NCBI GenBank assembly: GCA_964417675.1
Contig: CAYQJL010000282.1
Coordinates: 148,794 to 212,793 of the forward strand
Length of the DNA stretch: 64,000 nucleotides
Reading direction: 5' to 3'
Source of the DNA: an uncultured bacterium
GTDB lineage: Bacteria > Eisenbacteria > RBG-16-71-46 > CAIMUX01 > WJJG01
The translations under genes were made by a program, and so were the position numbers. Under the pieces are notes generated by a model. That model searched no databases and was not told where the DNA came from. It worked only from the letters and a program-made list of their open reading frames with translations. This document shows positions 1-64,000 of the stretch, one piece after another (the stretch's first letter is position 1; each line of letters begins with the position of its first letter).

Positions 1-203
1 GCACTCCCCGCCCAAAGGCGGCCACGATTCGCTCATGGAGGTCCGCATTGTGCCTCAGAAGGCCCCGCACGATCCGGTCTGCATCGATGTGGGCCACATC
101 CCCGTCGGCACGCATGAGGCGGCAGAAGGTCGACTTCCCCGACCCGATGCCACCCGTAACGACCACGGCCCGGACGGGCGCATCCCCGCCTCCCCGCGGC
201 ATC
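1..203 (-). CDS. coaE: dephospho-CoA kinase, N-terminal part (gene runs off the window start)
   Basis: Minus-strand translation from the ATG at 203 gives MPRGGGDAPVRAVVVTGGIGSGKSTFCRLMRADGDVAHIDADRIVRGLL... The P-loop GGIGSGKST and the DADRIV motif are typical of CoaE. The frame stays open to position 1. It is not in the ORF track because it is truncated, and the + ORF 35..289 is its antisense. Confidence 0.75.
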
Positions 204-221
204 GGTTCATGGCCCCGGCCC

Positions 222-3149
222 CTAGGCATGCGCGTCATACCAGGTCTTCCCCCAGCCGGCATCCACCTTCAGCGGAACCGCGAGCTTGAACACCGAGGAC
301 ATCTCATCCTCCACCAGGGCAGCCATCTCAGAGGCCTTTGCCTCGGGCAGCTCGAGCAAGAGTTCGTCGTGAACCTGCAGCAACAGGTGCACGTCCGGGT
401 GTTCCCGGGCCAGGCGCCGGTGAAGCCGGATCATGGCCCGTTTGATCAGATCGGCCGCCGAGCCCTGCACGGGCGTGTTCAGCGCCATTCGTTCGGCGGC
501 CGAACGATCCCCGTGGTGCCCCGACAGAAGATTGGGCAGATAACGCCGCCGCCCGAGCAGGGTCTCGGCGTACCCGCGCGATCGGCCTGTCTCGACACAG
601 GCGTCGATGTACACTTTCACGCCGGGGAGCTTGGCGAAGTACTCCTGGATGAAGGCCGCGGCCTCCTTCACGGGGATGCCCTGCTCGCGCGCCAAACGCT
701 GCGCGCCCATCCCGTAGAGGATTCCGAAATTGACCGTCTTGGCCCGCGAGCGCATCGCTGCATCCACCTGTTCCTCCCCGACCCCGAAAACCCGTGCCGC
801 CGTGGCGCGATGAATGTCGGCTCCCTGGCAGAACGCCCGGGTCAGATAGTCGTCCTGGGAAAGGTGGGCGAGAATTCGCAGTTCGATCTGCGAGTAGTCC
901 GCCGATAGCAGACAACGACCGGGCGGAGCCGCAAACGCCCGGCGGACCCTCCGTCCCAGGGGAGTGCGTATCGGGATGTTCTGCAGATTCGGATCTGAAG
1001 AGCTCAGCCGACCGGTCGCCGCCACGGTCTGGTGGAAATGGGCATGAATGCGGCCTGTACTCGGAGAGACCATTCTGGGCAGAGCTTCGACATAGGTGCT
1101 CTGTAGCTTGCTCAGTTGGCGGTACTCGAGGATCTTGGCGGGCAGGGGATGTTCAACGGCCAGCTCCTCGAGCACGTCCTGGCTGGTGGAGTAGCCGGTC
1201 TTGGTCTTTCGTTTCGCCGGTAGTTTCAACTGCTCGAACAGAATGACCTGAAGCTGCTTGGGGGAATTGATGTTGAAGACACCGCCCGCCAGATTGTGGA
1301 TCTGTGCGGAGAGTCTGCTCTGCTCAGCCTCCAGTTCCCCCGACATGGCCGCAAGCACCTGACGGTCGAGTCCAATCCCGGTCGACTCCATATCCAACAG
1401 CACCGGAAGCAACGGCATCTCGAGATCGAGAAACAGCTCGCGCGCATCCACGTCATCAAGATTGCGCGCCAGCAACGGCATCAGCCGCACGACGGCGTCG
1501 GCATCCTCACAGGCGTAGGGCGCCACAGCAGCCGGCGGTAGTGTTCCCATCGAGACCTGCTGACGGCCCGTTCCAATCAAGGCGTGAATCGGAATCATGG
1601 CGTGATCAAGAAACTCGGCAGCCAGCGCATCGAGACCGTGGCGCGTTTCCGGATCGCGCACATAGGACGCAACCATCGTATCCCACAAGGGACCCGCGAC
1701 GGGAAGTCCATGCCGTCGAAGCAGATGCAAGTCAAACTTCAGATTCTGCCCCATCTTGGTGACCTGCGCGTCGGCCAGCAACCGTCCAAGACTCTCACGC
1801 ACGGCCTCCAGCGGTAGGCGGGGCTCCTGATCGTGGCCCACGGGCACATACCAGGCCCGCCCGGCTTCCCACCCGAAACTGAGACCAACCAGCTTGGCTG
1901 TCAGGGGCGCGGTGGAGTCGGTCTCGGTATCGATGGAGAGTCCTGGGAGGCCCCCACCCCCGCCGGGAAACCGGCGAATCACCGCCTGGAGTTCACCGGG
2001 CGTGGTGATGAGCGTGTAGGCCACGTCCCAGCCGTCGGCGACCTGTATGCGCCTTGGCAGACCAGTGGCAGCCGCCCCGGAGGATCGATCTTCCGGCGCA
2101 GCACCCACCCCGGCCGCGTTTCCATCGCCGGCGCCCGCCCCGACCACGCTTCCATCGCCGGCGTCCCTCTCGGCGGCCGCCGCCGTCGCCGCGCCTGCCT
2201 GCGCGCCCAGAGCGCCGCCACTCGGCTGCTCCGATGGATCACCGAACACGCGCTGGGCGAGGGCGTGGAACTCCATCTCCTCCAGAAAATCTTGAAACGC
2301 CCCCTGCTCTGCCGGATCGGCAACCCTGAAGGCCTCCGCCGGCGCCACCTCCACATCGGTGCGAATGCTGACCAGGTCGCGGCTCAGATAAGCCTGCTCG
2401 CGGCCTTCCTCAAGCTTCCTGCGCATGCCGCCCGGTTCCACCTGGGCAAGATTCGCGTAGACTCGGTCGAGATTGCCGTGGACCTGGAGTAGCTTCGCGG
2501 CCGACTTCGGACCGATACCCTTGACCCCGGGCACGTTGTCCGAGCTATCCCCCGTGAGGGCGAGGAAGTCGATGAACTGCTCCGGCCGTACACCCCACTT
2601 CTCGACCACCTCCTCCGGACCCACCCACTCGGCCGGCTCCCGCCCTCGCGACGGAATGTACTGCGTGATGGCCCCGCCGATCAGTTGCGCGAAATCCTTG
2701 TCCCCCGAAACGATGACGGCGTCCCAGTCACGACCGGCGGCCTGGCGGGCCAACGAGCCGATCAGGTCGTCCGCCTCGAGGCCTTCCTGCAGCAAGGCCC
2801 GCCAGGAGAGCGAGTCGACCAGCCGGTGAGCCAGGGGAAACTGGCCCTTGAGTTCCGAGGGCATCTCGGGACGATGGGCCTTGTATTGAGGATAGATCTT
2901 GTGACGAAACGTTGGCCCGGGTGGGTCGAATACCACGGCGATGTACTCGGCCTTCTCGTCGCGTCGCAAGGCCAGGAGCGTGCTGGTGAAGCCGAACAGG
3001 GCCCCCACGTGCTGACCCCGGGATGTGGTCAGAGGCCGCCGGAGAAAGGCGAAGTGCGCCCGGTAGAGAAGGGCGGATCCGTCCACCAGAAAGAGGCGCC
3101 GCCGCTTCCGCCGGCGGCCGTCCGAATCGGGCGACTCGGGACCGTGCAT
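222..3149 (-). CDS. polA: DNA polymerase I
   Basis: 975-aa ORF. The N-terminal 5'-nuclease domain (LFLVDGSALLYRAHFA) is followed by 3'-5' exonuclease and polymerase domains with motifs RRAAKTVNFGILYGMG and VHDELLLE. A Gly/Ala-rich insertion of about 55 aa carrying a 30-bp tandem duplication lies at about 2105-2170. Confidence 0.97.
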   Translation of the reverse strand: MHGPESPDSDGRRRKRRRLFLVDGSALLYRAHFAFLRRPLTTSRGQHVGALFGFTSTLLALRRDEKAEYIAVVFDPPGPTFRHKIYPQYKAHRPEMPSELKGQFPLAHRLVDSLSWRALLQEGLEADDLIGSLARQAAGRDWDAVIVSGDKDFAQLIGGAITQYIPSRGREPAEWVGPEEVVEKWGVRPEQFIDFLALTGDSSDNVPGVKGIGPKSAAKLLQVHGNLDRVYANLAQVEPGGMRRKLEEGREQAYLSRDLVSIRTDVEVAPAEAFRVADPAEQGAFQDFLEEMEFHALAQRVFGDPSEQPSGGALGAQAGAATAAAAERDAGDGSVVGAGAGDGNAAGVGAAPEDRSSGAAATGLPRRIQVADGWDVAYTLITTPGELQAVIRRFPGGGGGLPGLSIDTETDSTAPLTAKLVGLSFGWEAGRAWYVPVGHDQEPRLPLEAVRESLGRLLADAQVTKMGQNLKFDLHLLRRHGLPVAGPLWDTMVASYVRDPETRHGLDALAAEFLDHAMIPIHALIGTGRQQVSMGTLPPAAVAPYACEDADAVVRLMPLLARNLDDVDARELFLDLEMPLLPVLLDMESTGIGLDRQVLAAMSGELEAEQSRLSAQIHNLAGGVFNINSPKQLQVILFEQLKLPAKRKTKTGYSTSQDVLEELAVEHPLPAKILEYRQLSKLQSTYVEALPRMVSPSTGRIHAHFHQTVAATGRLSSSDPNLQNIPIRTPLGRRVRRAFAAPPGRCLLSADYSQIELRILAHLSQDDYLTRAFCQGADIHRATAARVFGVGEEQVDAAMRSRAKTVNFGILYGMGAQRLAREQGIPVKEAAAFIQEYFAKLPGVKVYIDACVETGRSRGYAETLLGRRRYLPNLLSGHHGDRSAAERMALNTPVQGSAADLIKRAMIRLHRRLAREHPDVHLLLQVHDELLLELPEAKASEMAALVEDEMSSVFKLAVPLKVDAGWGKTWYDAHA

Positions 3150-3187
3150 CTACGAATCCTCCCGTCGAACTGCAGGGTAGGCGGGGC

Positions 3188-3790
3188 TCAGACCCGGCCG
3201 TACAGACCATGCCGCTCGATGTACTCACACACCGGATCCGGGACCAGGAAGCGTACCGGACGCCCTGCAGCAAGGTCCTCGCGCAGCTCGGAGGAGGACA
3301 CATCCACCTGCGGCCCCGCAATCCAATCGACCTGCGCCGCCAGCTTGCCGGCCACGGGGGCACCATACCCGGGCCGCGCGTAGACTGCCAGTCGCGAATG
3401 ACACAGGATCCGCTCGGGGTCTTTCCAGCCGGGAAGATCGTCGAGGCTATCGCGGCCCAGAAGCAGCCAGATGAGCAGATCGCTCCGTCCGCTGTGAAGC
3501 GCTTCGAGTGTATCCGCTGTGTAAGAAAGACCCGCGCGCGACTCCTCCAGGGCTGATACGGTGAACGGACGGATTCCCGCGATGGCCAGATGCACCATCT
3601 CCAAGCGATGCTGGAAGGCGCTCAGCTGGCGCTGTGTCTTGTGCGGGGGACGGTAGGCGGGAAGAAACCGTACTTCATCCAGCCGCAGTGCCGCGGCACA
3701 GCGCGAGGCCAGAACGAGATGTCCGACATGCGGCGGGTCGAACGTGCCGCCCAGAATACCCAGATTCACGAGTGCCCCCGGGATCCGCAA
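3188..3790 (-). CDS. nadD: nicotinate-nucleotide adenylyltransferase
   Basis: 200-aa ORF with GILGGTFDPPHVGHL (the (H/T)xGH nucleotidyltransferase motif) and NadD-like length and layout. Confidence 0.88.
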   Translation of the reverse strand: MRIPGALVNLGILGGTFDPPHVGHLVLASRCAAALRLDEVRFLPAYRPPHKTQRQLSAFQHRLEMVHLAIAGIRPFTVSALEESRAGLSYTADTLEALHSGRSDLLIWLLLGRDSLDDLPGWKDPERILCHSRLAVYARPGYGAPVAGKLAAQVDWIAGPQVDVSSSELREDLAAGRPVRFLVPDPVCEYIERHGLYGRV

Positions 3791-3793
3791 CGG

Positions 3794-4576
3794 TTAGCGA
3801 GGAAGCGCGGCGAGCTTCTCCCGGGCACGGGCAAGAAGATCACGACCGTCCTCGTAGCGCCCGGGATCCGGCTCGAGCAAGGTCACCAGCCGCTCGTAGT
3901 ACGCCGCGGCCGACTCCCAGGCCTGTTCCTGCTCGAAGGCGCGGGCAACGCCGTCCACCGCCTTGCCCGCCACGGAAGCCTGGGGCCACTGCTCATACGA
4001 CTTCAGGAAATAGCGTCTCGCGGCCTGCGTGCGGCCAAGCCGCAAATAGGTACGGCCGTTCAGATAGGCCTTCTCGGCCAGAGTGTCCTGGACATCGGCC
4101 ATCGCCGCGCGGGCCTCGTCCACATATTTGCCATTCGGATGGCGCTGGAGATAGTCGGCTAGTGCCTTGACGGCTTCCTCGGCCGGTTCTGGATCCAGCG
4201 CCGGACCCCGCATGCTCAGAAACCAGGAGCGGGCGACCTCGTAGAGCGCCTCTTCCCCAAAGGAGCTGCGTGGAAAGGCCGTAAGAATCCGTTCGAACGC
4301 CTGCCGGGCAAGTCGATGCTCCGAGTTTCCCTGGTGTGCCTTGCCCAGGTAGAAGAGCGCATCGTCGATGAACTGGCTGCCCGGGTACTGCCGCTCGAAG
4401 GCATCGAGCAGTTCGATGGCCTCCATGTACCGGCCACGGTCATAGGCTGTCTTGCCACGCTCGAACTGCCCCTGGGCCCCGGGCATCCCTGACGGACCGG
4501 ACGCCGAACTGCATCCGAGACAGGCCAGACCGATCAACCAGAGAAGACGGGTCGCAATGCGGATGGCATGGGTCAT
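3794..4576 (-). CDS. bamD: TPR-repeat outer-membrane assembly lipoprotein, BamD/YfiO-like
   Basis: The ORF-track entry 3794..4954 was trimmed to the internal start MTHAIRIATRLLWLIGLACLGCSS, which has a signal peptide and a Cys-containing lipobox-like site. TPR-like repeats (YDRGRYMEAIELL, ALFYLGKAH, YLRLGRTQAARRYF) follow. The ATG at 4576 was verified in the sequence. Confidence 0.6.
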   Translation of the reverse strand: MTHAIRIATRLLWLIGLACLGCSSASGPSGMPGAQGQFERGKTAYDRGRYMEAIELLDAFERQYPGSQFIDDALFYLGKAHQGNSEHRLARQAFERILTAFPRSSFGEEALYEVARSWFLSMRGPALDPEPAEEAVKALADYLQRHPNGKYVDEARAAMADVQDTLAEKAYLNGRTYLRLGRTQAARRYFLKSYEQWPQASVAGKAVDGVARAFEQEQAWESAAAYYERLVTLLEPDPGRYEDGRDLLARAREKLAALPR

Positions 4577-4806
4577 GATTGCCGTTTCTGTAATGGTTTC
4601 AAGGTCTCCTGGCCCCGCCTTTCGTATCGGCTGGCATCGGGTCCGCCCCACGGGCCGGCCTGCTCCCCATGCCCGTGTGTGTGCCTGCTCCGGGCCGTTA
4701 CCTACTCCCGCGCGTGCCTGCTCCGAACAGCTGCCTACTCGCTCGCGGGCTTGCTCCAGGCGCTCGTGCCTGTCCGTGCCAGAGCAGACATGGGATCGTC
4801 TGGCAG

Positions 4807-5880
4807 CTACTTCTGATTCTGATCGAACAGGTACACCAGACCACCGATGATGGCTGTGACGATCACCGGTTCGATGAGGCGGCGCAGCTGTGCCCCCTCG
4901 GGCCTCTCGATCGCAAAGGGATACCCGTTCCCCTCCGCGTAGGGCAACGCCCACCCCGGTAGCTCATCGATGTTGATGCGATCGCCGGCAGCTACAGCCG
5001 CCACGCGCCCACCCGGCTGCACCACCCGGCTTCCGCGCACCTTCACGCTGGCGTAGCGGCCGTAGCGGCGCGGTCCCACCAGCCAGTCGCGCTTGACCCA
5101 TGGATAGCTGACCCCGCATTCAAGAACCCGGAACGTAAGGATCTCCCCAGCCGGAGGCAGAATGAGCACCGGTTGGCCGGGCGTCTCGACACCCGTCTGA
5201 GCGCCAGCCTCCTGTTGCTTCTGCTGTTGCTGCAGCGCACGACGCCGGGCCGGCCGGATCGGTTCGAGGTCGGCCTCCTCCTCATCCTCTGCTTCCTCAC
5301 CCGTACCGCTGCCCGACCCCTCGGCCTCCTCGCCGAACTCCGACTCGTCGGCCTCGGCAAATGGATCATCAGCCTCCTGATCGGACTCCGGATCCTGATC
5401 GGACTCCGGATCCTGATCGGATTCGGCCTCCTGCCCAAGCGGCGATTGCGGCCCCGTCTCGGGTGGCTCGTCCCCCGGACCGACCGGTTGCGATTCCCCG
5501 CCGCGAGAGGCAGCCCCAGGCACACTGCTGGGAACAGACACCGCCGCCGGCGCCCCACCGGGCCCGGCCAAGGCCGGGCGGATGACTCCGTACCCGCGCT
5601 CCCGCAGGCCCCGCGCAAGAAGACCACCTACAAACCAGTTGGCCGGGTGCTCGGTCTCGGGAATCAAATGGACGTCCGTGCCGGGGGGGAAATCGAGCTG
5701 ATCGAGACACTCCACGACGGCGGCGCGGCCAAGTGACTCGAGGAGTGACAGGTGATCGGGGCGCTCCTCACCGGCACTCGCGGTCCGCAAAACGCAGCAG
5801 AAAGTCCCGAGCAGAAGCGCCCATCCCGCCAGTGCCAGCAGAAGCTGCCGGCCTACCTGGCTCTTCAGCACACGCGTCAT
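4807..5880 (-). CDS. hypothetical membrane-anchored protein with an acidic repeat region
   Basis: 357-aa ORF with an N-terminal hydrophobic segment and a central Asp/Glu-rich low-complexity stretch (ESDQDPESDQDPESDQ), encoded by an 18-bp x3 tandem repeat at 5378-5431. The C terminus is a hydrophobic helix (IEPVIVTAIIGGLVYLF). I recognise no family. Confidence 0.5.
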   Translation of the reverse strand: MTRVLKSQVGRQLLLALAGWALLLGTFCCVLRTASAGEERPDHLSLLESLGRAAVVECLDQLDFPPGTDVHLIPETEHPANWFVGGLLARGLRERGYGVIRPALAGPGGAPAAVSVPSSVPGAASRGGESQPVGPGDEPPETGPQSPLGQEAESDQDPESDQDPESDQEADDPFAEADESEFGEEAEGSGSGTGEEAEDEEEADLEPIRPARRRALQQQQKQQEAGAQTGVETPGQPVLILPPAGEILTFRVLECGVSYPWVKRDWLVGPRRYGRYASVKVRGSRVVQPGGRVAAVAAGDRINIDELPGWALPYAEGNGYPFAIERPEGAQLRRLIEPVIVTAIIGGLVYLFDQNQK

Positions 5881-5943
5881 CAGGGCTTGCCTCCCGTCAC
5901 CGAACTCGAGCAGCCGGACATGTGTGGCCCGCCCGGCACGCCC

Positions 5944-7320
5944 TTACTCACCGCGATCTCTCGAAGCGGGTACGGCCACCAAATCGTAGGCACCCGCACC
6001 GATCATCCGCGCCCAGACCCAGTCTCCAGGTTCGACACAACCCGCACGTACGAGATCCGGCGCCTTGTAATAAACGATGCCATCGATCCCAGGCGCCTCG
6101 CCGTAGCTGCGAGCCGTGGCATAGCCCTGATCGCGATGAACCCCTTCGATCAGGAGGTCACATTCCTGGCCCTTACGCCTCTGCTGCAGAAAAACCGCCT
6201 GCCCGCGCTGGAGTTCCAGCACCTGTTCCCGGCGTGCCTCGGCCCGAGCCCGAGGCACCGGATGGGGAATCGCATACGCCCGCGTACCGTCCACGGGACT
6301 GTAGGCAAACGCTCCAAGACGGTCAAAGGGAAATTCCTCCAGGAATCGTAGAAGCGACGTCAGGTCTTCCTCCCGTTCTCCCGGATGGCCAAGCAGAACG
6401 GTGGTGCGCAGGATGAGATTGGGAATGCGCGTGCGCAGGGCGCGTAGCAACGTCTCGAGCGCCGCACGCGTGTGCCCCCGCCCCATGGCCTTCAGCAGCC
6501 GGTCGCTGGCGTGCTGGATCGGCATGTCCACATAGGGAATCAGCCGGGCTGCCCCGGCATACAGCTCGATGAGTTCGTCGGTCCAGTGTTTCGGATGGGT
6601 GTACAGAACCCGAATCCAACGCGGCCCCTCCGTCAATCCCTCGAGATGGCGCAGAAGAGCCGCCAGCGACGGCCTGTCCGGCAGGTCACGTCCGTAGGCC
6701 GTGGTATCCTGCGCGATGAGAATCACCTCCTCGACGCCCTCGGAGGCCAGTTCAAGGACTTCCTCCCCGATGGCTTCCAGACGCCGGCTCCGTTGGGGAC
6801 CCCGCAGACGGGGAATCAAGCAGAAGCTGCAGCGGTGATCGCATCCCTCCGCGATCTTTACATACGCGCTGTGCGGGCTGCCGGTCGGCACGCGGATCGG
6901 CCGGTCGGGCTCGGGCTCGAAGCATCCGATCCATGCCATGCCGCGCTCGCCGGCCGTGACCTTCGAGACCAATTCGGGCAGGCGGCTCAGTTGTCCAGGT
7001 CCAAGCAGGGCATCGATCTCGGGGATCTCCTTCAGGAGTTCCCCGCCATATCGTTCAGCCAGGCACCCGGTAACGATCAGTGATCGCGATCGACCGGCCT
7101 GCTTCAGCTGCGCCAGCTCCAGGATCTGATCCACCGACTCACGAACGGCATCCTCGATGAAGGCGCAGGTGTTGACCAGGAGCACCGCGGCCTGTTGCGG
7201 ATCCGCGACCAGCCGGTAACCGGCCGCCTCCAGCGCGGCCAACATGCGTTCGCTGTCGACCTGGTTCTTGGGACAGCCCAGCATGAGCAGGCAGCAGCTC
7301 GTCCTCCAATCCTGGGGCAT
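5944..7320 (-). CDS. rimO: ribosomal protein S12 methylthiotransferase (radical-SAM MiaB family)
   Basis: Trimmed to the ATG at 7320 (MPQDWRTSCCLLMLGCPKN...). It has the MTTase N-domain, the radical-SAM CxxxCxxC motif (CDHRCSFC) and a TRAM-like C terminus. The start lies 2 nt after the stop of the upstream gene. Confidence 0.88.
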   Translation of the reverse strand: MPQDWRTSCCLLMLGCPKNQVDSERMLAALEAAGYRLVADPQQAAVLLVNTCAFIEDAVRESVDQILELAQLKQAGRSRSLIVTGCLAERYGGELLKEIPEIDALLGPGQLSRLPELVSKVTAGERGMAWIGCFEPEPDRPIRVPTGSPHSAYVKIAEGCDHRCSFCLIPRLRGPQRSRRLEAIGEEVLELASEGVEEVILIAQDTTAYGRDLPDRPSLAALLRHLEGLTEGPRWIRVLYTHPKHWTDELIELYAGAARLIPYVDMPIQHASDRLLKAMGRGHTRAALETLLRALRTRIPNLILRTTVLLGHPGEREEDLTSLLRFLEEFPFDRLGAFAYSPVDGTRAYAIPHPVPRARAEARREQVLELQRGQAVFLQQRRKGQECDLLIEGVHRDQGYATARSYGEAPGIDGIVYYKAPDLVRAGCVEPGDWVWARMIGAGAYDLVAVPASRDRGE

Positions 7321-7322
7321 GT

Positions 7323-8051
7323 TCAATCGACATCCAATCGCTCGAAGCCCTCGGGAATCGGGAAACCGAACAGGTCCTCCGGCACGCGGGCCAGCCACTC
7401 CCAACTCAGAAACTGGAAACGGACCCGGTTGCCCTCCTCATCCACATAGCGGTAGTAGGCCGGCGTGGCCCGTGTCGTCTCGAGGACGACCTCCAGCTCG
7501 TGTAGCCCCCACTCGGGCCTCGGAGGCAGTGCGATGTGGGCGAACTCGCGGCCTTGCTCATCACGCTCGATCCACGCCGTGGAATCCGCCGCTCGTTCGA
7601 GTCCTTCCCAGAAGAGCTCACCCAGACCGGTCGTGTGCCGGACAGCCGCGCGCAGTACCTGCCGCTCCTCGGGAATCACCGTATAGACATGCTCGCCGTC
7701 GCTGCCCACAACATGTCCGTCCGGCTCACTGTAGTCAAACCGGAACCGATCCGGCGGCGCCACCGTCAGCCGCCCCCGGGCCTGGTCGGGTTCATCGAAG
7801 GCGGCCCACCGATTGATCTGCTCGAACTCGGCTGCAAAGCCGACAGCGTCCTGCATGCGCCCAAGCACCTGCTCAACAACCTGTCCGGCCAGCTCCCTGT
7901 CCCGTGCGGCCGAACGGCTCGCGGCGGCACTCGGGTCGCCCCCTGCATCCATCTCCCCGGCAATCGCACTGGGGCCGAGTAGCAGCGCCGCGATCAACCC
8001 GGCCACGGCCGCCCACCCCGAACGCTCCGGCATCTCGCCCAGTACTCTCAC
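7323..8051 (-). CDS. LolA-like outer-membrane lipoprotein carrier family protein
   Basis: 242-aa protein with a signal peptide (AAVAGLIAALLLGPSAIAGE) and a LolA-like beta-rich body. The GTG start overlaps the ftsK stop by GTGA. Confidence 0.6.
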   Translation of the reverse strand: MRVLGEMPERSGWAAVAGLIAALLLGPSAIAGEMDAGGDPSAAASRSAARDRELAGQVVEQVLGRMQDAVGFAAEFEQINRWAAFDEPDQARGRLTVAPPDRFRFDYSEPDGHVVGSDGEHVYTVIPEERQVLRAAVRHTTGLGELFWEGLERAADSTAWIERDEQGREFAHIALPPRPEWGLHELEVVLETTRATPAYYRYVDEEGNRVRFQFLSWEWLARVPEDLFGFPIPEGFERLDVD

Positions 8052-10549
8052 GATGATATCGCCGCCTCCGTGCCGAGCAGCTCGGCGAGCTGATCCGGAC
8101 GGTAGAGCACCTCACGGGCCCGGCTTCCGTCAGGAGGGCCCACCACCCCGGCCCGTTCGAGCATGTCCATCAGGCGTCCCGCGCGGGTGTACCCCACCCG
8201 CAGCTTGCGCTGCAGCATCGAGGTCGAACCCTGGCCGCTGCTGACCACGATCTTGAGCGCCTCGCTGAAGAGCGGATCTTCCTGGTCATCTTCATCACCC
8301 AGGACGCCGCCGTCCTGTTCCGGCTGAATCAGTGATTCCGACTCGGGAAACTGCTGCAGGTAGGCCACGATCTGTTCGGTTTCCTCGTCGCTGATGAAAG
8401 CGCCATGAATGCGGTGAGCCTCGGCCTTACCGGGCGGAATGAAGAGCATGTCACCACGCCCGAGCAATGACTCGGCTCCATTCATGTCCAGGATCGTGCG
8501 CGAATCGGTCCGGCTCGCCACTTGGAAAGCAATCCGGGCCGGGAAGTTGGCCTTGATCACTCCGGTGATCACATCCACCGAGGGACGCTGGGTGGCCAGA
8601 ACCAGGTGAATGCCTACGGCCCGCGCCATTTGCGCGAGCCGGGCAATGGGAACCTCGACTTCCGAGGAATTCGAGAGCATCAGGTCCGCCAGCTCATCGA
8701 CCAGGACGACGATGTAGGGCATCGGCCGGCCCGCCTCTTCCGGGCCGGCCTTGGCCTGCCTCTGATGATAGCTGGCAATGTTGCGAACGCCGACTCCGGC
8801 CAGGATCCGGTAGCGACGTTCCATTTCGCGCGTGAGCCAACGCAGCGCCTTGGCGGCTTCCTTCGCCTCTGTCACTACCGGCTGGAGCAGATGAGGAATC
8901 CCGTTGTAGCCGGTGAACTCGAGCATCTTCGGATCGATCATCAGCAGCCGTAGACGGTCGGGTGCGTTCTGCATCAGCAAGGAGACGATCAGCGTATTCA
9001 TGCAGACGCTCTTGCCGGAACCGGTCGTGCCGGCCACCAGCAGATGGGGCATCTTCTCCAAGGCAGTGTAAAACGGCCGGCCGGCCACATCCTTGCCGAG
9101 CGCCACCACCAGTTCGCCTTTGCTCTCGAAGAACGCCCTGCGACCGGCCACTTCCTTGAAACCGATCAGCGCAGGCTCGCGATTGGGGATCTCGACACCC
9201 ACCGCGGCCTTTCCCGGAATCGGGGCCAGCATACGTACCCGCGGGGCGCGCATCGCCAAGGCCAGGTCCGTTTGCCGGCTTACGATCTGGCTGATCGTGA
9301 CCCCGACCCCGGGCGTGAACTCGTAGCGGGTGATCACCGGCCCCGGATGGACCTCACTGACCTCCCCCGCGATTCCGAAGCTGGCCAGCGTGTCTTTGAG
9401 GAGCTGCGCGTTGGCGTAGATCTCATCTTTCGAGACCTCGCTGCCGCCCCCGGCGTAGTCACGCAGCAGGTTCAGAGGCGCCACCGGCCGTGCGCCTCTG
9501 GGCACCTCCGGCGCCGGTCCACGCCGTTTGGATTTGCCCGCCGGTGCCTCCGACCCTACGCCCGTCCCGGTCATCGGTGCGATCGCCCCGGCGGCGGGCC
9601 GGGCTGACTCCACAGCGTCTCTGGAAAGCTCCGGCCGCCGCGTGCGTTCTTCCTGCAGGTCGCTCCCGCTTACGGCCAATTCGGGCATCCCTTGATCCCG
9701 ATCCACCTCCTCAACTCCAGCCGCCAAGTCGGGCTCCGCGCTGCCGCCGACGGTCACACCCCGACGGCGCTCCTCGCGCATCATGCGCGCGGCCTCCGAG
9801 GCCACCTCGTCTTCCACACCGTCCCGACCCCGTTCTCCCAGGCTTCTGACAGCACGGCCAAAGGCACCCGCGCCTGCTCGGAGGCCCCTGGCGCCCCAAC
9901 TTCCCGCGGGACAGAGCAGGCCCTGCCAGAGCGCCCGTGCAGCCGCGGCGCTCCCCGTGCCGAGGAAAGACACCAGCCCAGCGACCGCCTGCCCGATCCA
10001 ACCGCCCATCCGCGCCAGATTCTCCCCCACCGCGGCCGGCAGGCCGTAACGCAGGAGCAGGATCGTGGCGAAGAGCGACAACGCGCCCAGGGCCAGACCA
10101 TGTTGCATGGTGCCCTCGGCCCCGAAGAAGTTGCAGACCGCAAGATGAACCTGAGCGGCAATCCGGCCGTGGAGGGTCGGATGGGAGGCAGGCGAAACGA
10201 CGCCCTGCAGGAACGCGTCCCACAGAATGACGAACGGTCCGACGAACACCAGCTGACCCCAGAAGATCACTCGAGGAAGCCGAGCAAGCAGAGCGATGCC
10301 CCAGAGCGTGCCGACCAGCAGGATGAGTCCGAGTCCCGGAATCCCGAAGGCCTGTACCCAGAACTGGACCCAAACCTGCCCGAAGGGGCCTGTCATGCTG
10401 CCCCAACCGGGACCGGTCAGGCTCAAAGCAGTCAGGAGACTGACCGCCAGAAGGAGGAGACCGAGCACCCAACGCCGGGGAGGCTTGCGACGGCTACGAG
10501 CCATACCTTCCTCCACTGACCCACGAGCTGCCGGAGACAAGGAGCGCAC
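8048..10549 (-). CDS. ftsK: DNA translocase FtsK
   Basis: 833 aa with N-terminal TM helices, a proline/acidic linker, a motor domain with Walker A AGTTGSGKSV and the signature VLATQRPSVDVITG, and a gamma domain (LQRKLRVGYTRAGRLMDMLE). Confidence 0.95.
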   Translation of the reverse strand: MRSLSPAARGSVEEGMARSRRKPPRRWVLGLLLLAVSLLTALSLTGPGWGSMTGPFGQVWVQFWVQAFGIPGLGLILLVGTLWGIALLARLPRVIFWGQLVFVGPFVILWDAFLQGVVSPASHPTLHGRIAAQVHLAVCNFFGAEGTMQHGLALGALSLFATILLLRYGLPAAVGENLARMGGWIGQAVAGLVSFLGTGSAAAARALWQGLLCPAGSWGARGLRAGAGAFGRAVRSLGERGRDGVEDEVASEAARMMREERRRGVTVGGSAEPDLAAGVEEVDRDQGMPELAVSGSDLQEERTRRPELSRDAVESARPAAGAIAPMTGTGVGSEAPAGKSKRRGPAPEVPRGARPVAPLNLLRDYAGGGSEVSKDEIYANAQLLKDTLASFGIAGEVSEVHPGPVITRYEFTPGVGVTISQIVSRQTDLALAMRAPRVRMLAPIPGKAAVGVEIPNREPALIGFKEVAGRRAFFESKGELVVALGKDVAGRPFYTALEKMPHLLVAGTTGSGKSVCMNTLIVSLLMQNAPDRLRLLMIDPKMLEFTGYNGIPHLLQPVVTEAKEAAKALRWLTREMERRYRILAGVGVRNIASYHQRQAKAGPEEAGRPMPYIVVLVDELADLMLSNSSEVEVPIARLAQMARAVGIHLVLATQRPSVDVITGVIKANFPARIAFQVASRTDSRTILDMNGAESLLGRGDMLFIPPGKAEAHRIHGAFISDEETEQIVAYLQQFPESESLIQPEQDGGVLGDEDDQEDPLFSEALKIVVSSGQGSTSMLQRKLRVGYTRAGRLMDMLERAGVVGPPDGSRAREVLYRPDQLAELLGTEAAISS

Positions 10550-10710
10550 CCCCTCGAGCTCCCCAGAGAGAGGACCCTTGCCTGTCTATCAAGATCTGGC
10601 CTTCGTCAGCGTCGGCCCCCTCGGTTGGGCCGGGACCATCGTAGGCAACGAGACGGCGTATGGCAACTGCGCTTTGCCCGTTGGGTTCATGCGCGGGCCC
10701 CATCGCCGGC

Positions 10711-10743
10711 GGGCCGGGACCCCGCAATGACGCGTCCCGGCCC
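10711..10743 (-). terminator. GC-rich hairpin immediately downstream of the metK stop (candidate terminator, no U-tract)
   Basis: GGGCCGGGAC / GTCCCGGCCC is a perfect 10-bp inverted repeat with a 13-nt loop. It starts about 10 nt after the metK stop codon on the transcribed strand. Confidence 0.4.
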
Positions 10744-10752
10744 ACGGCAGAC

Positions 10753-11910
10753 CTAACCTTGTTGCAGGGCGGCGGCGCGGTCGATGCGCTCCCAGGTGAA
10801 CTCCGGCAGTTCCCTTCCGAAGTGCCCATAGTAGGCAGTCTTTTCATAGATCGGCCGGCGCAGGTCGAGCGCACCAATGATGCCGCGGGGCGTCAGGTCG
10901 AAGACCTTGCGAATGCGCGCCTCGATCTGCTCCTCGGGGATCTGATGCGTCCCGAAGGTCTCGACCGAGATGCTCACCGGCTCCGTGACCCCAATGGCAT
11001 AGCCGAGCTGCAGCTGGCAGCGCCGCGCCAAGCCCGCGGCAACGACGTTCTTCGCCACCCAGCGGGCCGCGTAGGTCGCTGAACGGTCAACCTTGGTGGG
11101 GTCCTTTCCGGAGAACGCCCCGCCGCCATGCGGCGCCATGCCACCATAGGTGTCCACAATCAGCTTGCGGCCGGTCAAGCCGGTGTCCGCCTGCGGCCCC
11201 CCGTTGACGAAGGCCCCGGTGGGATTGATGTGGATGTGCTTGGCAATCCGGTTGTAGTCGATCAACTCCGCGGGAATCGACTTCTTGATCACCTCTTCGA
11301 GGAGTCCCTCGCGGACCTTCGCAATGCCAATGTCCTTGTGCTGGGCCGAAAGCACGACGGCCTCGACCGAAACCGGACGGGCGTCCTCGTAGCGGATCGT
11401 GATCTGCCCCTTGCCGTCCGGGTACAAGAAGTCCAGATCCCCCTGCACGCGCACCTGTTCCAGTCGAATCATCATCTGATGCGCCAGGCCGATGGCCAGC
11501 GGCATCATCGTCTCGGTCTCATCGGTCGCGTAGCCGAACATGATGCCCTGGTCGCCGGCCCCCAGGGCACCACCCGCTTGCTCCACACCCTGGCCGATAT
11601 CGGGCGACTGCTCATCAATGGCCGGCAAGACCGCGCAGGTGGTCGCCTCGAAGCCGATGCGCGGATCGGTGTATCCGATGTGGGCAATCGTATCGCGCAC
11701 CACCCGGGGGATATCGACATAGGCCTCGCGGGCGGTGATCTCGGCCGACACCAACGCCAGCCCGGTCGTAACCAGCGTCTCACAGGCCACGTGCGCCGTG
11801 GGTTCCTGCGCCAGAAAGGCATCCAGGATCGCGTCTGAGATCTGGTCGGCCACCTTGTCAGGATGTCCCCGAGCCACCGACTCCGAGGTGAATATCGTGC
11901 TACGACCCAT
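10753..11910 (-). CDS. metK: S-adenosylmethionine synthetase
   Basis: Trimmed to [26 protein letters not shown]... with the MetK signatures GHPDK and GGGAFSGKD. The upstream SD GGAAAGGAG lies 7 nt before the ATG at 11910, which was verified. Confidence 0.97.
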
Positions 11911-12074
11911 GCCTTGCTCCTTTCCGGATCCGTGCGTTCGATGCACCCTACCTGCCTACTGCCCCATACGTCGCACCCTTGCGCCGTATGGCTCCACACT
12001 GGGTATCGAGACGGTGCGACATCCTAGCCCAATCCAAACCTGGATACAACCGCCCCCCCCCCACAGGCGTCCCC

Positions 12075-12164
12075 GCCGATCCTGTTCCCGCGGGGGATCG
12101 TCCCTCCGATCCTGTTCCCGCGGGATCGGCCCGTGGATCCTGTTCCCCGGGAGATCGCCCCACG
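12075..12164. repeat. 30-bp x3 tandem repeat with internal dyad symmetry (REP-like) between the nucleotidyltransferase and metK
   Basis: Three tandem units ccgatcctgttcccgcgggggatcgtccct, ccgatcctgttcccgcgggatcggcccgtg and gatcctgttccccgggagatcgccccacgg. Each contains GATCC...CCCGCGGG...GGATC palindromic arms. Confidence 0.6.
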
Positions 12165-12257
12165 GCTTGGACCGGAGGACCCTGCCGGATCAAACCGCTT
12201 GCGTCCCGGCCCTCGCCCGGACCATCCCCTGCGAGAGAAGCGCAGGGATCCGGCGGG

Positions 12258-13262
12258 CTACGGCCCGCTGTTCAGGACGACCTCGGAGGAGTCGCCCACA
12301 TTGAGTCTCTGGAAGGTGCCCCGGACAATGGCGCTCTCCCCGATCACGGAACGCTCGAGCAACATGTCCTCCACGAGGGCACTCTCATTGACAATCGTAT
12401 CCCGCACGATGGCGCGCCGAATGACGGCTCCGTCGGCCACAGACACGTTGGGACCGAGGATCGACTTCTCGATCCGGGCCGTCGGCGCGATGAAGACCGG
12501 CGGCACCAGGGTCACACCGGGGATGGGCGCCGGCTGCGGAACCATACGCAGGAGATGCTGATTCGTATCAAGCAGCGTTTCGGGTTTGCCGCAGTCGAAC
12601 CAGCCGTCCACGGTCGACACTCGCATAGGCATGCCATTCTCCAGGAGGCGCTGCAGGGCATCGGTCAGCTGGAATTCCCCCTTCGTCCGCCGGTTCTCCT
12701 CGATCAGGACATTCAGGCTCGCAAACAGCGGCGCCGCATCCGGGAAGTAGTACAGTCCTACGATGGCCAGATTGCTGGGCGGATCCTGAGGCTTCTCCAC
12801 CAGGCGCAACACCTTCTCGCCCTGAACCTCCACGACGCCGAACCGGCGCGGATCCTCGACCTCCTTCACGCCGATGACCGCCTCCGCGCCGCTCAGGTAG
12901 GCGTCCCAATCCGGTTCCACGATCGTATCCCCCAACACGATCAAGATGGGGCCGGATCGCACCTGCTTCTCGGTCACGGCGATCGCATGTCCCAGGCCAA
13001 GGCGCTCTGTCTGTTCCACGACCTCGATCTGATCGCCATAGCGTTCGCGCAGATACTCCCGAATGCGCTGCCCCATGTAGCCCACCACCACGACGATCCG
13101 CTCTACACCGCGGTCGCGCAGTGCATCCAGAATGTGCCCCAGAATGGGTTTGCCGGCCACATTCACCAGGGCCTTCGGTACGGTGTGGGTCTGTGGGCGC
13201 AGGCGCGTGCCCACGCCTGCGGCGGGCACGATGGCTGTGGGTCGGGTCTGGGCCTCCGGCAT
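12258..13262 (-). CDS. sugar-phosphate nucleotidyltransferase (NTP_transferase domain plus C-terminal left-handed beta-helix hexapeptide repeats)
   Basis: The ORF-track entry 12258..13868 is fused through ptsI. The real start MPEAQTRPTAIVPAAGVGTRLRP is the ATG at 13262, which forms an ATGA overlap with the ptsI stop (verified). It carries the G-x-G-T-R-L nucleotidyltransferase motif and a C-terminal hexapeptide-repeat region. Confidence 0.85.
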   Translation of the reverse strand: MPEAQTRPTAIVPAAGVGTRLRPQTHTVPKALVNVAGKPILGHILDALRDRGVERIVVVVGYMGQRIREYLRERYGDQIEVVEQTERLGLGHAIAVTEKQVRSGPILIVLGDTIVEPDWDAYLSGAEAVIGVKEVEDPRRFGVVEVQGEKVLRLVEKPQDPPSNLAIVGLYYFPDAAPLFASLNVLIEENRRTKGEFQLTDALQRLLENGMPMRVSTVDGWFDCGKPETLLDTNQHLLRMVPQPAPIPGVTLVPPVFIAPTARIEKSILGPNVSVADGAVIRRAIVRDTIVNESALVEDMLLERSVIGESAIVRGTFQRLNVGDSSEVVLNSGP

Positions 13263-15118
13263 CAATCCTCTCCCCCTTCTGTTGACTCCTCGACAGCGGC
13301 CGTGTCGACCGGGGGGCCATTGACATGCCACTGGCAGGTCAGACGCCCGTCCCGGCTCTCGATCACGAACTGCGAATAGCTCTTCAGTCCCTCGCGTATC
13401 GCCGTCCGGACAGCGTGGGCATCCGGCGCCGCGAGGCAGGCCCGGGCCATCGCTTCCAGATCGGCATGTTTCACCTGGCCGAGCAGGGTCTTGATGGTCG
13501 CGACCATCGGAGGCACAACACTGAGTTCCTCGACACCCAATCCGACCAACAGGAGCGCCCCAAGCAGGTCGCTCGATAGCTCGCCGCACGACCCCACCGG
13601 TATGCCCTGCTGCTTTGCTCCCCAGATGGCGCCGTCGATCGCCCGGATGACGGCGGGATCGAAACCATCGTAGAGGTGACCGACACGGGCATTGCCCCGG
13701 TCCACGGCCAGGATGTATTGAATCAGGTCGTTCGAACCGATGCTGAAGAAGTCGGCTTCCTGGGCCAACCATTCGCTGACCAGCACGGCCGAGGGCACCT
13801 CGATCATGACTCCCACCTGTATGTCGGCGGCGATCAGGATCCCCTCGTCGCGCAGCTGATTCGCACACTCCTCGATGATGCCGCGCGCCTCGCGCACCTC
13901 GGCCAGTGTGCTGACCATGGGCAGCAGGATGCGCGGCTGCCCCCCCGCGGTGGCGCGCAGGATGGCGCGCAACTGGATGCGAAAGAGTGCCGGGTGCCGC
14001 AGACAGAAGCGGATGCCACGCAGTCCCAGAAAGGCATTCTCCTCACTCGGAACGCCCATCAGAAAGGCAACCTTATCGCCTCCCAGGTCGGTCGTACGAA
14101 TCGTCACAGGTGAGTGGGGAAATGCCGCCACAACCTTGGCATAGGCCGCATGCTGTTGGTTCTCGTCCGGGAAGGCGGTCGCCCCCATGAAGAAGAACTC
14201 GGTGCGGTAGAGGCCGATGCCATCCGCACCGGCCTGGACCGCCATCGCGGCGTCCTCCGGCCGCTCGATGTTTGCACGCACGGGAATGGTAACTCCATCG
14301 GAGGTAACCGGCGAACGATTGACATCCCCGGCGAGAGCCACCATGCGTGCCTGGCGGCGCTCAGCCTGCTCGACACGCTCCAGGTCGGACTTATCCGGCG
14401 AGACAATGACTTCACCGCGGTCACCATCCACGATCAGGTCGGCGCCGTCCGGAATCTCGGTCATGGCACCCACCACGCCGAGGACGGCCGGCAAGCCTCG
14501 TGAACGGGCAACGATGGTCACATGCGACGCCAGGGTTCCGCGCTCGGTCACGAAGGCCAGCGTGCGCTCCGAGTCGAGTCCAATCGTGTCGGCCGGGCCG
14601 AGCTCATCGGCCACGACCACCGATCCGGGGGCCATGTGCCCAACCGCAGACGGCTCCTCGCCGAGCAGGCGCGCCAGAATGCGTCGTTCGACGTCCCGGA
14701 TGTCCGCCGCGCGCCCTCGAAAGAGCTCACTTGGCAGCGATTCGAGGTAGCGCGCCTTGGCCGCCAGGACCGTGCGCACGGCATTGGCCGCATTCATGCG
14801 CTCGGACTTGACGGCCGCAACGATCTCGCGCGTCAATTCCCGATCCTGAAGGAGCATCTCATGAGAGGCGAGGATCTGGTCGGCGGGATCCTCGACCGGA
14901 CGGTCGAGGCGTTTGCGCACGCTGGTTACCTCCTCGCGCGCCTCGCGAAGACACCGGCGCAAGCGACGGATCTCCCGGGCCTCCCCCCCAGGCTCGACCC
15001 GGTGTGCCGGTACGACGAAGTCGTGCGATGCCAATATGCTCGCGTTACCGCGCACGATGCCGGCGGAAGCACCGACCCCGTACAACACGGTGCGCCTTGG
15101 TCTACGGGATCGCGGCAT
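13262..15118 (-). CDS. ptsI: phosphoenolpyruvate-protein phosphotransferase (PTS Enzyme I)
   Basis: 618 aa with N-terminal HPr-binding, central PEP-utilising and C-terminal TIM-barrel regions (FFSIGSNDLIQY, GELSSD). The ATG at 15118 is verified and has an upstream AAGGAAAGG. Confidence 0.95.
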   Translation of the reverse strand: MPRSRRPRRTVLYGVGASAGIVRGNASILASHDFVVPAHRVEPGGEAREIRRLRRCLREAREEVTSVRKRLDRPVEDPADQILASHEMLLQDRELTREIVAAVKSERMNAANAVRTVLAAKARYLESLPSELFRGRAADIRDVERRILARLLGEEPSAVGHMAPGSVVVADELGPADTIGLDSERTLAFVTERGTLASHVTIVARSRGLPAVLGVVGAMTEIPDGADLIVDGDRGEVIVSPDKSDLERVEQAERRQARMVALAGDVNRSPVTSDGVTIPVRANIERPEDAAMAVQAGADGIGLYRTEFFFMGATAFPDENQQHAAYAKVVAAFPHSPVTIRTTDLGGDKVAFLMGVPSEENAFLGLRGIRFCLRHPALFRIQLRAILRATAGGQPRILLPMVSTLAEVREARGIIEECANQLRDEGILIAADIQVGVMIEVPSAVLVSEWLAQEADFFSIGSNDLIQYILAVDRGNARVGHLYDGFDPAVIRAIDGAIWGAKQQGIPVGSCGELSSDLLGALLLVGLGVEELSVVPPMVATIKTLLGQVKHADLEAMARACLAAPDAHAVRTAIREGLKSYSQFVIESRDGRLTCQWHVNGPPVDTAAVEESTEGGED

Positions 15119-15181
15119 ACCGAACCTTTCCTTTCGCGGCTAGCGCCCTGCACCACCTGCCAGTCTCATCCCAGCCGCACG

Positions 15182-15282
15182 TCCCATCCCGGTCGCACGC
15201 GGGCCGCATGCCCGCCGCACATCCGTCCCCCATGCCCGCCGCACGTTCGGCCCATCCTGGTCGCACGCGGGCCGCATGCCCG
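15182..15282. repeat. 34-bp direct repeat, 2 copies 33 nt apart, in the ptsH-ptsI spacer
   Basis: cccatcccggtcgcacgcgggccgcatgcccgcc at 15182-15215 and cccatcctggtcgcacgcgggccgcatgcccgcc at 15249-15282. Confidence 0.55.
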
Positions 15283-15369
15283 CCAACTGCCTGCCCGGGT
15301 GTGGTGCCACACAGGCCGGCTGCGGGGCGTGGGACGGCCATACTGTGTGGCATGTTCACCCGCGACTAC

Positions 15370-15633
15370 CTACTCATCGAATTGTGCCTCAATCAGCGCG
15401 ACCAGGGCGCCGACGGCTTCCTGCTCATCAGGCCCTTCCGCTCGGATCGTCAGCTCCGTGCCGGTTTCGGCTGCCAGCATCATGACCCCCATGATGCTTT
15501 TCGCATTGACCGTCAGCTGACCGGTCGCCAGAAAGATCTCTGCGGCGAAACTGCTGGCCTTCTGAACCAACAGGGCAGCCGGCCGGGCATGGATACCCGG
15601 CACATTCGTTACCAGAACACGTGCTTCGTGCAC
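15370..15633 (-). CDS. ptsH: phosphocarrier protein HPr
   Basis: 87 aa from a GTG start. His15 sits in GIHARPA and Ser46 in NAKSIMGVM, both at canonical positions. Ser46 is the HprK target, and hprK is present in the same locus. Confidence 0.95.
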   Translation of the reverse strand: MHEARVLVTNVPGIHARPAALLVQKASSFAAEIFLATGQLTVNAKSIMGVMMLAAETGTELTIRAEGPDEQEAVGALVALIEAQFDE

Positions 15634-15789
15634 TCGGATCCTCTCATCCTATCAGGCATGCCACCTTCGTCCGCCGGCCGGGTCAATCAGACTCGACCCC
15701 GGCACCCCGACATCCCAGGAAACTCGCTCCTGCGAACCGGCATCCCGGCTGCAGATCCCGGGGAATCCTGACACAACAAACGGAGCAGT

Positions 15790-17640
15790 TCATTGCCAGG
15801 GTGTCAGGCCCAGTGCCAATACGAGCGCACACGCCCAACCCCACAAAAGGGCCCGCCCTCCAACGAGCAGGCCCAAGGGAAGGCCCAGGATAAACCAAAC
15901 CAGCCCATGCCGGAAGAACGACATGACCCCTGATTCTGTTCCCACGGCAAACGGACCCAAATGCCTGGCGAGCACCAAACCGACCCACAGAGCCAGGAGC
16001 GGAATCAGCAACGCCAGCGCCGTTGGCAACCAATCCCACACCCAACCACGCCCCCCTCGAACGCAGTCCCACCCCTTGCGCCAGCCCCAGCGGTAGAGAC
16101 CCCACCGCATCACGACATGAAACAGCAGGCTGGCGCCCACATAGATAAGGAGTCCCAGCCAGGGACGAAGAACCGGAAGAACCGTCAGGCCCAACACCAT
16201 GAGGCTCAGAACAGGGCGCACGCCGCCCCACAGAACGCGGTCACCCCACTGGGCCAGCACCGCACCGCCCACCGTCAGCAAGCGGGCCGGGGCCCGCGGA
16301 AGCGAGCCCCGACCCGCCTCGGTCAGGACACGCTCGATGCCACCCGCCAGGGCCGCGGCCAATACGGGCTGAGTGTTGTACGTTCCCGTCTGGGCAATGT
16401 CAAACTCGGTCTGGCTGCGAATGGCTTCCGCGCCCCGCAAGCGCTCCTCAGGAATGGCGCGCACGATCCCAAGGAAGCCAGCCCGCTGAAGGTAGGCGAA
16501 GTTGAACGATGCCTGCAAGAGCAGGAAGGCCCGCCATTGGCGAAGCCGTGGGAACGGTGCGCCCGGGCTTCCAGAATGCACCTGGAACGTCTCCCCGCCG
16601 GGCGGCTTGCCCAGCGCGCCTGCCTTGCCAGTTACGGAACTTGCTGCGCCTGGGGCCGTTGCCCCGTCCCCGGACCGGCCTCGCTGCCAGCGATGCTTCA
16701 GTCGCTTGACTTCGATTCCCAGGCCCAGGGCCCGCTGCCCGAGCACGCCGCCCAAGGCGAACAGCAGAAGGGCACCTAGCGGCGCCCCCCGCAACCCGCC
16801 GTGCAAATCCACCTGTCCCAAGCCGGCCAGGCCCCACCAGGTCTCTGCTGCCCCGATGCGGGATTCGAATCCCAAGGCAAGGTCACTGACCCACAGCAGA
16901 ATCATGGCAGGCATCAGCACCAGGCTCAGGAGCAGGAGCGGGCCCACCAGGGACGCCTCGATCCCTCCGCTGGCCAGGAGTCCCTCCACCCGCACACCGC
17001 TGGCGCATGTCGCCTCCGCGTACACGACGCGCTCGCGCCGCTCGTTGCGCCGGCGCAACCGATTCTCCGTCCACTCACCGACCGTGGCAGCCAGCAACGC
17101 CAACACCACCGCCACGCTTGCGTCCCAGGGAGTGGCCAGCGGGGAGAGCAAACACAACCAGGCGGTCCCGATCACAGCGGCCGGTCCCACGGCCGGCTGC
17201 CGGGACCCACCCATGGGGAGCAGACCGGGCCAGACCGCCTGAAGAGCGAAGCCCATGCCCAGCCCGGCGAGTGGATTGCCGAGGAGCACTCCGGCCATCG
17301 AAGCGGCCACCAGCGGCTGGTGCAGGAACAGAGGTCCCACTGCGCGTTCGTCCGCGGCCACGAGGGCGGCCCACATCGCGAGAAGCGCCCATCGGAGACC
17401 GCTGCCGAACTCGGCGCACAGTGCATGGAAGGTCACGCCGAATGCTCCACCGGACGCTCCCATTGCCGCGCTGACGACTGTCCCCGCGCACCTCTCGGCG
17501 GACACCCCGGCGGCCACCATCGCCCCCACGGCGATCACCGGGGGGAGCCATGCAAACCGAAGCCCGGTCCCGACAGCCGTCCGGCGGAACCCGGGAGCCG
17601 GTCCAGTGCCCGAGCCATCCGGTACGGTCGCCCCCCCCAC
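15790..17640 (-). CDS. PTS mannose/fructose/sorbose-family fused IIC-IID permease
   Basis: 616-aa polytopic membrane protein. The N-terminal half is IIC-like. The C-terminal half has the IID signature region WRAFLLLQASFNFAYLQRAGFLGIV (compare IID FWRSFFIQASWNYERMQNLGF). Its GTG start lies 9 nt after the GH57 stop. Confidence 0.75.
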   Translation of the reverse strand: MGGATVPDGSGTGPAPGFRRTAVGTGLRFAWLPPVIAVGAMVAAGVSAERCAGTVVSAAMGASGGAFGVTFHALCAEFGSGLRWALLAMWAALVAADERAVGPLFLHQPLVAASMAGVLLGNPLAGLGMGFALQAVWPGLLPMGGSRQPAVGPAAVIGTAWLCLLSPLATPWDASVAVVLALLAATVGEWTENRLRRRNERRERVVYAEATCASGVRVEGLLASGGIEASLVGPLLLLSLVLMPAMILLWVSDLALGFESRIGAAETWWGLAGLGQVDLHGGLRGAPLGALLLFALGGVLGQRALGLGIEVKRLKHRWQRGRSGDGATAPGAASSVTGKAGALGKPPGGETFQVHSGSPGAPFPRLRQWRAFLLLQASFNFAYLQRAGFLGIVRAIPEERLRGAEAIRSQTEFDIAQTGTYNTQPVLAAALAGGIERVLTEAGRGSLPRAPARLLTVGGAVLAQWGDRVLWGGVRPVLSLMVLGLTVLPVLRPWLGLLIYVGASLLFHVVMRWGLYRWGWRKGWDCVRGGRGWVWDWLPTALALLIPLLALWVGLVLARHLGPFAVGTESGVMSFFRHGLVWFILGLPLGLLVGGRALLWGWACALVLALGLTPWQ

Positions 17641-17649
17641 CGGTGCCTC

Positions 17650-20088
17650 CTAGCGCTTCGACTTCACCAAGCGGATCGGCCGCCTGCCTCGGGCCAACTC
17701 TCCCGCGGGCACACGCAAGTCGGGTTGGCCGTCACGCATCTCTGCCCGGTACCCGAACCGGTGCTCCCCACCCGGCACCAGGTGCAGCGGGAAATAGAAG
17801 AGAATCGCCAGCCCCTGATCATTGCTTTCAGCGCCCCCTTCCGACAGGCTCACCGTCCTGACCGGATAGCGGCAATAGGCGGCCGGCGCTGACAGAGAGA
17901 ACTCGATATGCCAGTTGGCCCATCCCTCGACCAGATGCAGGGAGTCCACGGCGGGGGCCTGTCCCACTGCCCCCAGATAGGCTGGCTTCGCACGCTGTCC
18001 GTTTACCACCAGGAAACGGTCATCCGCCTTGGCTGCCAGCAGATTGGCATGGTTCTCGATCGCCGCCCACGCACGCATCTCATGGTCCGACTGATTGCGG
18101 AAACGGTAGTCGACGCTATAGCCCCTTTCTCCAGACTGAACGCTGATCGTCTTCTCAACCTGCAGCGGCTGGCAGTTCCCCCCACGCCATAGCCCCCCGG
18201 TCCGTCGCAGCCGCACCTGGACCCGATCCTTCTCCTCGATCACGTCGGCCTCATACGGCTGGTTGACGAAATCACCGATCTCGTGCTGACTCTGCAGCAT
18301 CTGGCGGACCGGATCCGGTTCCTCATCGAAGAATCGATCGGTGAGCGCGGCCCGATCGTACCAATCATAGGTCAGCAGTTCACGCAGCCCGTCTTCCTTC
18401 GAGGTGATCCCCCCGTGAATGCTCGCGGCCTGTTCCTGGGAGGAATCCACCGCCGCCGCGTTCGGCGTCTCGGGGGCCGCATCGGCGCCCGCCGTGGATC
18501 GGGCCGCGTCCGGCGTCTCAGGGCCCGCGTTGGCGCCCGCCGCGAATCGGACCGCGTCCGGCGTTCCTGGGTCCGCATCGGCGCCCGACGCAGATCCGGC
18601 CGCGTCCGACCCCTCGGGCTCCAGCGAATCGGCCGCCTGCTCGGCGGCACTCCCGGTCACCTTGCGATGGTAGTATTCCTCGCGGCGACTGATCACATTG
18701 ATCAGATTGTAGCCCGCAGAACGGTCATCCCATTCCAGCAAGCGCCCACCGCCATTCGGATCGAGGAACAGCGCAAGCTGATCGTTCTCGAGGACAATCT
18801 CATTGTGGCCGTCGATGTCCAGATCCGCGGCTCGCATCGCCACCCAGGGCTCGCGACCATGCAGCCCGCGGGCCAACAGCGCCTCCCCCCTGATCAGCTC
18901 TGCGTAGACGCCATGGCGCAGATGCGGCAGGTACATTCCGCCGAACACACCGTGCCAGTACGCGCAATTGCATTGCGCCCGCCACAGGTGATCCCGGCAA
19001 TTCTCCCACGCCTCTCGCCGCATCGTGCTGCGGAAGGCGCGGCAGCGCCCGGAGGCCTCGAGCGCGCGCATGTGCATCCAACTGCTCTCCGGATAGCGCG
19101 CGAAGAAGTTTCGCCAGAAGCCACCCCGCACAAACAGGCGCCCCTCATCCTCGAGGCCCGCCTCGGACAGCGTCTCGCGCAGCTGCTCACAGACGGCCTG
19201 ATGATGCGCCGGCAATGACCAGTCGCCCATCTCGGCATAGGATCCGGTGGGCAGATAGGCCAGTCCAACCGGATCCTGTTCGCGCGCCTCCCGCGCGAAG
19301 GTCGTCGGCAGGATCGCGTCACCGGCGGCCTCGAGCGCGCTCAGAAAGCGATCGAGCCATCGCCGTTGGTAGACCAGCTTGTGCGTGCCGGGCCATGTTC
19401 CGAACTTCTCGCCGTCATCAGCATAGACGGCCAGTCCATCCCCACCGCCTGGGAAGGGGTTCCTCAAGAACCGGACCACTTCATCCGGATCCGCGAACGG
19501 AATCCGATAGCGCAAGCTCATCAGCGCCGGGAACAGGCGCAGGCTGCGGCCGGCGCTCTCGGTCAGGAAACTGCCACGAATCCGCTCCGCGCCCACGCCG
19601 ATCTGCTGGAGCTGCGTATCGTCAATCGGCAAGTACGAGATCCCGGCATCCACGAGATCCAGTGGCAAATCCGGTTCCCACACGCGTTCGGTCAGCCAGA
19701 TGCCACGGGCATCGACATCGAAGCGCGAGGTCAGGTACTCCCTCATCTTCTCAACTTGACCGCGCCGGTCCTCCGGCGTCAGCGCCGGCAGGACCGGTTC
19801 GTAGAACCCGCCCCCGAGGATCTCAAGACGGCCGCTTCGAACCGCACCCGCAATGCGATCAAGATACTCGGGATGGTTCTCCTCCAACCATTCCCACAGA
19901 CAACCGGAGTTGTGCAAGACCCACGGGATCGCGGGGTGACGTTCCATCACCTCGAGGAACGGCAGGTACGCCCTTTGATAGGCATCCTCGATCACATGAT
20001 CGAAGTTGCCCACCGGCTGATGATTGTGAACGCAGAAGACAAAACGGATCGGCGCCAATTCGACCTCCTTGTCGCGGACAGTCCCCAC
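17650..20088 (-). CDS. glycoside hydrolase family 57 (alpha-amylase / 4-alpha-glucanotransferase / branching-enzyme type) with C-terminal extension
   Basis: 812 aa with the GH57 conserved regions FVFCVHNHQP, WLTERVW, YADDGEKFGTWP and AQCNCAYWHGVFGG. A 48-bp x3.3 in-frame tandem repeat at 18453-18625 encodes a Pro/Ala/Asp-rich insert. Confidence 0.85.
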   Translation of the reverse strand: MGTVRDKEVELAPIRFVFCVHNHQPVGNFDHVIEDAYQRAYLPFLEVMERHPAIPWVLHNSGCLWEWLEENHPEYLDRIAGAVRSGRLEILGGGFYEPVLPALTPEDRRGQVEKMREYLTSRFDVDARGIWLTERVWEPDLPLDLVDAGISYLPIDDTQLQQIGVGAERIRGSFLTESAGRSLRLFPALMSLRYRIPFADPDEVVRFLRNPFPGGGDGLAVYADDGEKFGTWPGTHKLVYQRRWLDRFLSALEAAGDAILPTTFAREAREQDPVGLAYLPTGSYAEMGDWSLPAHHQAVCEQLRETLSEAGLEDEGRLFVRGGFWRNFFARYPESSWMHMRALEASGRCRAFRSTMRREAWENCRDHLWRAQCNCAYWHGVFGGMYLPHLRHGVYAELIRGEALLARGLHGREPWVAMRAADLDIDGHNEIVLENDQLALFLDPNGGGRLLEWDDRSAGYNLINVISRREEYYHRKVTGSAAEQAADSLEPEGSDAAGSASGADADPGTPDAVRFAAGANAGPETPDAARSTAGADAAPETPNAAAVDSSQEQAASIHGGITSKEDGLRELLTYDWYDRAALTDRFFDEEPDPVRQMLQSQHEIGDFVNQPYEADVIEEKDRVQVRLRRTGGLWRGGNCQPLQVEKTISVQSGERGYSVDYRFRNQSDHEMRAWAAIENHANLLAAKADDRFLVVNGQRAKPAYLGAVGQAPAVDSLHLVEGWANWHIEFSLSAPAAYCRYPVRTVSLSEGGAESNDQGLAILFYFPLHLVPGGEHRFGYRAEMRDGQPDLRVPAGELARGRRPIRLVKSKR

Positions 20089-20189
20089 GGATCACGCGCT
20101 GACCGGACCTGTGGGCCCGGACGGAGCCTTCCCGCCCCTCGTGGCTCGAGTACGAATCGTACAAGTCGAACCACAGATAGCGGACAACA

Positions 20190-20726
20190 TCAAGGCCGGA
20201 GTAATCTTCTCAAACCATCTCCGGCAACCCGCGGCGAACTGGGTAGATCCTGGGCGAACAAGAACAGGCCCCGGTCCAGTAGATCGAGGAGAGATGCTCG
20301 GTCCGTTTCGGTAAGGTGAAGGTAGGAGATGTACTCGATTGTACCCGGTCGATCATGAAGCCCGCCGAGGTTGACGCCACCTCCCGGCCGGAATCCGGCG
20401 TCATACAGCCGCGCAAGTGTATCCACACTCCGCAACAAGACGATCACCCGGCTGGCCTCCGTCCGTGCCGCCCCGGCCGCTGCCGACAGGAACTCCGCAA
20501 CCGCCTCGATGCCCACCGACACCTCCGGAGGGGCCGCCGAGAGGAAGGCCTCCCGCTCCCAGTCATCGCCCGCAACTTCATCATCCACAATCAGGTACCC
20601 GCGCGGATCGAGCGCCTGCGCCCATCCATAGACAACTTGCCCGTGCAACAGGCGGTCATCGACGCGCACCAGCGCAAAGCGGGTCGCTCGATCCCAATGA
20701 CCGGCCGCTTCATCCAAGTTGCACAT
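20190..20726 (-). CDS. PTS mannose-family IIB component
   Basis: FALVRVDDRLLHGQVVYGW matches the IIB-Man phospho-histidine motif (IVLARIDDRLIHGQV). The N-terminal 17 nt overlap the IIA stop, so the true start may lie slightly downstream. Confidence 0.82.
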   Translation of the reverse strand: MCNLDEAAGHWDRATRFALVRVDDRLLHGQVVYGWAQALDPRGYLIVDDEVAGDDWEREAFLSAAPPEVSVGIEAVAEFLSAAAGAARTEASRVIVLLRSVDTLARLYDAGFRPGGGVNLGGLHDRPGTIEYISYLHLTETDRASLLDLLDRGLFLFAQDLPSSPRVAGDGLRRLLRP

Positions 20727-21129
20727 CGTTCCATCCCCGACACTCTATACTCTCGCGGCCCCGCCGGCGCAGGCGTTCGCACAGCTCGGCTCGGGTAACC
20801 CGCGAGCGATGATACAGAAACTCGATCAGCATGGGGAGATTGACGCCGCAGGCCACCAGCAATTCGGGATGTTCCAGGCCGATCCGATGGCAGGCATGAC
20901 CGCAACTCCCCGCTGCCAGATCCACGAAGATCACCGCGGGACTGCCGGGCGGATCGCGGCGCGCCAGGGCCTGGTCAAGGGTCTCCACCAGCGCCCTGTG
21001 AGAGACCCCGAGATTCGACACACACATGAGGTTCTCTTGCGGACCCAGGATCGCCTCGGCGGTCCGCTTGAGTTCCTCCCCCAGCCGGCCATGCGTGACA
21101 AGGACCCCGAGCATGGACGCCCCGCTCAC
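20710..21129 (-). CDS. PTS mannose-family IIA component
   Basis: GVLVTHGRLGEELKRTAEAILGPQEN... and AVIFVDLAAGSCGHA match IIA-Man, with the phospho-His in the GxLVTHG motif. The GTG start overlaps the hprK stop by GTGA, and an alternative ATG lies at 21114. Confidence 0.82.
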   Translation of the reverse strand: MSGASMLGVLVTHGRLGEELKRTAEAILGPQENLMCVSNLGVSHRALVETLDQALARRDPPGSPAVIFVDLAAGSCGHACHRIGLEHPELLVACGVNLPMLIEFLYHRSRVTRAELCERLRRRGRESIECRGWNDVQLG

Positions 21130-22094
21130 TCCTGATCCCCCTCGGCCAGGCGAGACAGCGTACGCTTGCGCCGGATGGTCTCGAGCAGATTCTCACTGAA
21201 GCGGGCTGCCGGATGATATCCATAGGCTTTGACCAGGTAGTTCAGCGCGATCGTCTCGGCGATGACCGTGATGTTCTTTCCCGGGAAGATCGGAATCGCA
21301 ATCAACGGAATCTCGGTGCCAAGAATCGTGGTTCTCTGTTCCTCGATTCCCAGGCGTTCATAGCTCTCGTCGCTGCTCCAATCCCGGAGATTGACTTCGA
21401 CTTCGAGACGCTTGAACGCCCGGATGGCCCGAATCCCGAAGATGCTTTGCACGTCGATCACCCCGATGCCGCGAATCTCCATGCAGTGGCGCAGCAGCTC
21501 GTTGCCCGAGCCAATCAGAATGTTGGGATAGCGGCGCCGAATCGTGACGATATCGTCGGCGACCAGACGGTGCCCACGTTCGACCAGGTCGAGCGCGGTT
21601 TCGCTCTTTCCGATCGCGCTGCGGCCCGTGAAGAGCAGTCCCACACCGTAGACATCGACCAGCGAACCATGCACCCGTGTTCGCGGGGCAAACGCCTCCT
21701 GCAGGAACGCGGTCAGCTCATGCTGAAAGTGCGTGGTATCCATCTCGGTACCCAGAAGGGGCACCTCATTCTGCGAGGCAATCCGGGGCATGTCGGGCGG
21801 CGGATCGAGGCCTTTGGTCACAACGATACAGGGAATCGCGAACCCCATGATCTGGGAGAGGACGGTTCCGCGCCGGTTCTCATCCAAGGTACCAAGGTAG
21901 CGGATCTCAGTCTCGCCAATGATCTGCAGGCGGTCCCAGAGGAAGTTCTCCATGAAGCCGGTCAGCGCCAGCTGCGGACGGTTGATGTCACTCGTAATCA
22001 GGCGGCTGCGGGAGTGAAGGCTCTGGCTGAGCAACCGCAGTCCCAATCGCTCACGGGTCTGTTCAAAGAACTCGGCTACGGTCATTCCGACCAT
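21126..22094 (-). CDS. hprK: HPr kinase/phosphorylase
   Basis: Trimmed to MVGMTVAEFFEQ... It has the P-loop GRSAIGKSETALDLV and the HprK signature region LIGSGNELLRHCMEIRGIGVIDV. Confidence 0.92.
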   Translation of the reverse strand: MVGMTVAEFFEQTRERLGLRLLSQSLHSRSRLITSDINRPQLALTGFMENFLWDRLQIIGETEIRYLGTLDENRRGTVLSQIMGFAIPCIVVTKGLDPPPDMPRIASQNEVPLLGTEMDTTHFQHELTAFLQEAFAPRTRVHGSLVDVYGVGLLFTGRSAIGKSETALDLVERGHRLVADDIVTIRRRYPNILIGSGNELLRHCMEIRGIGVIDVQSIFGIRAIRAFKRLEVEVNLRDWSSDESYERLGIEEQRTTILGTEIPLIAIPIFPGKNITVIAETIALNYLVKAYGYHPAARFSENLLETIRRKRTLSRLAEGDQE

Positions 22095-22297
22095 GTGAAC
22101 CCTCACCCCTCCAGTAGATCCCCTCCACTCCGTTCGGCAACCGCTCTCAGAAACCTCGTCGAACCACGCCGCAGCACCCCGCGCCCTCTTCTTCTCCCGC
22201 TCGCACCCTGAGAGCAAGGGCGCCGGGAGATCGCCGCACCGCACGAGTCAAGCGCCTCGATGACCACGCCGCCTCGATGACCACGCCGCCTCGATGA

Positions 22298-22882
22298 TCA
22301 GGGCGCCTCGATGAGGCAATAATTGCCATCTTCGCGCAAGTGGATCAAGTTGACCTTGTTGGTGCCCTTGTTGCGGAAAAGCAAGAAATCGCGATCGGAT
22401 GCATGCAGCGCCTCGATGGCCGACTCCACCGAGACGGGATCCGGGTGGAAGGAGTCATCCCGCACGACCACCGGCGCGAAATCCTCTTCCGCGAACTCCA
22501 GCCCCAGCTCTTCCTCGGCCGCAGTCGGTTCATCCTCGTCCACCGGCTCCGGAACAGCCGGGATCGTCGGCTGATCCTTGAGGCTGCGTCTGTTTTTCCG
22601 ATCCCGCTGGCGCGCCATGATCCGTTTGATCTGGCGCTCGATCCGGTCCACCACCTTGTCCACCGACGTTGTCATCTCGTCCGACTCACCGCGGCTCACG
22701 ATCTCGGTGCCCCGGGCACGAACAGAAATCTCCGCTATCTGACGGTACTTCTCGGTCGTGAGGACGATGTGCACCTCCTCTTGCTTCCCGAGATAGCGGC
22801 CCAGCCGGTCGAGCCGCTTCTCCAGATAGTCGCGCAGTTCGGGGGTCATGTCGAAATGACGGGCGGTGGTGATGATGTCCAT
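22298..22882 (-). CDS. hpf: ribosome hibernation promoting factor (long form)
   Basis: MDIITTARHFDMTPELRDYLEKRL... is a canonical HPF/RaiA N-domain, followed by a linker and a C-terminal dimerisation domain. A strong SD AAGGAGGAG lies 6 nt before the verified ATG at 22882. Confidence 0.93.
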   Translation of the reverse strand: MDIITTARHFDMTPELRDYLEKRLDRLGRYLGKQEEVHIVLTTEKYRQIAEISVRARGTEIVSRGESDEMTTSVDKVVDRIERQIKRIMARQRDRKNRRSLKDQPTIPAVPEPVDEDEPTAAEEELGLEFAEEDFAPVVVRDDSFHPDPVSVESAIEALHASDRDFLLFRNKGTNKVNLIHLREDGNYCLIEAP

Positions 22883-22938
22883 TCTCTCCTCCTTGCTAAC
22901 CCGCGATCGGCCCGGTTGGGGACGATCATCGTTGGGTG

Positions 22939-24312
22939 TCAAGCACCCCGACGAAAGGACGCCTTGGGGATCCTGAGCTGATCCCGATACTTGGCCACGG
23001 TCCGCCGCGAGATGAGGATCCCCTCGGCCAGCAGGGCCGTGGTCAGATCCTGATCTGTAAGCGGTGCCCGGGGCGGCTCATCCCCAATCAACTCCACAAT
23101 GCGCTGCCGGATGTACGCGGGAGAGCGATCCATTCCCGCCACAGCCGGCAGCCCCTTGGAGAAAAAGAAACGCAAGGGAAACAGTCCCCTTGGTGTCTGA
23201 ACGTACTTCCCCCTGACGGCCCGGGCAATGGTAGACTCATGCAAGCCCAATCTACCCGCTACATGCCTGTACACCAATGGCTTCAGCCCGGAAGAACCCT
23301 CTCGAAAGAAAGCCGCCTGTTCCTCCACGATGAGTCGCATGAGCCCCACCAATGTTCGCCGGCGAGCCGCCAGGCTCCCAAGGAACCATCTGGCGGAGGA
23401 CATGTGGCGGTGCACGAAAGCGCGGGTGGCGTTCTGCCTTGAATGCAACAGCGCCGGGGGCGGGGGCACCAGCCGAACCGCCGGCAGGTGCTCTTCATTG
23501 GCCATCACTTCCCAGCTGTCCCCCGCCTCGACCACCGTGAGATCCGGCAGAATGCTGTGCGCCTGGGTCGCTGGGACGCCCCGCAAGGGGCGGGGCGTCA
23601 TTCGGGCGATGCGCTCGGCCGAACGCTGGACATCTTCCACCGTTGCGCCGAGTTTGCGCGCCATGAGTTCGAAGTTGCGCTGGGCCAACAGCGGCAGCAG
23701 CCCTTTCTTGAGAAGGCGACGAGTCAGCGGATCGGCCTCGCCCCGCTCCTCGAGCTGAACAAGCAGGCATTCGGTGACATCCCGGGCCCCCACGCCCACG
23801 GGACACAAACGCAGGATCACCTGACGTACATCCTCCACCGACCTGCGCGCCACGGACAGCTCGCGGGCGATCTTGGCCACGGAAACGGCCAGGTAGCCGC
23901 GGCCGTCCAAACACCCAATCAAATATTCGGCAATGCCGGCGCCGTCGGCCACTTCCGTTTGCAGCCGGTACTGCTGGAGAAGATCCCAGCGCCAGGAGGC
24001 GCTCGCCTTGCGGGGCCGCTCACCATACCCGCGCCTCTCCTGCCCCCAGGGCTCAACCGGAACGTCCCCATCTCCCGGAGACGCTTCCTCGGACGCCTCC
24101 CTGGGCCCCTCGGCCGCCGTCTGGCCATCCACGAGCGCCCCTTCCGCCGGAGCGGGATCGGAATCCAGGAAGGGATGCTCGGCCAGAACCTCACGCATCT
24201 GCGCCGATAGCTCCGCGACGGGAGCCTGCAAGATCGCCAGGGACTGCTGCATCTGCCTCGACAGAACAAGCTGCTGGCGTCCGCTTACTTCAAGCTCGGC
24301 TCTTATCTCCAT
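22939..24312 (-). CDS. rpoN: RNA polymerase sigma-54 factor
   Basis: The C-terminal RpoN box ARRTVAKYRDQLRIP and the N-terminal Gln-rich region I (LVLSRQMQQSLAILQ) identify it. Trimmed to the MEIRAELEV ATG at 24312, which was verified. Confidence 0.95.
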   Translation of the reverse strand: MEIRAELEVSGRQQLVLSRQMQQSLAILQAPVAELSAQMREVLAEHPFLDSDPAPAEGALVDGQTAAEGPREASEEASPGDGDVPVEPWGQERRGYGERPRKASASWRWDLLQQYRLQTEVADGAGIAEYLIGCLDGRGYLAVSVAKIARELSVARRSVEDVRQVILRLCPVGVGARDVTECLLVQLEERGEADPLTRRLLKKGLLPLLAQRNFELMARKLGATVEDVQRSAERIARMTPRPLRGVPATQAHSILPDLTVVEAGDSWEVMANEEHLPAVRLVPPPPALLHSRQNATRAFVHRHMSSARWFLGSLAARRRTLVGLMRLIVEEQAAFFREGSSGLKPLVYRHVAGRLGLHESTIARAVRGKYVQTPRGLFPLRFFFSKGLPAVAGMDRSPAYIRQRIVELIGDEPPRAPLTDQDLTTALLAEGILISRRTVAKYRDQLRIPKASFRRGA

Positions 24313-24437
24313 TCGACATGGCTTCCCCCGGTGCGTGGGTGAATCGGCATCCGGCCCTGCCAGTGGCGCTGGCAGCGCCGGGTTCCTCCTCCATGACGGC
24401 GTGACTCCATCCAGAGGCATGAAGATGAAGCCAGGCG

Positions 24438-25184
24438 CTACAGCCGAAAATCCTTCCCGAGATAGATTTCGCGGGCCTCCGGGTTGTCAGCCAACTCCCG
24501 GGCATTGCCCTCAATTCGAATGCGACCCTCGTACATCAGATACACCCGATCGGTGGCCATCAATGTCTCGCGGACACTGTGATCCGTGATCAGGATCCCC
24601 AGACCCCGGGCTTTCAGACGCAAGATGTTCTCTTGGATCTCTGCCACGGCAATCGGGTCGATTCCCACAAAAGGTTCATCCAGGAGCATGAACGACGGCC
24701 TGGTCACCAGCGCGCGCGTGATCTCGACCCGGCGCCGTTCCCCACCCGACAGATTGTAGCCGCGGCGGGAGGCGATGTGGGTGATGTCGAGCTCCTCGAG
24801 CAATTGCGCACAGCGTTCATCGCGTTCTCGGCTGGGAAGAGCGAGGGTTTCCAGAACGGCCATGATGTTGTCGCGCACGGTCATGCGCCGGAAGATACTG
24901 GGCTCTTGCGAGAGGTAGCCGATGCCCATCCGCGCCCGCTTGTGCATCGGCAGGCCGGTGATCTGCTTGCCGTCCAGCAGAATCTCTCCGGAGGAGGGCC
25001 GCAGCAGACCCGTGATCATATAGAAGGTGGTCGTCTTGCCCGCACCGTTGGGGCCGAGCAGACCCACGACCTCACCCTGCCGCACCGACAAGCTCACACC
25101 ACCCACGACCTGGAACTTGCCGTAGAAGCGCACCAGATTCCTGGTCTCGAGTACACGCCCGGAGGGCACCGAACTGGATCGCAT
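24438..25184 (-). CDS. lptB: LPS export ABC transporter ATP-binding protein
   Basis: GLLGPNGAGKTTTFYMITGL Walker A, LSGGERRRVEI signature and LLDEPF Walker B. It sits directly upstream of rpoN as in the conserved lptCAB-rpoN-hpf arrangement. The start is uncertain: the longest ORF reaches 25313 through a 30-bp x3 repeat (25191-25280) that encodes PEPTRP repeats. Confidence 0.88.
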   Translation of the reverse strand: MRSSSVPSGRVLETRNLVRFYGKFQVVGGVSLSVRQGEVVGLLGPNGAGKTTTFYMITGLLRPSSGEILLDGKQITGLPMHKRARMGIGYLSQEPSIFRRMTVRDNIMAVLETLALPSRERDERCAQLLEELDITHIASRRGYNLSGGERRRVEITRALVTRPSFMLLDEPFVGIDPIAVAEIQENILRLKARGLGILITDHSVRETLMATDRVYLMYEGRIRIEGNARELADNPEAREIYLGKDFRL

Positions 25185-25296
25185 CCGAGAGGATGCTTCC
25201 TGCCCGGATGGCTCCGGATGGGATGCTCCCGGCCGAGTTGGCTCCGGATGGGATGCTTCCGGCCGAGTTGGCTCAACAGACGACTTCTGCACTGGC

Positions 25297-25827
25297 TCAG
25301 GGTGCCTTCTCATCCAAGACGCTCCCCCCGTCGTAGAACTCCCCCTTCACATGGGACTGGATGGTGTACTCCTTCAGCTCGGGATCGCTCTCGATTCCCA
25401 CTCCCTTCAGTACATTGTCCCCGTCGGTCAGTCGCACGAAGTGATTGGAACGGACCTTACCGCTCTCATTGTCCCACCAGAGCACCTGTGTTTCCAGCCG
25501 CTGGCCTTCCCGGGTACGAATGAGTACATCGCCCCGCGCGGTCAAGTCATGCGAGGCCGGATCGATCTCTCCCTCCAGCGCGGTAAGCCAAGAGCGAATC
25601 GTATCTCCTCCCGCATTGTAGAAGTCGACATCCACGCCCATCAACAGGGTCCGATCCTCATCGCCGTAACTGCGGGCTGAGTCAGCGCGCAGGACCCAGC
25701 GCAACTTCCCGGCGGCACTCTCCCGGAGCAGGATCCGCTGGAGGGTTTGCACCGGTCCTCCTTCCTCGCCCACCGAGACCGGTCTGTCGCCATCGCCGGC
25801 ACAACTGAGCAGGACCAGCGAGCCCAC
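25297..25827 (-). CDS. LptC/LptA (OstA-like) family periplasmic LPS-transport protein, probable lipoprotein
   Basis: The beta-jellyroll OstA-like body (RLETQVLWWDNESGKVRSNHFVRLTDGDNVLKGVGIE) lies just upstream of lptB. A GTG at 25827 is preceded by GGAGGG (9-nt spacer) and gives MGSLVLLSC with a lipobox-like LLSC. The ORF-track entry 25297..26202 instead reads through a 15-bp repeat array, so the start is uncertain. Confidence 0.6.
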   Translation of the reverse strand: MGSLVLLSCAGDGDRPVSVGEEGGPVQTLQRILLRESAAGKLRWVLRADSARSYGDEDRTLLMGVDVDFYNAGGDTIRSWLTALEGEIDPASHDLTARGDVLIRTREGQRLETQVLWWDNESGKVRSNHFVRLTDGDNVLKGVGIESDPELKEYTIQSHVKGEFYDGGSVLDEKAP

Positions 25828-25854
25828 CAGGAGGAACCCTCCACGGAGCCCCCC

Positions 25855-26020
25855 CCCGAGAAAAGCCGCCCGACAGAGAGAACCCCCACGGAGAAAACCC
25901 CCACGGAGAAAACCCCCACGAAGAAACCCTCTTCGCAGACACCCTCCATCGAGGGGCCCTCCACGAAGAAACCATCCACGAAGAGGCCCTTCATGAAGGG
26001 GCCCTCTGCAAAGAGGCGTT
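25855..26020. repeat. 15-bp periodic tandem repeat, about 11 units
   Basis: Units are cccccacggagaaaa, ccccacggagaaaac, ccccacgaagaaacc, ... ctccacgaagaaacc, atccacgaagaggcc, cttcatgaaggggcc. It lies between the acyltransferase stop (26166) and the lptC-like signal peptide. If translated on the minus strand it would give (R)GGFL pentapeptide repeats. Confidence 0.75.
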
Positions 26021-26165
26021 TCCCCGAGACAACCTCCCCCGAGATGCCTTAGCCATTTAGGTGCCAAAGCCTTCATACATCCCCGTCCGTTTGCGGCCCT
26101 ACCGTGCCTGTGCGCCTGCTCTCCAGATACACCCTCCCGGGACCGGGCGGTTTCCCGGGCCCTGG

Positions 26166-27071
26166 TTAGCGCACGTCCCATCTCGGGTGCACCCACGCCC
26201 ACTGCTCGATGTTCTCCTCCAGCAGCTTGCCGAGCACTTCATTGCAGCGCGCTGTATTTTCTTCTTCCGCACGCCGGACCTCCTCTCGGTCGGCATGCGG
26301 CCTGGGACGAAGAATCGCTACCTCCTCCCCTGCCCGGAAGCTGTGCCGTCCATCGGGGCGCATGTGGCCCAGGATCGGCACGACCGGTGCGCCGGTGCGC
26401 ATTGCCAAGCGAGCCGCGCCCAGCGGCGTCCAGGCTGGGTGCCCAAGAAAGGGGACCTTGACCGAATCGACCCTTGTCCGGACATCGATGAGGATGCCCA
26501 CAATCGCATTCGATTGGAGCTTTCTGAGGATTCCGCGCGCGTCGGCATCCCGGTCATGGGTGGTCACCCCCATCCTTTGCCGGCGGCTCGTGATGTAGCG
26601 CTCAAGAAGGGGATCCGACGAACGCCGGTAGACAACCCCGATCTCGAATCCCTCCGCCCTCAGCAGGAGTGGAACCAGCTCCCAGCAACCCATGTGCGCA
26701 CTCAGTCCGATCACGCCTTTGCCCTTCTCCAGGCAGCGTCGGAGGCGGTCGGAACCCTCGAAATCCGCGATCGTGCCGATGTCCCCTGGAGTGTAGCGCG
26801 GCAGGCGGACGAAATCGATCGCGTTGCGTCCGATGCTGCGCATGACCCGCCGCGCGAACTTGGTCCGTTCCTCCTCGGCCCAATCCGGGTAGATGAGCCG
26901 GGTGTTGGCGATGATCTGGTCGCGCGGCCCCGGCAAGAATCGGAAGGCATGATCTCCCAGAAAGCCGAAGATCCCCAATCCCCAGCGGCGCGGCAGAAGG
27001 GAGATGGTTCCGAAGAGGGCACGCAGGATGTGAAACCGCACCCAGCGCTTGACTGGCTTCAGGCAACCCAC
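26166..27071 (-). CDS. lipid A biosynthesis acyltransferase (LpxL/HtrB lysophospholipid acyltransferase family)
   Basis: 301 aa with an N-terminal membrane anchor and an HX4D-type acyltransferase core (LSAHMGCWELV). Its placement between kdsD and lptC is consistent with LPS synthesis. Confidence 0.78.
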   Translation of the reverse strand: MGCLKPVKRWVRFHILRALFGTISLLPRRWGLGIFGFLGDHAFRFLPGPRDQIIANTRLIYPDWAEEERTKFARRVMRSIGRNAIDFVRLPRYTPGDIGTIADFEGSDRLRRCLEKGKGVIGLSAHMGCWELVPLLLRAEGFEIGVVYRRSSDPLLERYITSRRQRMGVTTHDRDADARGILRKLQSNAIVGILIDVRTRVDSVKVPFLGHPAWTPLGAARLAMRTGAPVVPILGHMRPDGRHSFRAGEEVAILRPRPHADREEVRRAEEENTARCNEVLGKLLEENIEQWAWVHPRWDVR

Positions 27072-27074
27072 GCG

Positions 27075-28082
27075 CTACCCCTTGTTGACTTTGAGGCAGT
27101 CATGGATGTGCACGACCCCTGCGGGGCGCCCGGCCTCATCGACGATCACCAGGGATGTGATGGCACCGGGTTGATTCGCCTCCATCTGGTGCAATGCGGT
27201 GACGAGCAAGGCGTCCGGATCGATCGTCCGAGGGGAAGGGTTCATCGCCTCGCCGGCGGTCATGTTCTGAATGCTGCCCCCTGTCCGATGCAGAATCCTC
27301 TTGAAGTCGCCATCCGTCAGGACGCCGACCAGAACCCCTTGCGCGTCGACGACGGTCGTCATGCCCAACCGCTTCGCCATGATCTCACCCAGTGCATCAG
27401 CCAACTGGGTCTCTCGACTGACGATGGGCACGGAGGCGCCGCTGTGCATGACATCGGCCACCCGGTAGGTGACCTGCCGGCCGAGAATGCCTCCGGGATG
27501 CAGAAACGCGAAATCATCCGAGGTGAATCCCTTCAAGCGGCACAGCAATACGGTCAAGGCATCCCCGACGACCTGGAAGAGCGTCGTGCTCACGGTTGGG
27601 ACCTCTGTGAGCGGGGGGATCTCCTCGACCGGCCCCAGGCTGAGGACCAGGTCCACCGACCGGGCCAGCTCAGACTCCGGCGCCGTGGTCAGTCCGATGA
27701 TCGTCACGCCCATCCGCCGAAAGGTGGGGATCAGCGCGCTTACCTCGCTGTTTTCCCCGCTCTTGCTGATCAGGAGCGCGACATCCTCGGGGGCTACGAT
27801 CCCCAGATCCCCATGCAGCGCTTCGACCGGATGAACGTAGAGCGACGGTGACCCGGTAGAGCGCAGGGAAGCGGCGATGCGCTGTCCGGCGAGACCCGAC
27901 TTGCCCAACCCGAAGATCAGGATGCGACCGCGGCAAGCGTACAGCACCCCGGCGGCGCGCCGGAATGCCTCAGAGCAAAGCAACGGCTCGAGCGACGCAA
28001 TCCCACGCATTTCCGCGCCGATCACCGCCCGCGCGGTTTCCTGAACGATACCGGAATCCGGCAGGCACTCTCCCACGGTCAT
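27075..28082 (-). CDS. kdsD: arabinose-5-phosphate isomerase (SIS domain plus tandem CBS domains)
   Basis: Trimmed to the MTVGECLP ATG at 28082 (verified), preceded by SD GGGAGAGGA. The SIS motif is ILIFGLGKSGLAGQRIAASL, and two CBS domains sit at the C terminus. Confidence 0.86.
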   Translation of the reverse strand: MTVGECLPDSGIVQETARAVIGAEMRGIASLEPLLCSEAFRRAAGVLYACRGRILIFGLGKSGLAGQRIAASLRSTGSPSLYVHPVEALHGDLGIVAPEDVALLISKSGENSEVSALIPTFRRMGVTIIGLTTAPESELARSVDLVLSLGPVEEIPPLTEVPTVSTTLFQVVGDALTVLLCRLKGFTSDDFAFLHPGGILGRQVTYRVADVMHSGASVPIVSRETQLADALGEIMAKRLGMTTVVDAQGVLVGVLTDGDFKRILHRTGGSIQNMTAGEAMNPSPRTIDPDALLVTALHQMEANQPGAITSLVIVDEAGRPAGVVHIHDCLKVNKG

Positions 28083-28274
28083 CGAATCCTCTCCCGAACA
28101 GCGTCCCCCGGAAAGCGCAACCTCCTGACGCACAACCACTCCAGCGGATTGTATTTGGAGTCTCTCCTTGCCCGCCATGTTCTCCCCCGGGCCGCGGTGC
28201 CCGGTCAGGTGGCCAAGTCCTGTCTTGGTCAGGCACCTTGTCCCGTCTTGGTCAGGCGCCATGCCGCATCTTGG

Positions 28275-29162
28275 TCAGGTGGCCGCTTCCAGCCCCGGCC
28301 AGCTGTCGGCTTCCAGGACCGGGCTGTGCTCCTCGATCTCGGCAATCAGGGCCCCCACCCGAACCCACTCGTCCAGCAGTGCCGGCATGATCTCCAGCGG
28401 AAACTGCGTGGTCGAGTCGCTGAGGGCCCGCGCGGGATCCGGATGGACCTCCGCGAAGATGCCCTCGGCCCCGGCCGCCAGCGCCGCCCGCGCCAGCGCC
28501 GGGCCGAAGCGGCGATCCCCACCCGCCCCGGGACGCTGCAACGCATGCGTGGCATCGAATACCACCCGGCCACCGAGTGAGCGCATCAGGGCCACGGCCC
28601 GCATGTCCACCACCAAATCGCGGTATCCGAAGCAGCTGCCCCGCTCGGTCAGCAGAATCTCGGCGTCGGGCCGCGCCTCGCGCACCTTGGCGACCGCGTG
28701 CGCCATATCGGCCGGCGCCAGGAACTGGCCCTTCTTGATATTGATGGTCCGGCCGGTCTGCGCGGCCGCGGTCAAGAGCCGGCTCTGCCGGCAGAGAAAG
28801 GCCGGAATCTGCAGGACATCGACCACTTCGGCCACGGCCGCCACTTCCTCGCGGCAGTGGATGTCGGTCAGGACCGCAACCCCGATCCGCTCACGGACAG
28901 CGGCCAGGGTCGCCAGCCCCTCTTCCATCGCCGGGCCCGTATAGGAAGCCGCCGCCGTGCGGTTGTCCTTGCGATAGGAGGCCTTGAACACATAGGTCAG
29001 GCCCCGTTCCCGTGCCAGCGCGGCCATGGTCCCAGCGACATCGAGGGCCATGGCTTCCCCCTCCAGGACACACGGCCCGGCGATCAGGAAGGGCCGTTTG
29101 GCGTTCGGGGGAATCACGAATCCCGATCCCCCAGGCGGGGCGCTCCCGTTCGACAGGCTCAT
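28275..29162 (-). CDS. kdsA: 2-dehydro-3-deoxyphosphooctonate aldolase (KDO-8-P synthase)
   Basis: FLIAGPCVLE, YVFKASYRKDNRTA and DATHALQ motifs, at KdsA length. Confidence 0.95.
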   Translation of the reverse strand: MSLSNGSAPPGGSGFVIPPNAKRPFLIAGPCVLEGEAMALDVAGTMAALARERGLTYVFKASYRKDNRTAAASYTGPAMEEGLATLAAVRERIGVAVLTDIHCREEVAAVAEVVDVLQIPAFLCRQSRLLTAAAQTGRTINIKKGQFLAPADMAHAVAKVREARPDAEILLTERGSCFGYRDLVVDMRAVALMRSLGGRVVFDATHALQRPGAGGDRRFGPALARAALAAGAEGIFAEVHPDPARALSDSTTQFPLEIMPALLDEWVRVGALIAEIEEHSPVLEADSWPGLEAAT

Positions 29163-30865
29163 CGGACGACCTCCCGGCTGGTGGGCTTCTCCAGCCCGGG
29201 CAACGCGGGCTGCCCCAACGCATAGTCGCGGGCAGCCCGCACGAAATCCCGAAACAGCGGCGCCGGACGCTGCGGGCGGCTCTTGAACTCAGGATGAAAC
29301 TGGCAGGCCAGAAACCACGGGTGTCCGGGCAATTCAATCGTCTCTACCAACTCCCGGTCCCGGTTGACCCCGGTGATGCGCAATCCGCCCGCCTCGAGCT
29401 TCGCCCGGTAGGTGTTGTTGAGTTCCAGGCGGTGGCGGTGGCGCTCCGAGATGATCTCAGCGTTGTAGGCCTTGCGCAGGAGGCTGCCTTCCTTGGTCTC
29501 GCAGTCATAGGCCCCCAGGCGCATGGTCCCGCCCTTGGGCACCTGCCCGCGTTGGTCCGGCAGCAGGTCGATGACCGGATAGGGGGTCGTCGAGTCGAAC
29601 TCGGTCGAGTGCGCGCCCTCCAGGCCGCACTCGTCTCGGGCATGCTGGACCACCGCGCAGTGGAGTCCCAGGCATATGCCGAAGAAGGGCACCTCGTGAC
29701 GGCGCGCGTAGCGGACAGCCGCCAGCATGCCCTCAATCCCGCGCACTCCGAACCCCCCCGGCACGAGAACCCCATGGACACCGCGCAGGTATTCCTTGGT
29801 ATCCTTCGTTTCCAGGACGCTCGACTCGATCCAGCGGACCTTGACCCGGCACCGGTTGGCCACGCCAGCATGGGTGAAGGCCTCCAGGATGCTCTTGTAC
29901 GAATCGTGCAGATGGGTGTACTTGCCCACGATCGCGATCTCGATCTCGCGGGGGGGACTCTTGATCAACTCGACCATCTTGCGCCAATTCGTGAGGTCGG
30001 CTTCCTGGTTGTTTTCGAGACGCAGTATCGAGAGGACATTTTTGTCCAACCCGCCGGCCTGCAGCCGGAGGGGCACCTCGTAGATCGTGTCGCAATCGAT
30101 TCCCTCAATGACACACTCATGCGAAACATTGCAGAAGAGGGCAATCTTCTTGCGCAGTTCCGCGCCAAGGGGCATTTCGCAGCGACACACCAGGATATCG
30201 GGCTGAATCCCGATTTCCGTCAGGCGCCGGACACTGTGCTGGGTAGGCTTGGTCTTCAGTTCGCGCGCGGCCTTCACATACGGCACCAATGTCAAATGCA
30301 CGAAGATCACCCGGTCGCGGCCCAGCTGCAGGCGCAACTGTCGGATGGCCTCGAGGAAGGGCAAGCCTTCGATGTCGCCCACCGTCCCACCAATCTCGAT
30401 GATATTGATGTCCGCATCCTGGGCGTGTGGGGTTGTGAGCATCTGGCGAGCGATTTCCTCGGTGACGTGCGGAATGACCTGCACGGTCTTGCCCAGAAAC
30501 TCACCGCGGCGCTCCTTGGAAATGATCTTGTCATAGATCTGCCCCGAGGTGACACAATTGCGCCCCTTGAGATTCGAATCGGTGAAGCGTTCATAGTGCC
30601 CGAGATCCAGGTCGGTCTCGGCCCCATCGTCGGTGACGAACACCTCGCCATGCTGGAATGGGCTCATGGTGCCCGGATCGACGTTCAGGTAGGGATCGAA
30701 CTTCTGCAGGGTCACCCGGAACCCGCGTTCCTTCAACAACAGGCCCAAGGATGCCGCTACGATGCCCTTGCCGAGCGAGGAACAGACACCACCGGTCACG
30801 AACACATGGCGGCGCTGCTCTTCATTGATCGCTGCAATCCCCTGTGCGAAGCTCGACTGGCTCAC
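29159..30865 (-). CDS. pyrG: CTP synthase
   Basis: 568 aa with VFVTGGVCSSLGKGIVAASLG and a glutamine amidotransferase C domain (GICLGLHCAVV). It has an ATGA overlap with kdsA. Confidence 0.97.
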   Translation of the reverse strand: MSQSSFAQGIAAINEEQRRHVFVTGGVCSSLGKGIVAASLGLLLKERGFRVTLQKFDPYLNVDPGTMSPFQHGEVFVTDDGAETDLDLGHYERFTDSNLKGRNCVTSGQIYDKIISKERRGEFLGKTVQVIPHVTEEIARQMLTTPHAQDADINIIEIGGTVGDIEGLPFLEAIRQLRLQLGRDRVIFVHLTLVPYVKAARELKTKPTQHSVRRLTEIGIQPDILVCRCEMPLGAELRKKIALFCNVSHECVIEGIDCDTIYEVPLRLQAGGLDKNVLSILRLENNQEADLTNWRKMVELIKSPPREIEIAIVGKYTHLHDSYKSILEAFTHAGVANRCRVKVRWIESSVLETKDTKEYLRGVHGVLVPGGFGVRGIEGMLAAVRYARRHEVPFFGICLGLHCAVVQHARDECGLEGAHSTEFDSTTPYPVIDLLPDQRGQVPKGGTMRLGAYDCETKEGSLLRKAYNAEIISERHRHRLELNNTYRAKLEAGGLRITGVNRDRELVETIELPGHPWFLACQFHPEFKSRPQRPAPLFRDFVRAARDYALGQPALPGLEKPTSREVVR

Positions 30866-30969
30866 CTGCTCTCACCTCCTGTGATCTTGACCACCGATCC
30901 GCCATCGCCCCGCGCGCCGGCGCCCTGCGTCTCCTCCCCGGTCCCATGCCGCGTACCGCGCAGCTCGCG

Positions 30970-31833
30970 TCATTCGCCGCCCGCGGCTTGGTGCTGCCCG
31001 CCCGCGGCTTCGCGCTGCCCGGCCGCGGCTTCGTGCTGCCCGGCCGCCATCGCCCGTTCTCGTTCCCGTTCCAAGAGCGGCCTCACCCGCTCGAGGTCCG
31101 CGGGCGTGTCGACCCCGCCGACCGCGGCCGCGAACTCGATCACGCGGATCGGGATCCCCATCTCGAGGGCCCTCATCTGTTCCAGCGACTCAAGCCTCTC
31201 GAGCGCCGACCGGGGCGCGGCCACGATCCGCTGCAGCAGGTCAAACGGATATCCGTACAGGCCGATGTGGGAAAGAACATGGTTCTGGACGGATCGGAAC
31301 TGCATCTGGAGAGCATCATCCCGGCTAAAGGGAATCGGCGCACGGGAAAAATAGAGCGCCCGTCCCTCCGTAGTGCAGACGACCTTGACCACGCCGGGAT
31401 CCCGCCAATCCTGCTCCGATTGGAAGCGGGCGCCGCCGGTTACGATCTCAGGAGAAACGGTGTCCGGATTCTCCAGGGCGGCACACACCCGGGTGATCAG
31501 CGCCGGATCGATGAGCGGTTCGTCCGCTTGAAGGTTGATGACCGCCTGGGGCTGTGGCCAGAGTTGGGTCGCCGCGGCTGCGACCCGATCGCTGCCGCTG
31601 GCATGTTCTCCGGTGTGGACGACGCTGGCGCCGAATCGAGAGGCCACCTGTGCAATCTCGGGACTGTCCGTGGCGATCCAGACGCCGCAGGGACCGGTCG
31701 CGGCCCTTGCCCGTCGGTAGCTCCATTCGAGCAGGCTGCGGCCGGCGACCTCGTGGAGAAGCTTCCCGGGGAAGCGGGTCGAGAGCAGCCGCGCCGGAAT
31801 GATCACAGCTGTGCCCCCGCGCGAGGGTCCCAT
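30970..31833 (-). CDS. kdsB: 3-deoxy-manno-octulosonate cytidylyltransferase (CMP-KDO synthetase)
   Basis: Trimmed to MGPSRGGTAVIIPARLLSTRFPGKLL (ATG at 31833 verified). The C terminus carries a 21-bp x3 tandem repeat (30978-31040) encoding AAGQHEAAAGQREAAGGQ. Confidence 0.88.
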   Translation of the reverse strand: MGPSRGGTAVIIPARLLSTRFPGKLLHEVAGRSLLEWSYRRARAATGPCGVWIATDSPEIAQVASRFGASVVHTGEHASGSDRVAAAATQLWPQPQAVINLQADEPLIDPALITRVCAALENPDTVSPEIVTGGARFQSEQDWRDPGVVKVVCTTEGRALYFSRAPIPFSRDDALQMQFRSVQNHVLSHIGLYGYPFDLLQRIVAAPRSALERLESLEQMRALEMGIPIRVIEFAAAVGGVDTPADLERVRPLLERERERAMAAGQHEAAAGQREAAGGQHQAAGGE

Positions 31834-31956
31834 CGCCAGATGCCTCCTGTCCGCTACAAAGCTCTCCGCGGCAATCCTTTGGCGAACATAGGTCGCCCCT
31901 GTCACAGGGGTCAACCTAAGAGTCCAACGAAAGGGAGGTGGAATCCGGGAACGCGG

Positions 31957-32217
31957 TTACGATCCGATGGGAACGATGCTGACGCGCTTTCGGTTCTTGC
32001 CCTTGCGCTCAAACAGGACGGTGCCGTCGATCAAGGCGAAGAGCGTGTCATCCTTGCCGCGCCCGATATTGTCGCCGGGCAAAATGCGCGTTCCGCGCTG
32101 ACGGATGACGATGCAACCGGCCGTGACCTTCTCGCCGCCGAAGCGCTTCACACCCAGGAACTGGGGATTCGAATCGCGGCCGTTCCTGGAACTGCCGACA
32201 CCCTTCTTATGAGCCAT
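31957..32217 (-). CDS. rpmA: 50S ribosomal protein L27
   Basis: [28 protein letters not shown] is the canonical L27 sequence. SD GGGAGG lies upstream. Confidence 0.97.
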
Positions 32218-32244
32218 GACTGCCTCCCAAATCGGTGGCGGGCA

Positions 32245-32559
32245 CTACGGCCGCACGATGTCCTTGATCTTGAGTTCGACCAGATCGGCGCGGTGACCCC
32301 GCTTGCGACGATAGTCCTTCCGGCGCTTGTACTTGCCGATGAGAACCTTGGGGCCGCGAAGATGGCCGAGGATCTCGGCCTTCACGGCGGCATTCTCGAT
32401 CGACGGGCTGCCGACGAGCACCTGATCCCCGTCGGCAATCAGGCGGACATCGCCGATCGTCACCTCCGACCCCGCTTCGCCGTCGAAGGTTGGGACCTGA
32501 AGGACGGCGTCCTTGGCCACCCGATATTGGAATCCTTGAAGCGAGACGATCGCGTACAC
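32245..32559 (-). CDS. rplU: 50S ribosomal protein L21
   Basis: Trimmed to the GTG at 32559, giving (M)YAIVSLQGFQYRVAKD..., canonical L21. The ORF-track N-terminal extension was rejected. Confidence 0.92.
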   Translation of the reverse strand: MYAIVSLQGFQYRVAKDAVLQVPTFDGEAGSEVTIGDVRLIADGDQVLVGSPSIENAAVKAEILGHLRGPKVLIGKYKRRKDYRRKRGHRADLVELKIKDIVRP

Positions 32560-32703
32560 TGCTCCCTCCAGAGCTGCAAACAACTTGGCTCTAATTGCGC
32601 AAAGCCGAGAGTATACCCAGATTAGCCTGAGGACGTCAAGCCTTTCGCCGCGCTCCAACGCACGAGGCACCCATCTGCCCCCCCCACCTTGCCGCCGACG
32701 GAC

Positions 32704-34233
32704 TCATCCCTGGAATTCGGCCGTCACGTCCTTCTTCGTGTGCGGGAAATAGATCCGCACCTCATCACGTCTGATCCGCGGATCTTCTTGTATATCAAGG
32801 CGATACCCGTATTGCCGCTCCAACCGCTCCAGTCGGTGGCCGCGATGGTCGAAGACAAAGGCCGCCAGATCCGGCTCCAAGGTGACTCGGACATCCTTCT
32901 CCTTCGACTTGGCCCCCAGCCGTTGGAGGCTCCTCTCCAAACGCATCGCCGCTGCCGGGAGACTCAGAATCTTGCCCATTCCCCGGCAGCACGGACACTC
33001 CTCGCTGAAGTAATTCAACAGCGGCTCGCCTTCTCGCTGGCGGGTCATCTCGACCAGCCCCAGGCTGCTCACCGGGTAGATGCGCGTGCGGGCTCGATCC
33101 GGCGCGAGCGCGTTTCGCAGGGTTTCGAAGATGGCCTGGCGGTGGCGCTCGTCCTCCATGTCGATGAAGTCCACCACGACGATGCCACCGAGATCGCGCA
33201 GGCGCAGCTGACGAGCCACCTCCTTGGCCGCCTCGATGTTCGTCTTTAGAATCGTGTCGGCCTGCGACTTCTTTCCCGTGAACCGGCCGGTGTTGACATC
33301 GATGGTGACCATCGCCTCGGTCGACTCGATGACGATGTAGCCCCCCTTCTTGAGCCAGACCTTCCGTTCGAAGCTCTTCGAGATCTCGCTCTCGATACCG
33401 TACTCATCGAAGATCGGTCCTTCTCCGGTGTACAGCTTGACGCGCGACTTGAGCTCCGGGGCGTCGGTCTTCAGATACCGCAGTATCTCTTTGTAGACCT
33501 CTTTCGAATCCACCACGACCCGGTCGACCTGTTGTGTGAAGATGTCGCGCATCAGGCCCGTGGCCAGGCCCATATCCCGATGGACCGCCAGGGGGGCGGG
33601 CTCGGCCGCGGCACGTCTCTCGATCTCCCCCCACATGTCGGTAAGATACTTGATGTCGGTAATGAAGTCTTTCTTCGACCGCTTCTCCCCCACAGTGCGG
33701 CAGATCACACCCGCATTGCGCGGCCTGAGCTCACGCAGGATCTTCTTCAGGCGGAGGCGCTCCTCCCGGTCCGCGATCTTGCGAGAGACACCGATGCGAT
33801 CCAGGCCCGGCATCAGGACCAGATAACGCCCGGGCAAACTGATGCGACCAGAGACCTTGGATCCCTTGGTGCCAATCGGCTCCTTGATGACTTGCACCAG
33901 GATCTCCTGCCCCTTCTGCAAGAGCTTGTCGATGGAAACGTCCCGATGGCGGGGGCCGTGTCGATCGCCTTCGTCATCGAGGTCGAAGGCGTCCAGGTCG
34001 AGAATCGACGCCAGCATGTCCGAGACGTGCAGAAAGGCGGCCCGCTCCAGCCCGATGTCCACGAACGCGGCCTGCATGCCCGGAAGCACCTTCTCGACAC
34101 GCCCCTTGTATACGTCACCTACGCGACGCCGGGCCTCTTCACGGTCTACGAAGAACTCCACCAGGGAGGCATCTTCGAGAACCGCCACCCGAGTCTCACT
34201 CGGGTCGGCATTGACTACGATTTCGCGAAACAT
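32704..34233 (-). CDS. rng: ribonuclease G (RNase E/G family)
   Basis: MFREIVVNADPSETRVAVLED, an S1 domain, and the catalytic domain of the RNase E/G family. The 509-aa length fits RNase G. Confidence 0.9.
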   Translation of the reverse strand: MFREIVVNADPSETRVAVLEDASLVEFFVDREEARRRVGDVYKGRVEKVLPGMQAAFVDIGLERAAFLHVSDMLASILDLDAFDLDDEGDRHGPRHRDVSIDKLLQKGQEILVQVIKEPIGTKGSKVSGRISLPGRYLVLMPGLDRIGVSRKIADREERLRLKKILRELRPRNAGVICRTVGEKRSKKDFITDIKYLTDMWGEIERRAAAEPAPLAVHRDMGLATGLMRDIFTQQVDRVVVDSKEVYKEILRYLKTDAPELKSRVKLYTGEGPIFDEYGIESEISKSFERKVWLKKGGYIVIESTEAMVTIDVNTGRFTGKKSQADTILKTNIEAAKEVARQLRLRDLGGIVVVDFIDMEDERHRQAIFETLRNALAPDRARTRIYPVSSLGLVEMTRQREGEPLLNYFSEECPCCRGMGKILSLPAAAMRLERSLQRLGAKSKEKDVRVTLEPDLAAFVFDHRGHRLERLERQYGYRLDIQEDPRIRRDEVRIYFPHTKKDVTAEFQG

Positions 34234-34301
34234 CTGACCTGCTCTCTCCTGGGTGGGTTTGTGACCGGACGCACGCTACCACAGCACCCAATTTCCTTCA
34301 A

Positions 34302-35099
34302 TCAGTACGAGACACCTTCACCCGGCCGGGGCGTCCGAGCCACGGTGATCAAATCGACACCCTCGGCCCCCGCCTCCAGCAACAGCCCGCGGGCCAGACG
34401 CAGGGTCGTTCCGGTCGTAGCCACATCGTCGAGCAGCAGAAGCGCGCCGTCGGCGCGACCCCGGACTGTCATGGCACAAGCCAGCAGGCGCCTTCGTTCG
34501 GCCGCCCGGCGGCCGGTCAGGGGTGGGTTGTACCTGGCCCGCACCAGGAGGGGCACAACCGGAAGCCCGATCTCGCGAGCCAACCCCGCGGCCAGGCGCT
34601 CCACGGCTGCAAACCCACGCTCACGCACCCGCACCGGATGCGTGGGAACCGGCACTACCGCACACCACCCTCGATGGCGGCCGACCGCGTGGATCAGCTG
34701 CCGGACCAGCAGACGTTCGGCAAACGGATCCTCTCGGTACTTGTAGGCATGAACCATCTCTCGCAAGGTGGCCTCGAACGGGCCGCCCGACAGGACCAGG
34801 TATGCCCCCGCCCGATCGGCGCGCAGCTGCCGGATGACCTTGCCGCGATCAGGCAGCCGGCATCTACGGCATGCACAGGGCCCACCCGTGGCGTGGCCGC
34901 AAACCGGACAGCTCACCGGAGCCGCCAGCTCCAGCAGAGCGTGGAGCACCGCCCGCAGGACAGCACCCGCAGGCCGGACGGCCCGCCGAACCCCATCCAA
35001 CTGGCCGCGGCCAGACCGATCTAGGCGAGTCCCAGCCAATGTCGCGAGGCGCTGCCCAAGGCGCGCACCCCCGGCAAGGAGCCGATCGAGACGATTCAT
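34302..35099 (-). CDS. ComF/GntX family phosphoribosyltransferase-domain protein
   Basis: An N-terminal Cys cluster (CPVCGH...CACRRC) and a C-terminal PRTase fold with the VLLLDDVATTGTTL PRPP-binding motif. Confidence 0.75.
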   Translation of the reverse strand: MNRLDRLLAGGARLGQRLATLAGTRLDRSGRGQLDGVRRAVRPAGAVLRAVLHALLELAAPVSCPVCGHATGGPCACRRCRLPDRGKVIRQLRADRAGAYLVLSGGPFEATLREMVHAYKYREDPFAERLLVRQLIHAVGRHRGWCAVVPVPTHPVRVRERGFAAVERLAAGLAREIGLPVVPLLVRARYNPPLTGRRAAERRRLLACAMTVRGRADGALLLLDDVATTGTTLRLARGLLLEAGAEGVDLITVARTPRPGEGVSY

Positions 35100-35245
35100 G
35101 TCCGACTGAGAAAGCAGCTCTCATGCCACGACCCCGCCATCCAGATGCGATCCAGGCCATGCCAGGACCTCATACGATGCCAATGTTCATCCCGCGTCCG
35201 GGCCCACACCGGGCCTGCGTTCGGCGCTCACCCTGCGGCCCACGC

Positions 35246-36049
35246 TCACCCCTGCGGCCGCGGCCCGTGCTTCGGTTGCGGCGCGTGCGGCGCTCCCCAC
35301 CACAGCCAGGCGGCCAGCGCCAGGAAGCCCAGCATGAACCACTGGCTGTGCACAAGGTGCAGCCCGCCAACGGAGACCCCGTCCTCGGCCGCATAGTAGC
35401 GTGTGAAATCGACCAGGAAACGGATTACGGACGAGGCCGCCAGGTAGGCCGCCAGCAGCCGTCCGGAACGGCGCAGCGGAACGGACACGCGCGCGAGCGC
35501 GAAGAAGAGCAAGAAGCTCGCCACACTCAAGTAGAGCTGCGAGGGATGAATCGCCGCATCTCCCAGAACCCAGTGCGCGTGCGAACCGGGTGGAAATCGA
35601 ACCGCCCAGGGAAGACTGCACGATTGCCCAAAGCAGCATCCATTGAAGAAGCACCCGATGCGGGTGATGCCCTCCCCCAGCGCGATGGCCGGCGCGGTCA
35701 GATCACCCACCTCACGAAACGCCCAACCCTTCGAGCGTATGTAGAGGGCACCCACAATGATGGCTGCGATCACACCACCGTATTGGGTCAAGCCGCCCCG
35801 CCACACGCGGAAGAGCTCGGCCCAGTCAGCCTCGAACTCGCCCGGATGCTGCAAGGCATAGTAGAGACGTGCGCCGATGAGCGCGCTCGCGAGCACCCAC
35901 CAGGCCATCTTCATCAAGTCCTCATCCTGATACCCCAGCGGCCGGGCGCGACGGCTGAGCCACAGACTACCGAACAGGAAGGCCAGCGCCAGGCCTAGGC
36001 CGTACGCATGAACTTTCAAAGGCCCCAGTTCAAACAAAATCGGCTTCAA
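35246..36049 (-). CDS. lgt: prolipoprotein diacylglyceryl transferase
   Basis: MKPILFELGPLKVHAYGLGLALAFLFG and the Lgt signature GARLYY...GGLTQYGG. Confidence 0.93.
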   Translation of the reverse strand: MKPILFELGPLKVHAYGLGLALAFLFGSLWLSRRARPLGYQDEDLMKMAWWVLASALIGARLYYALQHPGEFEADWAELFRVWRGGLTQYGGVIAAIIVGALYIRSKGWAFREVGDLTAPAIALGEGITRIGCFFNGCCFGQSCSLPWAVRFPPGSHAHWVLGDAAIHPSQLYLSVASFLLFFALARVSVPLRRSGRLLAAYLAASSVIRFLVDFTRYYAAEDGVSVGGLHLVHSQWFMLGFLALAAWLWWGAPHAPQPKHGPRPQG

Positions 36050-36071
36050 AGATGATCACCTTCCCCCGAGG

Positions 36072-37295
36072 TCATTGATACTCGTTCCTTCGGGCAGTCA
36101 CGCCCACAAGCAGACCGGTCGCCGCCAGTATGGTTACCATGAACGAACCCCCGAAGCTCAAGAACGGCAACGGCAGACCGGTCACCGGCGCCAGTCCCAG
36201 GGTCATGGCCACATTGACGGTCGTGTGGTAGAAGATCAACATGACGATTCCGGTGGCCACCACACTCCCGAAACGCGATCGTACCCGGCGCGCCAGGATC
36301 AGTCCACGAATCATCAATAGGCCGAAAAGACCGAGCACGGTCACGCCACCCGCGAAACCGTACTCCTCGCCGACGACCGAGAAGACGAAGTCGGTGTGCT
36401 GTCTCGGCAGAAATGCCAGACCTGTCTGGGAACCCCTCCCCGGTCCCTTCCCCACGCCCTGTCCTGATCCGATGGCGATCTTCGACTGGATGACCTGATA
36501 GCCAGCACCGGCCGGCTCTCGCTCCGGATGCAGGAAGGAGCTGATTCGGGTTCGCTGGTACGGCGCGAGGCTATTCCACAGGCGGGGCGTCTGGAGGCCG
36601 ATTCCGATCTGCAGCACCGCGAACAGGCCCACCAGAAGCCAGTTCACCCGCCGCCAACGCAACAGCGCGCAGCTTCCCAGAAGAAAGGGAACCCACAAGA
36701 GGATCTGCCCCGAAAGAACCGCGGTCAGTGCTGGCGAGGCCAGCACGAACAATACCAGCCACGGCAGACCGGCCCACAACAGCATGACGACCGCGATGGC
36801 GGGATAGCTGAGCGAGGTTCCCAGGTCCGGTTCGCGCAGGACCAGGAGAAAGGGCAGGCTCGTGAGCAGCAGAGCGCCGGCCAAAGACCAGAACCGGGAC
36901 AAATCGCACCGTTTGCGGGCCACGAAATGGCCCAGGAACAGGATGAACGCCAGCTTGGCCGGTTCCGAGGGTTGCACACGGATCGGCCCCACGACCAGCC
37001 ACCGGCGCGCGCCGTAGTGCGCCTGTCCGGCGAAGAGCACCAGCAGGAGCAACAGAACGGCCAGGAAGAAGAGCAAGGGTGAAATGTCTTCCAGGAATCT
37101 AGGCGGCAACCATGCAAGCAGGCCGGCCGCCATGATGCCCAACAGGATGGAGGCAATGTGTCGTGTGAACTGCTCGGCGTCACCACTCGGCGAGATGACG
37201 GTTGCCGAGTACACGGCGGCCGAACCGGCGATCAGCAGCCCGATGACCGGAAGGATCAGCAGTGGCTCCCAGAAGTAGGTCTGCTTACGTACCAT
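36072..37295 (-). CDS. rodA: SEDS-family peptidoglycan glycosyltransferase RodA
   Basis: Trimmed to the MVRKQTYFWEPLLILPV ATG at 37295 (verified). The C-terminal SEDS motif is PVTGLPLPFLSFGGSFM. It is adjacent to mrdA, and the ORF-track extension is in fact the overlapping mrdA 3' end. Confidence 0.88.
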   Translation of the reverse strand: MVRKQTYFWEPLLILPVIGLLIAGSAAVYSATVISPSGDAEQFTRHIASILLGIMAAGLLAWLPPRFLEDISPLLFFLAVLLLLLVLFAGQAHYGARRWLVVGPIRVQPSEPAKLAFILFLGHFVARKRCDLSRFWSLAGALLLTSLPFLLVLREPDLGTSLSYPAIAVVMLLWAGLPWLVLFVLASPALTAVLSGQILLWVPFLLGSCALLRWRRVNWLLVGLFAVLQIGIGLQTPRLWNSLAPYQRTRISSFLHPEREPAGAGYQVIQSKIAIGSGQGVGKGPGRGSQTGLAFLPRQHTDFVFSVVGEEYGFAGGVTVLGLFGLLMIRGLILARRVRSRFGSVVATGIVMLIFYHTTVNVAMTLGLAPVTGLPLPFLSFGGSFMVTILAATGLLVGVTARRNEYQ

Positions 37296-37296
37296 G

Positions 37297-39405
37297 TCAG
37301 AGCGCCCCCGGCGCTCGAAGAAGGCCGCCGCCCCCCTCATCCGCCGGCTCTCTGGACCGAACGGGATCTGCCGGGGGGGGGCATGCCGGGGGGGAACCGA
37401 AGTATGGGTCGCGCGGCCGATCCAGGTGCGCGCCCAGCTCGTCTGCCCCGCCCCGTTTCGAGTCGGGAGAGACGCCGCGGCCAAGGTTGGGAGAGACGCC
37501 GCGGCCGAGGTCGGGAGAGACGCCCCGGCCGAGGTCGGGAGAGACGCGCGGGTGGAGTTGGTGGTCGAGCGCGAGAGGATCTTCACGCAGAAAAACCTCC
37601 AGCACCTGCTGAACCAAGGGGGCCGCCACCACCCCCCCGTGGCCGGCTTCCTCCACGATTGCCAGCACGACAATACGCGGCTCATCGATCGGCGCTACCG
37701 CCAGGAAGAGAGCGTGATCCTCACCGTGAGAGTTCTGAGCTGTTCCCGTCTTACCTCCAATACGGAATCCCGGTACGCGAGCCCGGTGCCCAGTGGCCCG
37801 CTCACTCTCGACCGCATGCTCCAGCAGCTCCCTGACCAGGCGCCGCGTCTCCGGCGTGCTGTCGATGACCCGGCTGCCGGCATCCCGATCCGCGCTCCAG
37901 GTCACGGTGCCATCCCGCAATACGGCCCGGCGAGCCAGATGCGGCCGGCGCTGTACCCCATCGCTGACGAGCGCCCCTATGTACACCGCTACCTGTAAAG
38001 GAGTTAGTATGATCTCCCCCTGTCCGATCGAGAGATTCAAGGCGATTCCTTCCGGCGGCGTCGTTCCCAGACGCCGGCGATACCATTCCATGTCAGGAAT
38101 CAGTCCCTCGCGCTCATCGGGTACGTCGATGCCGGCTGGCCGATCAAGACCCAAGGAGTTCATGTAGCGCAGGAGCCGGCGCAGCCCCATCTCACGCGCG
38201 AGCTGATAGTAGTACACGTCGCAGGACTGCCCGAAGGCCTCGAACAGATCCACACGCCCATGGCCGGTCTCCTTCCAACAACCGAACGTGCGATTCCCGA
38301 ATGTGTAGCTTCCGTTGCATGCATCAAACCGAGTAGTCCGCGAAATCACCTGGGCATCGATGCCCGCCAGCGTCGACACGACCTTGAACAGCGACGCCGG
38401 CGGATAGCCGGCCTGAATCACCCGATTCAGAAGAGGCCGGTCCTCGGCATTGAGTGCCGCCCATTCTTCGCCGGAAAGTCCATGAGCGAACCCGTTCGGA
38501 TCGAAGGACGGGCTGCTTGCGCAGGCGAGAATCTCTCCGGTCCACGGGTCGATCGCCACAAGCGATCCCTTGATCGGCAGGCCGCGCCGCCGGGCCAGTG
38601 CGTCCGGCTGGAGTTGGGTACGGGCAAGGGCCTCTTCCGCCACGGACTGGAGCTGCGCGTCGATGCAAAGATGCAGATCCGCTCCAGGCTCAGGAGGCTG
38701 GGGAGGCAGATCGGGAAACAGGTCGGTAACTCGTCCGAATGCATCGACCCGGACATAGGTTTCGCCGCCGCGGCCCCTCAGGATAGACTCATACTGGCGT
38801 TCGAGACCGGATCGCCCGATCAGCTCCCCGCGGCGGTACTTGTGATCGGTGCGCAGCAACTCCTGCTCGCTGACCTCCCCCATGTACCCCAGGATGTGGG
38901 CCGCCAGATGCCCCTGCGGATACCAGCGCAGCGGCACTTCCGCGATTGTGATGCCCGGAATCGGCTCGAGCCGCTCGAAGAAGGGACCCAATGCGGTGGG
39001 GTCCACATCGCGGTCGAGCAGCAGCGGTTCAAAGCGGTTGCGATACAGCCGGGCACGCTGCGCCAAATCCTCTGCATCGCGGCCGAGCAAACGGGCCACT
39101 TCCTCGATGGCTTCGCCAAGATAGCGGGCACGCTTGTAGGCCGGATGCCCGGCCTCCAGACTGAGGTTGAAGCTCACCCGGTTGCCGGCCAGCAGCCGGC
39201 CCTCTCGGTCGAAGATCCGGCCGCGCAGGGCCGGGATCGGCTCACTGCGAACCATATTCTCGCGGGCCAACTCCGCGTAATGGGATCCGCGCGTGATCTG
39301 TAAGAAGAAGAGCCTCCCCCCCAGCAACAGCATCAGGGCCGCGACGCTCAGGGTCAGCGCCAGCGCACGGGATCTGCGCGCGCGCAGATTCTCAGGAAAC
39401 GGCAC
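37297..39405 (-). CDS. mrdA: penicillin-binding protein 2 (elongasome transpeptidase)
   Basis: TM anchor, dimerisation domain, transpeptidase with SxxK (ASLFKVV) and KTGT motifs (GGKTGTAQ). The C-terminal tail carries a 24-bp x4 tandem repeat (37463-37558) encoding RVSPDLGRGVSPDLG repeats. The start is placed at the GTG at 39405, preceded by SD AAGGGGG. Confidence 0.88.
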   Translation of the reverse strand: MPFPENLRARRSRALALTLSVAALMLLLGGRLFFLQITRGSHYAELARENMVRSEPIPALRGRIFDREGRLLAGNRVSFNLSLEAGHPAYKRARYLGEAIEEVARLLGRDAEDLAQRARLYRNRFEPLLLDRDVDPTALGPFFERLEPIPGITIAEVPLRWYPQGHLAAHILGYMGEVSEQELLRTDHKYRRGELIGRSGLERQYESILRGRGGETYVRVDAFGRVTDLFPDLPPQPPEPGADLHLCIDAQLQSVAEEALARTQLQPDALARRRGLPIKGSLVAIDPWTGEILACASSPSFDPNGFAHGLSGEEWAALNAEDRPLLNRVIQAGYPPASLFKVVSTLAGIDAQVISRTTRFDACNGSYTFGNRTFGCWKETGHGRVDLFEAFGQSCDVYYYQLAREMGLRRLLRYMNSLGLDRPAGIDVPDEREGLIPDMEWYRRRLGTTPPEGIALNLSIGQGEIILTPLQVAVYIGALVSDGVQRRPHLARRAVLRDGTVTWSADRDAGSRVIDSTPETRRLVRELLEHAVESERATGHRARVPGFRIGGKTGTAQNSHGEDHALFLAVAPIDEPRIVVLAIVEEAGHGGVVAAPLVQQVLEVFLREDPLALDHQLHPRVSPDLGRGVSPDLGRGVSPNLGRGVSPDSKRGGADELGAHLDRPRDPYFGSPPACPPPADPVRSREPADEGGGGLLRAPGAL

Positions 39406-39886
39406 GGCGAACCCCCTTGCGGAACAGGCGGGGCAAGAGCGCCGCCGCCAAAGGAACGACGACTCCAGTATAGGCGGCCGTTGCGGGGGAGACCGCCAGC
39501 CACACGAGAAGATTGCGCCAAACCCCTCCGCTGCCAACCACCAGGACCCTGACGAGATCATGCGCCAGCAGCAGCAGGGCGATCAGCACGGCTTGGACCA
39601 GTGGATGCTCCCGGTTGACCATGGGCGATGCGCCGGCCGCTGCGAAACCCACGCAGGCCAGCAGGAGGCTCTCCAGACCAAGGTAGGCTGGCTCGGCGCA
39701 ACCGCGCAGCAGTCCCACCGCGAATCCGATGATCACGCCTCCCCGCCCTCCGCCGTAGAGCCCTGCATACACGACCAGTGCCAGGGATAGGTCAAGGTGG
39801 ACCGTTCCCAGAACCAGACGCTGACCGACTGTAGATTCGAGCAGAGTAATCCCAAAGAGGAGAAAGAGATAGCGTAGATAGAACAT
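39392..39886 (-). CDS. mreD: rod shape-determining protein MreD
   Basis: Trimmed to MFYLRYLFLLFGITLLESTV (ATG verified), a small polytopic membrane protein immediately after mreC. Confidence 0.8.
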   Translation of the reverse strand: MFYLRYLFLLFGITLLESTVGQRLVLGTVHLDLSLALVVYAGLYGGGRGGVIIGFAVGLLRGCAEPAYLGLESLLLACVGFAAAGASPMVNREHPLVQAVLIALLLLAHDLVRVLVVGSGGVWRNLLVWLAVSPATAAYTGVVVPLAAALLPRLFRKGVRRAVS

Positions 39887-39888
39887 GC

Positions 39889-40731
39889 TCAATCCCCCCG
39901 CCGGACGCCTTCGTCCCCACTGCCCGGGAGGCGGACCGAATCGGCCGCGGCGACCAGCAAGAAGAGCTCCTCGGTCTGGTCCAGATCCACGAAGGGCCGC
40001 AGCGCCACACGTTTGACGAGTCCGGTGCTGTCGTCCTCTGTACTCACAACCTCGCCAATGGGAATGCCAGATGGGAAGACACCCCCATACCCCGAGGTCA
40101 CCACCCACTCGCCCTCGCCGACCTGACTCTGCAGCGGAATGCCCTCGAGGCGCAGAACCCGCTGCCGCCGGTCCCAGTGAAGGCGACCCACGTAGCGAGA
40201 GTCCTGGAGCATTCCGCTGATGGTGAGGCCATCGTGACGCCATGTGCGGACGAAGCTGATCTGCGGATCACACATCGTGATCACACCGACCAGCCCGGCC
40301 ACGTCCAGAACGGTCTGCCCGACCGCCACTCCCGATTCGCTCCCCCCCGCCAGGGTCAAGACCTCTCCAAAACGGTCCACACTGCGCCCGATGACCTCCC
40401 GGGGCATCAGGCTCTGCAGTGAACGCTCGGCGAATCCCAGGAGGTTGCGTAGCCGGGCATTTTCGCGCATGGCCTCCCGCCAGGCGGCCCGGTCCAGGGC
40501 GCAGAGCGCATTCTGCTCCCGTCGGAGGACATCCCCAGCCGCACGATCGAATCGGGCCGGCACGTACTCACTCGCCAAACAGAAGGGCGCCAATACCGTG
40601 CGGCGCAGGAAGGTCGCACTGCTGGCGCGAAACGAGGACCCGGCCAAGAGCAGGATGAGCGAGAATCCCACGGCAAGTCCCAGGATGATCCCATCACCGA
40701 TCCCTGGATGAGCCGGACCCTTGCGCATCAT
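39889..40731 (-). CDS. mreC: rod shape-determining protein MreC
   Basis: Trimmed to MMRKGPAHPG..., a single TM helix followed by a coiled-coil and beta domain (MreC-like). Confidence 0.88.
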   Translation of the reverse strand: MMRKGPAHPGIGDGIILGLAVGFSLILLLAGSSFRASSATFLRRTVLAPFCLASEYVPARFDRAAGDVLRREQNALCALDRAAWREAMRENARLRNLLGFAERSLQSLMPREVIGRSVDRFGEVLTLAGGSESGVAVGQTVLDVAGLVGVITMCDPQISFVRTWRHDGLTISGMLQDSRYVGRLHWDRRQRVLRLEGIPLQSQVGEGEWVVTSGYGGVFPSGIPIGEVVSTEDDSTGLVKRVALRPFVDLDQTEELFLLVAAADSVRLPGSGDEGVRRGD

Positions 40732-40876
40732 CAACTGCCACTCCGCCCGTCGCAGAACCATCTTGGAAAGATCGGGGCCTCGCCCGCACCGCCGCCTGAC
40801 CCGCCAGACCGGCTAGCGGCCGGCACACCGGGACACGCCACGGAACGAGCCATGAACCGAACCATGGGACGAGCCG

Positions 40877-41911
40877 CTAGACGTTGCTCTTCATGAGGAC
40901 CTTCTCATAGGTCTCGATCTGATCGAGGATTTTCCCGCAACCCAGCACGACACATAGCAGCGAGTCCTCGGCTACCGTAATGGGCAGGTTCGTCGCCTCC
41001 CGCAGGAGCATGTCCAGGCCGCGGAGCAGGGCGCCGCCCCCAGTCATCACAATCCCCCGGTCGACAATATCAGAGGCCAGTTCGGGCGGGGTCTGCTCGA
41101 GTGATTGTTTCAGGCCCTCGACAATGGCGCTGATCGGCTCCTGCAGCGCCTCGCGGATCTCGACCGAGGTCACCTTGATGGTCTTGGGAATCCCCCCGAT
41201 CAGATCGCGGCCCTTGATCTCGAGTTCGAGCTCCTCTTCCAGAGGAAAGGCGCTGCCGATTTCCATCTTGATCCGCTCGGCCGTGCGATCGCCGATCAGG
41301 AGGTTGTAGGCACGCTTGACGTACTGCTGGATCGCTTCGTCCATCTTGTCGCCGGCGACCCGGAGACTGGTGTCGTGAACGATGCCAAAGAGCGTCATCA
41401 CCGCGATCTCAGTGGTGCCGCCACCGATATCGATCACCATGTTGCCGAGCGGCTTATCGACAGGCAACCCAACCCCGATCGCCGCAGCAATCGGCTCGGC
41501 CACCAGAAACACCTCCCGGGCGCCGGCCCGCTCGGCCGAATCGCGTACCGCCCGCTTCTCCACCTCGGTGATGCCCGAAGGAACGCTGACGATGATGCGC
41601 GGATGCACGAGGAAGCGGTGCCGCTGAACCTTGGAGATCAGCTTGCGCAGCAGCTCCTCGGTCATCTCGAAGTCGGCGATCACACCGTCCTTCAGCGGCC
41701 GAACCGCCTCGATCGCCTGAGGCGTGCGGCCCAGCATCTCCTTGGCCTCGCCCCCGACCGCCAACACCTTGCGGGTGGCCTTCTCGACGGCCACGACCGA
41801 GGGTTCGTTGAGCACGATCCCTCTGCTCTTGACGTAGACCAACGTGTTCGCCGTGCCCAGGTCGATGGCCACGTCGTTCGACATGTAGCCGATTAGCTTG
41901 CTCAAGAACAT
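40877..41911 (-). CDS. mreB: rod shape-determining protein MreB (actin homologue)
   Basis: Trimmed to MFLSKLIGYMSNDVAIDLGTANTLVYV (ATG verified). Phosphate-1 DLGTANT and the adenosine motif VIDIGGGTTE are present. Confidence 0.97.
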   Translation of the reverse strand: MFLSKLIGYMSNDVAIDLGTANTLVYVKSRGIVLNEPSVVAVEKATRKVLAVGGEAKEMLGRTPQAIEAVRPLKDGVIADFEMTEELLRKLISKVQRHRFLVHPRIIVSVPSGITEVEKRAVRDSAERAGAREVFLVAEPIAAAIGVGLPVDKPLGNMVIDIGGGTTEIAVMTLFGIVHDTSLRVAGDKMDEAIQQYVKRAYNLLIGDRTAERIKMEIGSAFPLEEELELEIKGRDLIGGIPKTIKVTSVEIREALQEPISAIVEGLKQSLEQTPPELASDIVDRGIVMTGGGALLRGLDMLLREATNLPITVAEDSLLCVVLGCGKILDQIETYEKVLMKSNV

Positions 41912-42094
41912 GCTCAGCCTCGCCAGATCGGGCATCCCTGCCCACGCGGAGCGGAGAACTCGCGCTATTTTGCTGATTTCCAGGGAATTAGGCTCTTCTC
42001 TGAATGTGCTCGGGCGCAAAGTAGCAAAAGGAGGTGCCGCGCGCAAGTATTATGGTGGTTTTGCACTTGGCGCGATGGGGCGAACTGAAGACAC

Positions 42095-42200
42095 TTGACC
42101 GGTGTAGGGGGGATTGGTAGCTTCTCTATCAAATTGCGTATATTCACCTATACTCTCCCCGATATCGTGGAGAGTGGGTCGGGACGGAGGAGGGAAACTC
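42095..42200. promoter_or_regulatory. divergent, comparatively AT-rich promoter region between mreB (-) and the small secreted protein gene (+)
   Basis: TTGACC at 42095-42100 has TAGCTT 17 nt downstream, with further TATATT and TATACT hexamers at 42139-42154. SD GGAGGAGGG lies 10 nt before the GTG at 42201. Calling hexamers by eye only. Confidence 0.35.
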
Positions 42201-42665
42201 GTGAAGAAGTTGCGACTGACAACCCTGGTTCTGGCCGCTGGCCTTCTCTGGCCGATGGCCGCCGGCGGGCAGGCAACCGACGCTCCCGGGCGCACCCGCG
42301 GCGTCATGTCCGGCGTGGTCAGCGACGCCTCCGGTACAGGCCTTGCCGGAGTCAGCGTGAAGATCTTCGAGGAGGGCTTCATCCTGGCTGAGACCCAGAC
42401 TGAGGCCGACGGCGGTTACCGACTGGAATTCATGTACTTACCCGATATCGATTGGTCTCTCATCGCCTGGTTCGTACCCCTCTCCGACGATCTCATTCCC
42501 GAGATCGTGATTCTGAGGGAGAGCCTCAAGTCGAAGGATAAGGAACTCTGGAGTCGCTGCTTGCCACGCATTGAACTCCAGGCGCGCGTGAAGCAAGATG
42601 TCACGCTGCTCAATGAGAGTGACAAGCTCGCTCAGATGTCCCAGCTCGATTGCATGGAGAACTAG
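42201..42665 (+). CDS. small secreted protein with carboxypeptidase-regulatory-like (CarbopepD_reg) beta-sandwich domain
   Basis: A GTG start gives (M)KKLRLTTLVLAAGLLWPMAAGGQA, a signal peptide. GVVSDASGTGLAGVSVKIFE...TEADGGYRLEF matches the CarbopepD_reg-like pattern. Confidence 0.65.
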   Translation: MKKLRLTTLVLAAGLLWPMAAGGQATDAPGRTRGVMSGVVSDASGTGLAGVSVKIFEEGFILAETQTEADGGYRLEFMYLPDIDWSLIAWFVPLSDDLIPEIVILRESLKSKDKELWSRCLPRIELQARVKQDVTLLNESDKLAQMSQLDCMEN

Positions 42666-42755
42666 CAACGTGCGGCAGGAGGCTCCGCCGGGACACCATG
42701 CCGTGGTCGACGCGCCCTGGGCGCAGCCGTTTTGAGGGAACCGGAGGGATCAGTC

Positions 42756-44333
42756 ATGAAGCGCGGACGCCTGGCGGCGGTGTCGCTCTTGTTGGTGCTC
42801 GTGGTGTGGGTCGTCAGCTGCAGCGATGACAACCCTGTTCGGCCGACCCTTGCAAGCGGCCCTCGGCCGCCAAGCTGGCTCTATGTGTCGGCCACGGCCA
42901 ATGACAGAATCACCTTGCGCTGGGACGATGTCAGCGTTCAGGAAGCCGGCTACCAGGTTGAGCGCTCACCGAGCGGGTCGGACGGATCCTGGACCGTGAT
43001 CGACTCGGTCGCCTTGGACACGGATGTCTACATGGACCGTACCGTGACCGATTCTTCGCTCTACTACTATCGCCTCCTGGCCTTCGACAACATCGGCCGA
43101 ACGGGAGACCCCACCGAGCCCGTATGGGCTCGCGCGCTGGACAACCATACGCCCACTATCCCCAGTGCACCCTTTCCGCCCAGCGACTCGACCCGCATCG
43201 AAGGACCGAGCATCACGTTGGGATGGACCTCAACCGACAGCGATGCCGGCGACACGATCGAATACGACGTGTACTTCGGCCAGTCGCAGACCGGACTCAC
43301 CAAGGTGGCCGCCGGCATCCTGGAATCATCCTACGTTCCCCCGGATGAACTCATCCTCACGCGCGCCTATTTCTGGCGCGTCGTAGCCCGCGATGACAAG
43401 GGAGCCACGGCCCTCTCGCCCATCTGGAATTTCGGAACCCGGATCGAGCAGGTCGACGTTCCCGCCGGGTACTTCTTCTATGGAGATTGCGGCCGTTTCT
43501 ATCCTGAAGAGCCCGCGCGCTTCTGCAGCGATCAGAACCCGGTGTACCTGGACGCCTTCAACATCGATCGCTTCGAGGTCTCCAATCAGCTCTATGCGCG
43601 GTTTCTGCAGTCCCTGCTCGACAGCCTCAAGTTGCGCGTCGAGGAGGGCGTTGTCATGCATCGCACCGACAACATCGTCTTCGCCGAGGTCTACCCGGAC
43701 GGTGACAGCGATTCGGGTATCGAGTTCTTCCCCCACGAGGGCCAGCGGGGCCTGTTTGTGCCGCGGCCCGGGAAGGAGAATCATCCCGCCGTGGAGGTCA
43801 GCTGGTACGGCGCCCAACGGTACGCCCAGTTCATGGGCCGGGAGCTGCCCACTCAGTATCAGTGGGAGAAAGCCGCCCGCGGTACATCCACGCTCCTGGG
43901 GGACTCCACCTTCACCATCATAGGCCCGGGCGATACGACCACAGTGACGGTCGGACTCGGATTTCCCTATCCCTGGGGCGAGGTCTTGGACAGCCACCGC
44001 TGCAACTACCGCAACAGCGGCGACCCCTTCGAATCAACCGTCGGCGTTGCAACCACGCCCGGTGGCTTCTATGACGGTTCCTCACACAGTGGCTACAGCA
44101 CCGGCAGCAATGAGAGCCCCTATGGGATCTTCGACATGGCCGGCAATGTAGCGGAATGGTGTCGTGACCAGGCATTTCCGAATGCCAATCAGAAAGTGGT
44201 CCGTGGCGGTGGCTGGAGATCGCGGGCCACCGCTTGCCTCACGTTCTGGCGGCAAGAGAGCGGAACCGACTCAACGGACAATGCCCTTGGCTTCCGCACA
44301 GTGGGAACACCCACAATGGGAGAAGAGAAGTAA
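42756..44333 (+). CDS. lipoprotein with two fibronectin type III domains and a C-terminal FGE-sulfatase (SUMF1/DUF323) domain
   Basis: MKRGRLAAVSLLLVLVVWVVSCSDD gives a lipobox VVSC. FN3-like segments (RITLRWDDV...YQVERS and ITLGWTSTD...YDVYFG) follow, then the FGE-family motifs HPAVEVSWYGAQRYAQFMG, GNVAEWCRD and VVRGGGWRS. Confidence 0.8.
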   Translation: MKRGRLAAVSLLLVLVVWVVSCSDDNPVRPTLASGPRPPSWLYVSATANDRITLRWDDVSVQEAGYQVERSPSGSDGSWTVIDSVALDTDVYMDRTVTDSSLYYYRLLAFDNIGRTGDPTEPVWARALDNHTPTIPSAPFPPSDSTRIEGPSITLGWTSTDSDAGDTIEYDVYFGQSQTGLTKVAAGILESSYVPPDELILTRAYFWRVVARDDKGATALSPIWNFGTRIEQVDVPAGYFFYGDCGRFYPEEPARFCSDQNPVYLDAFNIDRFEVSNQLYARFLQSLLDSLKLRVEEGVVMHRTDNIVFAEVYPDGDSDSGIEFFPHEGQRGLFVPRPGKENHPAVEVSWYGAQRYAQFMGRELPTQYQWEKAARGTSTLLGDSTFTIIGPGDTTTVTVGLGFPYPWGEVLDSHRCNYRNSGDPFESTVGVATTPGGFYDGSSHSGYSTGSNESPYGIFDMAGNVAEWCRDQAFPNANQKVVRGGGWRSRATACLTFWRQESGTDSTDNALGFRTVGTPTMGEEK

Positions 44334-44419
44334 CCGGCGGGGCCACCCAGGGCTTCGGTCACGATCCGACACGCGACACCCCCCCTGGAGGGCGGCCCCT
44401 TTTGAGGGAGATCCGCAGT

Positions 44420-46333
44420 ATGCCGAACATCACCTTGCCCGACCACAGCGTGCGGGAGGTTCCGGAAGGCACCTCCTTGCTGGAGGTCGCCGCCCGCATC
44501 TCCAAAGGACTTGCCAAGCGCGCCGTCGCCGCCTTGGTCGACGGCGATCTCACCGACCTGTCCGTGTGCCCCAACCGCGATGTCGAGGTCCGCTTCGTCA
44601 CCTTCGCCGACCCTGAGGGACTCGACGTCTTCCGGCATTCCTCGGCGCACCTGATGGCTGAGGCGGTGGTCGCGCTGTTCCCCGAAGCCAAGCCGACGAT
44701 CGGGCCCGTGGTCGAGGAAGGCTTCTACTACGACTTCGACCATGCCCCTTTCTCCGAGGAAGATCTCGAGCGCATCGAGCAGAAGATGCAGGCGATCGTG
44801 CGCGAGGGACGGCCGCTCGCGCGTCTCGAACTGTCACGGCAGGAGGCCCTCGAGCTCTTCAAGGGAAACCCCTACAAGGCAGAGATGATCTCCGAGATGG
44901 ATGCTGGGGAAATCATCTCGGCGTATCGGCAGGGCGACTCCTTTGTCGATCTCTGCCGCGGCCCGCACGTCCCGGACATGAATCGCATCCGGGCGTTCAA
45001 GCTTCTCAAGGTGGCCGGAGCCTACTGGCGCGGGGATTCTCAGAACCGGATGCTTCAGCGCATCTATGGCATCAGCTTCGATGATCCCAAGGAACTCCGC
45101 GCCCATCTGAAGATGCTCGAGGAGGCCAAGAAGCGCGATCACCGCAAGCTGGGCAAGGAGCTCGACCTGTTCTCCTTCCACGAGGAGGGGCAGGGATTCC
45201 CCTTCTGGCATGACAAGGGAACGATCATCTACAACGAGCTCTCCGACTACATTCGGGAGGAGTGCCGCCGACGCGGGTATACCGAGGTGCGCACGCCGAT
45301 CATCCTCAACCAGGATCTCTGGCTGCGTAGCGGGCACTGGGACCACTACGCCGAGTCGATGTACTTCTGCGAGATCGACAAGAAACCCCACGCGGTCAAA
45401 CCGATGAACTGCCCCGGCGGCCTGCTCGTCTATAAGAGCCGCATGCATTCCTATCGCGACTTGCCGGTTCGTCAGGCGGAGTTGGGACTGGTCCATCGCA
45501 ATGAGCTCTCGGGCGTGCTGCATGGGCTCTTCCGGGTGCGTGCGTTCACTCAGGATGATGCTCATGTCTTCTGCACGGAAGAGCAGCTCACCGACGAGGT
45601 CGTGAAGCTGATCGAGTTCTGTATCGACGTCTACAGAACCTTTGGCTTCCCGGATCCTGAAATCAAGCTGTCGACCAAGCCGGAGAAGTACATCGGCAGC
45701 GATGAGATCTGGGAGCTGGCCACGCGGGCGTTGCACGACGGTCTCGAACGGCTGGGACTGCCTTTCGCTGTCAATGAAGGCGACGGGGCATTTTATGGAC
45801 CCAAGATCGACTTTGACATCCGCGATTCCCTGCGACGCAGCTGGCAGTGCGGTACCGTCCAGGTCGATTTCTCGATGCCGAGCCGTTTCGACCTGACGTA
45901 TGAGGGCGCCGACGGGCAGTCCCACCGGCCGGTCATGCTCCATCGCGCCATCCTCGGCAGCCTGGAGCGCTTCATCGGCGTGCTACTCGAGCACACCGCC
46001 GCGAAGCTGCCGCTGTGGATCGCCCCGGTGCAGGTGCGAGTCATCCCCGTGACCGACGGCCATCTGCCCTATGCCGAGTCGGTCGCTGACCAGTTGCGGG
46101 CTGGCGGCCTACGCACCGAGATCGACCGGCGCAATGAATCGGTGAGCAAGAAGGTCCGCGCGGCGCAGCTCGAGCAGATCAACTACATCTTGGTCGTGGG
46201 CGACAAGGAGGTTGAGGCCGGCACCGTGAATGTACGCACGCGCGACAATGTCGTCCATGGCCCGTCCGAAGTGAGCGCATTCTTGGAGAAGCTGCACGGC
46301 GAAATCCGCACGCGCGCCCTCGCGCCCGAGTAA
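44420..46333 (+). CDS. thrS: threonine--tRNA ligase
   Basis: Trimmed to MPNITLPDHSVREVPEGTS (TGS domain), then the editing domain, the class II core (FRHSSAHLMAEAV, HRNELSGVLHGLFRVR) and an anticodon-binding domain. SD GAGGGAG lies upstream, and the ATG at 44420 was verified. Confidence 0.97.
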   Translation: MPNITLPDHSVREVPEGTSLLEVAARISKGLAKRAVAALVDGDLTDLSVCPNRDVEVRFVTFADPEGLDVFRHSSAHLMAEAVVALFPEAKPTIGPVVEEGFYYDFDHAPFSEEDLERIEQKMQAIVREGRPLARLELSRQEALELFKGNPYKAEMISEMDAGEIISAYRQGDSFVDLCRGPHVPDMNRIRAFKLLKVAGAYWRGDSQNRMLQRIYGISFDDPKELRAHLKMLEEAKKRDHRKLGKELDLFSFHEEGQGFPFWHDKGTIIYNELSDYIREECRRRGYTEVRTPIILNQDLWLRSGHWDHYAESMYFCEIDKKPHAVKPMNCPGGLLVYKSRMHSYRDLPVRQAELGLVHRNELSGVLHGLFRVRAFTQDDAHVFCTEEQLTDEVVKLIEFCIDVYRTFGFPDPEIKLSTKPEKYIGSDEIWELATRALHDGLERLGLPFAVNEGDGAFYGPKIDFDIRDSLRRSWQCGTVQVDFSMPSRFDLTYEGADGQSHRPVMLHRAILGSLERFIGVLLEHTAAKLPLWIAPVQVRVIPVTDGHLPYAESVADQLRAGGLRTEIDRRNESVSKKVRAAQLEQINYILVVGDKEVEAGTVNVRTRDNVVHGPSEVSAFLEKLHGEIRTRALAPE

Positions 46334-46372
46334 TCCAATCCCGGCTCCGTCACAGACCCCCGCCCTTGCCCC

Positions 46373-46397
46373 GCAGGATCCCATCCAGGGATCCTGC
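46373..46397 (+). terminator. perfect 10-bp stem / 5-nt loop hairpin 40 nt downstream of thrS (candidate terminator, no U-tract)
   Basis: GCAGGATCCC ATCCA GGGATCCTGC. Confidence 0.4.
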
Positions 46398-46440
46398 TCA
46401 AGGCCAGCCGGCTCGACCGATGGGGACCTCTGGACGGCTG

Positions 46441-46628
46441 ACCCGCCCGGGATGACTGCGCGGCCCGGCCGTTGGGACACCTGGACGAACAACCCGCCCA
46501 GGATGACTGCGCGGCCCGGCCGTTGGGACACCTGGACGAACAACCCGCCCGGGATGACTGCGCGGCTCGACCGTTGGGACTCCTGGACGAACAACCCACC
46601 CGGGATGACTGCGCGGCTCGACCGACTC
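46441..46628. repeat. 51-bp tandem minisatellite, about 3.6 copies
   Basis: The unit cccgcccgggatgactgcgcggcccggccgttgggacacctggacgaacaa repeats with a few substitutions per copy. It generates the spurious overlapping ORFs on both strands seen in the track. Confidence 0.85.
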
Positions 46629-46725
46629 GGCTTGATCGATGAATGCCCACCTGTCCCGAGTAGCGCTCAGATCAAGTCGCATGGGACCGTCCCCACGACG
46701 GCATGCGACTGTCTCCCTCTCCCGT

Positions 46726-46800
46726 ACCCTCCGGCACACTCCCGCGCCCTCCCGAGCCCTCCGGCGCACTCCCATGCCCTCCGGCGCACTCCCGCGCACT
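46726..46800. repeat. about 20-bp tandem repeat, about 3.5 copies
   Basis: ccctccggcacactcccgcg, ccctccggcgcactcccatg, ccctccggcgcactcccgcg. Confidence 0.7.
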
Positions 46801-46835
46801 TCACCCGCCTCGTTGCCTGGCCTGCCGCAACATGG

Positions 46836-46862
46836 CATGTGAATTGCTACAGAATTCACATG
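46836..46862. promoter_or_regulatory. perfect 10-bp inverted repeat with 7-bp spacer in an AT-rich spacer (candidate operator)
   Basis: CATGTGAATT gctacag AATTCACATG. It lies about 345 bp upstream of the HNH gene in the lowest-GC stretch of the window. Confidence 0.3.
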
Positions 46863-47207
46863 AGCACGGGCGCACAATTCATACGAGAGATGTAGTTTAG
46901 ACTTGTATCCCGATAGTGCATGTCGTAGAGTTGACTAGTTATCCTGTAATGCTCGCCTGAACGCACCAACAACTGAATCCATCGTCCGGTCGATGCTTTC
47001 TTGCTCAATCCCGTGGCGGTGCGAACTCCATAGCGGACAATCGGAAGTGTGCATCGCCACCGCCGCCGGCATCGGGAGCTGTGGCAAGGCTCACCTGGCA
47101 GGGGCGCCCGAGGAGCCGGGGCTGGGACCTCAACAGCCACGCCGTGGTTCTGAGGACCACTCCCTATCCCGGCGCAGGAACAGAAATTCCATACAAGGAG
47201 GTGGAAC

Positions 47208-48842
47208 GTGGCGCATCTCTATATGGTTCATGAATCGCAGGCCGGAATCGTCGCCGAGTCGACACGCTCTGATTCCGCCAGGCATCGTGCCTGGCGGCCG
47301 GGACCTTCGCCCGAGTCGGGAGAAACACCGTCACAAGCCGTACAGCCAAGATCGGGCCGCGCGCCACGGAAGCCTCATGCCAGGCTCTTTCGTGGGCGTC
47401 GGCACATGTCCGCAAACGAAGTGGTCGGCCATCTGCGAGAAGCCGTTCACAACATGTACAACGCGGAGATGAGCGCCTGTGTGTGGTTCAGTGAGATTCT
47501 CCGCCGGGAGCTGTATCGCACATACGGCTATGCTTCGATTCACGCCTTCGCCTCCGAGGAACTCGACTTCACTCCCAACCGAATCGCCCGCTATCTGCGG
47601 TTGATCGAGGATCTCAGGGACTTACCCCGCACCCGCAGCGCCCTCTATTCGGGCCGGATCGAGTGGACGAAGGTGCGCGAGATTGCCAAAGTGGCAAGTG
47701 CCCGCAACGAGCGGAGTTGGCTGAAGTGTGCATCCCGATGCAGCCGCCGCGAACTGGAAGCCCTGGTCAGACGCGCCAAGAGGAAGAATGACCTCGCTGC
47801 CCGCCAGAACGATCAGCAGCCCAACCTCCAGGCCCTTCCGTTGCCATCGACGCAACCCGGGACTCAAGTCGCAAGAGGAGAGCAAACACCGGCGGCGTCA
47901 ATATCCGTGGCTGGCGCCCCCGCCGGATCGCCCAGCGCCTCCGCCGGGGCTGTCGCCCCCGACGGCCCGCCCGGCGATCTCAGTGCCGCTGAGAGCAGTG
48001 TCCCCGACGGCCCGTCCGGCGATCTCGGTGCCGCTGAGAGCAGTGTCCCCGACGGATTCCTTGGTTCTGCCGACGTCTTCGGGCACGGTGAGGTACAAGG
48101 TTCTGAGGAGCTGGCTGCCGACGGACCCGTGTCGGTCCTCCTTCGCCTGCTTCCCGTGGAGGCTGCCCAGTTCGAGGCGCTGCTTGCCAATGCCAGAAAG
48201 CAAGGGCTGTTCCCACCCAACACGACGAAGGCCCAGATCGTCTTGCAGGCACTGCATGCGTTCGTCGCATCGGCCTCGCGGCCGCGGTCGATCGGAACCC
48301 ACGCCCCCGCCGTCGATGAACGCACCACAGGGACCGTGACACCCGATGCGTTCTCCCCGCCTGAAGATGACGGCATCCAGTCTTCGGATGACAACCCTGG
48401 CCGCGTGCCGAACCGAACCGACTCTCTCCCGAGCCCCGGGAGTCCCTTGCCCCGGGGCACAGGATCAACTCCTTATCAAATAGTCATTTACAAGTGCGAA
48501 GCGTGCCAGAAAGCGACGGTCCAGACTCAGTTGGGCCCTCGACGAGTGGGCCGCCCTGTTCTCGAAGCGGCCCACTGTGATGCCGTCCTGATCAAACCCG
48601 GGAGCCGGAATCGCTCATCTATACCTCCCTCGGTACGGAGGAAGGTCATGGTACGCGACGGACACCGATGCAGAGCTAGGGGATGCCAGAATACGCAGTT
48701 CCTTGAGGTTCACCACATCGTCCCCCGGGACCGGGGTGGATCGAACCACCCTGACAACCTTGTCGTGCTCTGTAGCATCTGCCATCGGCTGTGGCATGAG
48801 AAGAACCTCGACGAGCGGTTTCTGAAGCTGACCACGCAATAG
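47208..48842 (+). CDS. DUF222-like N-terminal domain protein with C-terminal HNH endonuclease
   Basis: GTG start with a strong SD AAGGAGG 6 nt upstream. The C-terminal HNH motif is RCRARGCQNTQFLEVHHIVPRDRGGSNHPDNLVVLCSICHRLWH. The N-terminal helical region (ILRRELYRTYGYASIHAFASEEL...RIARYLRLIEDLRDLP) resembles the DUF222 domain that typically precedes HNH in this family. An internal 45-bp x2.2 tandem repeat sits at 47958-48055. Confidence 0.8.
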   Translation: MAHLYMVHESQAGIVAESTRSDSARHRAWRPGPSPESGETPSQAVQPRSGRAPRKPHARLFRGRRHMSANEVVGHLREAVHNMYNAEMSACVWFSEILRRELYRTYGYASIHAFASEELDFTPNRIARYLRLIEDLRDLPRTRSALYSGRIEWTKVREIAKVASARNERSWLKCASRCSRRELEALVRRAKRKNDLAARQNDQQPNLQALPLPSTQPGTQVARGEQTPAASISVAGAPAGSPSASAGAVAPDGPPGDLSAAESSVPDGPSGDLGAAESSVPDGFLGSADVFGHGEVQGSEELAADGPVSVLLRLLPVEAAQFEALLANARKQGLFPPNTTKAQIVLQALHAFVASASRPRSIGTHAPAVDERTTGTVTPDAFSPPEDDGIQSSDDNPGRVPNRTDSLPSPGSPLPRGTGSTPYQIVIYKCEACQKATVQTQLGPRRVGRPVLEAAHCDAVLIKPGSRNRSSIPPSVRRKVMVRDGHRCRARGCQNTQFLEVHHIVPRDRGGSNHPDNLVVLCSICHRLWHEKNLDERFLKLTTQ

Positions 48843-48871
48843 CGTGGCCTTCGCCAGTCATCGCGCTACAT

Positions 48872-48947
48872 CATCACCTGGGACAAGCGGCATCACCTGG
48901 GACAGGCGGCATCATCTGGGACAGGCGGCATCACCTGGGACAAGCCG
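48872..48947. repeat. 19-bp x4 tandem repeat immediately downstream of the HNH gene
   Basis: catcacctgggacaagcgg, catcacctgggacaggcgg, catcatctgggacaggcgg, catcacctgggacaagccg. A further 16-bp x2.3 repeat gccgccccaggatgat lies at 49064-49104. Confidence 0.8.
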
Positions 48948-49254
48948 CCTGAGTAGGCATTACACCGGATCGATCGGGGCCTTCACGCATCGCTGTGGAT
49001 TGCTCACATTTGGATCTCCGCGGACCGCCGCCACCCGGGCGGGTCCGCGACACTCGGGTATTGCCGCCCCAGGATGATGCCGCCCCAGGATGATGCCGCC
49101 ACCCCCTCGGGTGTCGTCTGTCCTGGGTGGTACCGTCGTCGACTCGTGCGGTGGCCCTGGCTGGTTGGGGAACGTGCATCCGTTCGTGATAGGGGAGCTG
49201 ACCCGAGATAGCTAATGCTGGACGGATGCAATATCCAACGGTAGGGTTTGTCCC

Positions 49255-49830
49255 ATGAAACACCACGACGATGGCAATTCCATCTTGGAAGCTGGAGTCG
49301 GCCACCGGTCCTCTTCCCGCGGCCATGTGCCGGTCACCGCGCTGTCGGGACAGCGCGAGCCTGCAATCGACGTGCACAGAAGAGATGCAAGACCGATCCT
49401 CGTCCCGGACCTGGAGGCATTGTCGTTTCGGAACCAGGCGTGCTCCCCTGTGAGTGCGGCGCGGCGCATCGAACGCACCGGCGAATGGCGCAAGGGCCTG
49501 GTCCGGCCGACTCCCATTGGACACCTCGGACACAATGCGATGCGCTCAGGGCTTGTGCTGTTTGCGCGGTGTCACGCTATCCGTCATCGCCACGGCCGCT
49601 GGGACTCTGGAGCCCAGATCCTGGTGACGCCGAAGGACACTGCGGCCATGCTTCCCCAAGCCACTGACCAACCAGTTGGTTCCTTCAAAGATCCTCCGCC
49701 GCCAGCCCGGCAGAGAAGTTGTCTCGATCCGACCCCAGGAAGGGCCACCAATCCCGGCCAAGGCCCTCCCTATCGGTCTGACAACCTGGGCTTCATCCAC
49801 CGTCAGGCAGGCCAGGCGGAGCTGTCATGA
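49255..49830 (+). CDS. hypothetical protein (weak call)
   Basis: 191-aa ORF whose stop overlaps the glycosyltransferase start by ATGA. There is no recognisable domain. The Arg/His/Pro-rich composition and mixed third-codon positions make it a doubtful gene. Confidence 0.25.
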   Translation: MKHHDDGNSILEAGVGHRSSSRGHVPVTALSGQREPAIDVHRRDARPILVPDLEALSFRNQACSPVSAARRIERTGEWRKGLVRPTPIGHLGHNAMRSGLVLFARCHAIRHRHGRWDSGAQILVTPKDTAAMLPQATDQPVGSFKDPPPPARQRSCLDPTPGRATNPGQGPPYRSDNLGFIHRQAGQAELS

Positions 49831-51308
49831 GTGATGCGGAGACGTCCGGGACCCAGAGTACGTGGTCCCCGGAAGGTGGGCCCGGTTCGTGGGATCGGGA
49901 TGTTCGCTCGGATCGGCCGCGAGCGATCCTTTGCTTCGCCTCTTCAGACTTCGAGGCCCCGCAGTGGGTCAATGCGCAGCACCTCATGTGGCGCCTTTCC
50001 CAGCAACGCCGGGTGCTGTATGTCAATAGTCTCGGATTGCGCACCCCCCGCTTTGATCGGCGCGATCTTTCGAAGGTTCTCCGCCGACTACGGGGATTGG
50101 CACGACTCACCTACCAGCCGGACGCAAGCCACGACCTCCATGTATTTTCTCCGGTCAGCCTTCCGCCCAGACCCGAGCCCCGCTGGCAGGCTGCTTCGGC
50201 GTGGCTGCTTCTGTTTCGTCTGCGCCGCGCCCTGCATCAGCTGCACATGTCAGACCCCATCGTATGGACCTTCCTGCCCAGCGCTGAACCGATTCTTGCC
50301 AGCCTGGATGCTCGCTCGGTCGTCTATCACTGCGTCGATGCCTACGATGCAAATCCGGATGTCGATCAGGCCCTGATCCGGGCCCTCGAGGAAAAGGTTC
50401 TCAGTCGCGCCGACCGGGTCATCGCCACATCCCGGCCACTCCACGAGCGCCTGCGGGTGCGACATCGCCGCGTGCATCTCATGCCAAACGTTGCTGACTT
50501 GAGTGCGTATCCTCCTCCAGGGTGCCCGCCGCCCCAGCCGGGTGATCTAGCACAGGTGCCGGCCCCAAGACTCATCTACGTGGGAAACCTGGCGGCATAC
50601 AAGTGTGACATCCCCGTGCTTGAAGCAACGGCCCGCGCACACCCCAGCTGGTCTTGGATCTTTGTTGGGCCGGCAGGCCTTGGAGAGCGGAAGACACCGC
50701 TCGAGACGCTTCGTCGACTGCCGAACGTCCATCTACTGGGCCCCCGACGGAGGGAAGATCTGGCCGCGTACATTCATCACTGCGATGTAGGTCTCATTCC
50801 GTTCGTGCGCAGTTCCTCTACGAGGCACAGCTTTCCCATGAAGTTCTTCGAGTACCTGGCCTGCGGCAAGCCCGTGGTCTGCTCGAATCTGGCCAGCCTT
50901 CAGGAACACCTGCGACCGGGAATCGCCTATGCGTACGGTCCCGACGAAGGGCTCCCCTCCTTGGCGGAGTGCATCGAGGCCGCCCTGTTTCTGGGTGAGA
51001 CTGCGCGTGCCCAGGCAGGTCGCGGGGCTCTGGGCGCACGCGGAGCCGAGGGGACCGGCGGAGCCGAGGGGACCGGCGGAGCCGAAGGGACCGGCGGAGC
51101 CGGCAGGGCCGAGGATCCCGGGGAGGATGCCATGCTGCCCGAAGGCGCCGGTGCGCTCATGAACGGACCCGCTCTGATGGGGACAGGTCCGCTTGTGGCT
51201 CCTGCGGGCGTGGAGACACCGTGTTCTCGACGGGTTATGGCGGAAGCTCACAGCTGGGATCGACGAATGGCCGAAATCGCAGATCTAGTTGCTCAGATCG
51301 AGCGGTGA
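49827..51308 (+). CDS. glycosyltransferase family 1 (GT4-like) protein
   Basis: The C-terminal GT-B half (LIYVGNLAAYKCDIPVLE...IPFVRSSSTRHSFPMKFFEYLACGKPVV) carries the E-x7-E-like sugar-donor motif region. An 18-bp x3.5 in-frame repeat at 51044-51115 encodes GAEGTG repeats. Confidence 0.78.
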   Translation: MSDAETSGTQSTWSPEGGPGSWDRDVRSDRPRAILCFASSDFEAPQWVNAQHLMWRLSQQRRVLYVNSLGLRTPRFDRRDLSKVLRRLRGLARLTYQPDASHDLHVFSPVSLPPRPEPRWQAASAWLLLFRLRRALHQLHMSDPIVWTFLPSAEPILASLDARSVVYHCVDAYDANPDVDQALIRALEEKVLSRADRVIATSRPLHERLRVRHRRVHLMPNVADLSAYPPPGCPPPQPGDLAQVPAPRLIYVGNLAAYKCDIPVLEATARAHPSWSWIFVGPAGLGERKTPLETLRRLPNVHLLGPRRREDLAAYIHHCDVGLIPFVRSSSTRHSFPMKFFEYLACGKPVVCSNLASLQEHLRPGIAYAYGPDEGLPSLAECIEAALFLGETARAQAGRGALGARGAEGTGGAEGTGGAEGTGGAGRAEDPGEDAMLPEGAGALMNGPALMGTGPLVAPAGVETPCSRRVMAEAHSWDRRMAEIADLVAQIER

Positions 51309-51473
51309 TGCGGCCCACCTCGCAACGCGCCTGCCGGAACGAGCTGCCGGGAGGGGGTTGGGGGATTGGGGGGAAGAGAGATCTGAACCTCGGGAGGTTT
51401 GGCACCAGAGGCGCCATACCGCTGGGCACTCCTGGGCAGGCAGGGAGAGCTGAAGTCGGAGAGCAGGAAGTGG

Positions 51474-51522
51474 GCGCAAGAAAATTCCCGCTGGACCCGA
51501 AGGCCCAGCGGGAAAATTCCAG
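51474..51522 (-). terminator. rho-independent terminator of the PPC-domain protein gene
   Basis: On the minus strand the stem CCCGCUGG / CCAGCGGG (8 bp, 10-nt loop) is followed by AAUUUUCUU. It lies 17 nt after the stop at 51539 and is the only terminator in the window with a clear U-tract. Confidence 0.7.
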
Positions 51523-51538
51523 CAATACACCGATACGA

Positions 51539-52099
51539 CTACTTGAACATACCCTTGATGGTACCCCAAGTCGGCGACTCGGTGGGCGAGCCACCCTGGT
51601 CACCATACATGTCGATCGTGTAGTAGCCGCAGTCGCCGCCGTAACCGTCAACCACGATGTAGTACGTGTGGCCGAGGTTCAGCTGGAGACCCATGATTTC
51701 GGAAACCCAACCGGGGCACTCGTCGTCGTTGCAGGCGAACGGGGCACCAGGGGTAACTTCATCTTCGTACAGATACAGCTTGGTGTCATACGTCGAGGCA
51801 CCACAGAGTGTGATGTCAACCAGGCCGTCACCCGTCGGGGTGTACTGGTAAACGACGTCAGGCGAGGTCGAGCCGGTGTAAGGGCAAACCTCATCGTAGT
51901 CATCCAGGAACCCGCAGGTGTCGCCATCGTCCGCGAAAGGCAGCTCCATGATGACAACTGCATTCGCAACGTCTTCACCACCGACGCGCTCGCCACTGTA
52001 GACGGGCGTGCCAGGCACGTAGTCAATCGGCCACTTTTCAGCATTGGCCGTCGCGCCAAACACGAGACCCAACACCGCTAGAAGCGCCAAGAACCTCAT
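51539..52099 (-). CDS. small Cys-rich secreted protein with PPC (bacterial pre-peptidase C-terminal)-like domain
   Basis: Trimmed to MRFLALLAVLGLVFGATANA, a signal peptide. DVVYQYTPTGDGLVDITL...YDTKLYLYED matches the PPC-domain pattern (D.DLYLYD). A perfect SD AAGGAGG lies 7 nt before the verified ATG. Codon usage is T-ending-rich, unlike its neighbours. Confidence 0.72.
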   Translation of the reverse strand: MRFLALLAVLGLVFGATANAEKWPIDYVPGTPVYSGERVGGEDVANAVVIMELPFADDGDTCGFLDDYDEVCPYTGSTSPDVVYQYTPTGDGLVDITLCGASTYDTKLYLYEDEVTPGAPFACNDDECPGWVSEIMGLQLNLGHTYYIVVDGYGGDCGYYTIDMYGDQGGSPTESPTWGTIKGMFK

Positions 52100-52613
52100 T
52101 TGAACCTCCTTACAAGATGCACATTGGACATACCTGGGCTTCTGGAGTGGCACGCACCAGAAACCACCAGATGCTCCATGCGGAGGATTGTCACACTCCC
52201 GCTGCGGGTGGGTTCGTCCGCAATCGGACCTGCTCCAATCAGAGATAATTCTAGCACAACAGCGCTGTTCATGCGAATCCGTTTATTGGACACACGGAAG
52301 TTCCTGCCAACCGATGGTTCTTCTCGTCCATTGCAGACCCCTCCCCACGCGACCATCGCCCGTAACAGTATTTATGGCAATGCGTTACAGGACAGCGCCC
52401 CTCGGTCTTGTTTCGCGCTCGCTTCGCGGGGACGAACTCGAAGGCCGAGTGAGGGACACCGATCGAGGCCTCCAGACCCACGACCCAATCCAAGAGACCA
52501 CTTGCCTGCCAGACAATCAGCCGTCATCAGCGATGATCACTTCGATCGGTGCCGCCTTGGCCAGACAGGTTCTCGCATCGTCACCAGCCCTGGGCAGACA
52601 GGTTCTTGCATCG

Positions 52614-53984
52614 TCACCAGCCTTGAGGCACCAATTCGAAGTCGCCGTAACCATTTCGATCCACGAACACGAACCTCCGGCCAAGACGATCGTAGAACCA
52701 CACCTCGAGGGTGCGGCCGTAGTAGCTGTGGCGATCTCGAGTGATCTCGTCCGGAGCCCCATACGTGATGTAGATCTCACCGCGGTCGGTCTGCCAGCCG
52801 GGCCGCATGACACCGAAACTTCGGTTGGCGAAGTTCACACGCTGGATGAATTCCTCTTTGAACTCGTTGACCTCGCTCTCCGGGGTGGGGTCCCGCTTCT
52901 TCCAGAACTCGCGCCAGAGAGCCCACCGTTCCTCTGGAGGGGCGGCGCGCAGGGGATCGATCTCATCGTCATGGGCGATGAGGTTGAGCACATCAATCGA
53001 CTCGCGCAAGAAGCGCGCCAAGGCTTCCGGCGACTCTGCCAGAAGGCTGACCGACGTCTGCGCCTCAAGGGTGTACTCACTCACTCGAGCGTTAACGTCC
53101 AGGAGATAGGCATCCAGCCATAAGTCCGCGACTGGGATCGGCCAGCACAGGGACGACAAGTCTCGTTCGCCACGGACACCCGCTTCTCCCTCTCGGACCA
53201 TTCGTCCGCCAGAGTCGGTAAGCCTCCACCTCAGTTCTATCTCAGGATACTCAAGCCCCTGATGGTACAACTCGGCATACACGCACAGCGTGTCTCTGGG
53301 CTCTGCGAACTCGCGGTGCAGGAGTCCGTCCTGCCGCAGAGACGTCAGACCCGCGGTGTGGCCACACTCCCCGAGCAGTACCTCCGAGAGGAAGGGCCGG
53401 CCAGGGACTCGAATGGGCAGCTTGCCCCCCACGCATACCTGGCCTTCCTGGCCGGAGTTGGGCTCCGAAACCCGCACGCTGAACCCATACCGCCCGGGTG
53501 TCAGCCGGAAGACAATGTCTTTCTCGAAGCGGGCACCCCGGCGGTGAATCTCGCCCCGATCGGGGATCTGTAGGCTCACGGGCCAAAGGTCCCCGGCCAC
53601 CTGACGGTCTTCCTGGAAGGCATGCACGATGATTTCGAATTCGGCCCGATACCCGCTCTCCCCTTTGCGAAAGCAGAGCTCAGTGTAGGGAACCGTCACG
53701 TGAAGCAGCGCACATGTGCTGTCATCCTGAACCGCGGCACTGACCTCAGCGCGGAAGCGGGGACGCTGGAGGTTCTCCGCCCGGGCGGGAGCATCGTGAC
53801 GGCATGGCGCCGCCATGGCGGGCCACGAGAAGCAAGCAGCCGAAGCCAAGCAGGCAGCCCAAACCAGCCCAATTGGCCATGCCGAGCGGCGGAGTCCGCG
53901 GCAACTCGGACGTAAGCTCTGGAGCTCCCCCAGCTGGTTGGAGGCACGCGCCGATGTCCTGGTTCGCCTTGGCATGATGCCCAT
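52614..53984 (-). CDS. GWxTD-domain protein
   Basis: A signal peptide (IGLVWAACLASAAC) and a C-terminal GWQTDRGEIYITYGAPDEI...WFYD core match the GWxTD family as I recall it. Confidence 0.75.
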   Translation of the reverse strand: MGIMPRRTRTSARASNQLGELQSLRPSCRGLRRSAWPIGLVWAACLASAACFSWPAMAAPCRHDAPARAENLQRPRFRAEVSAAVQDDSTCALLHVTVPYTELCFRKGESGYRAEFEIIVHAFQEDRQVAGDLWPVSLQIPDRGEIHRRGARFEKDIVFRLTPGRYGFSVRVSEPNSGQEGQVCVGGKLPIRVPGRPFLSEVLLGECGHTAGLTSLRQDGLLHREFAEPRDTLCVYAELYHQGLEYPEIELRWRLTDSGGRMVREGEAGVRGERDLSSLCWPIPVADLWLDAYLLDVNARVSEYTLEAQTSVSLLAESPEALARFLRESIDVLNLIAHDDEIDPLRAAPPEERWALWREFWKKRDPTPESEVNEFKEEFIQRVNFANRSFGVMRPGWQTDRGEIYITYGAPDEITRDRHSYYGRTLEVWFYDRLGRRFVFVDRNGYGDFELVPQGW

Positions 53985-54157
53985 ACTCTCTCGTGATCGG
54001 CGGCCAACGCACGCCTCTCGCCGGCCGACCGCAGCCGCATTCGGATGTGGCCGGTCCGGAAGGCTTCGGTGGGACCCACCGGAGCGTCCCCTCCGAGGGG
54101 ACCCACCGGAGTGACCTTCGGCGGTGCCGCCCTCCGCCCGGGAAGGTGCCGGATCGC

Positions 54158-55252
54158 CTACTCGTCGCCGAAACGCGTGCCGACCATGCGGGCCACGTCG
54201 ACGATCTCGGACTCGGGATCAACGAGTCTCAAGGACTCCACGGCCTCAGCGATCGGGACTTGCGTGATCTCCGTCCCTCTCAGTGAAACCATGACATCCT
54301 GCATACCCAAGGCGGCACACTTTGCTGCATGAACCCCGTAGCGTGTCCCCAGGATGCGATCATGGGCCGTTGGGCTTCCGCCCCGCTGCAGGTGACCCAG
54401 AACGGTAACGCGCACCTCATCGTCGAGTTGCCGCTCGAGCTCCGCGGCCAGCCAGTGTCCGATCCCCCCCAGCCGGACGGCATCGGTCGAGTCCTCCACC
54501 CGTTTGGCCACCACCAGATCGCCGTCCTGCGTCTTGGCACCCTCCGCCACCACAATCAGGGTGTAGTCGCGGCCCTGGAATTTGCGGTCTTTGATCGCGC
54601 TCACGACGCCGTTTACGGTGAAAGGGATCTCCGGCACGAGAATGATGTCGCCTCCGCCCGCCAATCCGGCCTCGAGGGCGATCCAGCCGGCGTAGCGCCC
54701 CATGACCTCGAGAACCATGACCCGGCCGTGGGATTCGGCAGTAGTGTGGAGTTTGTCGAGGGCCTCGCATGCTGTTGTGACGGCTGTATCGAACCCGAAG
54801 GTCACGTCGGTCGCCGCAAGATCGTTGTCGATTGTCTTGGGGATTCCGATGACCGGCATGCCACGCTTGCCCAGATCCCTGGCAATCGAAAGACTCCCAT
54901 CCCCACCAATGACCACGAGCACATCGAGCCCGTAACGCTCGAAGGTCCGCATCGCCTCCTCGGAACGATCCTCGTACTCGATCTTGCCGTTCACCTTCAC
55001 AGGAACGCGGAAGGGATTGTCCTTGTTCGAAGAACCGAGAATCGTTCCGCCGCGATGCAGGACGCCGGACACCGCATCCGAATCCAACCGAGTCATACGA
55101 TCCCGAATCAGCCCGGCAAATCCGTTGAGAAACCCCACGACGTGCATGTCGTGACGAAAGGAGGCCGTCTTGACCAATGCTCGCAGTACAGCGTTCAGCC
55201 CCGGGCAATCACCCCCACCGGTGAGCACCCCCACTCGTTTGACCTTGCCCAT
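54158..55252 (-). CDS. pfkA: 6-phosphofructokinase
   Basis: MGKVKRVGVLTGGGDCPGLNAVLRA, IGGDGSLSIA and the PKTIDNDL fructose-6-P site. A strong SD AAGGAGGA lies upstream. Confidence 0.93.
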   Translation of the reverse strand: MGKVKRVGVLTGGGDCPGLNAVLRALVKTASFRHDMHVVGFLNGFAGLIRDRMTRLDSDAVSGVLHRGGTILGSSNKDNPFRVPVKVNGKIEYEDRSEEAMRTFERYGLDVLVVIGGDGSLSIARDLGKRGMPVIGIPKTIDNDLAATDVTFGFDTAVTTACEALDKLHTTAESHGRVMVLEVMGRYAGWIALEAGLAGGGDIILVPEIPFTVNGVVSAIKDRKFQGRDYTLIVVAEGAKTQDGDLVVAKRVEDSTDAVRLGGIGHWLAAELERQLDDEVRVTVLGHLQRGGSPTAHDRILGTRYGVHAAKCAALGMQDVMVSLRGTEITQVPIAEAVESLRLVDPESEIVDVARMVGTRFGDE

Positions 55253-55491
55253 TCGTCGCCTCCTCCTTGAGACTGTGCCTCTGATCCTACGCGGACATGG
55301 CGCAAATGCGCCACCCCGGGGTCAACGATCCGCCGCCCGGGTGGGATGCCACGCTCAGGATGAATCCTAGCCGATGGATGGCTGAAGAGCTAGAACGGCT
55401 AGATGCTCACAATCAACCTCGGCTTTCCGCGTGCCGATCTAAAGGGAGCCGGCGGTTCTGGCTCTCCGTCGGGGGGAAGGAGTACACCAGA

Positions 55492-56883
55492 ATGAAACGC
55501 GTGAGACCCTCGCGCAAGCAGCCACGAACCGCGGCTTCAAGGTCTCGGATCCCACGGTCGCCTGCAGGGACGGCCACACCCTCGAAGCGTCAGAACCTTG
55601 GCACGGAGCAAGCACCTTCCAGGGGCAAGAGAGGCTCAGAGGAGGGAACGCTGTCCAGGGAGCGCAGGCGCGCCGCGGAGCAAGCTCCCGCCAAGACTCC
55701 TTCCCGGAAGCGCACGCCGAAGGAAAGCCAGAAGCCGTCCAGGAAGGTTTCCGGCAAGAGTGGGCCGGCCAAGAGCGGTCGGCCTGCCAGTGGGGTGCCT
55801 GCGGACCACAAGGGGCGTGCCGGCAGCAAGGGCGCTGCACGGCAGGCCGATCGCGCCGGTCGGGCCGGGGACGCCACTTCGCTCTCCCAGAACGCGTCGC
55901 AGCGCAAGCGGGCCGCCAGGAAGGCACGCGGCAGGCGGCAACCGCTAGTCCGACCCGAGACCGAAACACTCCTTCACCTGGAAGACCTCTTGAAGAGCCG
56001 CATTGTCGGCAAGGACGAGGCGATCCAACGCGTGGCCGATTCGATTCGGATCCGCAGAACCAATCTTGACTTCCGACCGCAGCGCCCAGACGGCAGCTTC
56101 CTCTTGGTGGGTCCTCCAGGTGTCGGGAAGTCCGAATTCGCGCATGCCGTGGCCGAAGTTCTGTTGGGAAATGAGAGTCTCGTCGTTGACCTCGACATGG
56201 CAGACTACACCGAGGAAGAGGATGTGGAGGATCTCCTGGTCACGGCCTATCCCGGTGTCGAGGGGCTGCTGGTCGAGGGCGCTCTCACCACGCCGATGCG
56301 CAAGAATCCCCGCTCCGTGATTCTCTTCCACGGCATCGAGCGGGCCCATCCGGCCGTGCTGCGCCTCATGATGCACGTACTCGAACGGGGTGTGATCTCG
56401 GACGCTCAGGGCGAAGTTGTGTTCAACGAAGCCATCGTCTTCGCAACGACGCGCCTGCTGTTCGAAGACGGCGAGGTGGTGCAGCAGATCGGTTTCAAGC
56501 GTTCGACAGCCCCTCACGAGGACAGGGTGCGCAGGATGCTGGAAGATCAGTTCTCACCGGAGTTGGTCAGCGCCTTCAACGAAGTGCTCTTCTTCAAGGC
56601 GCTGACTCCGGAGGATGTCCGTCTCATCGCGCGGTTCAAGGTCAGCACTGTCCTTGAGCGGCTCAAGAAGCAGAAGCGCGGCGTGGTTATCAGCGACCGC
56701 GTATGGGACACATTCATCTGGGAGGACGAGGTCAGAAGGACAGGGGCCCGCTATCTGAATCGGGCTCTTGAGGAACGGTTGTTCACGCCGCTGTCGAAGT
56801 ACCTGCTTGAGCACTCCACTGCCCGGAGCATTCTCGTGGACGTTCGCGATCGCAAGTTGGTGATCCGCCACGACGAGTCATGA
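55492..56883 (+). CDS. standalone ClpA/ClpB D2-like AAA+ domain protein with a degenerate Walker B and a basic N-terminal tail of about 200 aa
   Basis: SD AAGGAG lies 10 nt before the ATG at 55492 (verified). The first roughly 200 residues are K/R/S/P/A-rich low complexity. After that, LEDLLKSRIVGKDEAIQRVADSIRIRR...FLLVGPPGVGKSEFAHAVAEVL (Walker A intact) aligns with the Clp D2 domain. The Walker-B position reads SVILFHGIERAHPAV, where Clp has SVILLDEVEKAHPDV. Confidence 0.8.
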   Translation: MKRVRPSRKQPRTAASRSRIPRSPAGTATPSKRQNLGTEQAPSRGKRGSEEGTLSRERRRAAEQAPAKTPSRKRTPKESQKPSRKVSGKSGPAKSGRPASGVPADHKGRAGSKGAARQADRAGRAGDATSLSQNASQRKRAARKARGRRQPLVRPETETLLHLEDLLKSRIVGKDEAIQRVADSIRIRRTNLDFRPQRPDGSFLLVGPPGVGKSEFAHAVAEVLLGNESLVVDLDMADYTEEEDVEDLLVTAYPGVEGLLVEGALTTPMRKNPRSVILFHGIERAHPAVLRLMMHVLERGVISDAQGEVVFNEAIVFATTRLLFEDGEVVQQIGFKRSTAPHEDRVRRMLEDQFSPELVSAFNEVLFFKALTPEDVRLIARFKVSTVLERLKKQKRGVVISDRVWDTFIWEDEVRRTGARYLNRALEERLFTPLSKYLLEHSTARSILVDVRDRKLVIRHDES

Positions 56884-57005
56884 TCGGCAGCAGCAGAAGC
56901 CGTTCGCGGTCACCGGGAGCTGTGGTCGGGAACCGCCGGATCATGCCCGCCGGGGATCCGGGCAAGGCCCCCGAGTAGGCGCTCGGGAGCGAATCCGATC
57001 CGAAG

Positions 57006-57971
57006 CTAGTCCCGGTCATCGGGTATCCAACCCGCAACCAGTTGTGCGATACCCGCCGCGAACTGCGGGCCGATCTGCTCGGCCATCAGCATCACCTCTT
57101 CGTGTGACAGCGGTCTGGCGGACAGACCCGTACCGAGGTTGGTGATCAGTGAGGCGGCCACTGCATCGACACCGCAGCGAGCCGCCTCCTCGACTTCCAC
57201 AACCGTTGACATACATGCGGCTTGCGCTCCCACGCGCCGCGCCATCTCCACCTCGGCGGCCGTTTCGTAGGCCGGGCCCAGACACCCCATCAGTACCCCG
57301 CGAACCGTCCGGAGGCCCGCCGCGCTGAGCACGCGATAGAATTCTTCCGTGCGACCGGGGTGATAGGGCGTCCCGCGCCCGGCATCAGCCTTGACAATGC
57401 CCTGGAGGGGACCTGCTCCGAGGAGCAGGATGCGAATGTGGTCCTCGACCACCATGATCGTGCCAGGCGTGATGTTGGGATCGAGCGAGCCGGCGGCATT
57501 GGTGAAGATCATCCACCCGGCTCCAAGCGCCGCGGCCAGGCGAACGGCAAAGGTGACATCCGGCCGTTCGTAGCCCTCATAGAAGTGCACCCGGCCCTGG
57601 AACACCAACCCCACATGCTGACCGGAGATCCTGTCGCTCCCTCGCCGGGCCTCGATCTCGCCTGGAGCGTGGCAGCCCGTCACATCCTGGCCGCCGGTGT
57701 CAGCCTCGCTGCCACCGGCACGCAGGGCTCCGTCCGCGCCCGACCCATCCCATCGCACGACTGCCATGCGGCCAGCGTGCCCCGCCACTGTCGATCTCGG
57801 GTATCCCGGTATATCCGCGCCCTGCAGGGTCGTGACCGTGGGCCATGTCTCAAGCAGGCTGCCGAGGCCCGACCCCAGCACGATGCCCCCCACCACCTGT
57901 GCATCCCCTATCGCACGCTGAAGATGCGCGAGGGTTTCTGCGGAAATGCCGAAGCGATCGCCAAGAGTCAT
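57006..57971 (-). CDS. purine nucleoside phosphorylase (PNP/MTAP family)
   Basis: Trimmed to MTLGDRFGISAETLAHLQRAIGD (ATG verified). VLGSGLG phosphate-binding motif, HFYEGY, and a C-terminal MSTVVE..ASLITN region. A Gly/Asp-rich insert sits after the first beta-strands. Confidence 0.85.
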   Translation of the reverse strand: MTLGDRFGISAETLAHLQRAIGDAQVVGGIVLGSGLGSLLETWPTVTTLQGADIPGYPRSTVAGHAGRMAVVRWDGSGADGALRAGGSEADTGGQDVTGCHAPGEIEARRGSDRISGQHVGLVFQGRVHFYEGYERPDVTFAVRLAAALGAGWMIFTNAAGSLDPNITPGTIMVVEDHIRILLLGAGPLQGIVKADAGRGTPYHPGRTEEFYRVLSAAGLRTVRGVLMGCLGPAYETAAEVEMARRVGAQAACMSTVVEVEEAARCGVDAVAASLITNLGTGLSARPLSHEEVMLMAEQIGPQFAAGIAQLVAGWIPDDRD

Positions 57972-58133
57972 GTTCCCACCCGCGTCATCGTTTCCACCCG
58001 CATCGTCGCTCCCACCGGTATTGTCGGTCGTACCGCTCCCATGAACCCGTCTTGCGAAACCCACAGCGGCCATCGAATCCAATCACATTCAACCCAGCAG
58101 CAGCTTCCTCCGTTCCACAAGAGGCCGCGGCGG

Positions 58134-58228
58134 CCGTCCGCCGCATGCGCCCGGGGCGTCCGTCCACCGCATGCGCTCGGGGCGGCCATCCACCGCATGC
58201 GCTCGGGGCGGCCGTCCGCCACGTGGTC
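58134..58228. repeat. about 27-bp x3.5 tandem repeat in the PNP-upstream spacer
   Basis: ccgtccgccgcatgcgcccggggcgt, ccgtccaccgcatgcgctcggggcgg, ccatccaccgcatgcgctcggggcgg, ccgtccgcc. An additional 18-bp x3 repeat (cccacccgcgtcatcgtt...) lies at 57972-58030. Confidence 0.8.
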
Positions 58229-58246
58229 AACTTGAGCTATCCCCGC

Positions 58247-59206
58247 TTACTCGACCTTCTCCGGGTCATAGGGACGCCCCACGGCCGCGGGAGCCACCGA
58301 CCGCCCCACCCATAGCACCAAGACGAGCATAGTCAATGCAAACGGCAACATTTGCAGGAGTTGCGTGGGCGCCCCGCTGCCCTGCAGTCGGATCTGCAGC
58401 GTCTCCGCTGCCCCGAACAGCAGGCAGGCGGCCCCCGCTCCCCAGGGGTGCCACTTTCCGACGATCATGGCGGCCAGGGCGATGTACCCACGCCCACCCG
58501 ACATCTGGTCGGTGAATGAGTGCTGGACGAACGCCAGATACGCCCCCCCCAGCCCCCCCAACAACCCACTCGCCAGCACGCCCACCCAGCGAAGCTGGGC
58601 AACCGAGAAACCGGCCGAATGGGCAGCCTCGGGATGCTCCCCCGCGCAGCGCAAGGCGAGCCCGTAGCCGGATCGTTTCAGGAACCAGACGGCACCCATC
58701 AGCAAGCAGATCGTAAGCAAGAAGAGGGGATCGAAGAAGACCTGCACCAACGGCGAGCCGCTGGCCGGCCAGGCGGCCGGGTAGAGGGCGTCCGGACCGG
58801 GAATCCGTGCGGAATTGCTCGCGCTGTTGAACAGCACTCTCAGGCCGGCACGGGTGAAACCGTAGGCGATTATATTGATCGCCAGACCGGACACGATCTG
58901 GTCGGCCTTGCCTGTCACGGTAACCAGGGCATGCAGGGCTGCGGTCGCCAGTCCGCCCGTCATGGCCATCAGGATTCCGATGTAGGGAGATCCGGTGAAA
59001 TGCGTCCCCACAACTGCAAAAAATGCGCCGTTTAGAAGGATTCCTTCAAGTGCGATATTCACCACGCCGGAGCGTTCCGATAGAACGCCACCGGCGGATG
59101 CCAATGCGTACGGAACACTGATCCGCAACACCTGAGCCAGGATCGAGAGCATGACGGCCAGCTCCATCAGGCCCTCCCCCACAGCTGCATCTGCTTCCGG
59201 CGCCAA
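58247..59206 (-). CDS. ABC transporter permease (BMP/nucleoside-type uptake system, second permease)
   Basis: 319-aa polytopic membrane protein of the branched-chain/ribose-like permease superfamily. It overlaps the upstream permease by 40 nt. Confidence 0.82.
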   Translation of the reverse strand: MAPEADAAVGEGLMELAVMLSILAQVLRISVPYALASAGGVLSERSGVVNIALEGILLNGAFFAVVGTHFTGSPYIGILMAMTGGLATAALHALVTVTGKADQIVSGLAINIIAYGFTRAGLRVLFNSASNSARIPGPDALYPAAWPASGSPLVQVFFDPLFLLTICLLMGAVWFLKRSGYGLALRCAGEHPEAAHSAGFSVAQLRWVGVLASGLLGGLGGAYLAFVQHSFTDQMSGGRGYIALAAMIVGKWHPWGAGAACLLFGAAETLQIRLQGSGAPTQLLQMLPFALTMLVLVLWVGRSVAPAAVGRPYDPEKVE

Positions 59207-60195
59207 CGTTCGGCCACGATGAAGATGAGCAGGATCACCCCGGTCAGGATCTCCACCACCTCACGGGGCAGAAGGGTGTTGATCGTCAGGCCGGCGTGCG
59301 ACAGGAACCCGAAGAGGAGTGCGGCGGGGAAAATCGCCAGCGGTTCATTCCGGGCGATCAGGGCCACGGCGATGCCCATGTAACCGATTCCACCCGTGAA
59401 GCCGTCTTCATAGTAGTGCTTGTACCCCAGCACGAAGTTCGTCCCCACCAGGCCGGCCAGCCCACCCCCCAGGACAAACGCACCGACCAGATACCGCCCC
59501 GTGCGGATCCCGGCTGACTGTGCTTGCCGCAATCCCTCTCCCACGGCCCTGAGTTCGAATCCGGCCGGCGTGTGATGCAGGAACCAGAAGACGCCCGCGG
59601 CGGCCAGCAGAGCCACCAACAGGCTGGTGTTGGCCGCCGATCCTTGCATCGCGGGAACCCATCGATCGAGGCGGGGCAACTCCGCGGCGACGGTCGCGGT
59701 CCGGACCGACTCGGGCAGGGCGAGGTAGCGGGCCATGAGGAAGTTGGAGGCGGCAATCGCAATGAAGTTGAGCATGATGGTGTTGATCACTTCATGCGTC
59801 CCGAAGCGGGCCTTCAGGACCCCGGGGATGAACCCCCACAGGGCCCCACCCGCGAAGGCGGCCAGAATGGCAATCAGCAGGGAGGCCGGCGCCGGCCATC
59901 CGGCTGTAGCCAAGCCCGCCAGGGCGCAGGCAAGCGAGCCGGCGACCGCCTGGCCTTCCGCGCCGATGTTGAAGAGACCCGCGCGAAACACCAGAGCCAC
60001 CGATAACCCCGTGAAGGTCAGAAAGGTGGCGTTGAACAGCACCTGCCCCCAGGCATAGGGCCCGAATCGCGACGCGAGCGTCTCGGCGACCGCGCCCGGG
60101 GCAACCCCCAGGCCGACACTGATCAAGGCGCCCAGCGCGATCGCAGCCACCACCGCAGTGAGCATGGGCAGGATCTTGAGGAACCACCTTTGCAT
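59167..60195 (-). CDS. ABC transporter permease (first permease)
   Basis: Trimmed to MQRWFLKILPMLTAVVAAIALGAL. The start region contains a 15-bp direct duplication (gcatagggttgctac x2), giving MRSNPMQ / alternative starts at 60210 and 60195. Confidence 0.82.
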   Translation of the reverse strand: MQRWFLKILPMLTAVVAAIALGALISVGLGVAPGAVAETLASRFGPYAWGQVLFNATFLTFTGLSVALVFRAGLFNIGAEGQAVAGSLACALAGLATAGWPAPASLLIAILAAFAGGALWGFIPGVLKARFGTHEVINTIMLNFIAIAASNFLMARYLALPESVRTATVAAELPRLDRWVPAMQGSAANTSLLVALLAAAGVFWFLHHTPAGFELRAVGEGLRQAQSAGIRTGRYLVGAFVLGGGLAGLVGTNFVLGYKHYYEDGFTGGIGYMGIAVALIARNEPLAIFPAALLFGFLSHAGLTINTLLPREVVEILTGVILLIFIVAERWRRKQMQLWGRA

Positions 60196-60202
60196 AGGGT
60201 TG

Positions 60203-61843
60203 CTACGCATAGGGTTGCTCCGCCGACGCTCGCGGATCATCGGACGGCATGTTCTCGGCAGCTGGCGCAGAACCCGTCGTGCAGTCCGCGCCGGCTTCGG
60301 CGGCCGCCATTCCCACCATTTCACGGCCGATCTGCTCACGGCTCCAGCGATCCCGCGGACAGGGCTCGCCAAGCCGGCCACGGTACATCACTGCAACCCG
60401 ATCGGACAAGGCGAGCACCTCCTCGAGGTCGGTCGATATCAGGACAACAGCGGCGCCCCGTCCGGCATACTCCCGCAGGAGAGCATGCAGGAAAGCTGTG
60501 CTCTCGAGGTCGATGCCGCGGGTGGGTTGACAGGCCACCAAGATCCGCCGATCTCGCGACATCTCCCGCCCGCAAAGCAGCTTCTGCTGATTGCCGCCAC
60601 TGAGGGCCGATACGCGTAGGTGTGCACCGGCCGGCTTGACCCGATAGCGCTCCAGAAGCGGGTGTGCCCACTCCTGGGCGTCCCGGTGGCCATACCATGC
60701 CGCTCGCATGAACGGGGTCTCCCGGCATCGTCCCAGAAGGAGGTTTTCCCAGAGGCGGAAGGTCCCAATGAGGCCCTCTTGATGGCGATCTTCCGGAATG
60801 AGCGCGGGACGCCGCGACTCCGGAATCAACTCCCCGCGTGCAACCGGATGTCCGTCGATCATCAGATCGCCGCCCGTGGCCGCTTGCCGGCCCGCGAGAA
60901 CCTGAGCCAGTTCGCTCTGCCCATTGCCCGCGACGCCGGCGATGCCGAAAATCTCCCCCGCCGCCACGTCGAATGTGACCTGCTCGAACCGGCGGCGGCC
61001 GTCGCGGTCAACCAGTGACAGATCCTGCGACGAGATCGCCACCGTCGGCGCGCAGCCCTGCTCGGGCGCACGCTCCGAGGTCGGAGGTTGACCGGGGTGC
61101 CGATCGCGCGATGCGCCGGGCGAATCGCCAACGATCCAGCGAACCAGGCGGTCATGGTCGATCTCGGACCGGGGCGCCGCGCCGGCCACGCGGCCGTGGC
61201 GCAAGACGGTTACCTCGTCGGCAACCCTGAGCACCTCCGAGAGCTTGTGGGTCACCAACACCACGGAACGACCCTCGTCGCGGAACCGGCGCAAGACGTC
61301 CAGGAACGCGGAAACCTCCGGCGGCGCGAGAACCGCCGTGGGTTCGTCGCAGATCAGGACGCGCGCACCCCGGTAGAGCAACCTGGCGATCTCCACACGC
61401 TGGCGTCCTCCCACCCCGAGTCGGTCGATGCGATCCTCCGGGCTGAGATCGAACCCGTATCGCATGAACAGGTCCCGCAAGCGGCCGGACAGCTCACGGC
61501 GTGGAATGGATCGCAGGCCCCTGGCTCCGGGCGTGCCGAGGACGATGTTCTCGAGCACCGTCATCACCGGCACGAGCATGAAATGTTGGTGAATCATCCC
61601 GATGCCGTGAGCCAGGGCCGCCGCCGGAGAGGAAATGGGCGTGGGCCGACCGTCGATCAGAATGCGTCCCTCGTCCGGACGCAAGAGACCGTAGAGAATT
61701 CGCATCAGGGTGGACTTGCCGGCACCGTTCTCTCCCACGAGGGCGTGCACGGTTCCAGGTTGCAGGCGAAGATCCACCCGGTCATTGGCGACCGAATCGC
61801 CGAAGTGGCGCGTGATCTGCTCGAGGCGCACCTCGGGGGTCAT
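60203..61843 (-). CDS. ABC transporter ATP-binding protein with two fused nucleotide-binding domains
   Basis: Trimmed to MTPEVRLEQITRHFG. NBD1 has GENGAGKST, LSGGQ-like and LILDEPT motifs. NBD2 has GVAGNGQSEL and LSGGNQQK. Duplicated NBDs are typical of BMP/ribose-type uptake systems. Confidence 0.9.
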   Translation of the reverse strand: MTPEVRLEQITRHFGDSVANDRVDLRLQPGTVHALVGENGAGKSTLMRILYGLLRPDEGRILIDGRPTPISSPAAALAHGIGMIHQHFMLVPVMTVLENIVLGTPGARGLRSIPRRELSGRLRDLFMRYGFDLSPEDRIDRLGVGGRQRVEIARLLYRGARVLICDEPTAVLAPPEVSAFLDVLRRFRDEGRSVVLVTHKLSEVLRVADEVTVLRHGRVAGAAPRSEIDHDRLVRWIVGDSPGASRDRHPGQPPTSERAPEQGCAPTVAISSQDLSLVDRDGRRRFEQVTFDVAAGEIFGIAGVAGNGQSELAQVLAGRQAATGGDLMIDGHPVARGELIPESRRPALIPEDRHQEGLIGTFRLWENLLLGRCRETPFMRAAWYGHRDAQEWAHPLLERYRVKPAGAHLRVSALSGGNQQKLLCGREMSRDRRILVACQPTRGIDLESTAFLHALLREYAGRGAAVVLISTDLEEVLALSDRVAVMYRGRLGEPCPRDRWSREQIGREMVGMAAAEAGADCTTGSAPAAENMPSDDPRASAEQPYA

Positions 61844-61860
61844 CGTGATTCCGACTCCGG

Positions 61861-62010
61861 CCTCACCGCCAGCTCCAACCATGCCGCCCGCCTCAGCTCA
61901 CCGCCAGCTCCCACCCACGCCGCCCGCCTCAGCTCACCGCCAACTCCAACCACGCCGCCCGCCTCAGCTGACCGCCAACTCCAACCACGCCGCCCGCCTC
62001 AGCTCACTCC
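61861..62010. repeat. about 35-bp x4 tandem repeat between the substrate-binding-protein and ATPase genes
   Basis: cctcagctcaccgccaactccaaccacgccgcccg and variants. It produces overlapping spurious ORFs in the track. Confidence 0.85.
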
Positions 62011-62105
62011 CGATTCGGGTCCACACTGTCCCCCCGGGATCAGCGCCCATCCAGGTCGCCGTCAGTGCCTGGATCAGCACCCACCGGAGTGCTGCCCGCA
62101 CGGCA

Positions 62106-63137
62106 TCACTCCTTCGGCACGTCGATCTGGCCCGCGATGATCTCTGCCCTGAGACGATCGAGCGTGGCATTGATCTCGGGGGTGAAATGAGCTTCGTTGC
62201 CCGTGTTCCGAATGAATCCAACCGCGCCCTCCGCGAGCCCCATCACATGTACCCCGCCCTCGAATTCACCCGAATGAACATCTCTAATTTGCTCATATAC
62301 AGTTACATCGACGTTCTTGACCATGCTGGTCATGATCAGACCAGGCGCTTCAGACGCCTGATCTGAATCCACGCCGATCGCCAGCTTCTGCTTCTCTCGC
62401 GCCGCCTCAAACACACCCAATCCGGTCGAGCCGGACGCGTGGAAGATGATATCGGCCCCCTGCTCGTACTGTGAGAGGGCCAACTCCTTCCCCTTCGTCG
62501 GGTTCTTGAACGCCTCGCCGGTGACACCCGCGTAGTTGACCAGGACGCGGCTGTCTGGCCGCACATGCTTAGCGCCGGCCCGAAAGCCGGCCTCGAACTT
62601 GTGAATCAGCGGAATGTCCATCCCGCCGACGAATCCAAGCGTGCCGGTCTGGCTGACCATGGCGGCCAGGGCCCCCACGAGGAATGATCCCTGCTCCTCG
62701 CGGAACTTGATGCCCACCAGGTTGGGGGGTACCGAATCCCCTTCACTCCAGGTGTAATCGATGCAAACGAACCGCTTACTAGGAAAATCGTGGCAGACGG
62801 CACGAATGTCATCACTGAAGAGAAACCCCACTCCGATGATCAGGTCGGCATCACCCTGGGCGAACAGCCGCAGCGCCGCTTCACGCTCCGAACTCTGCAT
62901 GGGCTCGAAGTACTCGAAGCTGATGCCGAACTCCTCACGCGCCCGAAGCAGCCCTGCATACGCCAAGTCATTGAAGGACTTGTCACCAAGCCCGCCGACA
63001 TCGAACACCAAACCCACGTGGAGGGCACCTTTGCTGCCCTGCTGTTTCTCGCCCCCACATCCCGCACAGACCCCCATGATGAGGGCAAGCGCGATCGTCA
63101 TGCCGAGCAGGAGCCCACCGCGCCGGTCGTTGCCCAT
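62106..63137 (-). CDS. BMP-family ABC transporter substrate-binding lipoprotein (nucleoside/purine-binding type)
   Basis: Trimmed to MGNDRRGGLLLGMTIALALIMGVCAGCGG, a signal peptide with Cys. VGLVFDVGGLGDKSFND and GSTGLGVFEAA are typical of the BMP/PnrA family. Confidence 0.82.
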   Translation of the reverse strand: MGNDRRGGLLLGMTIALALIMGVCAGCGGEKQQGSKGALHVGLVFDVGGLGDKSFNDLAYAGLLRAREEFGISFEYFEPMQSSEREAALRLFAQGDADLIIGVGFLFSDDIRAVCHDFPSKRFVCIDYTWSEGDSVPPNLVGIKFREEQGSFLVGALAAMVSQTGTLGFVGGMDIPLIHKFEAGFRAGAKHVRPDSRVLVNYAGVTGEAFKNPTKGKELALSQYEQGADIIFHASGSTGLGVFEAAREKQKLAIGVDSDQASEAPGLIMTSMVKNVDVTVYEQIRDVHSGEFEGGVHVMGLAEGAVGFIRNTGNEAHFTPEINATLDRLRAEIIAGQIDVPKE

Positions 63138-63317
63138 CGCATGGTCCGCTCCGTCACTCACCCGGACGAGCATGGTCCCTCCGTTCCTACGTACGGCCCC
63201 CAAACTCTTGAGACGCCACTTCATGAAAGCCCTCCAGAACGATGCCCTCTAAACACGTAGGGCAAAGGATTCCGGCGTCATCCCGGTCGTGGCTGCCTCT
63301 GCACAGTCTGCACAGCG

Positions 63318-63383
63318 CATCACCCGGTTGCCGCATCCCCATCACCCGGTTCCCGCATCCCCATCACCCGGTTGCCGCATCCC
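63318..63383. repeat. 22-bp x3 tandem repeat between tdk and the substrate-binding-protein gene
   Basis: catcacccggttgccgcatccc, catcacccggttcccgcatccc, catcacccggttgccgcatccc. Confidence 0.85.
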
Positions 63384-63405
63384 CTACCGTCCGCCCTCTC
63401 TCCGA

Positions 63406-64000
63406 TCAGGACGGATCATCGCGCTCCGATTCCCGGGCTTGCTCGGAATCCGCGCCGGGCGACGCCTCCGCGCTGGAAGAGCCAGTGTCCCCCGGCGGCA
63501 CAGATCTCGATGGGAGCGCGTCCTCGTTCCACGCCGGCGGCGACGCCGGAAACAGTTCGCCCGATTCTGTCTGGGGCGGTTCGTAATGCTTCCGGCAACG
63601 CGGCTCGTAGGCTTCATCCCCACCGACCAGAATCCGATCGCCGCCCCGAACGACGCGTTGGGTACGGCATGCCGGTCCACCGCAGACCACGCAAACCGCG
63701 TGCGTCTTGGTCACGTATTCGGCCACCGCCATCAATTCGGGAACCGGTTCGAACGGCTTTGCCCGGTAGTCGGTATCGAGCCCCGCCACGATCACACGAA
63801 CGCCACAATCCGCCAGCTCCTGACAGACACGAACGATAGACCGGTCGAAGAACTGGACCTCGTCGATCCCGACAACCTGCGACCCTCGCCCCAAATCGAA
63901 GATCTCCCGCGGATGGCGCACCGGTTGCGACAAGAGGCTTTTGCGGTCATGGGTGACGATTTCGCGCTTGGCGTAGCGGTCATCCACCAAGGGCTTGAAG
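63406..64000 (-). CDS. tdk: thymidine kinase, C-terminal part (N terminus with the P-loop lies beyond the window end)
   Basis: ...LVDDRYAKREIVTHDRKSL...VGIDEVQFFD...AVCVVCGGPACRTQR...CRKHY matches Tdk, including the Zn-ribbon CxxC...CxxH. The frame is open to position 64000. Confidence 0.85.
   Translation of the reverse strand, partial: FKPLVDDRYAKREIVTHDRKSLLSQPVRHPREIFDLGRGSQVVGIDEVQFFDRSIVRVCQELADCGVRVIVAGLDTDYRAKPFEPVPELMAVAEYVTKTHAVCVVCGGPACRTQRVVRGGDRILVGGDEAYEPRCRKHYEPPQTESGELFPASPPAWNEDALPSRSVPPGDTGSSSAEASPGADSEQARESERDDPS

Follow-up and report, generated by a model that had tools for sequence, protein, structure and literature searches.

The 64-kb window analysed here, the whole stretch of DNA under study, is about 64% GC and about 87% coding, and it belongs to an uncultured lake-sediment lineage with Candidatus Eisenbacteria as its nearest named relatives. 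It raises the question of why short tandem repeats lie inside its housekeeping genes. A sequence-only reading had listed eight in-frame repeats and proposed a genome-wide mutational phenomenon. All eight were recovered by TRF, a few bases from the earlier coordinates, and the identities of the genes that carry arrays were borne out by Pfam. The list was incomplete, since at least 14 more arrays were found, including one of about 11 copies of 15 bp in the N-terminal region of LptC (Table 1). In total, 25 non-overlapping arrays of TRF score >=50 were detected in the window, against 30 arrays in all (about 0.6 per shuffle, top score 67) in 50 second-order Markov shuffles of it. At score >=70 the window holds 21 arrays; the comparison DNA, over 1.2 Mb of similarly GC-rich sequence from the FCB group including Gemmatimonadota, holds 0.8 per 64 kb (GTDB loci, 326 kb) and 1.5 per 64 kb (metagenome loci, 888 kb), an excess of about 14-25-fold in the window. 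The analysis covered these 64 kb plus flanks and relatives amounting to about 60 kb. Each array terminates in a partial unit. Within the window no two units are related and none is dispersed, so the arrays originated locally.

Table 1. Tandem arrays detected with TRF, and the FtsK and PTS indel sites, in positions of the window.
Feature	Positions	Strand	Location
PolA array, 30-bp x 2.0, 86% match	2104-2163	-	aa 329-349 of PolA (222-3149)
33-bp x2.5	4681-4761		intergenic, acidic protein gene / bamD (yfiO)
Acidic-linker array (ESDQDP)n, 18-bp x3.3	5375-5433	-	357-aa membrane protein (4807-5880)
FtsK linker segment, 48 bp	9691-9738	-	in window, missing from JGI contig
28-bp x3.1	12071-12161		intergenic, upstream of metK
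PTS 33-nt in-frame deletion site	16588-16607	-	versus JGI and Logan alleles; PTS fusion protein (15790-17640)
GH57 array, 48-bp x3.2	18455-18608	-	aa 494-545 of 4-alpha-glucanotransferase-like enzyme (17650-20088)
17-bp x3.6	22253-22314		intergenic, upstream of HPr kinase gene
LptB array (HPEPTRPEAS)n, 30-bp x2.8	25191-25274	-	N-terminal extension or spacer (see text)
LptC array, 15-bp x ~11, (G-F/P-L-R-G)n in LptC frame	25850-26017	-	N-terminal region of LptC
23-bp x2.9	28213-28279		intergenic, upstream of SIS/CBS (KpsF-like) gene
KdsB array (AAGQHEA)n, 21-bp x3.4	30977-31047	-	C-terminal tail; stop 30970-30972; polymorphic
PBP2 array (RGVSPDLG)n, 24-bp x3.8	37462-37551	-	~93-aa C-terminal tail of PBP2 (37297-39405)
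51-bp x3.6 (46441-46624) and 10/30-bp (46719-46800)	46441-46800		between thrS and HNH gene
HNH array, 45-bp x2.2	47957-48055	+	Pro/Ser/Ala-rich linker, HNH endonuclease-family protein (likely start 47403, end 48842)
19-bp x3.9 (48872-48945) and 16-bp x2.4 (49062-49100)	48872-49100		intergenic
GT4 array (GAEGTG)n, 18-bp x3.5	51040-51102	+	GT4-type glycosyltransferase (49827-51308)
33-bp x2.3	52554-52630		at/past 3' end of GWxTD-domain gene
18-bp x2.8	57967-58016		N-terminal extension or 5'-UTR, PNP_UDP_1 protein
26-bp x3.6	58125-58217		intergenic
35-bp x4.1	61862-62007		intergenic, Bmp substrate-binding protein gene / ABC ATPase gene
22-bp x3.0	63318-63384		intergenic, upstream of Bmp-family gene

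Coding repeats keep the reading frame, as had been claimed: the period is divisible by three in 7 of 7 certainly translated arrays versus 3 of 11 intergenic ones (Fisher p = 0.004), and in 12/12 versus 4/15 when the related locus L031 and an extension of L001 are added (p = 0.0002). The intergenic periods are arbitrary (28, 17, 23, 19, 16, 26, 35, 22 bp and others). Only 13% of the window is non-coding, yet it is home to 11 of the 22 arrays (p = 4e-5). Pfam and PDB alignments place the coding arrays outside conserved blocks; they occupy non-conserved, disordered segments, on the basis of orthologue alignments and one AlphaFold model (GH57). The host segments (the PolA linker, the PBP2 and KdsB tails, the acidic linker and the GH57 loop) pre-exist in the clade and are length-variable and of low complexity. 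The linkers and tails are old, and the novelty in them is limited to repeat content.

The proposal that inserts fall at domain boundaries holds for PolA, where the array lies between the 5'-nuclease and the 3'-5' exonuclease domain in a Pfam gap from aa 278 to aa 381. This interval is 111 residues long here, compared with 69-126 in the clade and 45-49 in outgroups; every relative aligned lacks the repeat unit. It does not hold for GH57, whose array is within a surface loop of the C-terminal domain. Alignment of GH57 with 1K1W is interrupted at query 480/542, which is chain 450/447, and the loop has 111 residues here versus 45 in most of 29 orthologues. AlphaFold gave residues 490-564 a pLDDT <50 and the remainder with confidence (pTM 0.83). 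In the HNH protein, homologue matches from a library search stop at query ~160-190 and restart at ~229-241, which places the array (query 185-218) in an unaligned linker. The GT4 array is inside an internal insertion of about 70 aa, ahead of the last conserved C-terminal helix; orthologues of 386-414 aa are without the whole insertion. It is not in a tail, and the conserved helix resumes after the insertion. A Pfam domain was not found in the 357-aa membrane protein. Three-way alignment with syntenic orthologues resolved it into conserved N- and C-terminal domains flanking a hypervariable acidic linker, and L031 has other arrays, of 12 and 36 bp, at the same linker site.

Ambiguity of start codons had been suggested for several genes. 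It is real for lptB, which is called as 291 aa by NCBI and Logan versus 248 aa, from ATG 25184, by JGI. The LptB array is translated only if ATG 25313 is used, a codon that overlaps the stop of lptC and is preceded at 8 nt by GGGGGAG; a start at ATG 25184 would leave it in the lptC-lptB spacer or 5'-UTR, so it may be non-coding. Similarity to solved LptB structures begins at aa 54, and the extension is not conserved in L036. The lptC start is ambiguous too. The LptC array is upstream of a lipoprotein-type signal peptide and Cys, no in-frame start codon was seen from ATG 26076 / TTG 26067 to GTG 25827, and the L036 LptC has a complete lipoprotein signal peptide. The starts of KdsB and PBP2 are unaffected because their arrays are C-terminal. 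Similarity to solved KdsB structures stops at aa 284 of 314, and the KdsB alleles of 287, 294 and 301 aa correspond to 1, 2 and 3 perfect units. The PBP2 transpeptidase domain finishes at aa 655.

Are these repeats ancestral linkers or tails conserved in the clade, old and retained for a function such as spacer length or an interaction motif? Matching segments in relatives are of low complexity too: PolA intervals are as given above, 18 Gemmatimonadota-type PBP2s have tails of 13-105 aa, the L036 KdsB has a tail of about 30 aa, and the acidic linker is in all three orthologues. However, these sequences are unalignable, the PBP2 and KdsB tails are unrelated in sequence, and the repeat units were found in none of the orthologues aligned, the closest of which are 67-72% identical. 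Nearly all orthologues lack the GH57 and GT4 insertions, intergenic DNA is likewise filled with arrays of random period, and genomes 99.99% identical differ in copy number. For the repeat units, the idea of conserved ancestral linkers is therefore largely refuted, and we consider it very unlikely as the explanation; the claim that the repeats are lineage-specific stood.

Array density also separates close relatives. One syntenic relative, with PolA 69% identical, is as repeat-rich with unrelated units; another, with PolA 67% identical, has zero arrays. L031 has 7 arrays of score >=70 in 23 kb, whereas L033-L035 and L036, which are syntenic and of similar GC, have zero arrays at that score, intergenic DNA included. 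The repeat-free sister MAGs are ERZ24794671 and related ones. High array density is restricted to one sub-lineage. Close relatives carry independent arrays at matching sites or in matching proteins: the PolA linker (P0001/L031) has two, and others are in the acidic protein and CoaE of L031, the GH57 loop of P0138 and the GT4 of P0258. In L031 and L033 the acidic protein gene and bamD are separated by 0-15 bp, and the metK spacer of L031 has an unrelated 19-bp array; the metK-upstream array of the window had no match in Rfam. JGI calls a putative 147-aa ORF across the arrays between thrS and the HNH gene.

Copy number was compared among the NCBI MAG window, JGI (3300001533) and Logan (SRR1179191, SRR2989655), as had been proposed, and whole-unit differences were found between assemblies that are 99.99% identical. 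Window and JGI contig share this identity over about 45 kb with 1-2 substitutions and differ by five in-frame indels of 48, 15, 42, 24 and 33 bp (KdsB +2 units, PBP2 +1, LptC -1, FtsK 48 bp, PTS 33 bp), although all sources are short-read consensus assemblies that may collapse or mis-count repeats, so that some copy-number differences are possibly assembler choices rather than fixed alleles. The extra PBP2 unit is in the JGI contig, and the JGI and Logan SRR1179191 contigs are short of one 15-bp LptC unit. L001 and L002 differ by one 32-bp unit with 0 substitutions over 15,151 bp. Two indels are not in arrays and are flanked by 14-nt direct repeats. The FtsK segment has an imperfect direct repeat of 14-15 nt and gives 818 aa (NCBI record) versus 802 aa (JGI, Logan); the PTS deletion site, in the EIIC-EIID inter-domain linker, has two 14-nt direct repeats (AGCCGCCCGGCGGG) and gives alleles of 616 and 627 aa. 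Ongoing change is seen as unit gains or losses in KdsB, PBP2 and LptC, and not in PolA, GH57, HNH and GT4, whose copies are 82-97% alike and whose arrays do not differ from one assembly to another. The PolA (86%) and GH57 (82% copy identity) arrays are not very recent and are invariant across assemblies.

Could short-read metagenome assembly or a chimeric population consensus have produced the arrays as artefacts or, if not the arrays, then their differences in copy number? Every source is a short-read assembly, and Logan SRR2989655 contigs terminate within the KdsB (31012/31018), PBP2 (37531) and 51-bp (46479) arrays. Against this, most arrays are the same in three independent assemblies; those of PolA, GH57, HNH, GT4 and the acidic protein agree base for base with JGI and Logan. 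The listed arrays are not assembly artefacts. Frames of essential genes pass through arrays stop-free, and assemblers collapse repeats; they do not make them. The 15-bp LptC difference is in a perfect periodic run of about 40 bp, which by our reasoning is too short (<46 bp) to contain repeated 31-mers; the k-mer length of the Logan assembly is 31. The FtsK and PTS indels are no array collapses. An origin in assembly is therefore most improbable.

Polymorphic copy number might also mark adaptive hypervariable or contingency loci, in which copy number tunes or switches function or expression, as in phase variation. Intergenic arrays do lie just upstream of metK, the HPr kinase gene, the kpsF-like gene and the Bmp-ABC operon, and two arrays adjoin start codons (LptB and the PNP_UDP_1 protein). 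However, since units are 15-51 bp and the frame is kept in every coding array, on/off switching by frameshift is impossible. The affected genes encode cytoplasmic and envelope housekeeping enzymes, not a set of surface antigens. Array positions fit mutational input plus tolerance, with unrelated arrays of relatives at the same permissive sites. An adaptive role of this kind is doubtful in the extreme.

The best reading, to which we give a probability of roughly 0.8, is that slippage, or duplication and deletion mediated by microhomology, runs at a high rate specific to this lineage, with selection acting on the products. Short tandem duplications (units 15-51 bp) and the reverse deletions would arise at an unusually high rate in the lineage, probably by slipped-strand mispairing or microhomology-mediated tandem duplication at replication, and once two copies are present units could be gained and lost. 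Duplications would hit the whole genome, and purifying selection would purge those that break frames or folded domains. The survivors would be arrays of any period in intergenic spacers, and arrays with a period divisible by three in length-tolerant protein parts. The latter are the inter-domain linkers of PolA, FtsK, the PTS protein (EIIC-EIID), HNH and the acidic membrane protein, surface loops in GH57 and GT4, the C-terminal tails of KdsB and PBP2, and the N-terminal extension or signal-peptide n-region of LptC and possibly of LptB. Because relatives that share the gene order and have a similar GC content (L033-L035, L036) lack arrays of score >=70 even intergenically, the excess probably reflects a raised mutation rate, not relaxed purging alone. 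The proposal of a genome-wide mutational phenomenon is supported by the arbitrary intergenic periods, the ~14-25-fold excess, the array-free syntenic sister and the unit changes between near-identical assemblies. Arrays could also build up at a normal rate where effective population size is low and purging weak. The analysis turned up no candidate cause. Conserved positions of PolA are unchanged, those of its FEN-like 5'-nuclease domain included.

VNTR/MIRU-type minisatellites, which serve as typing markers in genera such as Mycobacterium, Yersinia and Burkholderia, likewise have 10-100-bp units, whole-unit polymorphism between strains and some in-frame members within genes. They number tens of loci per several Mb, whereas about 20 loci per 64 kb are present here, and MIRUs are a dispersed family whereas all units here are unrelated. 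Housekeeping proteins of Plasmodium falciparum and Dictyostelium carry low-complexity inserts that are also slippage-derived, disordered and lineage-specific, and that conserved enzymes tolerate in their loops and linkers. Those are AT-rich homopolymer or codon repeats (Asn, Lys, Gln) in eukaryotes; here, in a bacterium, minisatellite units encode 5-17 residues each, with Gly, Ala, Pro, Asp and Glu abundant.

As recounted in PMC10710844, Ehrlichia ruminantium has many unrelated tandem arrays genome-wide, intergenic and coding (PNAS 102:838, 2005; Frutos et al. 2006), and closely related strains show active expansion and contraction that affects gene starts and ends. The window resembles it in all these respects. 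E. ruminantium is an obligate intracellular pathogen with a small AT-rich genome, long intergenic regions and ~64% coding density, whereas the DNA studied here is GC-rich, compact and from an apparently free-living FCB lineage, with shorter arrays that lie within core enzymes (PolA, KdsB, PBP2, GH57). This is a known kind of phenomenon in a new host. Microhomology-mediated tandem duplication (MTD) has been reported in S. pombe (PMC8639346), and its universality is claimed in bioRxiv 10.64898/2026.02.28.708716. In MTD, a segment between short direct repeats duplicates de novo or reverts and then grows into multi-copy arrays. The FtsK and PTS indels and the partial unit that closes every array are similar to this. 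MTD is described as universal and of low frequency, whereas the window has 14-25 times the standing array density of relatives, and this density is limited to a single sub-lineage, implying a modifier specific to the lineage.

The sequence-only reading had listed eight in-frame arrays in coding regions. All eight were recovered by Tandem Repeats Finder (TRF) within a few bases, and the list proved incomplete: 25 non-overlapping arrays with a TRF score of at least 50 are present in the window. Fifty second-order Markov shuffles yielded 30 arrays of this score (0.6 per shuffle), with a maximum score of 67; head-to-tail copies thus occur far above chance, as in slippage-generated variable tandem repeats (minisatellites or VNTRs). 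Pfam search identified the host genes, except that it found no domain in the 357-aa acidic protein.

Coding-region arrays of the sequence-only reading as located by TRF, with their host genes (window coordinates)
Gene product	Gene	Array	Unit (bp) x copies
PolA	222-3149, minus strand	2104-2163	30 x 2.0
357-aa acidic membrane protein	4807-5880	5375-5433	18 x 3.3
GH57 4-alpha-glucanotransferase-like enzyme	17650-20088, minus strand	18455-18608	48 x 3.2
LptB-type ABC ATPase	end at 24438	25191-25274	30 x 2.8
KdsB	30970-31914, minus strand	30977-31047	21 x 3.4
PBP2	from 37297, minus strand, then RodA	37462-37551	24 x 3.8
HNH protein	end at 48842	47957-48055	45 x 2.2
GT4-type glycosyltransferase	49827-51308	51040-51102	18 x 3.5

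JGI contig MLSed_10000029 (metagenome 3300001533) and Logan contigs from SRR1179191 and SRR2989655 match the window at 99.99% identity, and its nearest named proteins belong to Candidatus Eisenbacteria (PolA, 58-60%; GH57, 73% over the aligning part; GT4, 56%). Across the whole window the plus strand has a negative GC skew, and up to about 42 kb almost every gene is encoded on the minus strand; one replichore probably contains the entire window, its genes being co-oriented with replication. A RodA query of GTDB species representatives returned only distant relatives (36-45% identity, mostly Gemmatimonadota and Longimicrobiales), whose only use was as a baseline and as a source of PBP2 tails. 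An RpoN query of metagenomes returned one useful syntenic relative, L036; the other 79 loci, most of them 31-35% identical, contributed only to the TRF baseline.

The 64-kb window carries 21 arrays with a score of at least 70. The density of such arrays is 0.8 per 64 kb in the GTDB relatives of similar GC (326 kb) and 1.5 per 64 kb in the 80 metagenome loci (888 kb). The most telling comparison is that with syntenic relatives. Assembly GCA_964573295.1 (L031), whose PolA is 69% identical and whose gene order is the same, has 7 such arrays in 23 kb, with unrelated units, whereas three ENA relatives (L033-L035, about 22 kb each; PolA 67%, same gene order, same GC of 64%) have none. Neither does L036 in 21 kb, perfectly syntenic with the window over 12-35 kb and bearing one weak 9-bp array of score 54. 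Tolerance should be similar in intergenic DNA, yet the repeat-free relatives are without arrays there too; the excess thus points to duplications arising more often in one sub-lineage, and not to tolerance alone. This contrast supports the mutational side of the earlier proposal of a genome-wide mutational or tolerance phenomenon.

A dispersed or mobile repeat family (REP/BIME, MITE or CRISPR elements) was considered as the origin of the arrays and ruled out, because the units of the window are mutually unrelated and local, and their copies are contiguous. When doubled units were searched against the window with blastn-short, each matched only its own locus, apart from one 14-nt chance match, which agrees with the local origin of minisatellite or VNTR arrays. 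An Rfam scan of the whole window gave nothing at the gathering threshold, so none of the intergenic arrays is a known RNA or riboswitch.

The coding arrays show a frame filter. The gene map rests on codon statistics, checked against the gene calls of JGI and Logan, and an array was regarded as necessarily translated when one open frame contained it with conserved blocks on both sides, or with a domain before and the stop codon after it. All seven such arrays in the window have a period divisible by 3, whereas intergenic periods (28, 17, 23, 19, 16, 26, 35 and 22 bp, plus 51, 30 and 33 bp) are divisible by 3 in 3/11, the chance expectation (Fisher p = 0.004). With the arrays of L031 and of the flank of L001, a JGI contig piece that extends beyond the window start, the counts become 12/12 coding versus 4/15 intergenic (p = 0.0002). 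Half of the arrays fall in the non-coding 13% of the window (p = 4e-5). The 33-bp array upstream of bamD was entered as ambiguous in the frame test; a coding role was rejected and the array is taken as intergenic, because the spacer of relatives is 0-15 bp and the gene calls start only after the array. Phase-variable contingency loci, in which units of 1-8 bp turn genes on and off by shifting the frame or the promoter spacing, are unlike these arrays in unit length (15-51 bp here) and in frame, which the certainly translated arrays always keep.

The region 46.3-52.6 kb combines low coding scores with the densest arrays of the window (about 7 in 6.3 kb). A 147-aa ORF called here by JGI (46452-46895, plus strand) consists mostly of a 51-bp x 3.6 array, each unit of which starts with ATG (MTARPGRWDTWTNNPPG), and a 10/30-bp array. 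Each period is a multiple of 3; coding is otherwise unsupported.

The earlier interpretation is supported, with three corrections. One concerns the arrays as lineage-specific insertions: in orthologue alignments the repeat units are new, but the linkers and tails that host them are ancestral and variable. The PolA array occupies aa 329-349 of the linker between the 5'-nuclease domain (ending at aa 278) and the 3'-5' exonuclease domain (starting at aa 381). Among 25 homologues this unalignable interval spans 69-126 residues in the clade and 45-49 in the outgroups KSB1, Krumholzibacteriia and Gemmatimonadota, and the nearest PolA relative (P0001) has two arrays of its own in it. The 357-aa protein has a hypervariable acidic linker flanked by conserved N- and C-terminal domains, and the L031 linker contains different arrays (12- and 36-bp). 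The HNH array covers residues 185-218, counted from the likely start at 47403, in an unaligned linker where homologue matches break at about 160-190 and resume at about 229-241. As for tails, the match of KdsB to solved structures stops at aa 284 of 314, and KdsB of L036 has a tail of about 30 aa of unrelated sequence. The PBP2 transpeptidase domain ends at aa 655; the tails of 18 relatives are 13-105 aa long, low-complexity and unrelated, and stand directly before rodA. At 15790-17640, mannose-family EIIC and EIID of the PTS are fused in one polypeptide via a low-complexity linker; this gene is clustered with those for HPr, EI, EIIA, EIIB, HPr kinase, RpoN and a ribosome hibernation factor, and the GH57 gene adjoins.

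The earlier placement of the arrays in inserts or tails at domain boundaries fails for GH57 and GT4, in which they are internal loop insertions. Alignment of GH57 with the Thermococcus litoralis enzyme (1K1W) is interrupted precisely where the insert lies, and the loop is 111 residues long in the window and 45 in most of 29 orthologues. In the nearest GH57 relative (P0138, 72%) the loop holds another repeat insert, of (AAAEE) type. The AlphaFold model (mean pLDDT 84, pTM 0.83) falls below 50 within the body only at residues 490-564, which are devoid of secondary structure, so the insert is predicted to be a disordered surface loop. Structural repeat domains, whose repeats are conserved in orthologues and form ordered structure, were rejected: the repeats of the window are missing from orthologues and predicted to be disordered. 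The GT4 array was at first assumed to be a C-terminal tail. Orthologue alignment overturned this assignment, since the array lies inside an internal insertion of about 70 aa that is missing from all orthologues (386-414 aa) and is followed by a conserved C-terminal helix; in P0258 (68%) an adjacent loop contains a repeat insert of a different kind, (GD/AY). The JGI caller cuts the region 49255-51308 (16500-18553 of contig piece L029) into three ORFs without domains (191, 180 and 156 aa). As a single ORF, the gene has 493 aa, with full-length orthologues and clear Pfam domains of the GT4/GT1 type.

Arrays in two further genes lie outside the window. In L031, a 24-bp x 2.5 array (13048-13107) gives CoaE (dephospho-CoA kinase) a 26-aa insertion about 9 residues past the P-loop motif (GKS); the insertion is missing in the window lineage and in L033. 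In L001, a 19-bp x 5.1 array (14815-14911) overlaps the last 13 or so codons of a peptide-chain release factor gene. It seems to have replaced the end of this essential protein, because the C-terminus reads …RMG-SLPANG and those of two relatives …KESATS and …KESSQQ. The RF2 programmed frameshift may also be a reason for short release factor calls of 312-315 aa.

Gene callers disagree on start codons in this genome, and one of the listed coding arrays may be non-coding for this reason. LptB is called at 291 aa by NCBI and Logan versus 248 aa by JGI. Upstream of ATG 25313, at a distance of 8 nt, stands GGGGGAG, a good Shine-Dalgarno sequence, and this start overlaps the lptC stop; ATG 25184 gives a canonical N-terminus, and in the long ORF the match to solved LptB structures begins at aa 54. 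Whether the LptB array is translated depends on which of the two is used. The lptC gene (25297-26202) is followed directly by lptB (24438-25313) with a 17-nt overlap or a 112-nt spacer, according to the start, and no lptA lies between them in the window. LptC contains an array missing from the earlier list, 15-bp x about 11, reading (G-F/P-L-R-G)n in its frame. No in-frame start codon occurs between ATG 26076 or TTG 26067 and GTG 25827, the signal peptide resulting from GTG 25827 would be too short, and a full lipoprotein signal peptide is present in the L036 orthologue. On this basis the array probably encodes the n-region of a signal peptide that is cleaved off. LptC is apparently a lipoprotein (Cys after LLS), not a bitopic membrane protein, in the window as in L036.

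Copy number was compared between near-identical assemblies. Over about 45 kb (L001, L027 and L029), the window and the JGI contig differ by 1-2 substitutions and five indels: JGI lacks 48 bp of FtsK and one 15-bp unit of LptC, has two more 21-bp units in KdsB and one more 24-bp unit in PBP2, and has a PTS EIIC-EIID of 627 aa, that of the window being 616 aa (33 bp). KdsB alleles of 287, 294 and 301 aa correspond to 1, 2 and 3 perfect AAGQHEA units. A Logan SRR1179191 contig shows over 14 kb the same LptC and PTS differences from the window, plus two SNPs, and outside the window L001 and a second locus, L002, are identical over 15,151 bp bar one 32-bp unit of an intergenic array. Every coding indel keeps the frame, and the assemblies agree on the arrays of PolA, GH57, HNH, GT4 and the acidic protein. 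The comparison of copy number that had been proposed from the sequence thus gave a positive answer: KdsB, PBP2, LptC and the intergenic 32-bp array vary by whole units, as minisatellites and VNTRs do, at 0-2 substitutions over 15-45 kb, all sources being short-read consensus assemblies, so that copy numbers are assembly counts, not read counts. Collapse at k=31 is a possible artefact behind the 32-bp difference; it can be discarded as the cause of the 15-bp LptC difference and of the indels in FtsK and PTS. Logan SRR2989655 contigs, otherwise a 100% match to the window, all end inside arrays (31012-31018 in KdsB, 37531 in PBP2, 46479 in the 51-bp array), indicating that arrays break short-read assemblies; in that sample these three arrays may be heterogeneous.

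The FtsK and PTS indels lie outside arrays. The former is flanked by 14-15-nt imperfect and the latter by 14-nt perfect direct repeats, which we read as the signature of slippage or of microhomology-mediated deletion and duplication. The model of microhomology-mediated tandem duplication (MTD) fits these two indels with their direct-repeat arms; for the arrays themselves it is a candidate mechanism. The best-supported explanation, judged from the anatomy of arrays and indels, is that a high lineage-specific rate of slipped-strand or microhomology-mediated tandem duplication would be followed by gain and loss of units. Selection would then act as a filter: in coding DNA the survivors would be in frame and within disordered, non-conserved protein segments, and in spacers duplications of any period would survive.

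MTD would depend on lagging-strand (flap) processing and not on RecA. PolA is the bacterial analogue of FEN1, and loss of Rad27/FEN1 in yeast increases microhomology-mediated duplication (bioRxiv 10.64898/2026.02.28.708716). A PolA-based cause gave no lead here: conserved-column changes common to both repeat-rich lineages are two conservative ones (G115S/A and I735V), and in the homologue alignment all catalytic positions are intact, as is the 5'-nuclease domain at its conserved positions. We consider it somewhat unlikely, at roughly three chances in ten, that the free-living sub-lineage of this MAG and GCA_964573295.1, excluding the syntenic sister MAGs, has a fixed, heritable 'tandem-duplication mutator' state, in which the main source of standing variation would be unit-length indels, outnumbering base substitutions, and disordered inserts in essential enzymes would be remodelling the proteome. 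A possible cause of such a state would be a lost or altered flap, ssDNA-exonuclease or lagging-strand maturation function.

The phenomenon is of a known kind; what is new is the tandem-repeat trait in this lineage. A full-text literature search for the word Eisenbacteria gave no report of such a trait among the matches listed. To the case of Ehrlichia ruminantium (a 2005 study cited in PMC10710844), the lineage of the window would be a free-living, high-GC counterpart. In practice, arrays fragment short-read contigs, produce conflicting calls for lptB, lptC and GT4, and would inflate apparent protein novelty in MAG annotation. The lineage would be a natural case of a raised tandem-duplication rate reshaping a compact genome, with spacers filled with arrays, in-frame minisatellites piling up where linkers, loops and tails tolerate them (PolA, KdsB, PBP2, GH57, FtsK and others), and indels equalling or outnumbering SNPs between near-identical populations. 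The main interest lies in this indel-to-SNP ratio and in the pair of repeat-rich and repeat-free sister lineages. Comparing this MAG and GCA_964573295.1 with the repeat-free syntenic sister (ENA ERZ24794671 and related assemblies) would be a direct test for genes that set the rate of microhomology-mediated duplication in bacteria.

Follow-up and report, generated by a model that had tools for sequence, protein, structure and literature searches.

Dense, mutually unrelated tandem minisatellites in an Eisenbacteria-like genome look like mutational by-products

The window, a 64-kb stretch of DNA from an uncultured bacterium analyzed here at its full length, carries recurrent tandem minisatellites in clear excess over chance. 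The arrays are largely missing from the syntenic DNA of two related lineages, keep the reading frame where they lie in genes, in two cases copy adjacent coding sequence, and differ in copy number between assemblies. We consider it probable, at roughly three chances in four, that they are independent, young minisatellites that accumulated by slippage or template switching in one Eisenbacteria-like lineage and survived where they were tolerated. Because the duplication is local and the nearest relatives lack the arrays, these look like mutational by-products, ordinary elements at exceptional density, rather than a new functional element.

Results

TRF analysis of the window identified 25 arrays at a score of at least 50 (the full count), 20 of which reached a score of at least 80 and are referred to as strong arrays. 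The arrays are direct, head-to-tail repeats with periods of 15–51 bp and 2–11 copies, within the unit range of VNTRs and minisatellites (about 10–100 bp). All 13 arrays listed in the initial annotation were recovered, with coordinates, periods, and copy numbers very close to those first given, confirming that the recurrent minisatellites are real, and about ten others were added (starting at 2104, 5375, 18455, 22253, 25191, 28213, 30977, 37462, 47957, and 51040). Twenty dinucleotide shuffles of the window yielded 0–2 arrays at scores of at least 50 and none at scores of at least 80, as against 25 and 20 in the real sequence, and repeats covered 30% of the intergenic bases in the window versus 5% in the shuffled null. 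The density of strong arrays was 3.1 per 10 kb in the window, compared with 0.15–0.19 per 10 kb in control loci from other genomes (1.24 Mb in total). Another 10 kb of this genome, from beyond the window, contained two further strong arrays, so that the examined DNA of the array-bearing genome amounts to about 74 kb from one genome. The density had been called unusual for a bacterial chromosome, and this judgment holds: about 360 arrays per Mb compares with 70–102 per Mb in the repeat-rich Burkholderia pseudomallei (PMC1853098), under comparable though not identical criteria. The excess is restricted to units of at least 15 bp; repeats built of 1–9 bp units show no enrichment over the relatives.

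Genes were placed by database gene calls together with a codon log-likelihood model, GC3-only calling being too weak. The arrays had been described as intergenic, which is only partly correct, with nine of them coding and located in linkers or protein tails. On the minus strand, in-frame repeats lie in the linker that joins the 5'-nuclease domain of polA to its 3'-5' exonuclease domain, both as delimited by Pfam (2104..2163, 30 bp × 2.0), in a 357-aa hypothetical gene (5375..5433, 18 bp × 3.3), in the GH57 gene (18455..18608, 48 bp × 3.2), and in the N-terminal tail of LptB (25191..25274, 30 bp × 2.8), and arrays on the same strand form C-terminal tails in KdsB ((AAGQHEA)n; 30977..31047, 21 bp × 3.4) and PBP2 ((VSPDLGRG)n; 37462..37551, 24 bp × 3.8). 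On the plus strand, in-frame repeats are found in the HNH endonuclease gene (47957..48055, 45 bp × 2.2) and toward the C terminus of a GT4 glycosyltransferase, past its Pfam domain (51040..51102, 18 bp × 3.5). The in-gene arrays occupy linkers or tails that are missing from the relatives; the GH57 array, for example, belongs to an insertion of 66 aa in a linker, which the relatives do not have, and the KdsB tail is likewise absent from them. The period is a multiple of 3 in all eight strong in-gene arrays (probability by chance about 1.5 × 10^-4), as are the lengths of the two coding indels of 33 and 48 bp described below.

Other arrays are located in spacers and at gene ends. Upstream of bamD/yfiO lies a spacer array with a 75% match (4681..4761, 33 bp × 2.5). 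About 160 nt upstream of metK, an array of 28–30 bp × 3.1 (12071..12161) sits beside a 10-nt homopolymer at 12053-12062 (C10 on the plus strand, G10 in the sense of the gene), and the metK-upstream spacer measures 347 nt, compared with 129–168 nt in the relatives. This array is dyad-symmetric, with a fold z-score of -1.55. The ptsH-ptsI spacer, 251 nt here versus 55–56 nt in the relatives, contains a nested complex array with sub-repeats of 16–24 nt (15163..15295). An item previously reported there as 34 bp × 2 spaced does consist of two spaced copies, but these are 37 nt long and 95% identical, lie inside the nested array, and are 68 nt apart (15180-15216 and 15248-15284). The lpxL/lptC spacer carries about 11 copies of a 15-bp unit with higher-order periods of 30 and 45 bp (25850..26017); these units upstream of lptC are dyad-symmetric. 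Downstream of thrS is an array of 51 bp × 3.6 with a 95% match (46441..46624), inside which one Logan contig terminates, and a nested CTCCCGCGCA-like array with periods of 10, 20, and 30 bp follows between thrS and the HNH gene (46719..46800). Further arrays lie 29 nt past the end of the HNH gene (48872..48945, 19 bp × 3.9), at 49062..49104 (a perfect repeat, 16 bp × 2.4), at or upstream of the start of a GWxTD-domain gene (52554..52630, 33 bp × 2.3), in the spacer that separates the Bmp substrate-binding gene from the ABC ATPase gene (61862..62007, 35 bp × 4.1), and in the tdk/Bmp gene spacer (63318..63384, 22 bp × 3.0). Upstream of the PNP/UDP phosphorylase gene, one array lies within a spurious 5' ORF extension (57967..58016, 18 bp × 2.8); the second array of this spacer, earlier placed at 58134-58228, is present at 58125..58217 (3.6 copies), with a period of 26 bp instead of 27.

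Some of the units can be traced to ancestral local sequence. In the array at the end of hpf (22253..22314, minus strand, 17 bp × 3.6), the first unit is the final 17 nt of the gene including the stop codon (..LIEAP-stop, kept in the relatives), and units 2–4 are downstream copies in which TGA is changed to TGG. The lptB gene starts at ATG 25313, overlapping the lptC stop codon as in the relatives, and its array units (EPTRPEASHP) align with the N-terminal peptide SPEPARESAS of the relatives. The hpf and lptB arrays are both copies of conserved adjacent coding sequence; such a local origin was established for two to three arrays. The array that begins at the kdsA stop codon (28213..28279, 23 bp × 2.9) repeats the stop-codon region, with CCTGACC in every unit. 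The kdsA stop and kpsF start overlap as TGATG in the relatives and are 192 nt apart in the array-bearing genome.

All-against-all comparison of the units gave a best pairwise score of 12, inside the shuffled range of 9.5–15.5, in agreement with the initial annotation that the units are unrelated. A motif shared among units, including the "catcac" with which two of them had been noted to start, was rejected, the similarity being no better than that of shuffled units. A common hairpin or terminator potential was also rejected (mean fold z of +0.32, with none of the 25 arrays below -1.64), as was a CRISPR array, the copies abutting head to tail with no spacers. Elements of the MIRU, REP, BIME, or MITE type were rejected because units at different loci are unrelated and lack the excess folding energy expected of palindromes. 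It is very unlikely that the arrays represent a dispersed repeat or mobile-element family of these kinds, or arrays of binding sites, hairpins, or terminators with a shared function. Many arrays do lie between operon genes, as MIRUs do, and a few units are dyad-symmetric (those upstream of metK and lptC); against such a family stand the chance-level unit similarity, the ordinary folding energy, the lack of any match to Rfam covariance models across the whole window at gathering thresholds, and the two arrays that copy adjacent conserved coding sequence. Individual arrays could nevertheless have gained a function, the dyad-symmetric array upstream of metK being an example.

Comparison with two related lineages revealed that the arrays are lineage specific. 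In both, the 21 genes of the region, their order, and the GC content (0.65) match those of the array-bearing lineage, RpoN is 55–56% identical, and the syntenic region contains 0–1 arrays versus 8. Spacers in this region total 0.9 kb in the relatives versus 2.2–2.3 kb here (about 2.4-fold), and the 21-gene span is 1.97 kb (9.7%) longer in the array-bearing lineage. In a third Eisenbacteria genome, the mreB-thrS region has weak repeats only. Protein searches returned no RpoN between 59% and 100% identity, and the best RpoN match in a species-representative genome collection was 49%; with the nearest relatives this distant, the burst can be dated only coarsely. An exact-protein look-up for 55297-56883 gave no match, and we found no literature report of tandem repeats in Eisenbacteria.

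The same arrays were present in the JGI and two Logan assemblies, consistent with the earlier view that they are not assembly stutter. Over 52 kb, the window and the JGI contig differ by five repeat-mediated indels (15, 24, 33, 42, and 48 bp) versus two clean SNPs. Copy number had been proposed as a point of comparison, and whole-unit differences of 15, 24, 42 (2 × 21), and 32 bp were indeed observed between assemblies, the last between two other assemblies; all are short-read assemblies, so exact counts are provisional and may be off where an array exceeds the assembler k-mer. The 15-bp lpxL/lptC array is one unit longer in the window than in the JGI contig and in Logan SRR1179191, and the JGI contig has two more units of the KdsB array and one more of the PBP2 array than the window. 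The other two indels lie in linkers, on the minus strand and in frame. A 48-bp segment of the ftsK linker (9690..9723), which lies between 12-bp direct repeats of the sequence GCCCGA(C/A)TTGGC, occurs in the window but not in the JGI contig, and a 33-bp segment in the linker of a fused PTS EIIC/EIID gene (16588..16607), between 16-nt direct repeats GCCGCCCGGCGGG(A/G)AG, is missing from the window, with the extra copy in the JGI and Logan contigs. Both are of the ABA/ABABA type and, lying between repeats of 12–16 nt, are less exposed to k-mer misestimates. For a metagenome-assembled genome, stutter or the mis-joining of repeats might be suspected, as short-read contigs break within arrays and assemblies disagree on copy number. 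The arrays recur, however, down to their internal substitutions, in the window, the JGI contig, and the Logan assemblies from two further runs, the coding arrays keep the reading frame, and the relatives lack arrays though assembled by similar methods, which makes an artefact extremely unlikely.

Discussion

The initial annotation had named replication slippage among possible causes, and it remains the best mechanism in view of the copy-number differences between assemblies, the two further indels flanked by direct repeats, and the locally derived units. Each array would begin as a 15–51 bp piece of the bacterium's own DNA that was duplicated in tandem where it lay, probably by slippage during replication or by a template switch from one short direct repeat to another, and would then grow by further slippage within the array. 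Arrays would survive only at tolerant sites: in spacers, across stop or start codons, in disordered tails of proteins, and in linkers between domains. No common function would unite them, and their copy number would still be changing in the population.

The arrays had also been suggested to be contingency loci, a suggestion that the results do not bear out. Contingency loci of Neisseria and Haemophilus are built of 1–7 bp units, through which surface and restriction-modification genes are shifted in reading frame or in promoter spacing. The present arrays resemble them as hypermutable repeat tracts in or near genes, but have 15–51 bp units, are in-frame within genes, and adjoin housekeeping genes (polA, metK, ptsI, hpf, lptB/C, kdsA/B, pbp2, thrS, and similar), with no association with surface, virulence, or restriction-modification genes. 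Variable copy number between assemblies, the several arrays immediately upstream of start codons, and the 10-nt homopolymer upstream of metK would suit phase variation, in which copy number switches or tunes adjacent genes. The strong in-gene arrays, however, never shift the frame, the operons they adjoin are conserved across the clade, the relatives function without arrays, periods of 15–51 bp are ill-suited to -10/-35 spacing switches, and microsatellites are not enriched. We regard this explanation as improbable.

Why arrays are so frequent in this lineage is a separate question, for which two explanations were weighed. A heritable change in replication or repair, affecting the handling of large loops or flaps, may have raised the birth rate specifically of 15–50 bp tandem duplications; we regard this "minisatellite mutator" as a tentative possibility, in which single-strand exonucleases, a helicase, or an activity that repairs large loops may, for instance, have been lost. 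Bacterial genomes are normally kept compact through deletion bias, and such a mutator would have reversed this bias and enlarged the core-operon spacers about 2.4-fold while leaving microsatellites unaffected. Alternatively, duplication may occur at an ordinary rate with replication and repair unchanged, slightly deleterious insertions drifting to fixation under relaxed selection in a small effective population, which is possible but on balance doubtful. Formerly overlapping, translationally coupled pairs have been split (kdsA/kpsF) and tails have been added to essential proteins, both of which look mildly deleterious; the JGI sample and two sequencing runs are the sole known sources of the lineage, and databases contain no close relatives of it. 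On the other hand, no other decay is apparent in the 64 kb (genes are intact and no insertion-sequence elements were recognised), the in-frame filter remains strict, and the limitation of the excess to units of at least 15 bp speaks for a particular kind of mutational input and not for constraint weakened across the board. Once arrays exist, changes in their copy number are expected, so the polymorphism is no proof of a raised birth rate.

In rad27/FEN1-deficient yeast, insertions of tens of bp arise between short direct repeats (ABA to ABABA), minisatellites expand, and there is an insertion bias (PMC5677150). The 33- and 48-bp indels described above take exactly the form of this duplication signature. 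The rad27/FEN1 case is a eukaryotic laboratory mutant and serves as an analogy only; it also differs in that simple sequence repeats, not enriched here, become unstable in rad27 mutants. The bacterial counterpart of FEN1 in the window is the PolA 5' nuclease, and a defective PolA flap nuclease was rejected as the cause: in an alignment to Taq polymerase its acidic motifs are conserved (..vDG.., ..fD.., ..EADD.., ..DkD.., ..GDssDn..). Mismatch-repair-type instability was likewise rejected, mono- to 9-nt repeats not being enriched relative to the relatives. Of genes bearing on the particular repair background suggested in the initial annotation, the window contains only polA.

Among known systems, the MIRU-VNTRs of Mycobacterium tuberculosis, as reportedly described by Supply et al., fall into a small number of sequence-related families that recur across the genome. 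Like these, the present arrays have minisatellite-sized units between operon genes, some overlapping stop or start codons, and a variable copy number (cf. PMC12817950), whereas each array here has its own unit, derived from adjacent sequence. Reported densities are 70–102 arrays per Mb in B. pseudomallei, 37 in Yersinia pestis, and 12.6 in Bacillus anthracis (PMC1853098). The B. pseudomallei VNTRs are also head-to-tail, mostly intergenic, and polymorphic, with triplet-multiple periods in genes, and their strain polymorphism has been ascribed to slipped-strand mispairing (PMC1853098). Unlike in that species, the density here is roughly 4–5 times higher (under comparable, not identical, criteria), units are 15–51 bp instead of mostly 6–9 bp, no unit is shared between arrays within the window while 36% of its arrays are copied elsewhere in the genome (PMC1853098), and the excess is missing from syntenic DNA of relatives.

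The outcome is a genome in which core-operon spacers are about 2.4 times as long as in sister lineages, roughly a third of the intergenic DNA is young tandem repeat, and coupled gene pairs are separated. If a specific change in replication or repair is the cause, comparing the full genome with array-free relatives could reveal a factor that sets the rate of tandem duplication in bacteria. The arrays also provide ready strain markers for the population, and they break short-read assemblies. Gene callers are misled by them, placing starts through arrays and inflating ORFs. They had been said to create most of the spurious long ORFs, which the counts do not support, as just 31 of the 96 spurious ORFs of at least 150 aa touch an array; for 8 real genes, the longest ORF runs 5' through one.

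Density and identity of the tandem arrays

The window is an ordinary bacterial chromosome segment, with a GC content of 64.4% over 64 kb. Tandem Repeats Finder (TRF) recovered all 13 arrays listed in the initial annotation at almost identical coordinates, the spaced pair at 15180–15284 consisting of 37-nt copies, together with about 10 arrays that had been overlooked. At periods of at least 10 bp, 25 arrays scored at least 50 and 20 scored at least 80 (strong arrays), and arrays of such periods occupy 3.2% of the window. Each of 20 dinucleotide shuffles yielded 0–2 weak arrays and no strong ones. The density of strong arrays was 3.1 per 10 kb, compared with 0.15 in control loci (1.24 Mb of rpoN neighbourhoods in over 70 other genomes) and 0.19 in the 56 control loci with GC above 60%, which bears out the earlier impression of an unusual density. 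About 23 window arrays exceed 30 bp at 80% matches or better, which corresponds to roughly 360 per Mb, against 70–102 per Mb in the "repeat-rich" B. pseudomallei, 37 in Y. pestis, and 12.6 in B. anthracis under similar TRF criteria (PMC1853098), a comparison that is approximate because the parameters are not identical. With permissive settings, repeats were present in 19 of the 32 spacers that reach 40 nt and covered 30% of intergenic bases (5% in shuffled spacers). Beyond the window, 10 kb of the same genome (contig L099) carries two more strong arrays, 32 bp x2.4 at 13624–13699 and 19 bp x5.1 at 14815–14911, one on either side of a peptide-chain release factor gene.

Unit consensus sequences resemble one another no more than shuffled units do, which agrees with the original observation that units differ and rules out one repeat family. 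No excess of self-complementarity was detected (mean z +0.32, with 0 of 25 arrays below −1.64), and no Rfam family matched the arrays. The arrays show the defining features of bacterial VNTRs/minisatellites and lack those of MIRU/REP/MITE families, CRISPR arrays, known RNAs, and contingency loci, the last of which had been suggested at first; they therefore belong to an established class of element. Their unusual features are their density, their confinement to 15–51 bp units, and how sharply the window differs in this respect from the syntenic DNA of relatives.

Comparison with syntenic relatives

The key test is the contrast in arrays with syntenic relatives. Two related lineages, picked by RpoN (55–56% identity), carry the same 21 genes in the same order from rng to metK, with GC content likewise equal, at 0.65. 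TRF found 0–1 arrays in this segment in the relatives versus 8 in the window lineage. The segment spans 22.38 kb in the window lineage versus 20.41 kb in the relatives, and positive spacers total approximately 2.2–2.3 kb versus 0.9 kb (database gene calls). Overlapping gene junctions of the relatives are pulled apart in the window lineage: kdsA and kpsF share TGATG in the relatives, while in the window they stand 192 nt apart, with a 23-bp array in the gap. Comparison of protein lengths revealed that the excess over the relatives corresponds exactly to the array-bearing segments, as in KdsB (301 versus 260–261 aa, with an (AAGQHEA)n tail), GH57 (802 versus 730–738 aa, with a 66-aa linker insertion), and EIIC/D (627 versus 559–564 aa). 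In a third Eisenbacteria genome, GCA_017999265.1, synteny extends from thrS through mreB to pyrG, and only weak repeats occur where the window carries eight arrays.

Arrays within coding sequence and origin of the units

The arrays had been described as intergenic, but nine lie in coding sequence, in the linkers of polA and GH57, a hypothetical gene, the LptB N-terminus, the C-terminal tails of KdsB and PBP2, the HNH gene, and a glycosyltransferase tail. The period is a multiple of 3 in all eight strong in-gene arrays and is unrestricted in clearly intergenic ones. Most spurious long ORFs had been attributed to the arrays; only 31 of 96 touch one. In 8 real genes the longest ORF runs on through an array, and that of KpsF, PNP, and LptC is probably too long. 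Databases disagree on the gene starts of 24438–25313, 27075–28262, 57006–58082, and 25297–26202 because arrays keep reading frames open.

In the hpf array, unit 1 on the gene strand (TC ATC GAG GCG CCC TGA) encodes the end of HPF, LIEAP-stop, a stretch shared unchanged by the relatives, and the units after the first read TCATCGAGGCGGCGTGG. The array is therefore the end of hpf itself, duplicated in tandem so that the copies lie 3' of the stop. The 30-bp lptC–lptB array, seemingly intergenic, is coding: LptB starts at ATG 25313 and has the same 17-nt overlap with the lptC stop as its counterparts in the relatives, and its repeated peptide EPTRPEASHP aligns with their single SPEPARESAS. Of the two lengths called for LptB, 248 and 291 aa, the alignment with relatives favours the latter. 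In the kdsA array, the stop-codon region CCTGACC is repeated. Identity within arrays ranges from 75% to 100%, and several arrays have higher-order periods (15/30/45 or 10/20/30), which would be the expected product of repeated rounds of duplication and decay.

The HNH gene (47208–48842, in the region 46334–49254) lies downstream of thrS between the highest-identity arrays of the window. Its codon usage is atypical, and its 544-aa product carries an HNH endonuclease domain at the C-terminus. The gene is absent downstream of thrS in GCA_017999265.1 and is probably a recent insertion, since it is missing beside thrS in the syntenic Eisenbacteria locus L096.

Instability between assemblies

Identity to the window is 99.6–100% for the JGI metagenome contig MLSed_10000029 (sample 3300001533) as well as for the Logan assemblies of SRR2989655 and SRR1179191. 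Across a 52-kb stretch, only two clean SNPs but five repeat-mediated indels set the window apart from the JGI contig. The window is longer by 15 bp in the 15-bp array and shorter by 24 bp and 42 bp in the PBP2 and KdsB arrays, respectively; the other two indels are of 33 bp in EIIC/D, between 16-nt direct repeats, and of 48 bp in ftsK, between 12-nt direct repeats. The window has its own haplotype at these five loci. The JGI and Logan SRR1179191 contigs disagree by a single unit in the 32-bp array of L099. All these assemblies are short-read, so that copy numbers of long arrays could be misassembled, and ends of short-read contigs fall inside arrays; the 33- and 48-bp indels, flanked by short direct repeats, are probably genuine. 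Both are coding, multiples of 3, and of the ABA/ABABA form, like those described for slippage and flap-processing mutants (PMC5677150).

G/C homopolymer runs of 9–10 nt occur at 12053–12062 (approximately 140 nt upstream of metK, adjoining the 30-bp array), 25849–25857 (edge of the 15-bp array), and 37373–37381 (PBP2/RodA overlap region). Overall homopolymer density is similar to that of relatives.

Mechanism and cause

The arrays would have arisen by tandem duplication in place, through slippage or template switching, and would later have expanded and contracted internally, with purifying selection leaving them at tolerated positions only. The excess, lineage specificity, local origin, in-frame filter, and polymorphism are shown by the data and fit such in-place duplication. 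A mismatch-repair-type defect is disfavoured because repeats with 1–9 bp units are no commoner in the window than in relatives. The array excess is size-specific, which points to the way in which larger loops or flaps are processed, or to a difference in how selection treats them. A raised duplication rate and weak selection against small insertions are the two candidates for the main cause of the burst, and we assign to each a probability of roughly one in four. A natural lineage-level tandem-duplication mutator is a speculative reading of similar probability. The only relevant gene in the window, polA, offers no explanation, because its 5'-nuclease domain is complete, with acidic motifs conserved relative to Taq polymerase.

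Affiliation and gene content

No close genome was found among species representatives (top RpoN match 49%). Named protein matches were to Candidatus Eisenbacteria (MreB 88–91% identity, RpoN 44–49%), and the window was therefore placed with this group. Its genes include polA, ftsK, metK, a mannose-type PTS cluster with hprK, hpf and rpoN, lptB/C, lpxL, kpsF, kdsA, pyrG, kdsB, rng, lgt, rodA, pbp2, mreBCD, thrS, pfk, and an ABC transporter. The minus strand holds the majority of genes, and GC skew is negative over the whole window. The JGI contig stops at approximately window position 55286, past which the window extends (55286–64000), so the window must stem from another and longer assembly. 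ARAGORN called a tRNA-Pro(CGG) at 58375–58451, within a same-strand ABC permease gene whose Pfam domain is complete; Rfam gave no tRNA there even at E ≤ 1, and the call is therefore probably spurious. The rpoN-hpf-hprK-EIIA(Man)-EIIB-GH57-fused EIIC/EIID-ptsH-ptsI cluster (15790–22882) has an unusual arrangement, with a GH57 glycoside hydrolase inside a mannose-type PTS operon beside rpoN, and is kept in two loci of other Eisenbacteria-like lineages (L089 and L093).

Follow-up and report, generated by a model that had tools for sequence, protein, structure and literature searches.

An rpoN cluster that also carries hprK (ptsK), a mannose-class IIA gene, ptsH and ptsI has been described (Comas et al., 2008; PMC2405797). 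In Desulfovibrio vulgaris this cluster includes a putative mannose-class transporter, seen as a hint of transport, and IIB, IIC, and IID have been proposed as ancestral members of the rpoN cluster (Comas et al., 2008; PMC2405797). A mannose-type phosphotransferase system (PTS) beside the sigma-54 gene is an already known arrangement. A link between the PTS and glycogen also has a precedent, the regulation of E. coli glycogen phosphorylase by HPr (PMC11046441).

The window, the whole 64,000-nucleotide stretch of DNA analysed here, contains a version of this arrangement in which a GH57 gene stands among the transporter genes. Ten genes lie on the minus strand in the order rpoN, hpf, hprK, IIA-Man, IIB-Man, GH57, fused IIC-IID, ptsH, ptsI, and sugar-1-phosphate nucleotidyltransferase. 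Start codons of rpoN, hpf, hprK, GH57, and the nucleotidyltransferase gene were revised from gene calls on L026, a contig that is 99.9% identical.

12258 to 13262, minus strand: sugar-1-phosphate nucleotidyltransferase with a left-handed beta-helix tail, 334 aa (PF00483, E = 2e-33)
13262 to 15118, minus strand: ptsI (Enzyme I), 618 aa (TIGR01417)
15119 to 15369, minus strand: 251-nt ptsH-ptsI spacer packed with 16-37-nt direct repeats
15370 to 15633, minus strand: ptsH (HPr) with His15 and Ser46, 87 aa (PF00381, E = 1.5e-30)
15790 to 17640, minus strand: fused mannose-class EIIC-EIID, 616 aa, polytopic membrane protein (PF03609 then PF03613)
17650 to 20058, minus strand: GH57 4-alpha-glucanotransferase-like protein, predicted cytoplasmic, 802 aa (PF03065, PF09094, PF09095; ORF reaches 20088)
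18455 to 18608, minus strand: 48-nt x 3.2 in-frame tandem repeat, a low-complexity linker insert within GH57 (TRF)
20190 to 20726, minus strand: mannose-class EIIB, 178 aa (PF03830, E = 1e-30)
20710 to 21129, minus strand: mannose-class EIIA, 139 aa (PF03610, E = 2.5e-10)
21126 to 22094, minus strand: hprK, full-length HPr(Ser) kinase/phosphorylase, 322 aa (TIGR00679; start from the L026 gene call)
22253 to 22314, minus strand: 17-nt x 3.6 tandem repeat copying the hpf 3' end and stop (TRF)
22298 to 22882, minus strand: hpf, long-form ribosome hibernation factor, 194 aa (PF02482, S30AE, and C-terminal PF16321; start from L026)
22939 to 24312, minus strand: rpoN (sigma-54), 457 aa (Sigma54_AID/CBD/DBD; start from L026; ORF reaches 24420)
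24438 to 30865, minus strand: upstream block of lptB, lptC, lipid A acyltransferase, kdsD, kdsA, and pyrG (Pfam; housekeeping synteny)

Pfam and NCBIfam profiles bear out the identities and order of all ten genes as given in an earlier reading made from the letters alone (the sequence-only reading). The absence of EIIA-Ntr and RapZ that it reported also holds, as the stretch from rpoN to the nucleotidyltransferase gene contains no ptsN and no rapZ, and scanned ORFs of at least 200 aa elsewhere in the window include none with a PTS_EIIA_2 or RapZ domain. The lptB to pyrG block upstream stays with the locus in all relatives.

Judged by its predicted proteins, the PTS of the locus is formally complete, comprising Enzyme I, HPr (His15 and Ser46), HprK, IIA, IIB, and IIC-IID. 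No phosphorylation site is lost, the GH57 catalytic Glu/Asp pair is intact, and phosphorylation sites and GH57 catalytic motifs are kept in each locus examined. RpoN has the three sigma-54 domains (Pfam) and scores 338 bits against TIGR02395 (cutoff 277). HprK (TIGR00679, 346 bits, cutoff 240) contains both the P-loop GRSAIGKSE and the signature MEIRGIGVI (as defined in PMC2937029). HPr conserves the motifs GIHARPA and NAKSIMGVM, which bear out the earlier statement that an HPr with both His15 and Ser46 occurs alongside HprK. Enzyme I scores 497 bits against TIGR01417 (cutoff 342), and its active-site His lies within GTLASHVTIVARS.

The predicted Enzyme II is a divergent branch of the mannose class (TC 4.A.6). 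All of its parts pass Pfam cutoffs, and the earlier assignments stand: IIA reaches 40.9 bits (PF03610, cutoff 21.4), IIB 107.5 bits (PF03830, cutoff 27), and IIC-IID 48.1 bits for EII-Sor (PF03609, cutoff 26.3) followed by 29.6 bits for EIID-AGA (PF03613, cutoff 25), the last two matches each spanning only the N-terminal half of the model. NCBIfam subfamily cutoffs are missed by IIA (TIGR00824, 54.6 versus 98), IIB (TIGR00854, 63.6 versus 164), IIC (TIGR00822, 19.8 versus 340), and IID (TIGR00828, 30.8 versus 293). The phosphorylatable His of the IIA THG motif is found in the window, as it is in every locus with an aligned IIA, and the IIB active-site His motif VDDRLLHGQV is invariant across all loci. 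The 616-aa protein, with about 11-13 hydrophobic segments, is a divergent yet real ManY-ManZ fusion. In the PDB its family profile matches chains of ManZ (1.4e-8) and ManY (1e-4) only, in colinear order, and in a Foldseek search of the PDB with a weak model (pLDDT 52.8) the best 14 matches are all Man-PTS IIC or IID chains. IIC-IID sequences that are only 36-52% identical still share about 80 invariant columns and the motifs that mark ManY and ManZ, which argues for purifying selection on a membrane function. IIB, IIC, and IID change fastest, with 39-55% identity where HprK, the best conserved of the block's proteins, is 94% identical (L004/L006). This fast change, together with the low NCBIfam scores, could mean that their role is altered or non-transport.

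The GH57 protein is a predicted 4-alpha-glucanotransferase and a close homologue of the Thermococcus litoralis enzyme (PDB 1K1W, E = 2e-131). Translation would begin at a TTG at 20058, preceded by AAGGAGG, according to the L026 gene call. The domains PF03065, PF09094, and PF09095 follow in order as catalytic barrel, helical middle domain, and C-terminal beta-sandwich, and the 1K1W match spans all three, the beta-sandwich being weak and fragmentary (45.8 bits at query positions 542-664 and 4.5 bits at 728-769). The five conserved GH57 regions (HNHQP, GGFYEPVL, WLTERVWEP, YADDGEKFG, and AYWHGVFGG) align to 1K1W, and all of them, including WLTERVWEP with the nucleophile Glu and YADDGEKFG with the acid/base Asp, are kept in all PTS-linked copies. 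Neither a signal peptide nor a hydrophobic N-terminus was found in the window protein; the GH57 proteins of relatives are 707-758 aa long. An alpha-glucan-active GH57 enzyme physically within the permease genes, as the sequence-only reading had it, is what this homology and position indicate. Characterised members of this GH57 subfamily have been named both amylase and glucanotransferase in the literature.

For the nucleotidyltransferase, with its NTP_transferase domain and hexapeptide tail, the profiles establish the superfamily alone, that is, a predicted sugar-1-phosphate nucleotidyltransferase with a left-handed beta-helix tail. The protein falls below NCBIfam equivalog cutoffs (rmlA_long, TIGR01208, the best, 231 versus 320; man1P_GTase, 110 versus 440). 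Its best PDB match is human GMPPB (7D72, 5e-26, full-length), followed by the broad-specificity Sulfolobus ST0452.

Tiny gaps or overlaps had been claimed throughout the string, and are found at about half of the window junctions. The IIA start overlaps the hprK stop as GTGA and 9 nt separate GH57 from IIC-IID, both as first reported, and IIA and IIB overlap by 17 nt. The nucleotidyltransferase start does overlap the ptsI stop, but by 1 nt, as TGATG, and not as the ATGA first read there. Four spacers are long: hpf-hprK (about 203 nt), IIB-GH57 (about 131 nt), IIC-IID-ptsH (156 nt), and ptsH-ptsI (251 nt), and these junctions of 131-251 nt may possibly hold internal promoters. Short tandem repeats occur in two of them, hpf-hprK and ptsH-ptsI, the latter measuring 6-55 nt in relatives. 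Imperfect repeats are also seen at the hpf stop in L004/L006.

At least 15 independent contigs, named Candidatus Eisenbacteria MAGs among them, carry the block in the shared order kdsA...rpoN-hpf-hprK-IIA-IIB-GH57-IIC/IID-ptsH-ptsI-(PGI/PMI)-nucleotidyltransferase-metK, which is kept down to 34-45% protein identity. Start/stop overlaps of 4 nt run along hprK to the nucleotidyltransferase gene in L003, L011, L013, L023, and L027. This recurrence, often with such overlaps, points to an operon. The idea of one module gains this much, that the comparative data favour a single co-transcribed string, while the physiology proposed for it stays conjectural. In lineages whose GH57 is only 42-49% identical to that of the window, the gene keeps its place between IIB and IIC and overlaps each neighbour by 4 nt, and at least 25 GH57 clusters (90% identity) pair with a Man-IIB match by equal contig size. 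L022 and L023 contain an otherwise identical block lacking GH57, so that GH57 is an optional, lineage-specific accessory and the novelty first claimed for the module was overstated in this respect. The orthologous GH57 genes of KSB1 are not linked to a PTS, and two related uncultured lineages, L021 and L025, have hpf-hprK-IIA-IIB with no IIC or IID nearby. In relatives ptsI is followed first by a PGI/PMI gene and then by the nucleotidyltransferase gene, the latter overlapping its upstream gene in every lineage; the PGI/PMI link is thus the older one, and the novelty first ascribed to the nucleotidyltransferase coupling was overstated. All relatives share synteny from pyrG to miaB, with metK, ftsK, and lolA as neighbours; the 30-kb surroundings as a whole are housekeeping synteny frozen in place, so that gene order is not by itself proof of a functional tie. 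The claim that the module was undescribed holds in part: the rpoN-linked PTS backbone with a mannose-class permease has been known since 2008, while the insertion of GH57, a starch/glycogen-remodelling enzyme, amid transporter genes appears undescribed, if only moderately surprising.

The explanation we favour, held with confidence slightly better than even, is that the locus is the Candidatus Eisenbacteria-lineage form of an ancient rpoN-linked PTS cluster, an operon coupling hexose, HPr, glucan, and NDP-sugar metabolism. A complete, divergent mannose-class Enzyme II (IIA, IIB, and fused IIC-IID) would have been retained, a cytoplasmic GH57 4-alpha-glucanotransferase recruited between IIB and IIC, and a GMPPB-like sugar-1-phosphate nucleotidyltransferase translationally coupled to ptsI, with hprK through the nucleotidyltransferase gene forming a single operon. 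Phosphoryl groups would pass from PEP along Enzyme I, HPr (His15), IIA, and IIB to a hexose entering through IIC-IID, with glucose or mannose as the likeliest sugar. HprK would place Ser46-P on HPr and so report carbon and energy status. The co-expressed 4-alpha-glucanotransferase would disproportionate intracellular maltodextrin or glycogen chains, yielding glucose, and the nucleotidyltransferase may channel hexose-1-phosphate into NDP-sugar. In this way the operon would tie the turnover of alpha-glucan and the supply of activated sugars to HPr signalling and the phosphorylation of hexose. Co-transcription and the substrate are inferred, as is any connection, in metabolism or in regulation, of GH57 and the nucleotidyltransferase with the PTS; a functional tie between GH57 and the PTS is plausible. 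A closer bond, with Enzyme II and GH57 as a dedicated pair, seems quite unlikely; either the PTS would phosphorylate glucan-derived glucose in place of glucokinase (hexose-1-phosphate then passing to NDP-sugar via the coupled nucleotidyltransferase), or HPr, IIA, or IIB would directly control GH57. A point against the explanation we favour is that the known substrates of the mannose-class PTS are for the most part monosaccharides, on which a 4-alpha-glucanotransferase does not act.

The chain may instead be regulatory only, mainly signalling carbon status, with IIB and IIC-IID as a sensor or phosphoryl sink, not a bulk transporter, and GH57 and the nucleotidyltransferase as regulated targets or co-regulated genes. 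The backbone is that of a known regulatory cluster (PMC2405797; Brucella, PMC2937029), the alpha- and beta-proteobacterial phosphorelay of hprK, EIIA(Man), and NPr/HPr works without a permease, and the permease-free loci of L021 and L025 fit this picture. So do the high conservation of hprK and ptsH relative to IIB, IIC, and IID and the position of the Enzyme II parts far under NCBIfam transporter cutoffs. The invariant columns and ManY/ManZ motifs of such divergent IIC-IID sequences speak against it, however, as does the invariant active-site His of IIB, and the D. vulgaris permease was itself taken as a hint of transport (Comas et al., PMC2405797); we consider a regulatory-only chain unlikely.

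Similarly unlikely, in our judgement, is the accidental insertion of GH57 and the nucleotidyltransferase into stable housekeeping synteny (pyrG...lolA), with read-through transcription as their sole relation to the PTS. The pyrG-miaB synteny of all relatives and the clearly PTS-unrelated neighbours metK, ftsK, and lolA would accord with such passengers, as would the blocks of L022 and L023 and the KSB1 orthologues. Yet GH57 splits IIB from IIC, genes for subunits of one complex, and its place and flanking 4-nt overlaps persist at 42-49% GH57 identity; the constant overlap of the nucleotidyltransferase gene with whichever gene precedes it (PGI/PMI in relatives) also speaks against accident, and the partners are all hexose-phosphate enzymes, coherent with a hexose PTS. 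Transcription of the PTS and GH57 genes from an RpoN-dependent promoter, the sigma-54-linked control once suggested, has no more than the adjacency of rpoN in its favour and is highly improbable. A scan for TGGCAC-N5-TTGCW gave 26 matches against 26.2 expected, none of them upstream of a locus gene start and all of those in the locus inside coding sequence. The aligned hpf-hprK spacers of five relatives share just the ribosome-binding site and start codon, and the block contains no enhancer-binding protein gene.

The locus supports the proposal that the rpoN-linked PTS originally had a mannose-class permease, a complete version having been kept by vertical descent in a phylum distant from the Proteobacteria, and the 616-aa family is a real IIC-IID fusion overlooked by present subfamily models. 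Among related lineages the cluster takes four forms (soluble components alone; permease added; permease genes fused; GH57 inserted), a series that could serve to ask how a transport PTS becomes purely regulatory. If functional, the GH57 insertion would be a new case of a PTS genetically wired to alpha-glucan metabolism, complementing the known interaction of HPr with glycogen phosphorylase in E. coli. A true Enzyme II-GH57 pairing would mean that, in an uncultured phylum of didermic bacteria, PTS signalling is hard-wired to the turnover of storage glucan in a way not known before.

Compared with the ancestral rpoN cluster of Comas et al. (PMC2405797), whose order is rpoN-hpf-[ptsN]-hprK/ptsK-[rapZ]-IIA(Man)-ptsH/ptsO-ptsI, the window locus has the same run of rpoN-hpf followed by hprK, mannose-class IIA, HPr, and Enzyme I on one strand, and it shares IIB, IIC, and IID genes inside the cluster with the D. 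vulgaris variant. It differs in lacking ptsN and rapZ, in the fusion of IIC and IID, in the GH57 gene separating IIB from IIC, in the nucleotidyltransferase coupled to ptsI (with PGI/PMI before it in relatives), and in its host, which belongs to an uncultured FCB-type phylum and is not a proteobacterium. The alpha-proteobacterial hprK-ptsM(EIIA-Man-like)-ptsO operon of Brucella and Sinorhizobium (PMC2937029) is similar in the order of hprK, EIIA(Man), and HPr/NPr and in HPr-type Ser phosphorylation, and S-adenosylhomocysteine hydrolase lies downstream in L011, L013, and L022, like Brucella sahH. Alpha-proteobacterial HprK is N-terminally truncated and accompanied by neither IIB nor a permease, whereas the window HprK is full-length (322 aa) and its Enzyme II is predicted to be complete. 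The T. litoralis GH57 enzyme (1K1W) has the same three domains, five conserved regions, Glu/Asp pair, and cytoplasmic location. In contrast to that enzyme and the MalQ-type maltodextrin pathway, the window enzyme is bacterial, has a repeat-rich linker insert, and is encoded in PTS permease genes, not beside an ABC maltodextrin transporter or phosphorylase. The ManXYZ systems of E. coli and Listeria (TC 4.A.6; PDB 6K1H, 7VLX) share the four functional modules, the IIA and IIB His sites, and recognisable ManY/ManZ hallmark motifs with the window locus, in which IIC and IID are very distant (20-31 bits versus NCBIfam cutoffs of about 280-365) and form one chain, while IIA and IIB are separate proteins.

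The locus lies within an uninterrupted run of genes on the minus strand, extending from 30865 down to 5944 in a window with a G+C content of 62-69%. Pfam and NCBIfam profiles identify an upstream part comprising, in order, pyrG, kdsA, kdsD, a lipid A acyltransferase gene, lptC, and lptB, a central part comprising rpoN, hpf, hprK, EIIA(Man), EIIB(Man), GH57, a 616-aa membrane protein, ptsH, ptsI, and a sugar-1-phosphate nucleotidyltransferase, and a downstream part comprising metK, ftsK, lolA, and a MiaB/RimO-type radical-SAM enzyme. The remainder of the window is occupied by housekeeping genes, including polA, bamD, kdsB, rng, lgt, rodA, pbp2, mreCB, thrS, pfk, hslU, and a Bmp-type ABC system. 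Amid these are genes for a 544-aa protein that ends in an HNH endonuclease domain (47208-48842) and a 533-aa protein with an FGE-sulfatase domain (42732-44333). Neither ptsN nor rapZ was found among the scanned window ORFs of at least 200 aa. The ten central genes listed by the sequence-only reading are all present, with their order and coordinates upheld and their start codons corrected from gene calls on L026, a contig of another sample that is 99.9% identical to the window. The first four starts below are the L026 calls.

24312, minus strand, start of rpoN
22882, minus strand, start of hpf
22094, minus strand, start of hprK
20058, minus strand, start of GH57, a TTG codon after AAGGAGG
13262, minus strand, ATG start of the nucleotidyltransferase gene, with one base common to the ptsI stop (TGATG)

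The window retains all residues by which the phosphorelay is defined, and each of them is kept in every related locus. These include the phosphorylation-site histidines of IIA (within LVTHG) and IIB (within VDDRLLHGQV), both His15 (GIHARPA) and Ser46 (NAKSIMGVM) of HPr, and the active-site histidine of EI (within GTLASHVTIVARS). The Walker A loop (GRSAIGKSE), LVADD motif, and signature MEIRGIGVI of HprK, which is the full-length two-domain form, are likewise kept throughout. The 616-aa membrane protein contains EII-Sor (residues 85-193) and EIID-AGA (residues 369-527) domains and about 11-13 hydrophobic segments, and its scores fall well short of the NCBIfam subfamily cutoffs. A profile of this protein and six homologues, compared with the whole PDB, matches only ManZ (1.4e-8) and ManY (1e-4) chains, IIC then IID. 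Although family members are only 36-52% identical, about 80 alignment columns do not vary, among them those of the ManZ-like motifs NTQP..AAAL.G and LAQWGDR..WG..RP. The top 14 Foldseek matches of a low-confidence AlphaFold2 model (7-sequence alignment, pLDDT 52.8), taken as weak corroboration only, are Man-PTS IIC or IID chains. Given these profile and structural matches and the invariant columns and motifs, the protein is a true, constrained, and very divergent IIC-IID fusion.

The GH57 protein matches the crystal-structure sequence of the Thermococcus litoralis 4-alpha-glucanotransferase (1K1W) with an E-value of 2e-131; for the catalytic domain the score against 4-alpha-glucanotransferase is 393 bits, with approximately 55% identity as estimated from the alignment. 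Five of five GH57 conserved regions are kept, as are the nucleophile Glu (WLTERVWEP) and the acid/base Asp (YADDGEKFG). The catalytic domain begins at residue 14 and a hydrophobic leader is absent, and the enzyme is therefore predicted to be cytoplasmic. A role as a phospho-alpha-glucosidase on a PTS product, suggested by weak GH38N matches through analogy with MngB/GH38, was rejected because the catalytic domain aligns nearly end to end with a true 4-alpha-glucanotransferase and all five subfamily motifs are present. The nucleotidyltransferase consists of an NTP_transferase domain and a left-handed beta-helix tail. Its best structural relatives are human GMPPB, matched over the full length at 5e-26, and ST0452, a Sulfolobus enzyme of broad specificity; it falls below every NCBIfam equivalog cutoff, and its assignment stops short of sugar specificity.

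Tight spacing across the locus, as originally proposed, holds for hprK/IIA (a GTGA overlap), IIA/IIB (-17 nt), GH57/IIC-IID (a 9-nt gap), and ptsI/nucleotidyltransferase (-1 nt), but not for the spacers hpf-hprK (approximately 203 nt), IIB-GH57 (approximately 131 nt), IIC-IID-ptsH (156 nt), and ptsH-ptsI (251 nt). Spacers are far shorter in relatives, and several of those in the window genome have been lengthened by short tandem duplications. Tandem repeats in and around the locus are as follows.

22253-22314, 17-nt unit x 3.6, a copy of the 3' end and stop of hpf where the hpf-hprK spacer begins
18455-18608, 48-nt unit x 3.2, in frame within the inter-domain linker of the window copy of GH57
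15163-15295, units of 16-37 nt occupying the ptsH-ptsI spacer
12071-12161, 28-nt unit x 3, directly downstream of the nucleotidyltransferase gene

No repeats were reported in the IIB-GH57 and IIC-IID-ptsH spacers. Imperfect repeats of the hpf stop region also occur in two related loci, L004 and L006. L026, the closest contig, differs from the window by only 2 point mismatches in 16 kb and by two indels. One, of 33 nt, lies in the linker between the IIC and IID domains (627 aa in L026, 616 aa in the window), and the other, of 15 nt, lies in the stretch from rpoN to kdsD, above window coordinate 24312. Indel-type length change thus outpaces substitution here, and with so few mismatches L026 is usable for start codons and indels and uninformative on selection (dN/dS).

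Through gene-context look-ups and scans of sequence collections, the block was found again on at least 15 independent contigs, with the conserved order kdsA-kdsD-(lpxL)-lptC-lptB-rpoN-hpf-hprK-IIA-IIB-GH57-IIC/IID-ptsH-ptsI-nucleotidyltransferase-metK-ftsK-lolA. The named genomes among these matches are Candidatus Eisenbacteria MAGs (L008-L010 and L013), and close GH57 and IIB matches with an organism name are likewise Eisenbacteria. Equal-sized contigs in the GH57 and IIB match lists suggest that the two genes share a contig in at least 25 distinct clusters at 90% identity. Few proteins belong to the fused IIC-IID subfamily: a word-indexed search over 5.8 billion proteins returned 7. When 1.84 billion representatives were searched exhaustively with a profile, 32 matched at E <= 1e-30, about two dozen of them as full-length fusions; with the threshold relaxed to 1e-10 and 1e-3 the count rose to 83 and 824, those outside the core group being ordinary IIC proteins of approximately 230 aa and other fusions of approximately 500 aa. 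In five related loci (L003, L011, L013, L023, and L027) the genes from hprK to the nucleotidyltransferase are packed with 4-nt overlaps or gaps of less than 20 nt, a probable operon signature with translational coupling. Rates inside the block are strongly unequal, HprK being 94% identical to its L004 and L006 counterparts vs. approximately 53-55% for IIB, IIC, and IID; against L004 the remaining values are 88% (nucleotidyltransferase), 84% (HPr), 76% (EI), 69% (GH57), 55% (IID), 54% (IIB), and 53% (IIC).

Several related loci carry variant forms of the cluster. In L011 and L013 the GH57 proteins are 42-49% identical to the window copy, IIC and IID are encoded separately, and the gene pairs IIB/GH57, GH57/IIC, and IIC/IID each overlap by 4 nt. 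L022 and L023 have the pyrG-to-metK block without GH57, with IIC and IID unfused in L022 and as a 504-aa fusion in L023. All four loci contain, between ptsI and the nucleotidyltransferase gene, a bact-PGI_C gene, usually with 4-nt overlaps; among known structures, its product matches the PGI/PMI of Pyrobaculum (1TZB) best.

L011, 13599-14603, bact-PGI_C gene
L013, 14083-15096, bact-PGI_C gene
L022, 13799-14869, bact-PGI_C gene
L023, 13155-14222, bact-PGI_C gene

This gene is missing between ptsI and the nucleotidyltransferase gene in the window's clade. In a rough NJ tree built from eight proteins joined end to end, L022 falls outside, L023 clusters with L011 and L013, and the window belongs to a crown clade with GH57, the IIC-IID fusion, and no PGI. 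As judged from these variants, the Man-class EII is an older feature of the cluster, and so is the pair of PGI/PMI and nucleotidyltransferase genes that follows ptsI. GH57 is a later, lineage-restricted insertion, stably kept since, and PGI/PMI has been lost from its post-ptsI position in the window's clade. Since L023, fused and without GH57, clusters with the unfused, GH57-bearing L011 and L013, GH57 presence and fusion are incongruent on the tree, and no number of gain or loss events is claimed. L024 (8585-13816) encodes IIA, IIB, a fused IIC-IID (569 aa), a fused HPr-EI (648 aa), and MobB away from rpoN, and the fusion therefore recurs outside the Eisenbacteria block and is not unique to the window's clade. 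On L011, a 2.0-Mb contig, many genes of this locus (443-7513), among them kdsA, rpoN, hpf, and hprK, are broken by what seem to be frameshifts, more likely through long-read assembly errors left uncorrected than through pseudogenization.

The reading we favor, with somewhat better than even confidence, is that hprK through the nucleotidyltransferase gene forms one operon, in which a working hexose PTS is co-expressed with alpha-glucan and NDP-sugar enzymes. The phosphoryl group would pass from PEP through EI, HPr, IIA, and IIB to a hexose entering via IIC-IID, with HprK contributing a Ser46 regulatory layer. Co-expressed GH57 would disproportionate maltodextrin or glycogen in the cytoplasm, and the nucleotidyltransferase would form NDP-sugars. 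Gene identities, intact sites, and a conserved, compact order are what the sequences show, whereas we infer co-transcription, the substrate, and any metabolic or regulatory coupling of these two enzymes to the PTS; the observations of the sequence-only reading stand, with the corrected starts and the spacer caveat, and its interpretation is partly supported.

A mainly regulatory PTS, with EII acting as a sensor, seems unlikely. A PTS of that kind may exist in L021 (7264-9480) and L025 (7271-9480), which come from another uncultured lineage and have T9SS Por_Secre_tail genes near; these loci have only a short-form hpf followed by hprK, IIA(Man), and IIB(Man), with IIC and IID absent nearby, suggesting a soluble IIA-IIB regulatory relay, and the window locus has the constrained IIC-IID as well. 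We also doubt that GH57 and the nucleotidyltransferase are passengers with no functional tie to the PTS, held in place by frozen synteny. The shared gene order does extend into flanking housekeeping genes, and a KSB1 orthologue of GH57 is not PTS-linked; the pools on which the co-located enzymes work are in every case those of hexose, hexose-phosphate, or alpha-1,4-glucan, which is coherent with a glucose/mannose-type PTS. The sigma-54-linked control once proposed for this rpoN-containing locus is very improbable and lacks sequence support. A scan with the model TGGCAC-N5-TTGCW, allowing up to 2 mismatches, gave 26 matches vs. 26.2 expected, none usefully placed. The scan for sigma-70 promoter-like sites found 0, terminator-like sites occur at chance frequency only, within genes, and the aligned hpf-hprK spacers of five relatives conserve only the ribosome-binding site and start codon. 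An Rfam scan of the whole window gave no match.

The ancestral rpoN cluster has been reconstructed with ptsK (hprK), IIA(Man), ptsH/ptsO, and ptsI ("EI-R"), and the rpoN cluster of Desulfovibrio vulgaris includes a putative mannose-class transporter (Comas, Gonzalez-Candelas and Zuniga, 2008; PMC2405797). The premise of the sequence-only reading, that this neighborhood lacks a permease in known organisms and that a Man-type PTS in it is undescribed, was too strong. The alpha-proteobacterial hprK-ptsM-ptsO genes form a regulatory relay without a permease and are co-transcribed with sahH (PMC2937029), an arrangement echoed by metK-ahcY immediately downstream of the block in three relatives.

L011, 17496-18122, S-adenosylhomocysteine hydrolase gene after metK
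L013, 17454-18442, S-adenosylhomocysteine hydrolase gene after metK
L022, 17038-18294, S-adenosylhomocysteine hydrolase gene after metK

By this analogy, the link of the PTS block to S-adenosylhomocysteine hydrolase may be a very old synteny. Regulation of glycogen phosphorylase by HPr in E. coli provides a precedent for a link between the PTS and glycogen metabolism (PMC11046441). A literature search returned no paper linking Eisenbacteria to the PTS and no relevant paper linking GH57 to a PTS operon. Four features appear to be undescribed: the GH57 gene between IIB and IIC, the IIC-IID fusion in an rpoN-cluster context, the PGI/PMI and nucleotidyltransferase tail after ptsI, and the conservation of the whole arrangement in a phylum that is uncultured and bears LPS. 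Specialists in the PTS or in alpha-glucans would find the inserted GH57 gene and the naturally occurring range of cluster forms of interest, if not startling, and the locus is a variant form of an already described cluster rather than a novel class of system.
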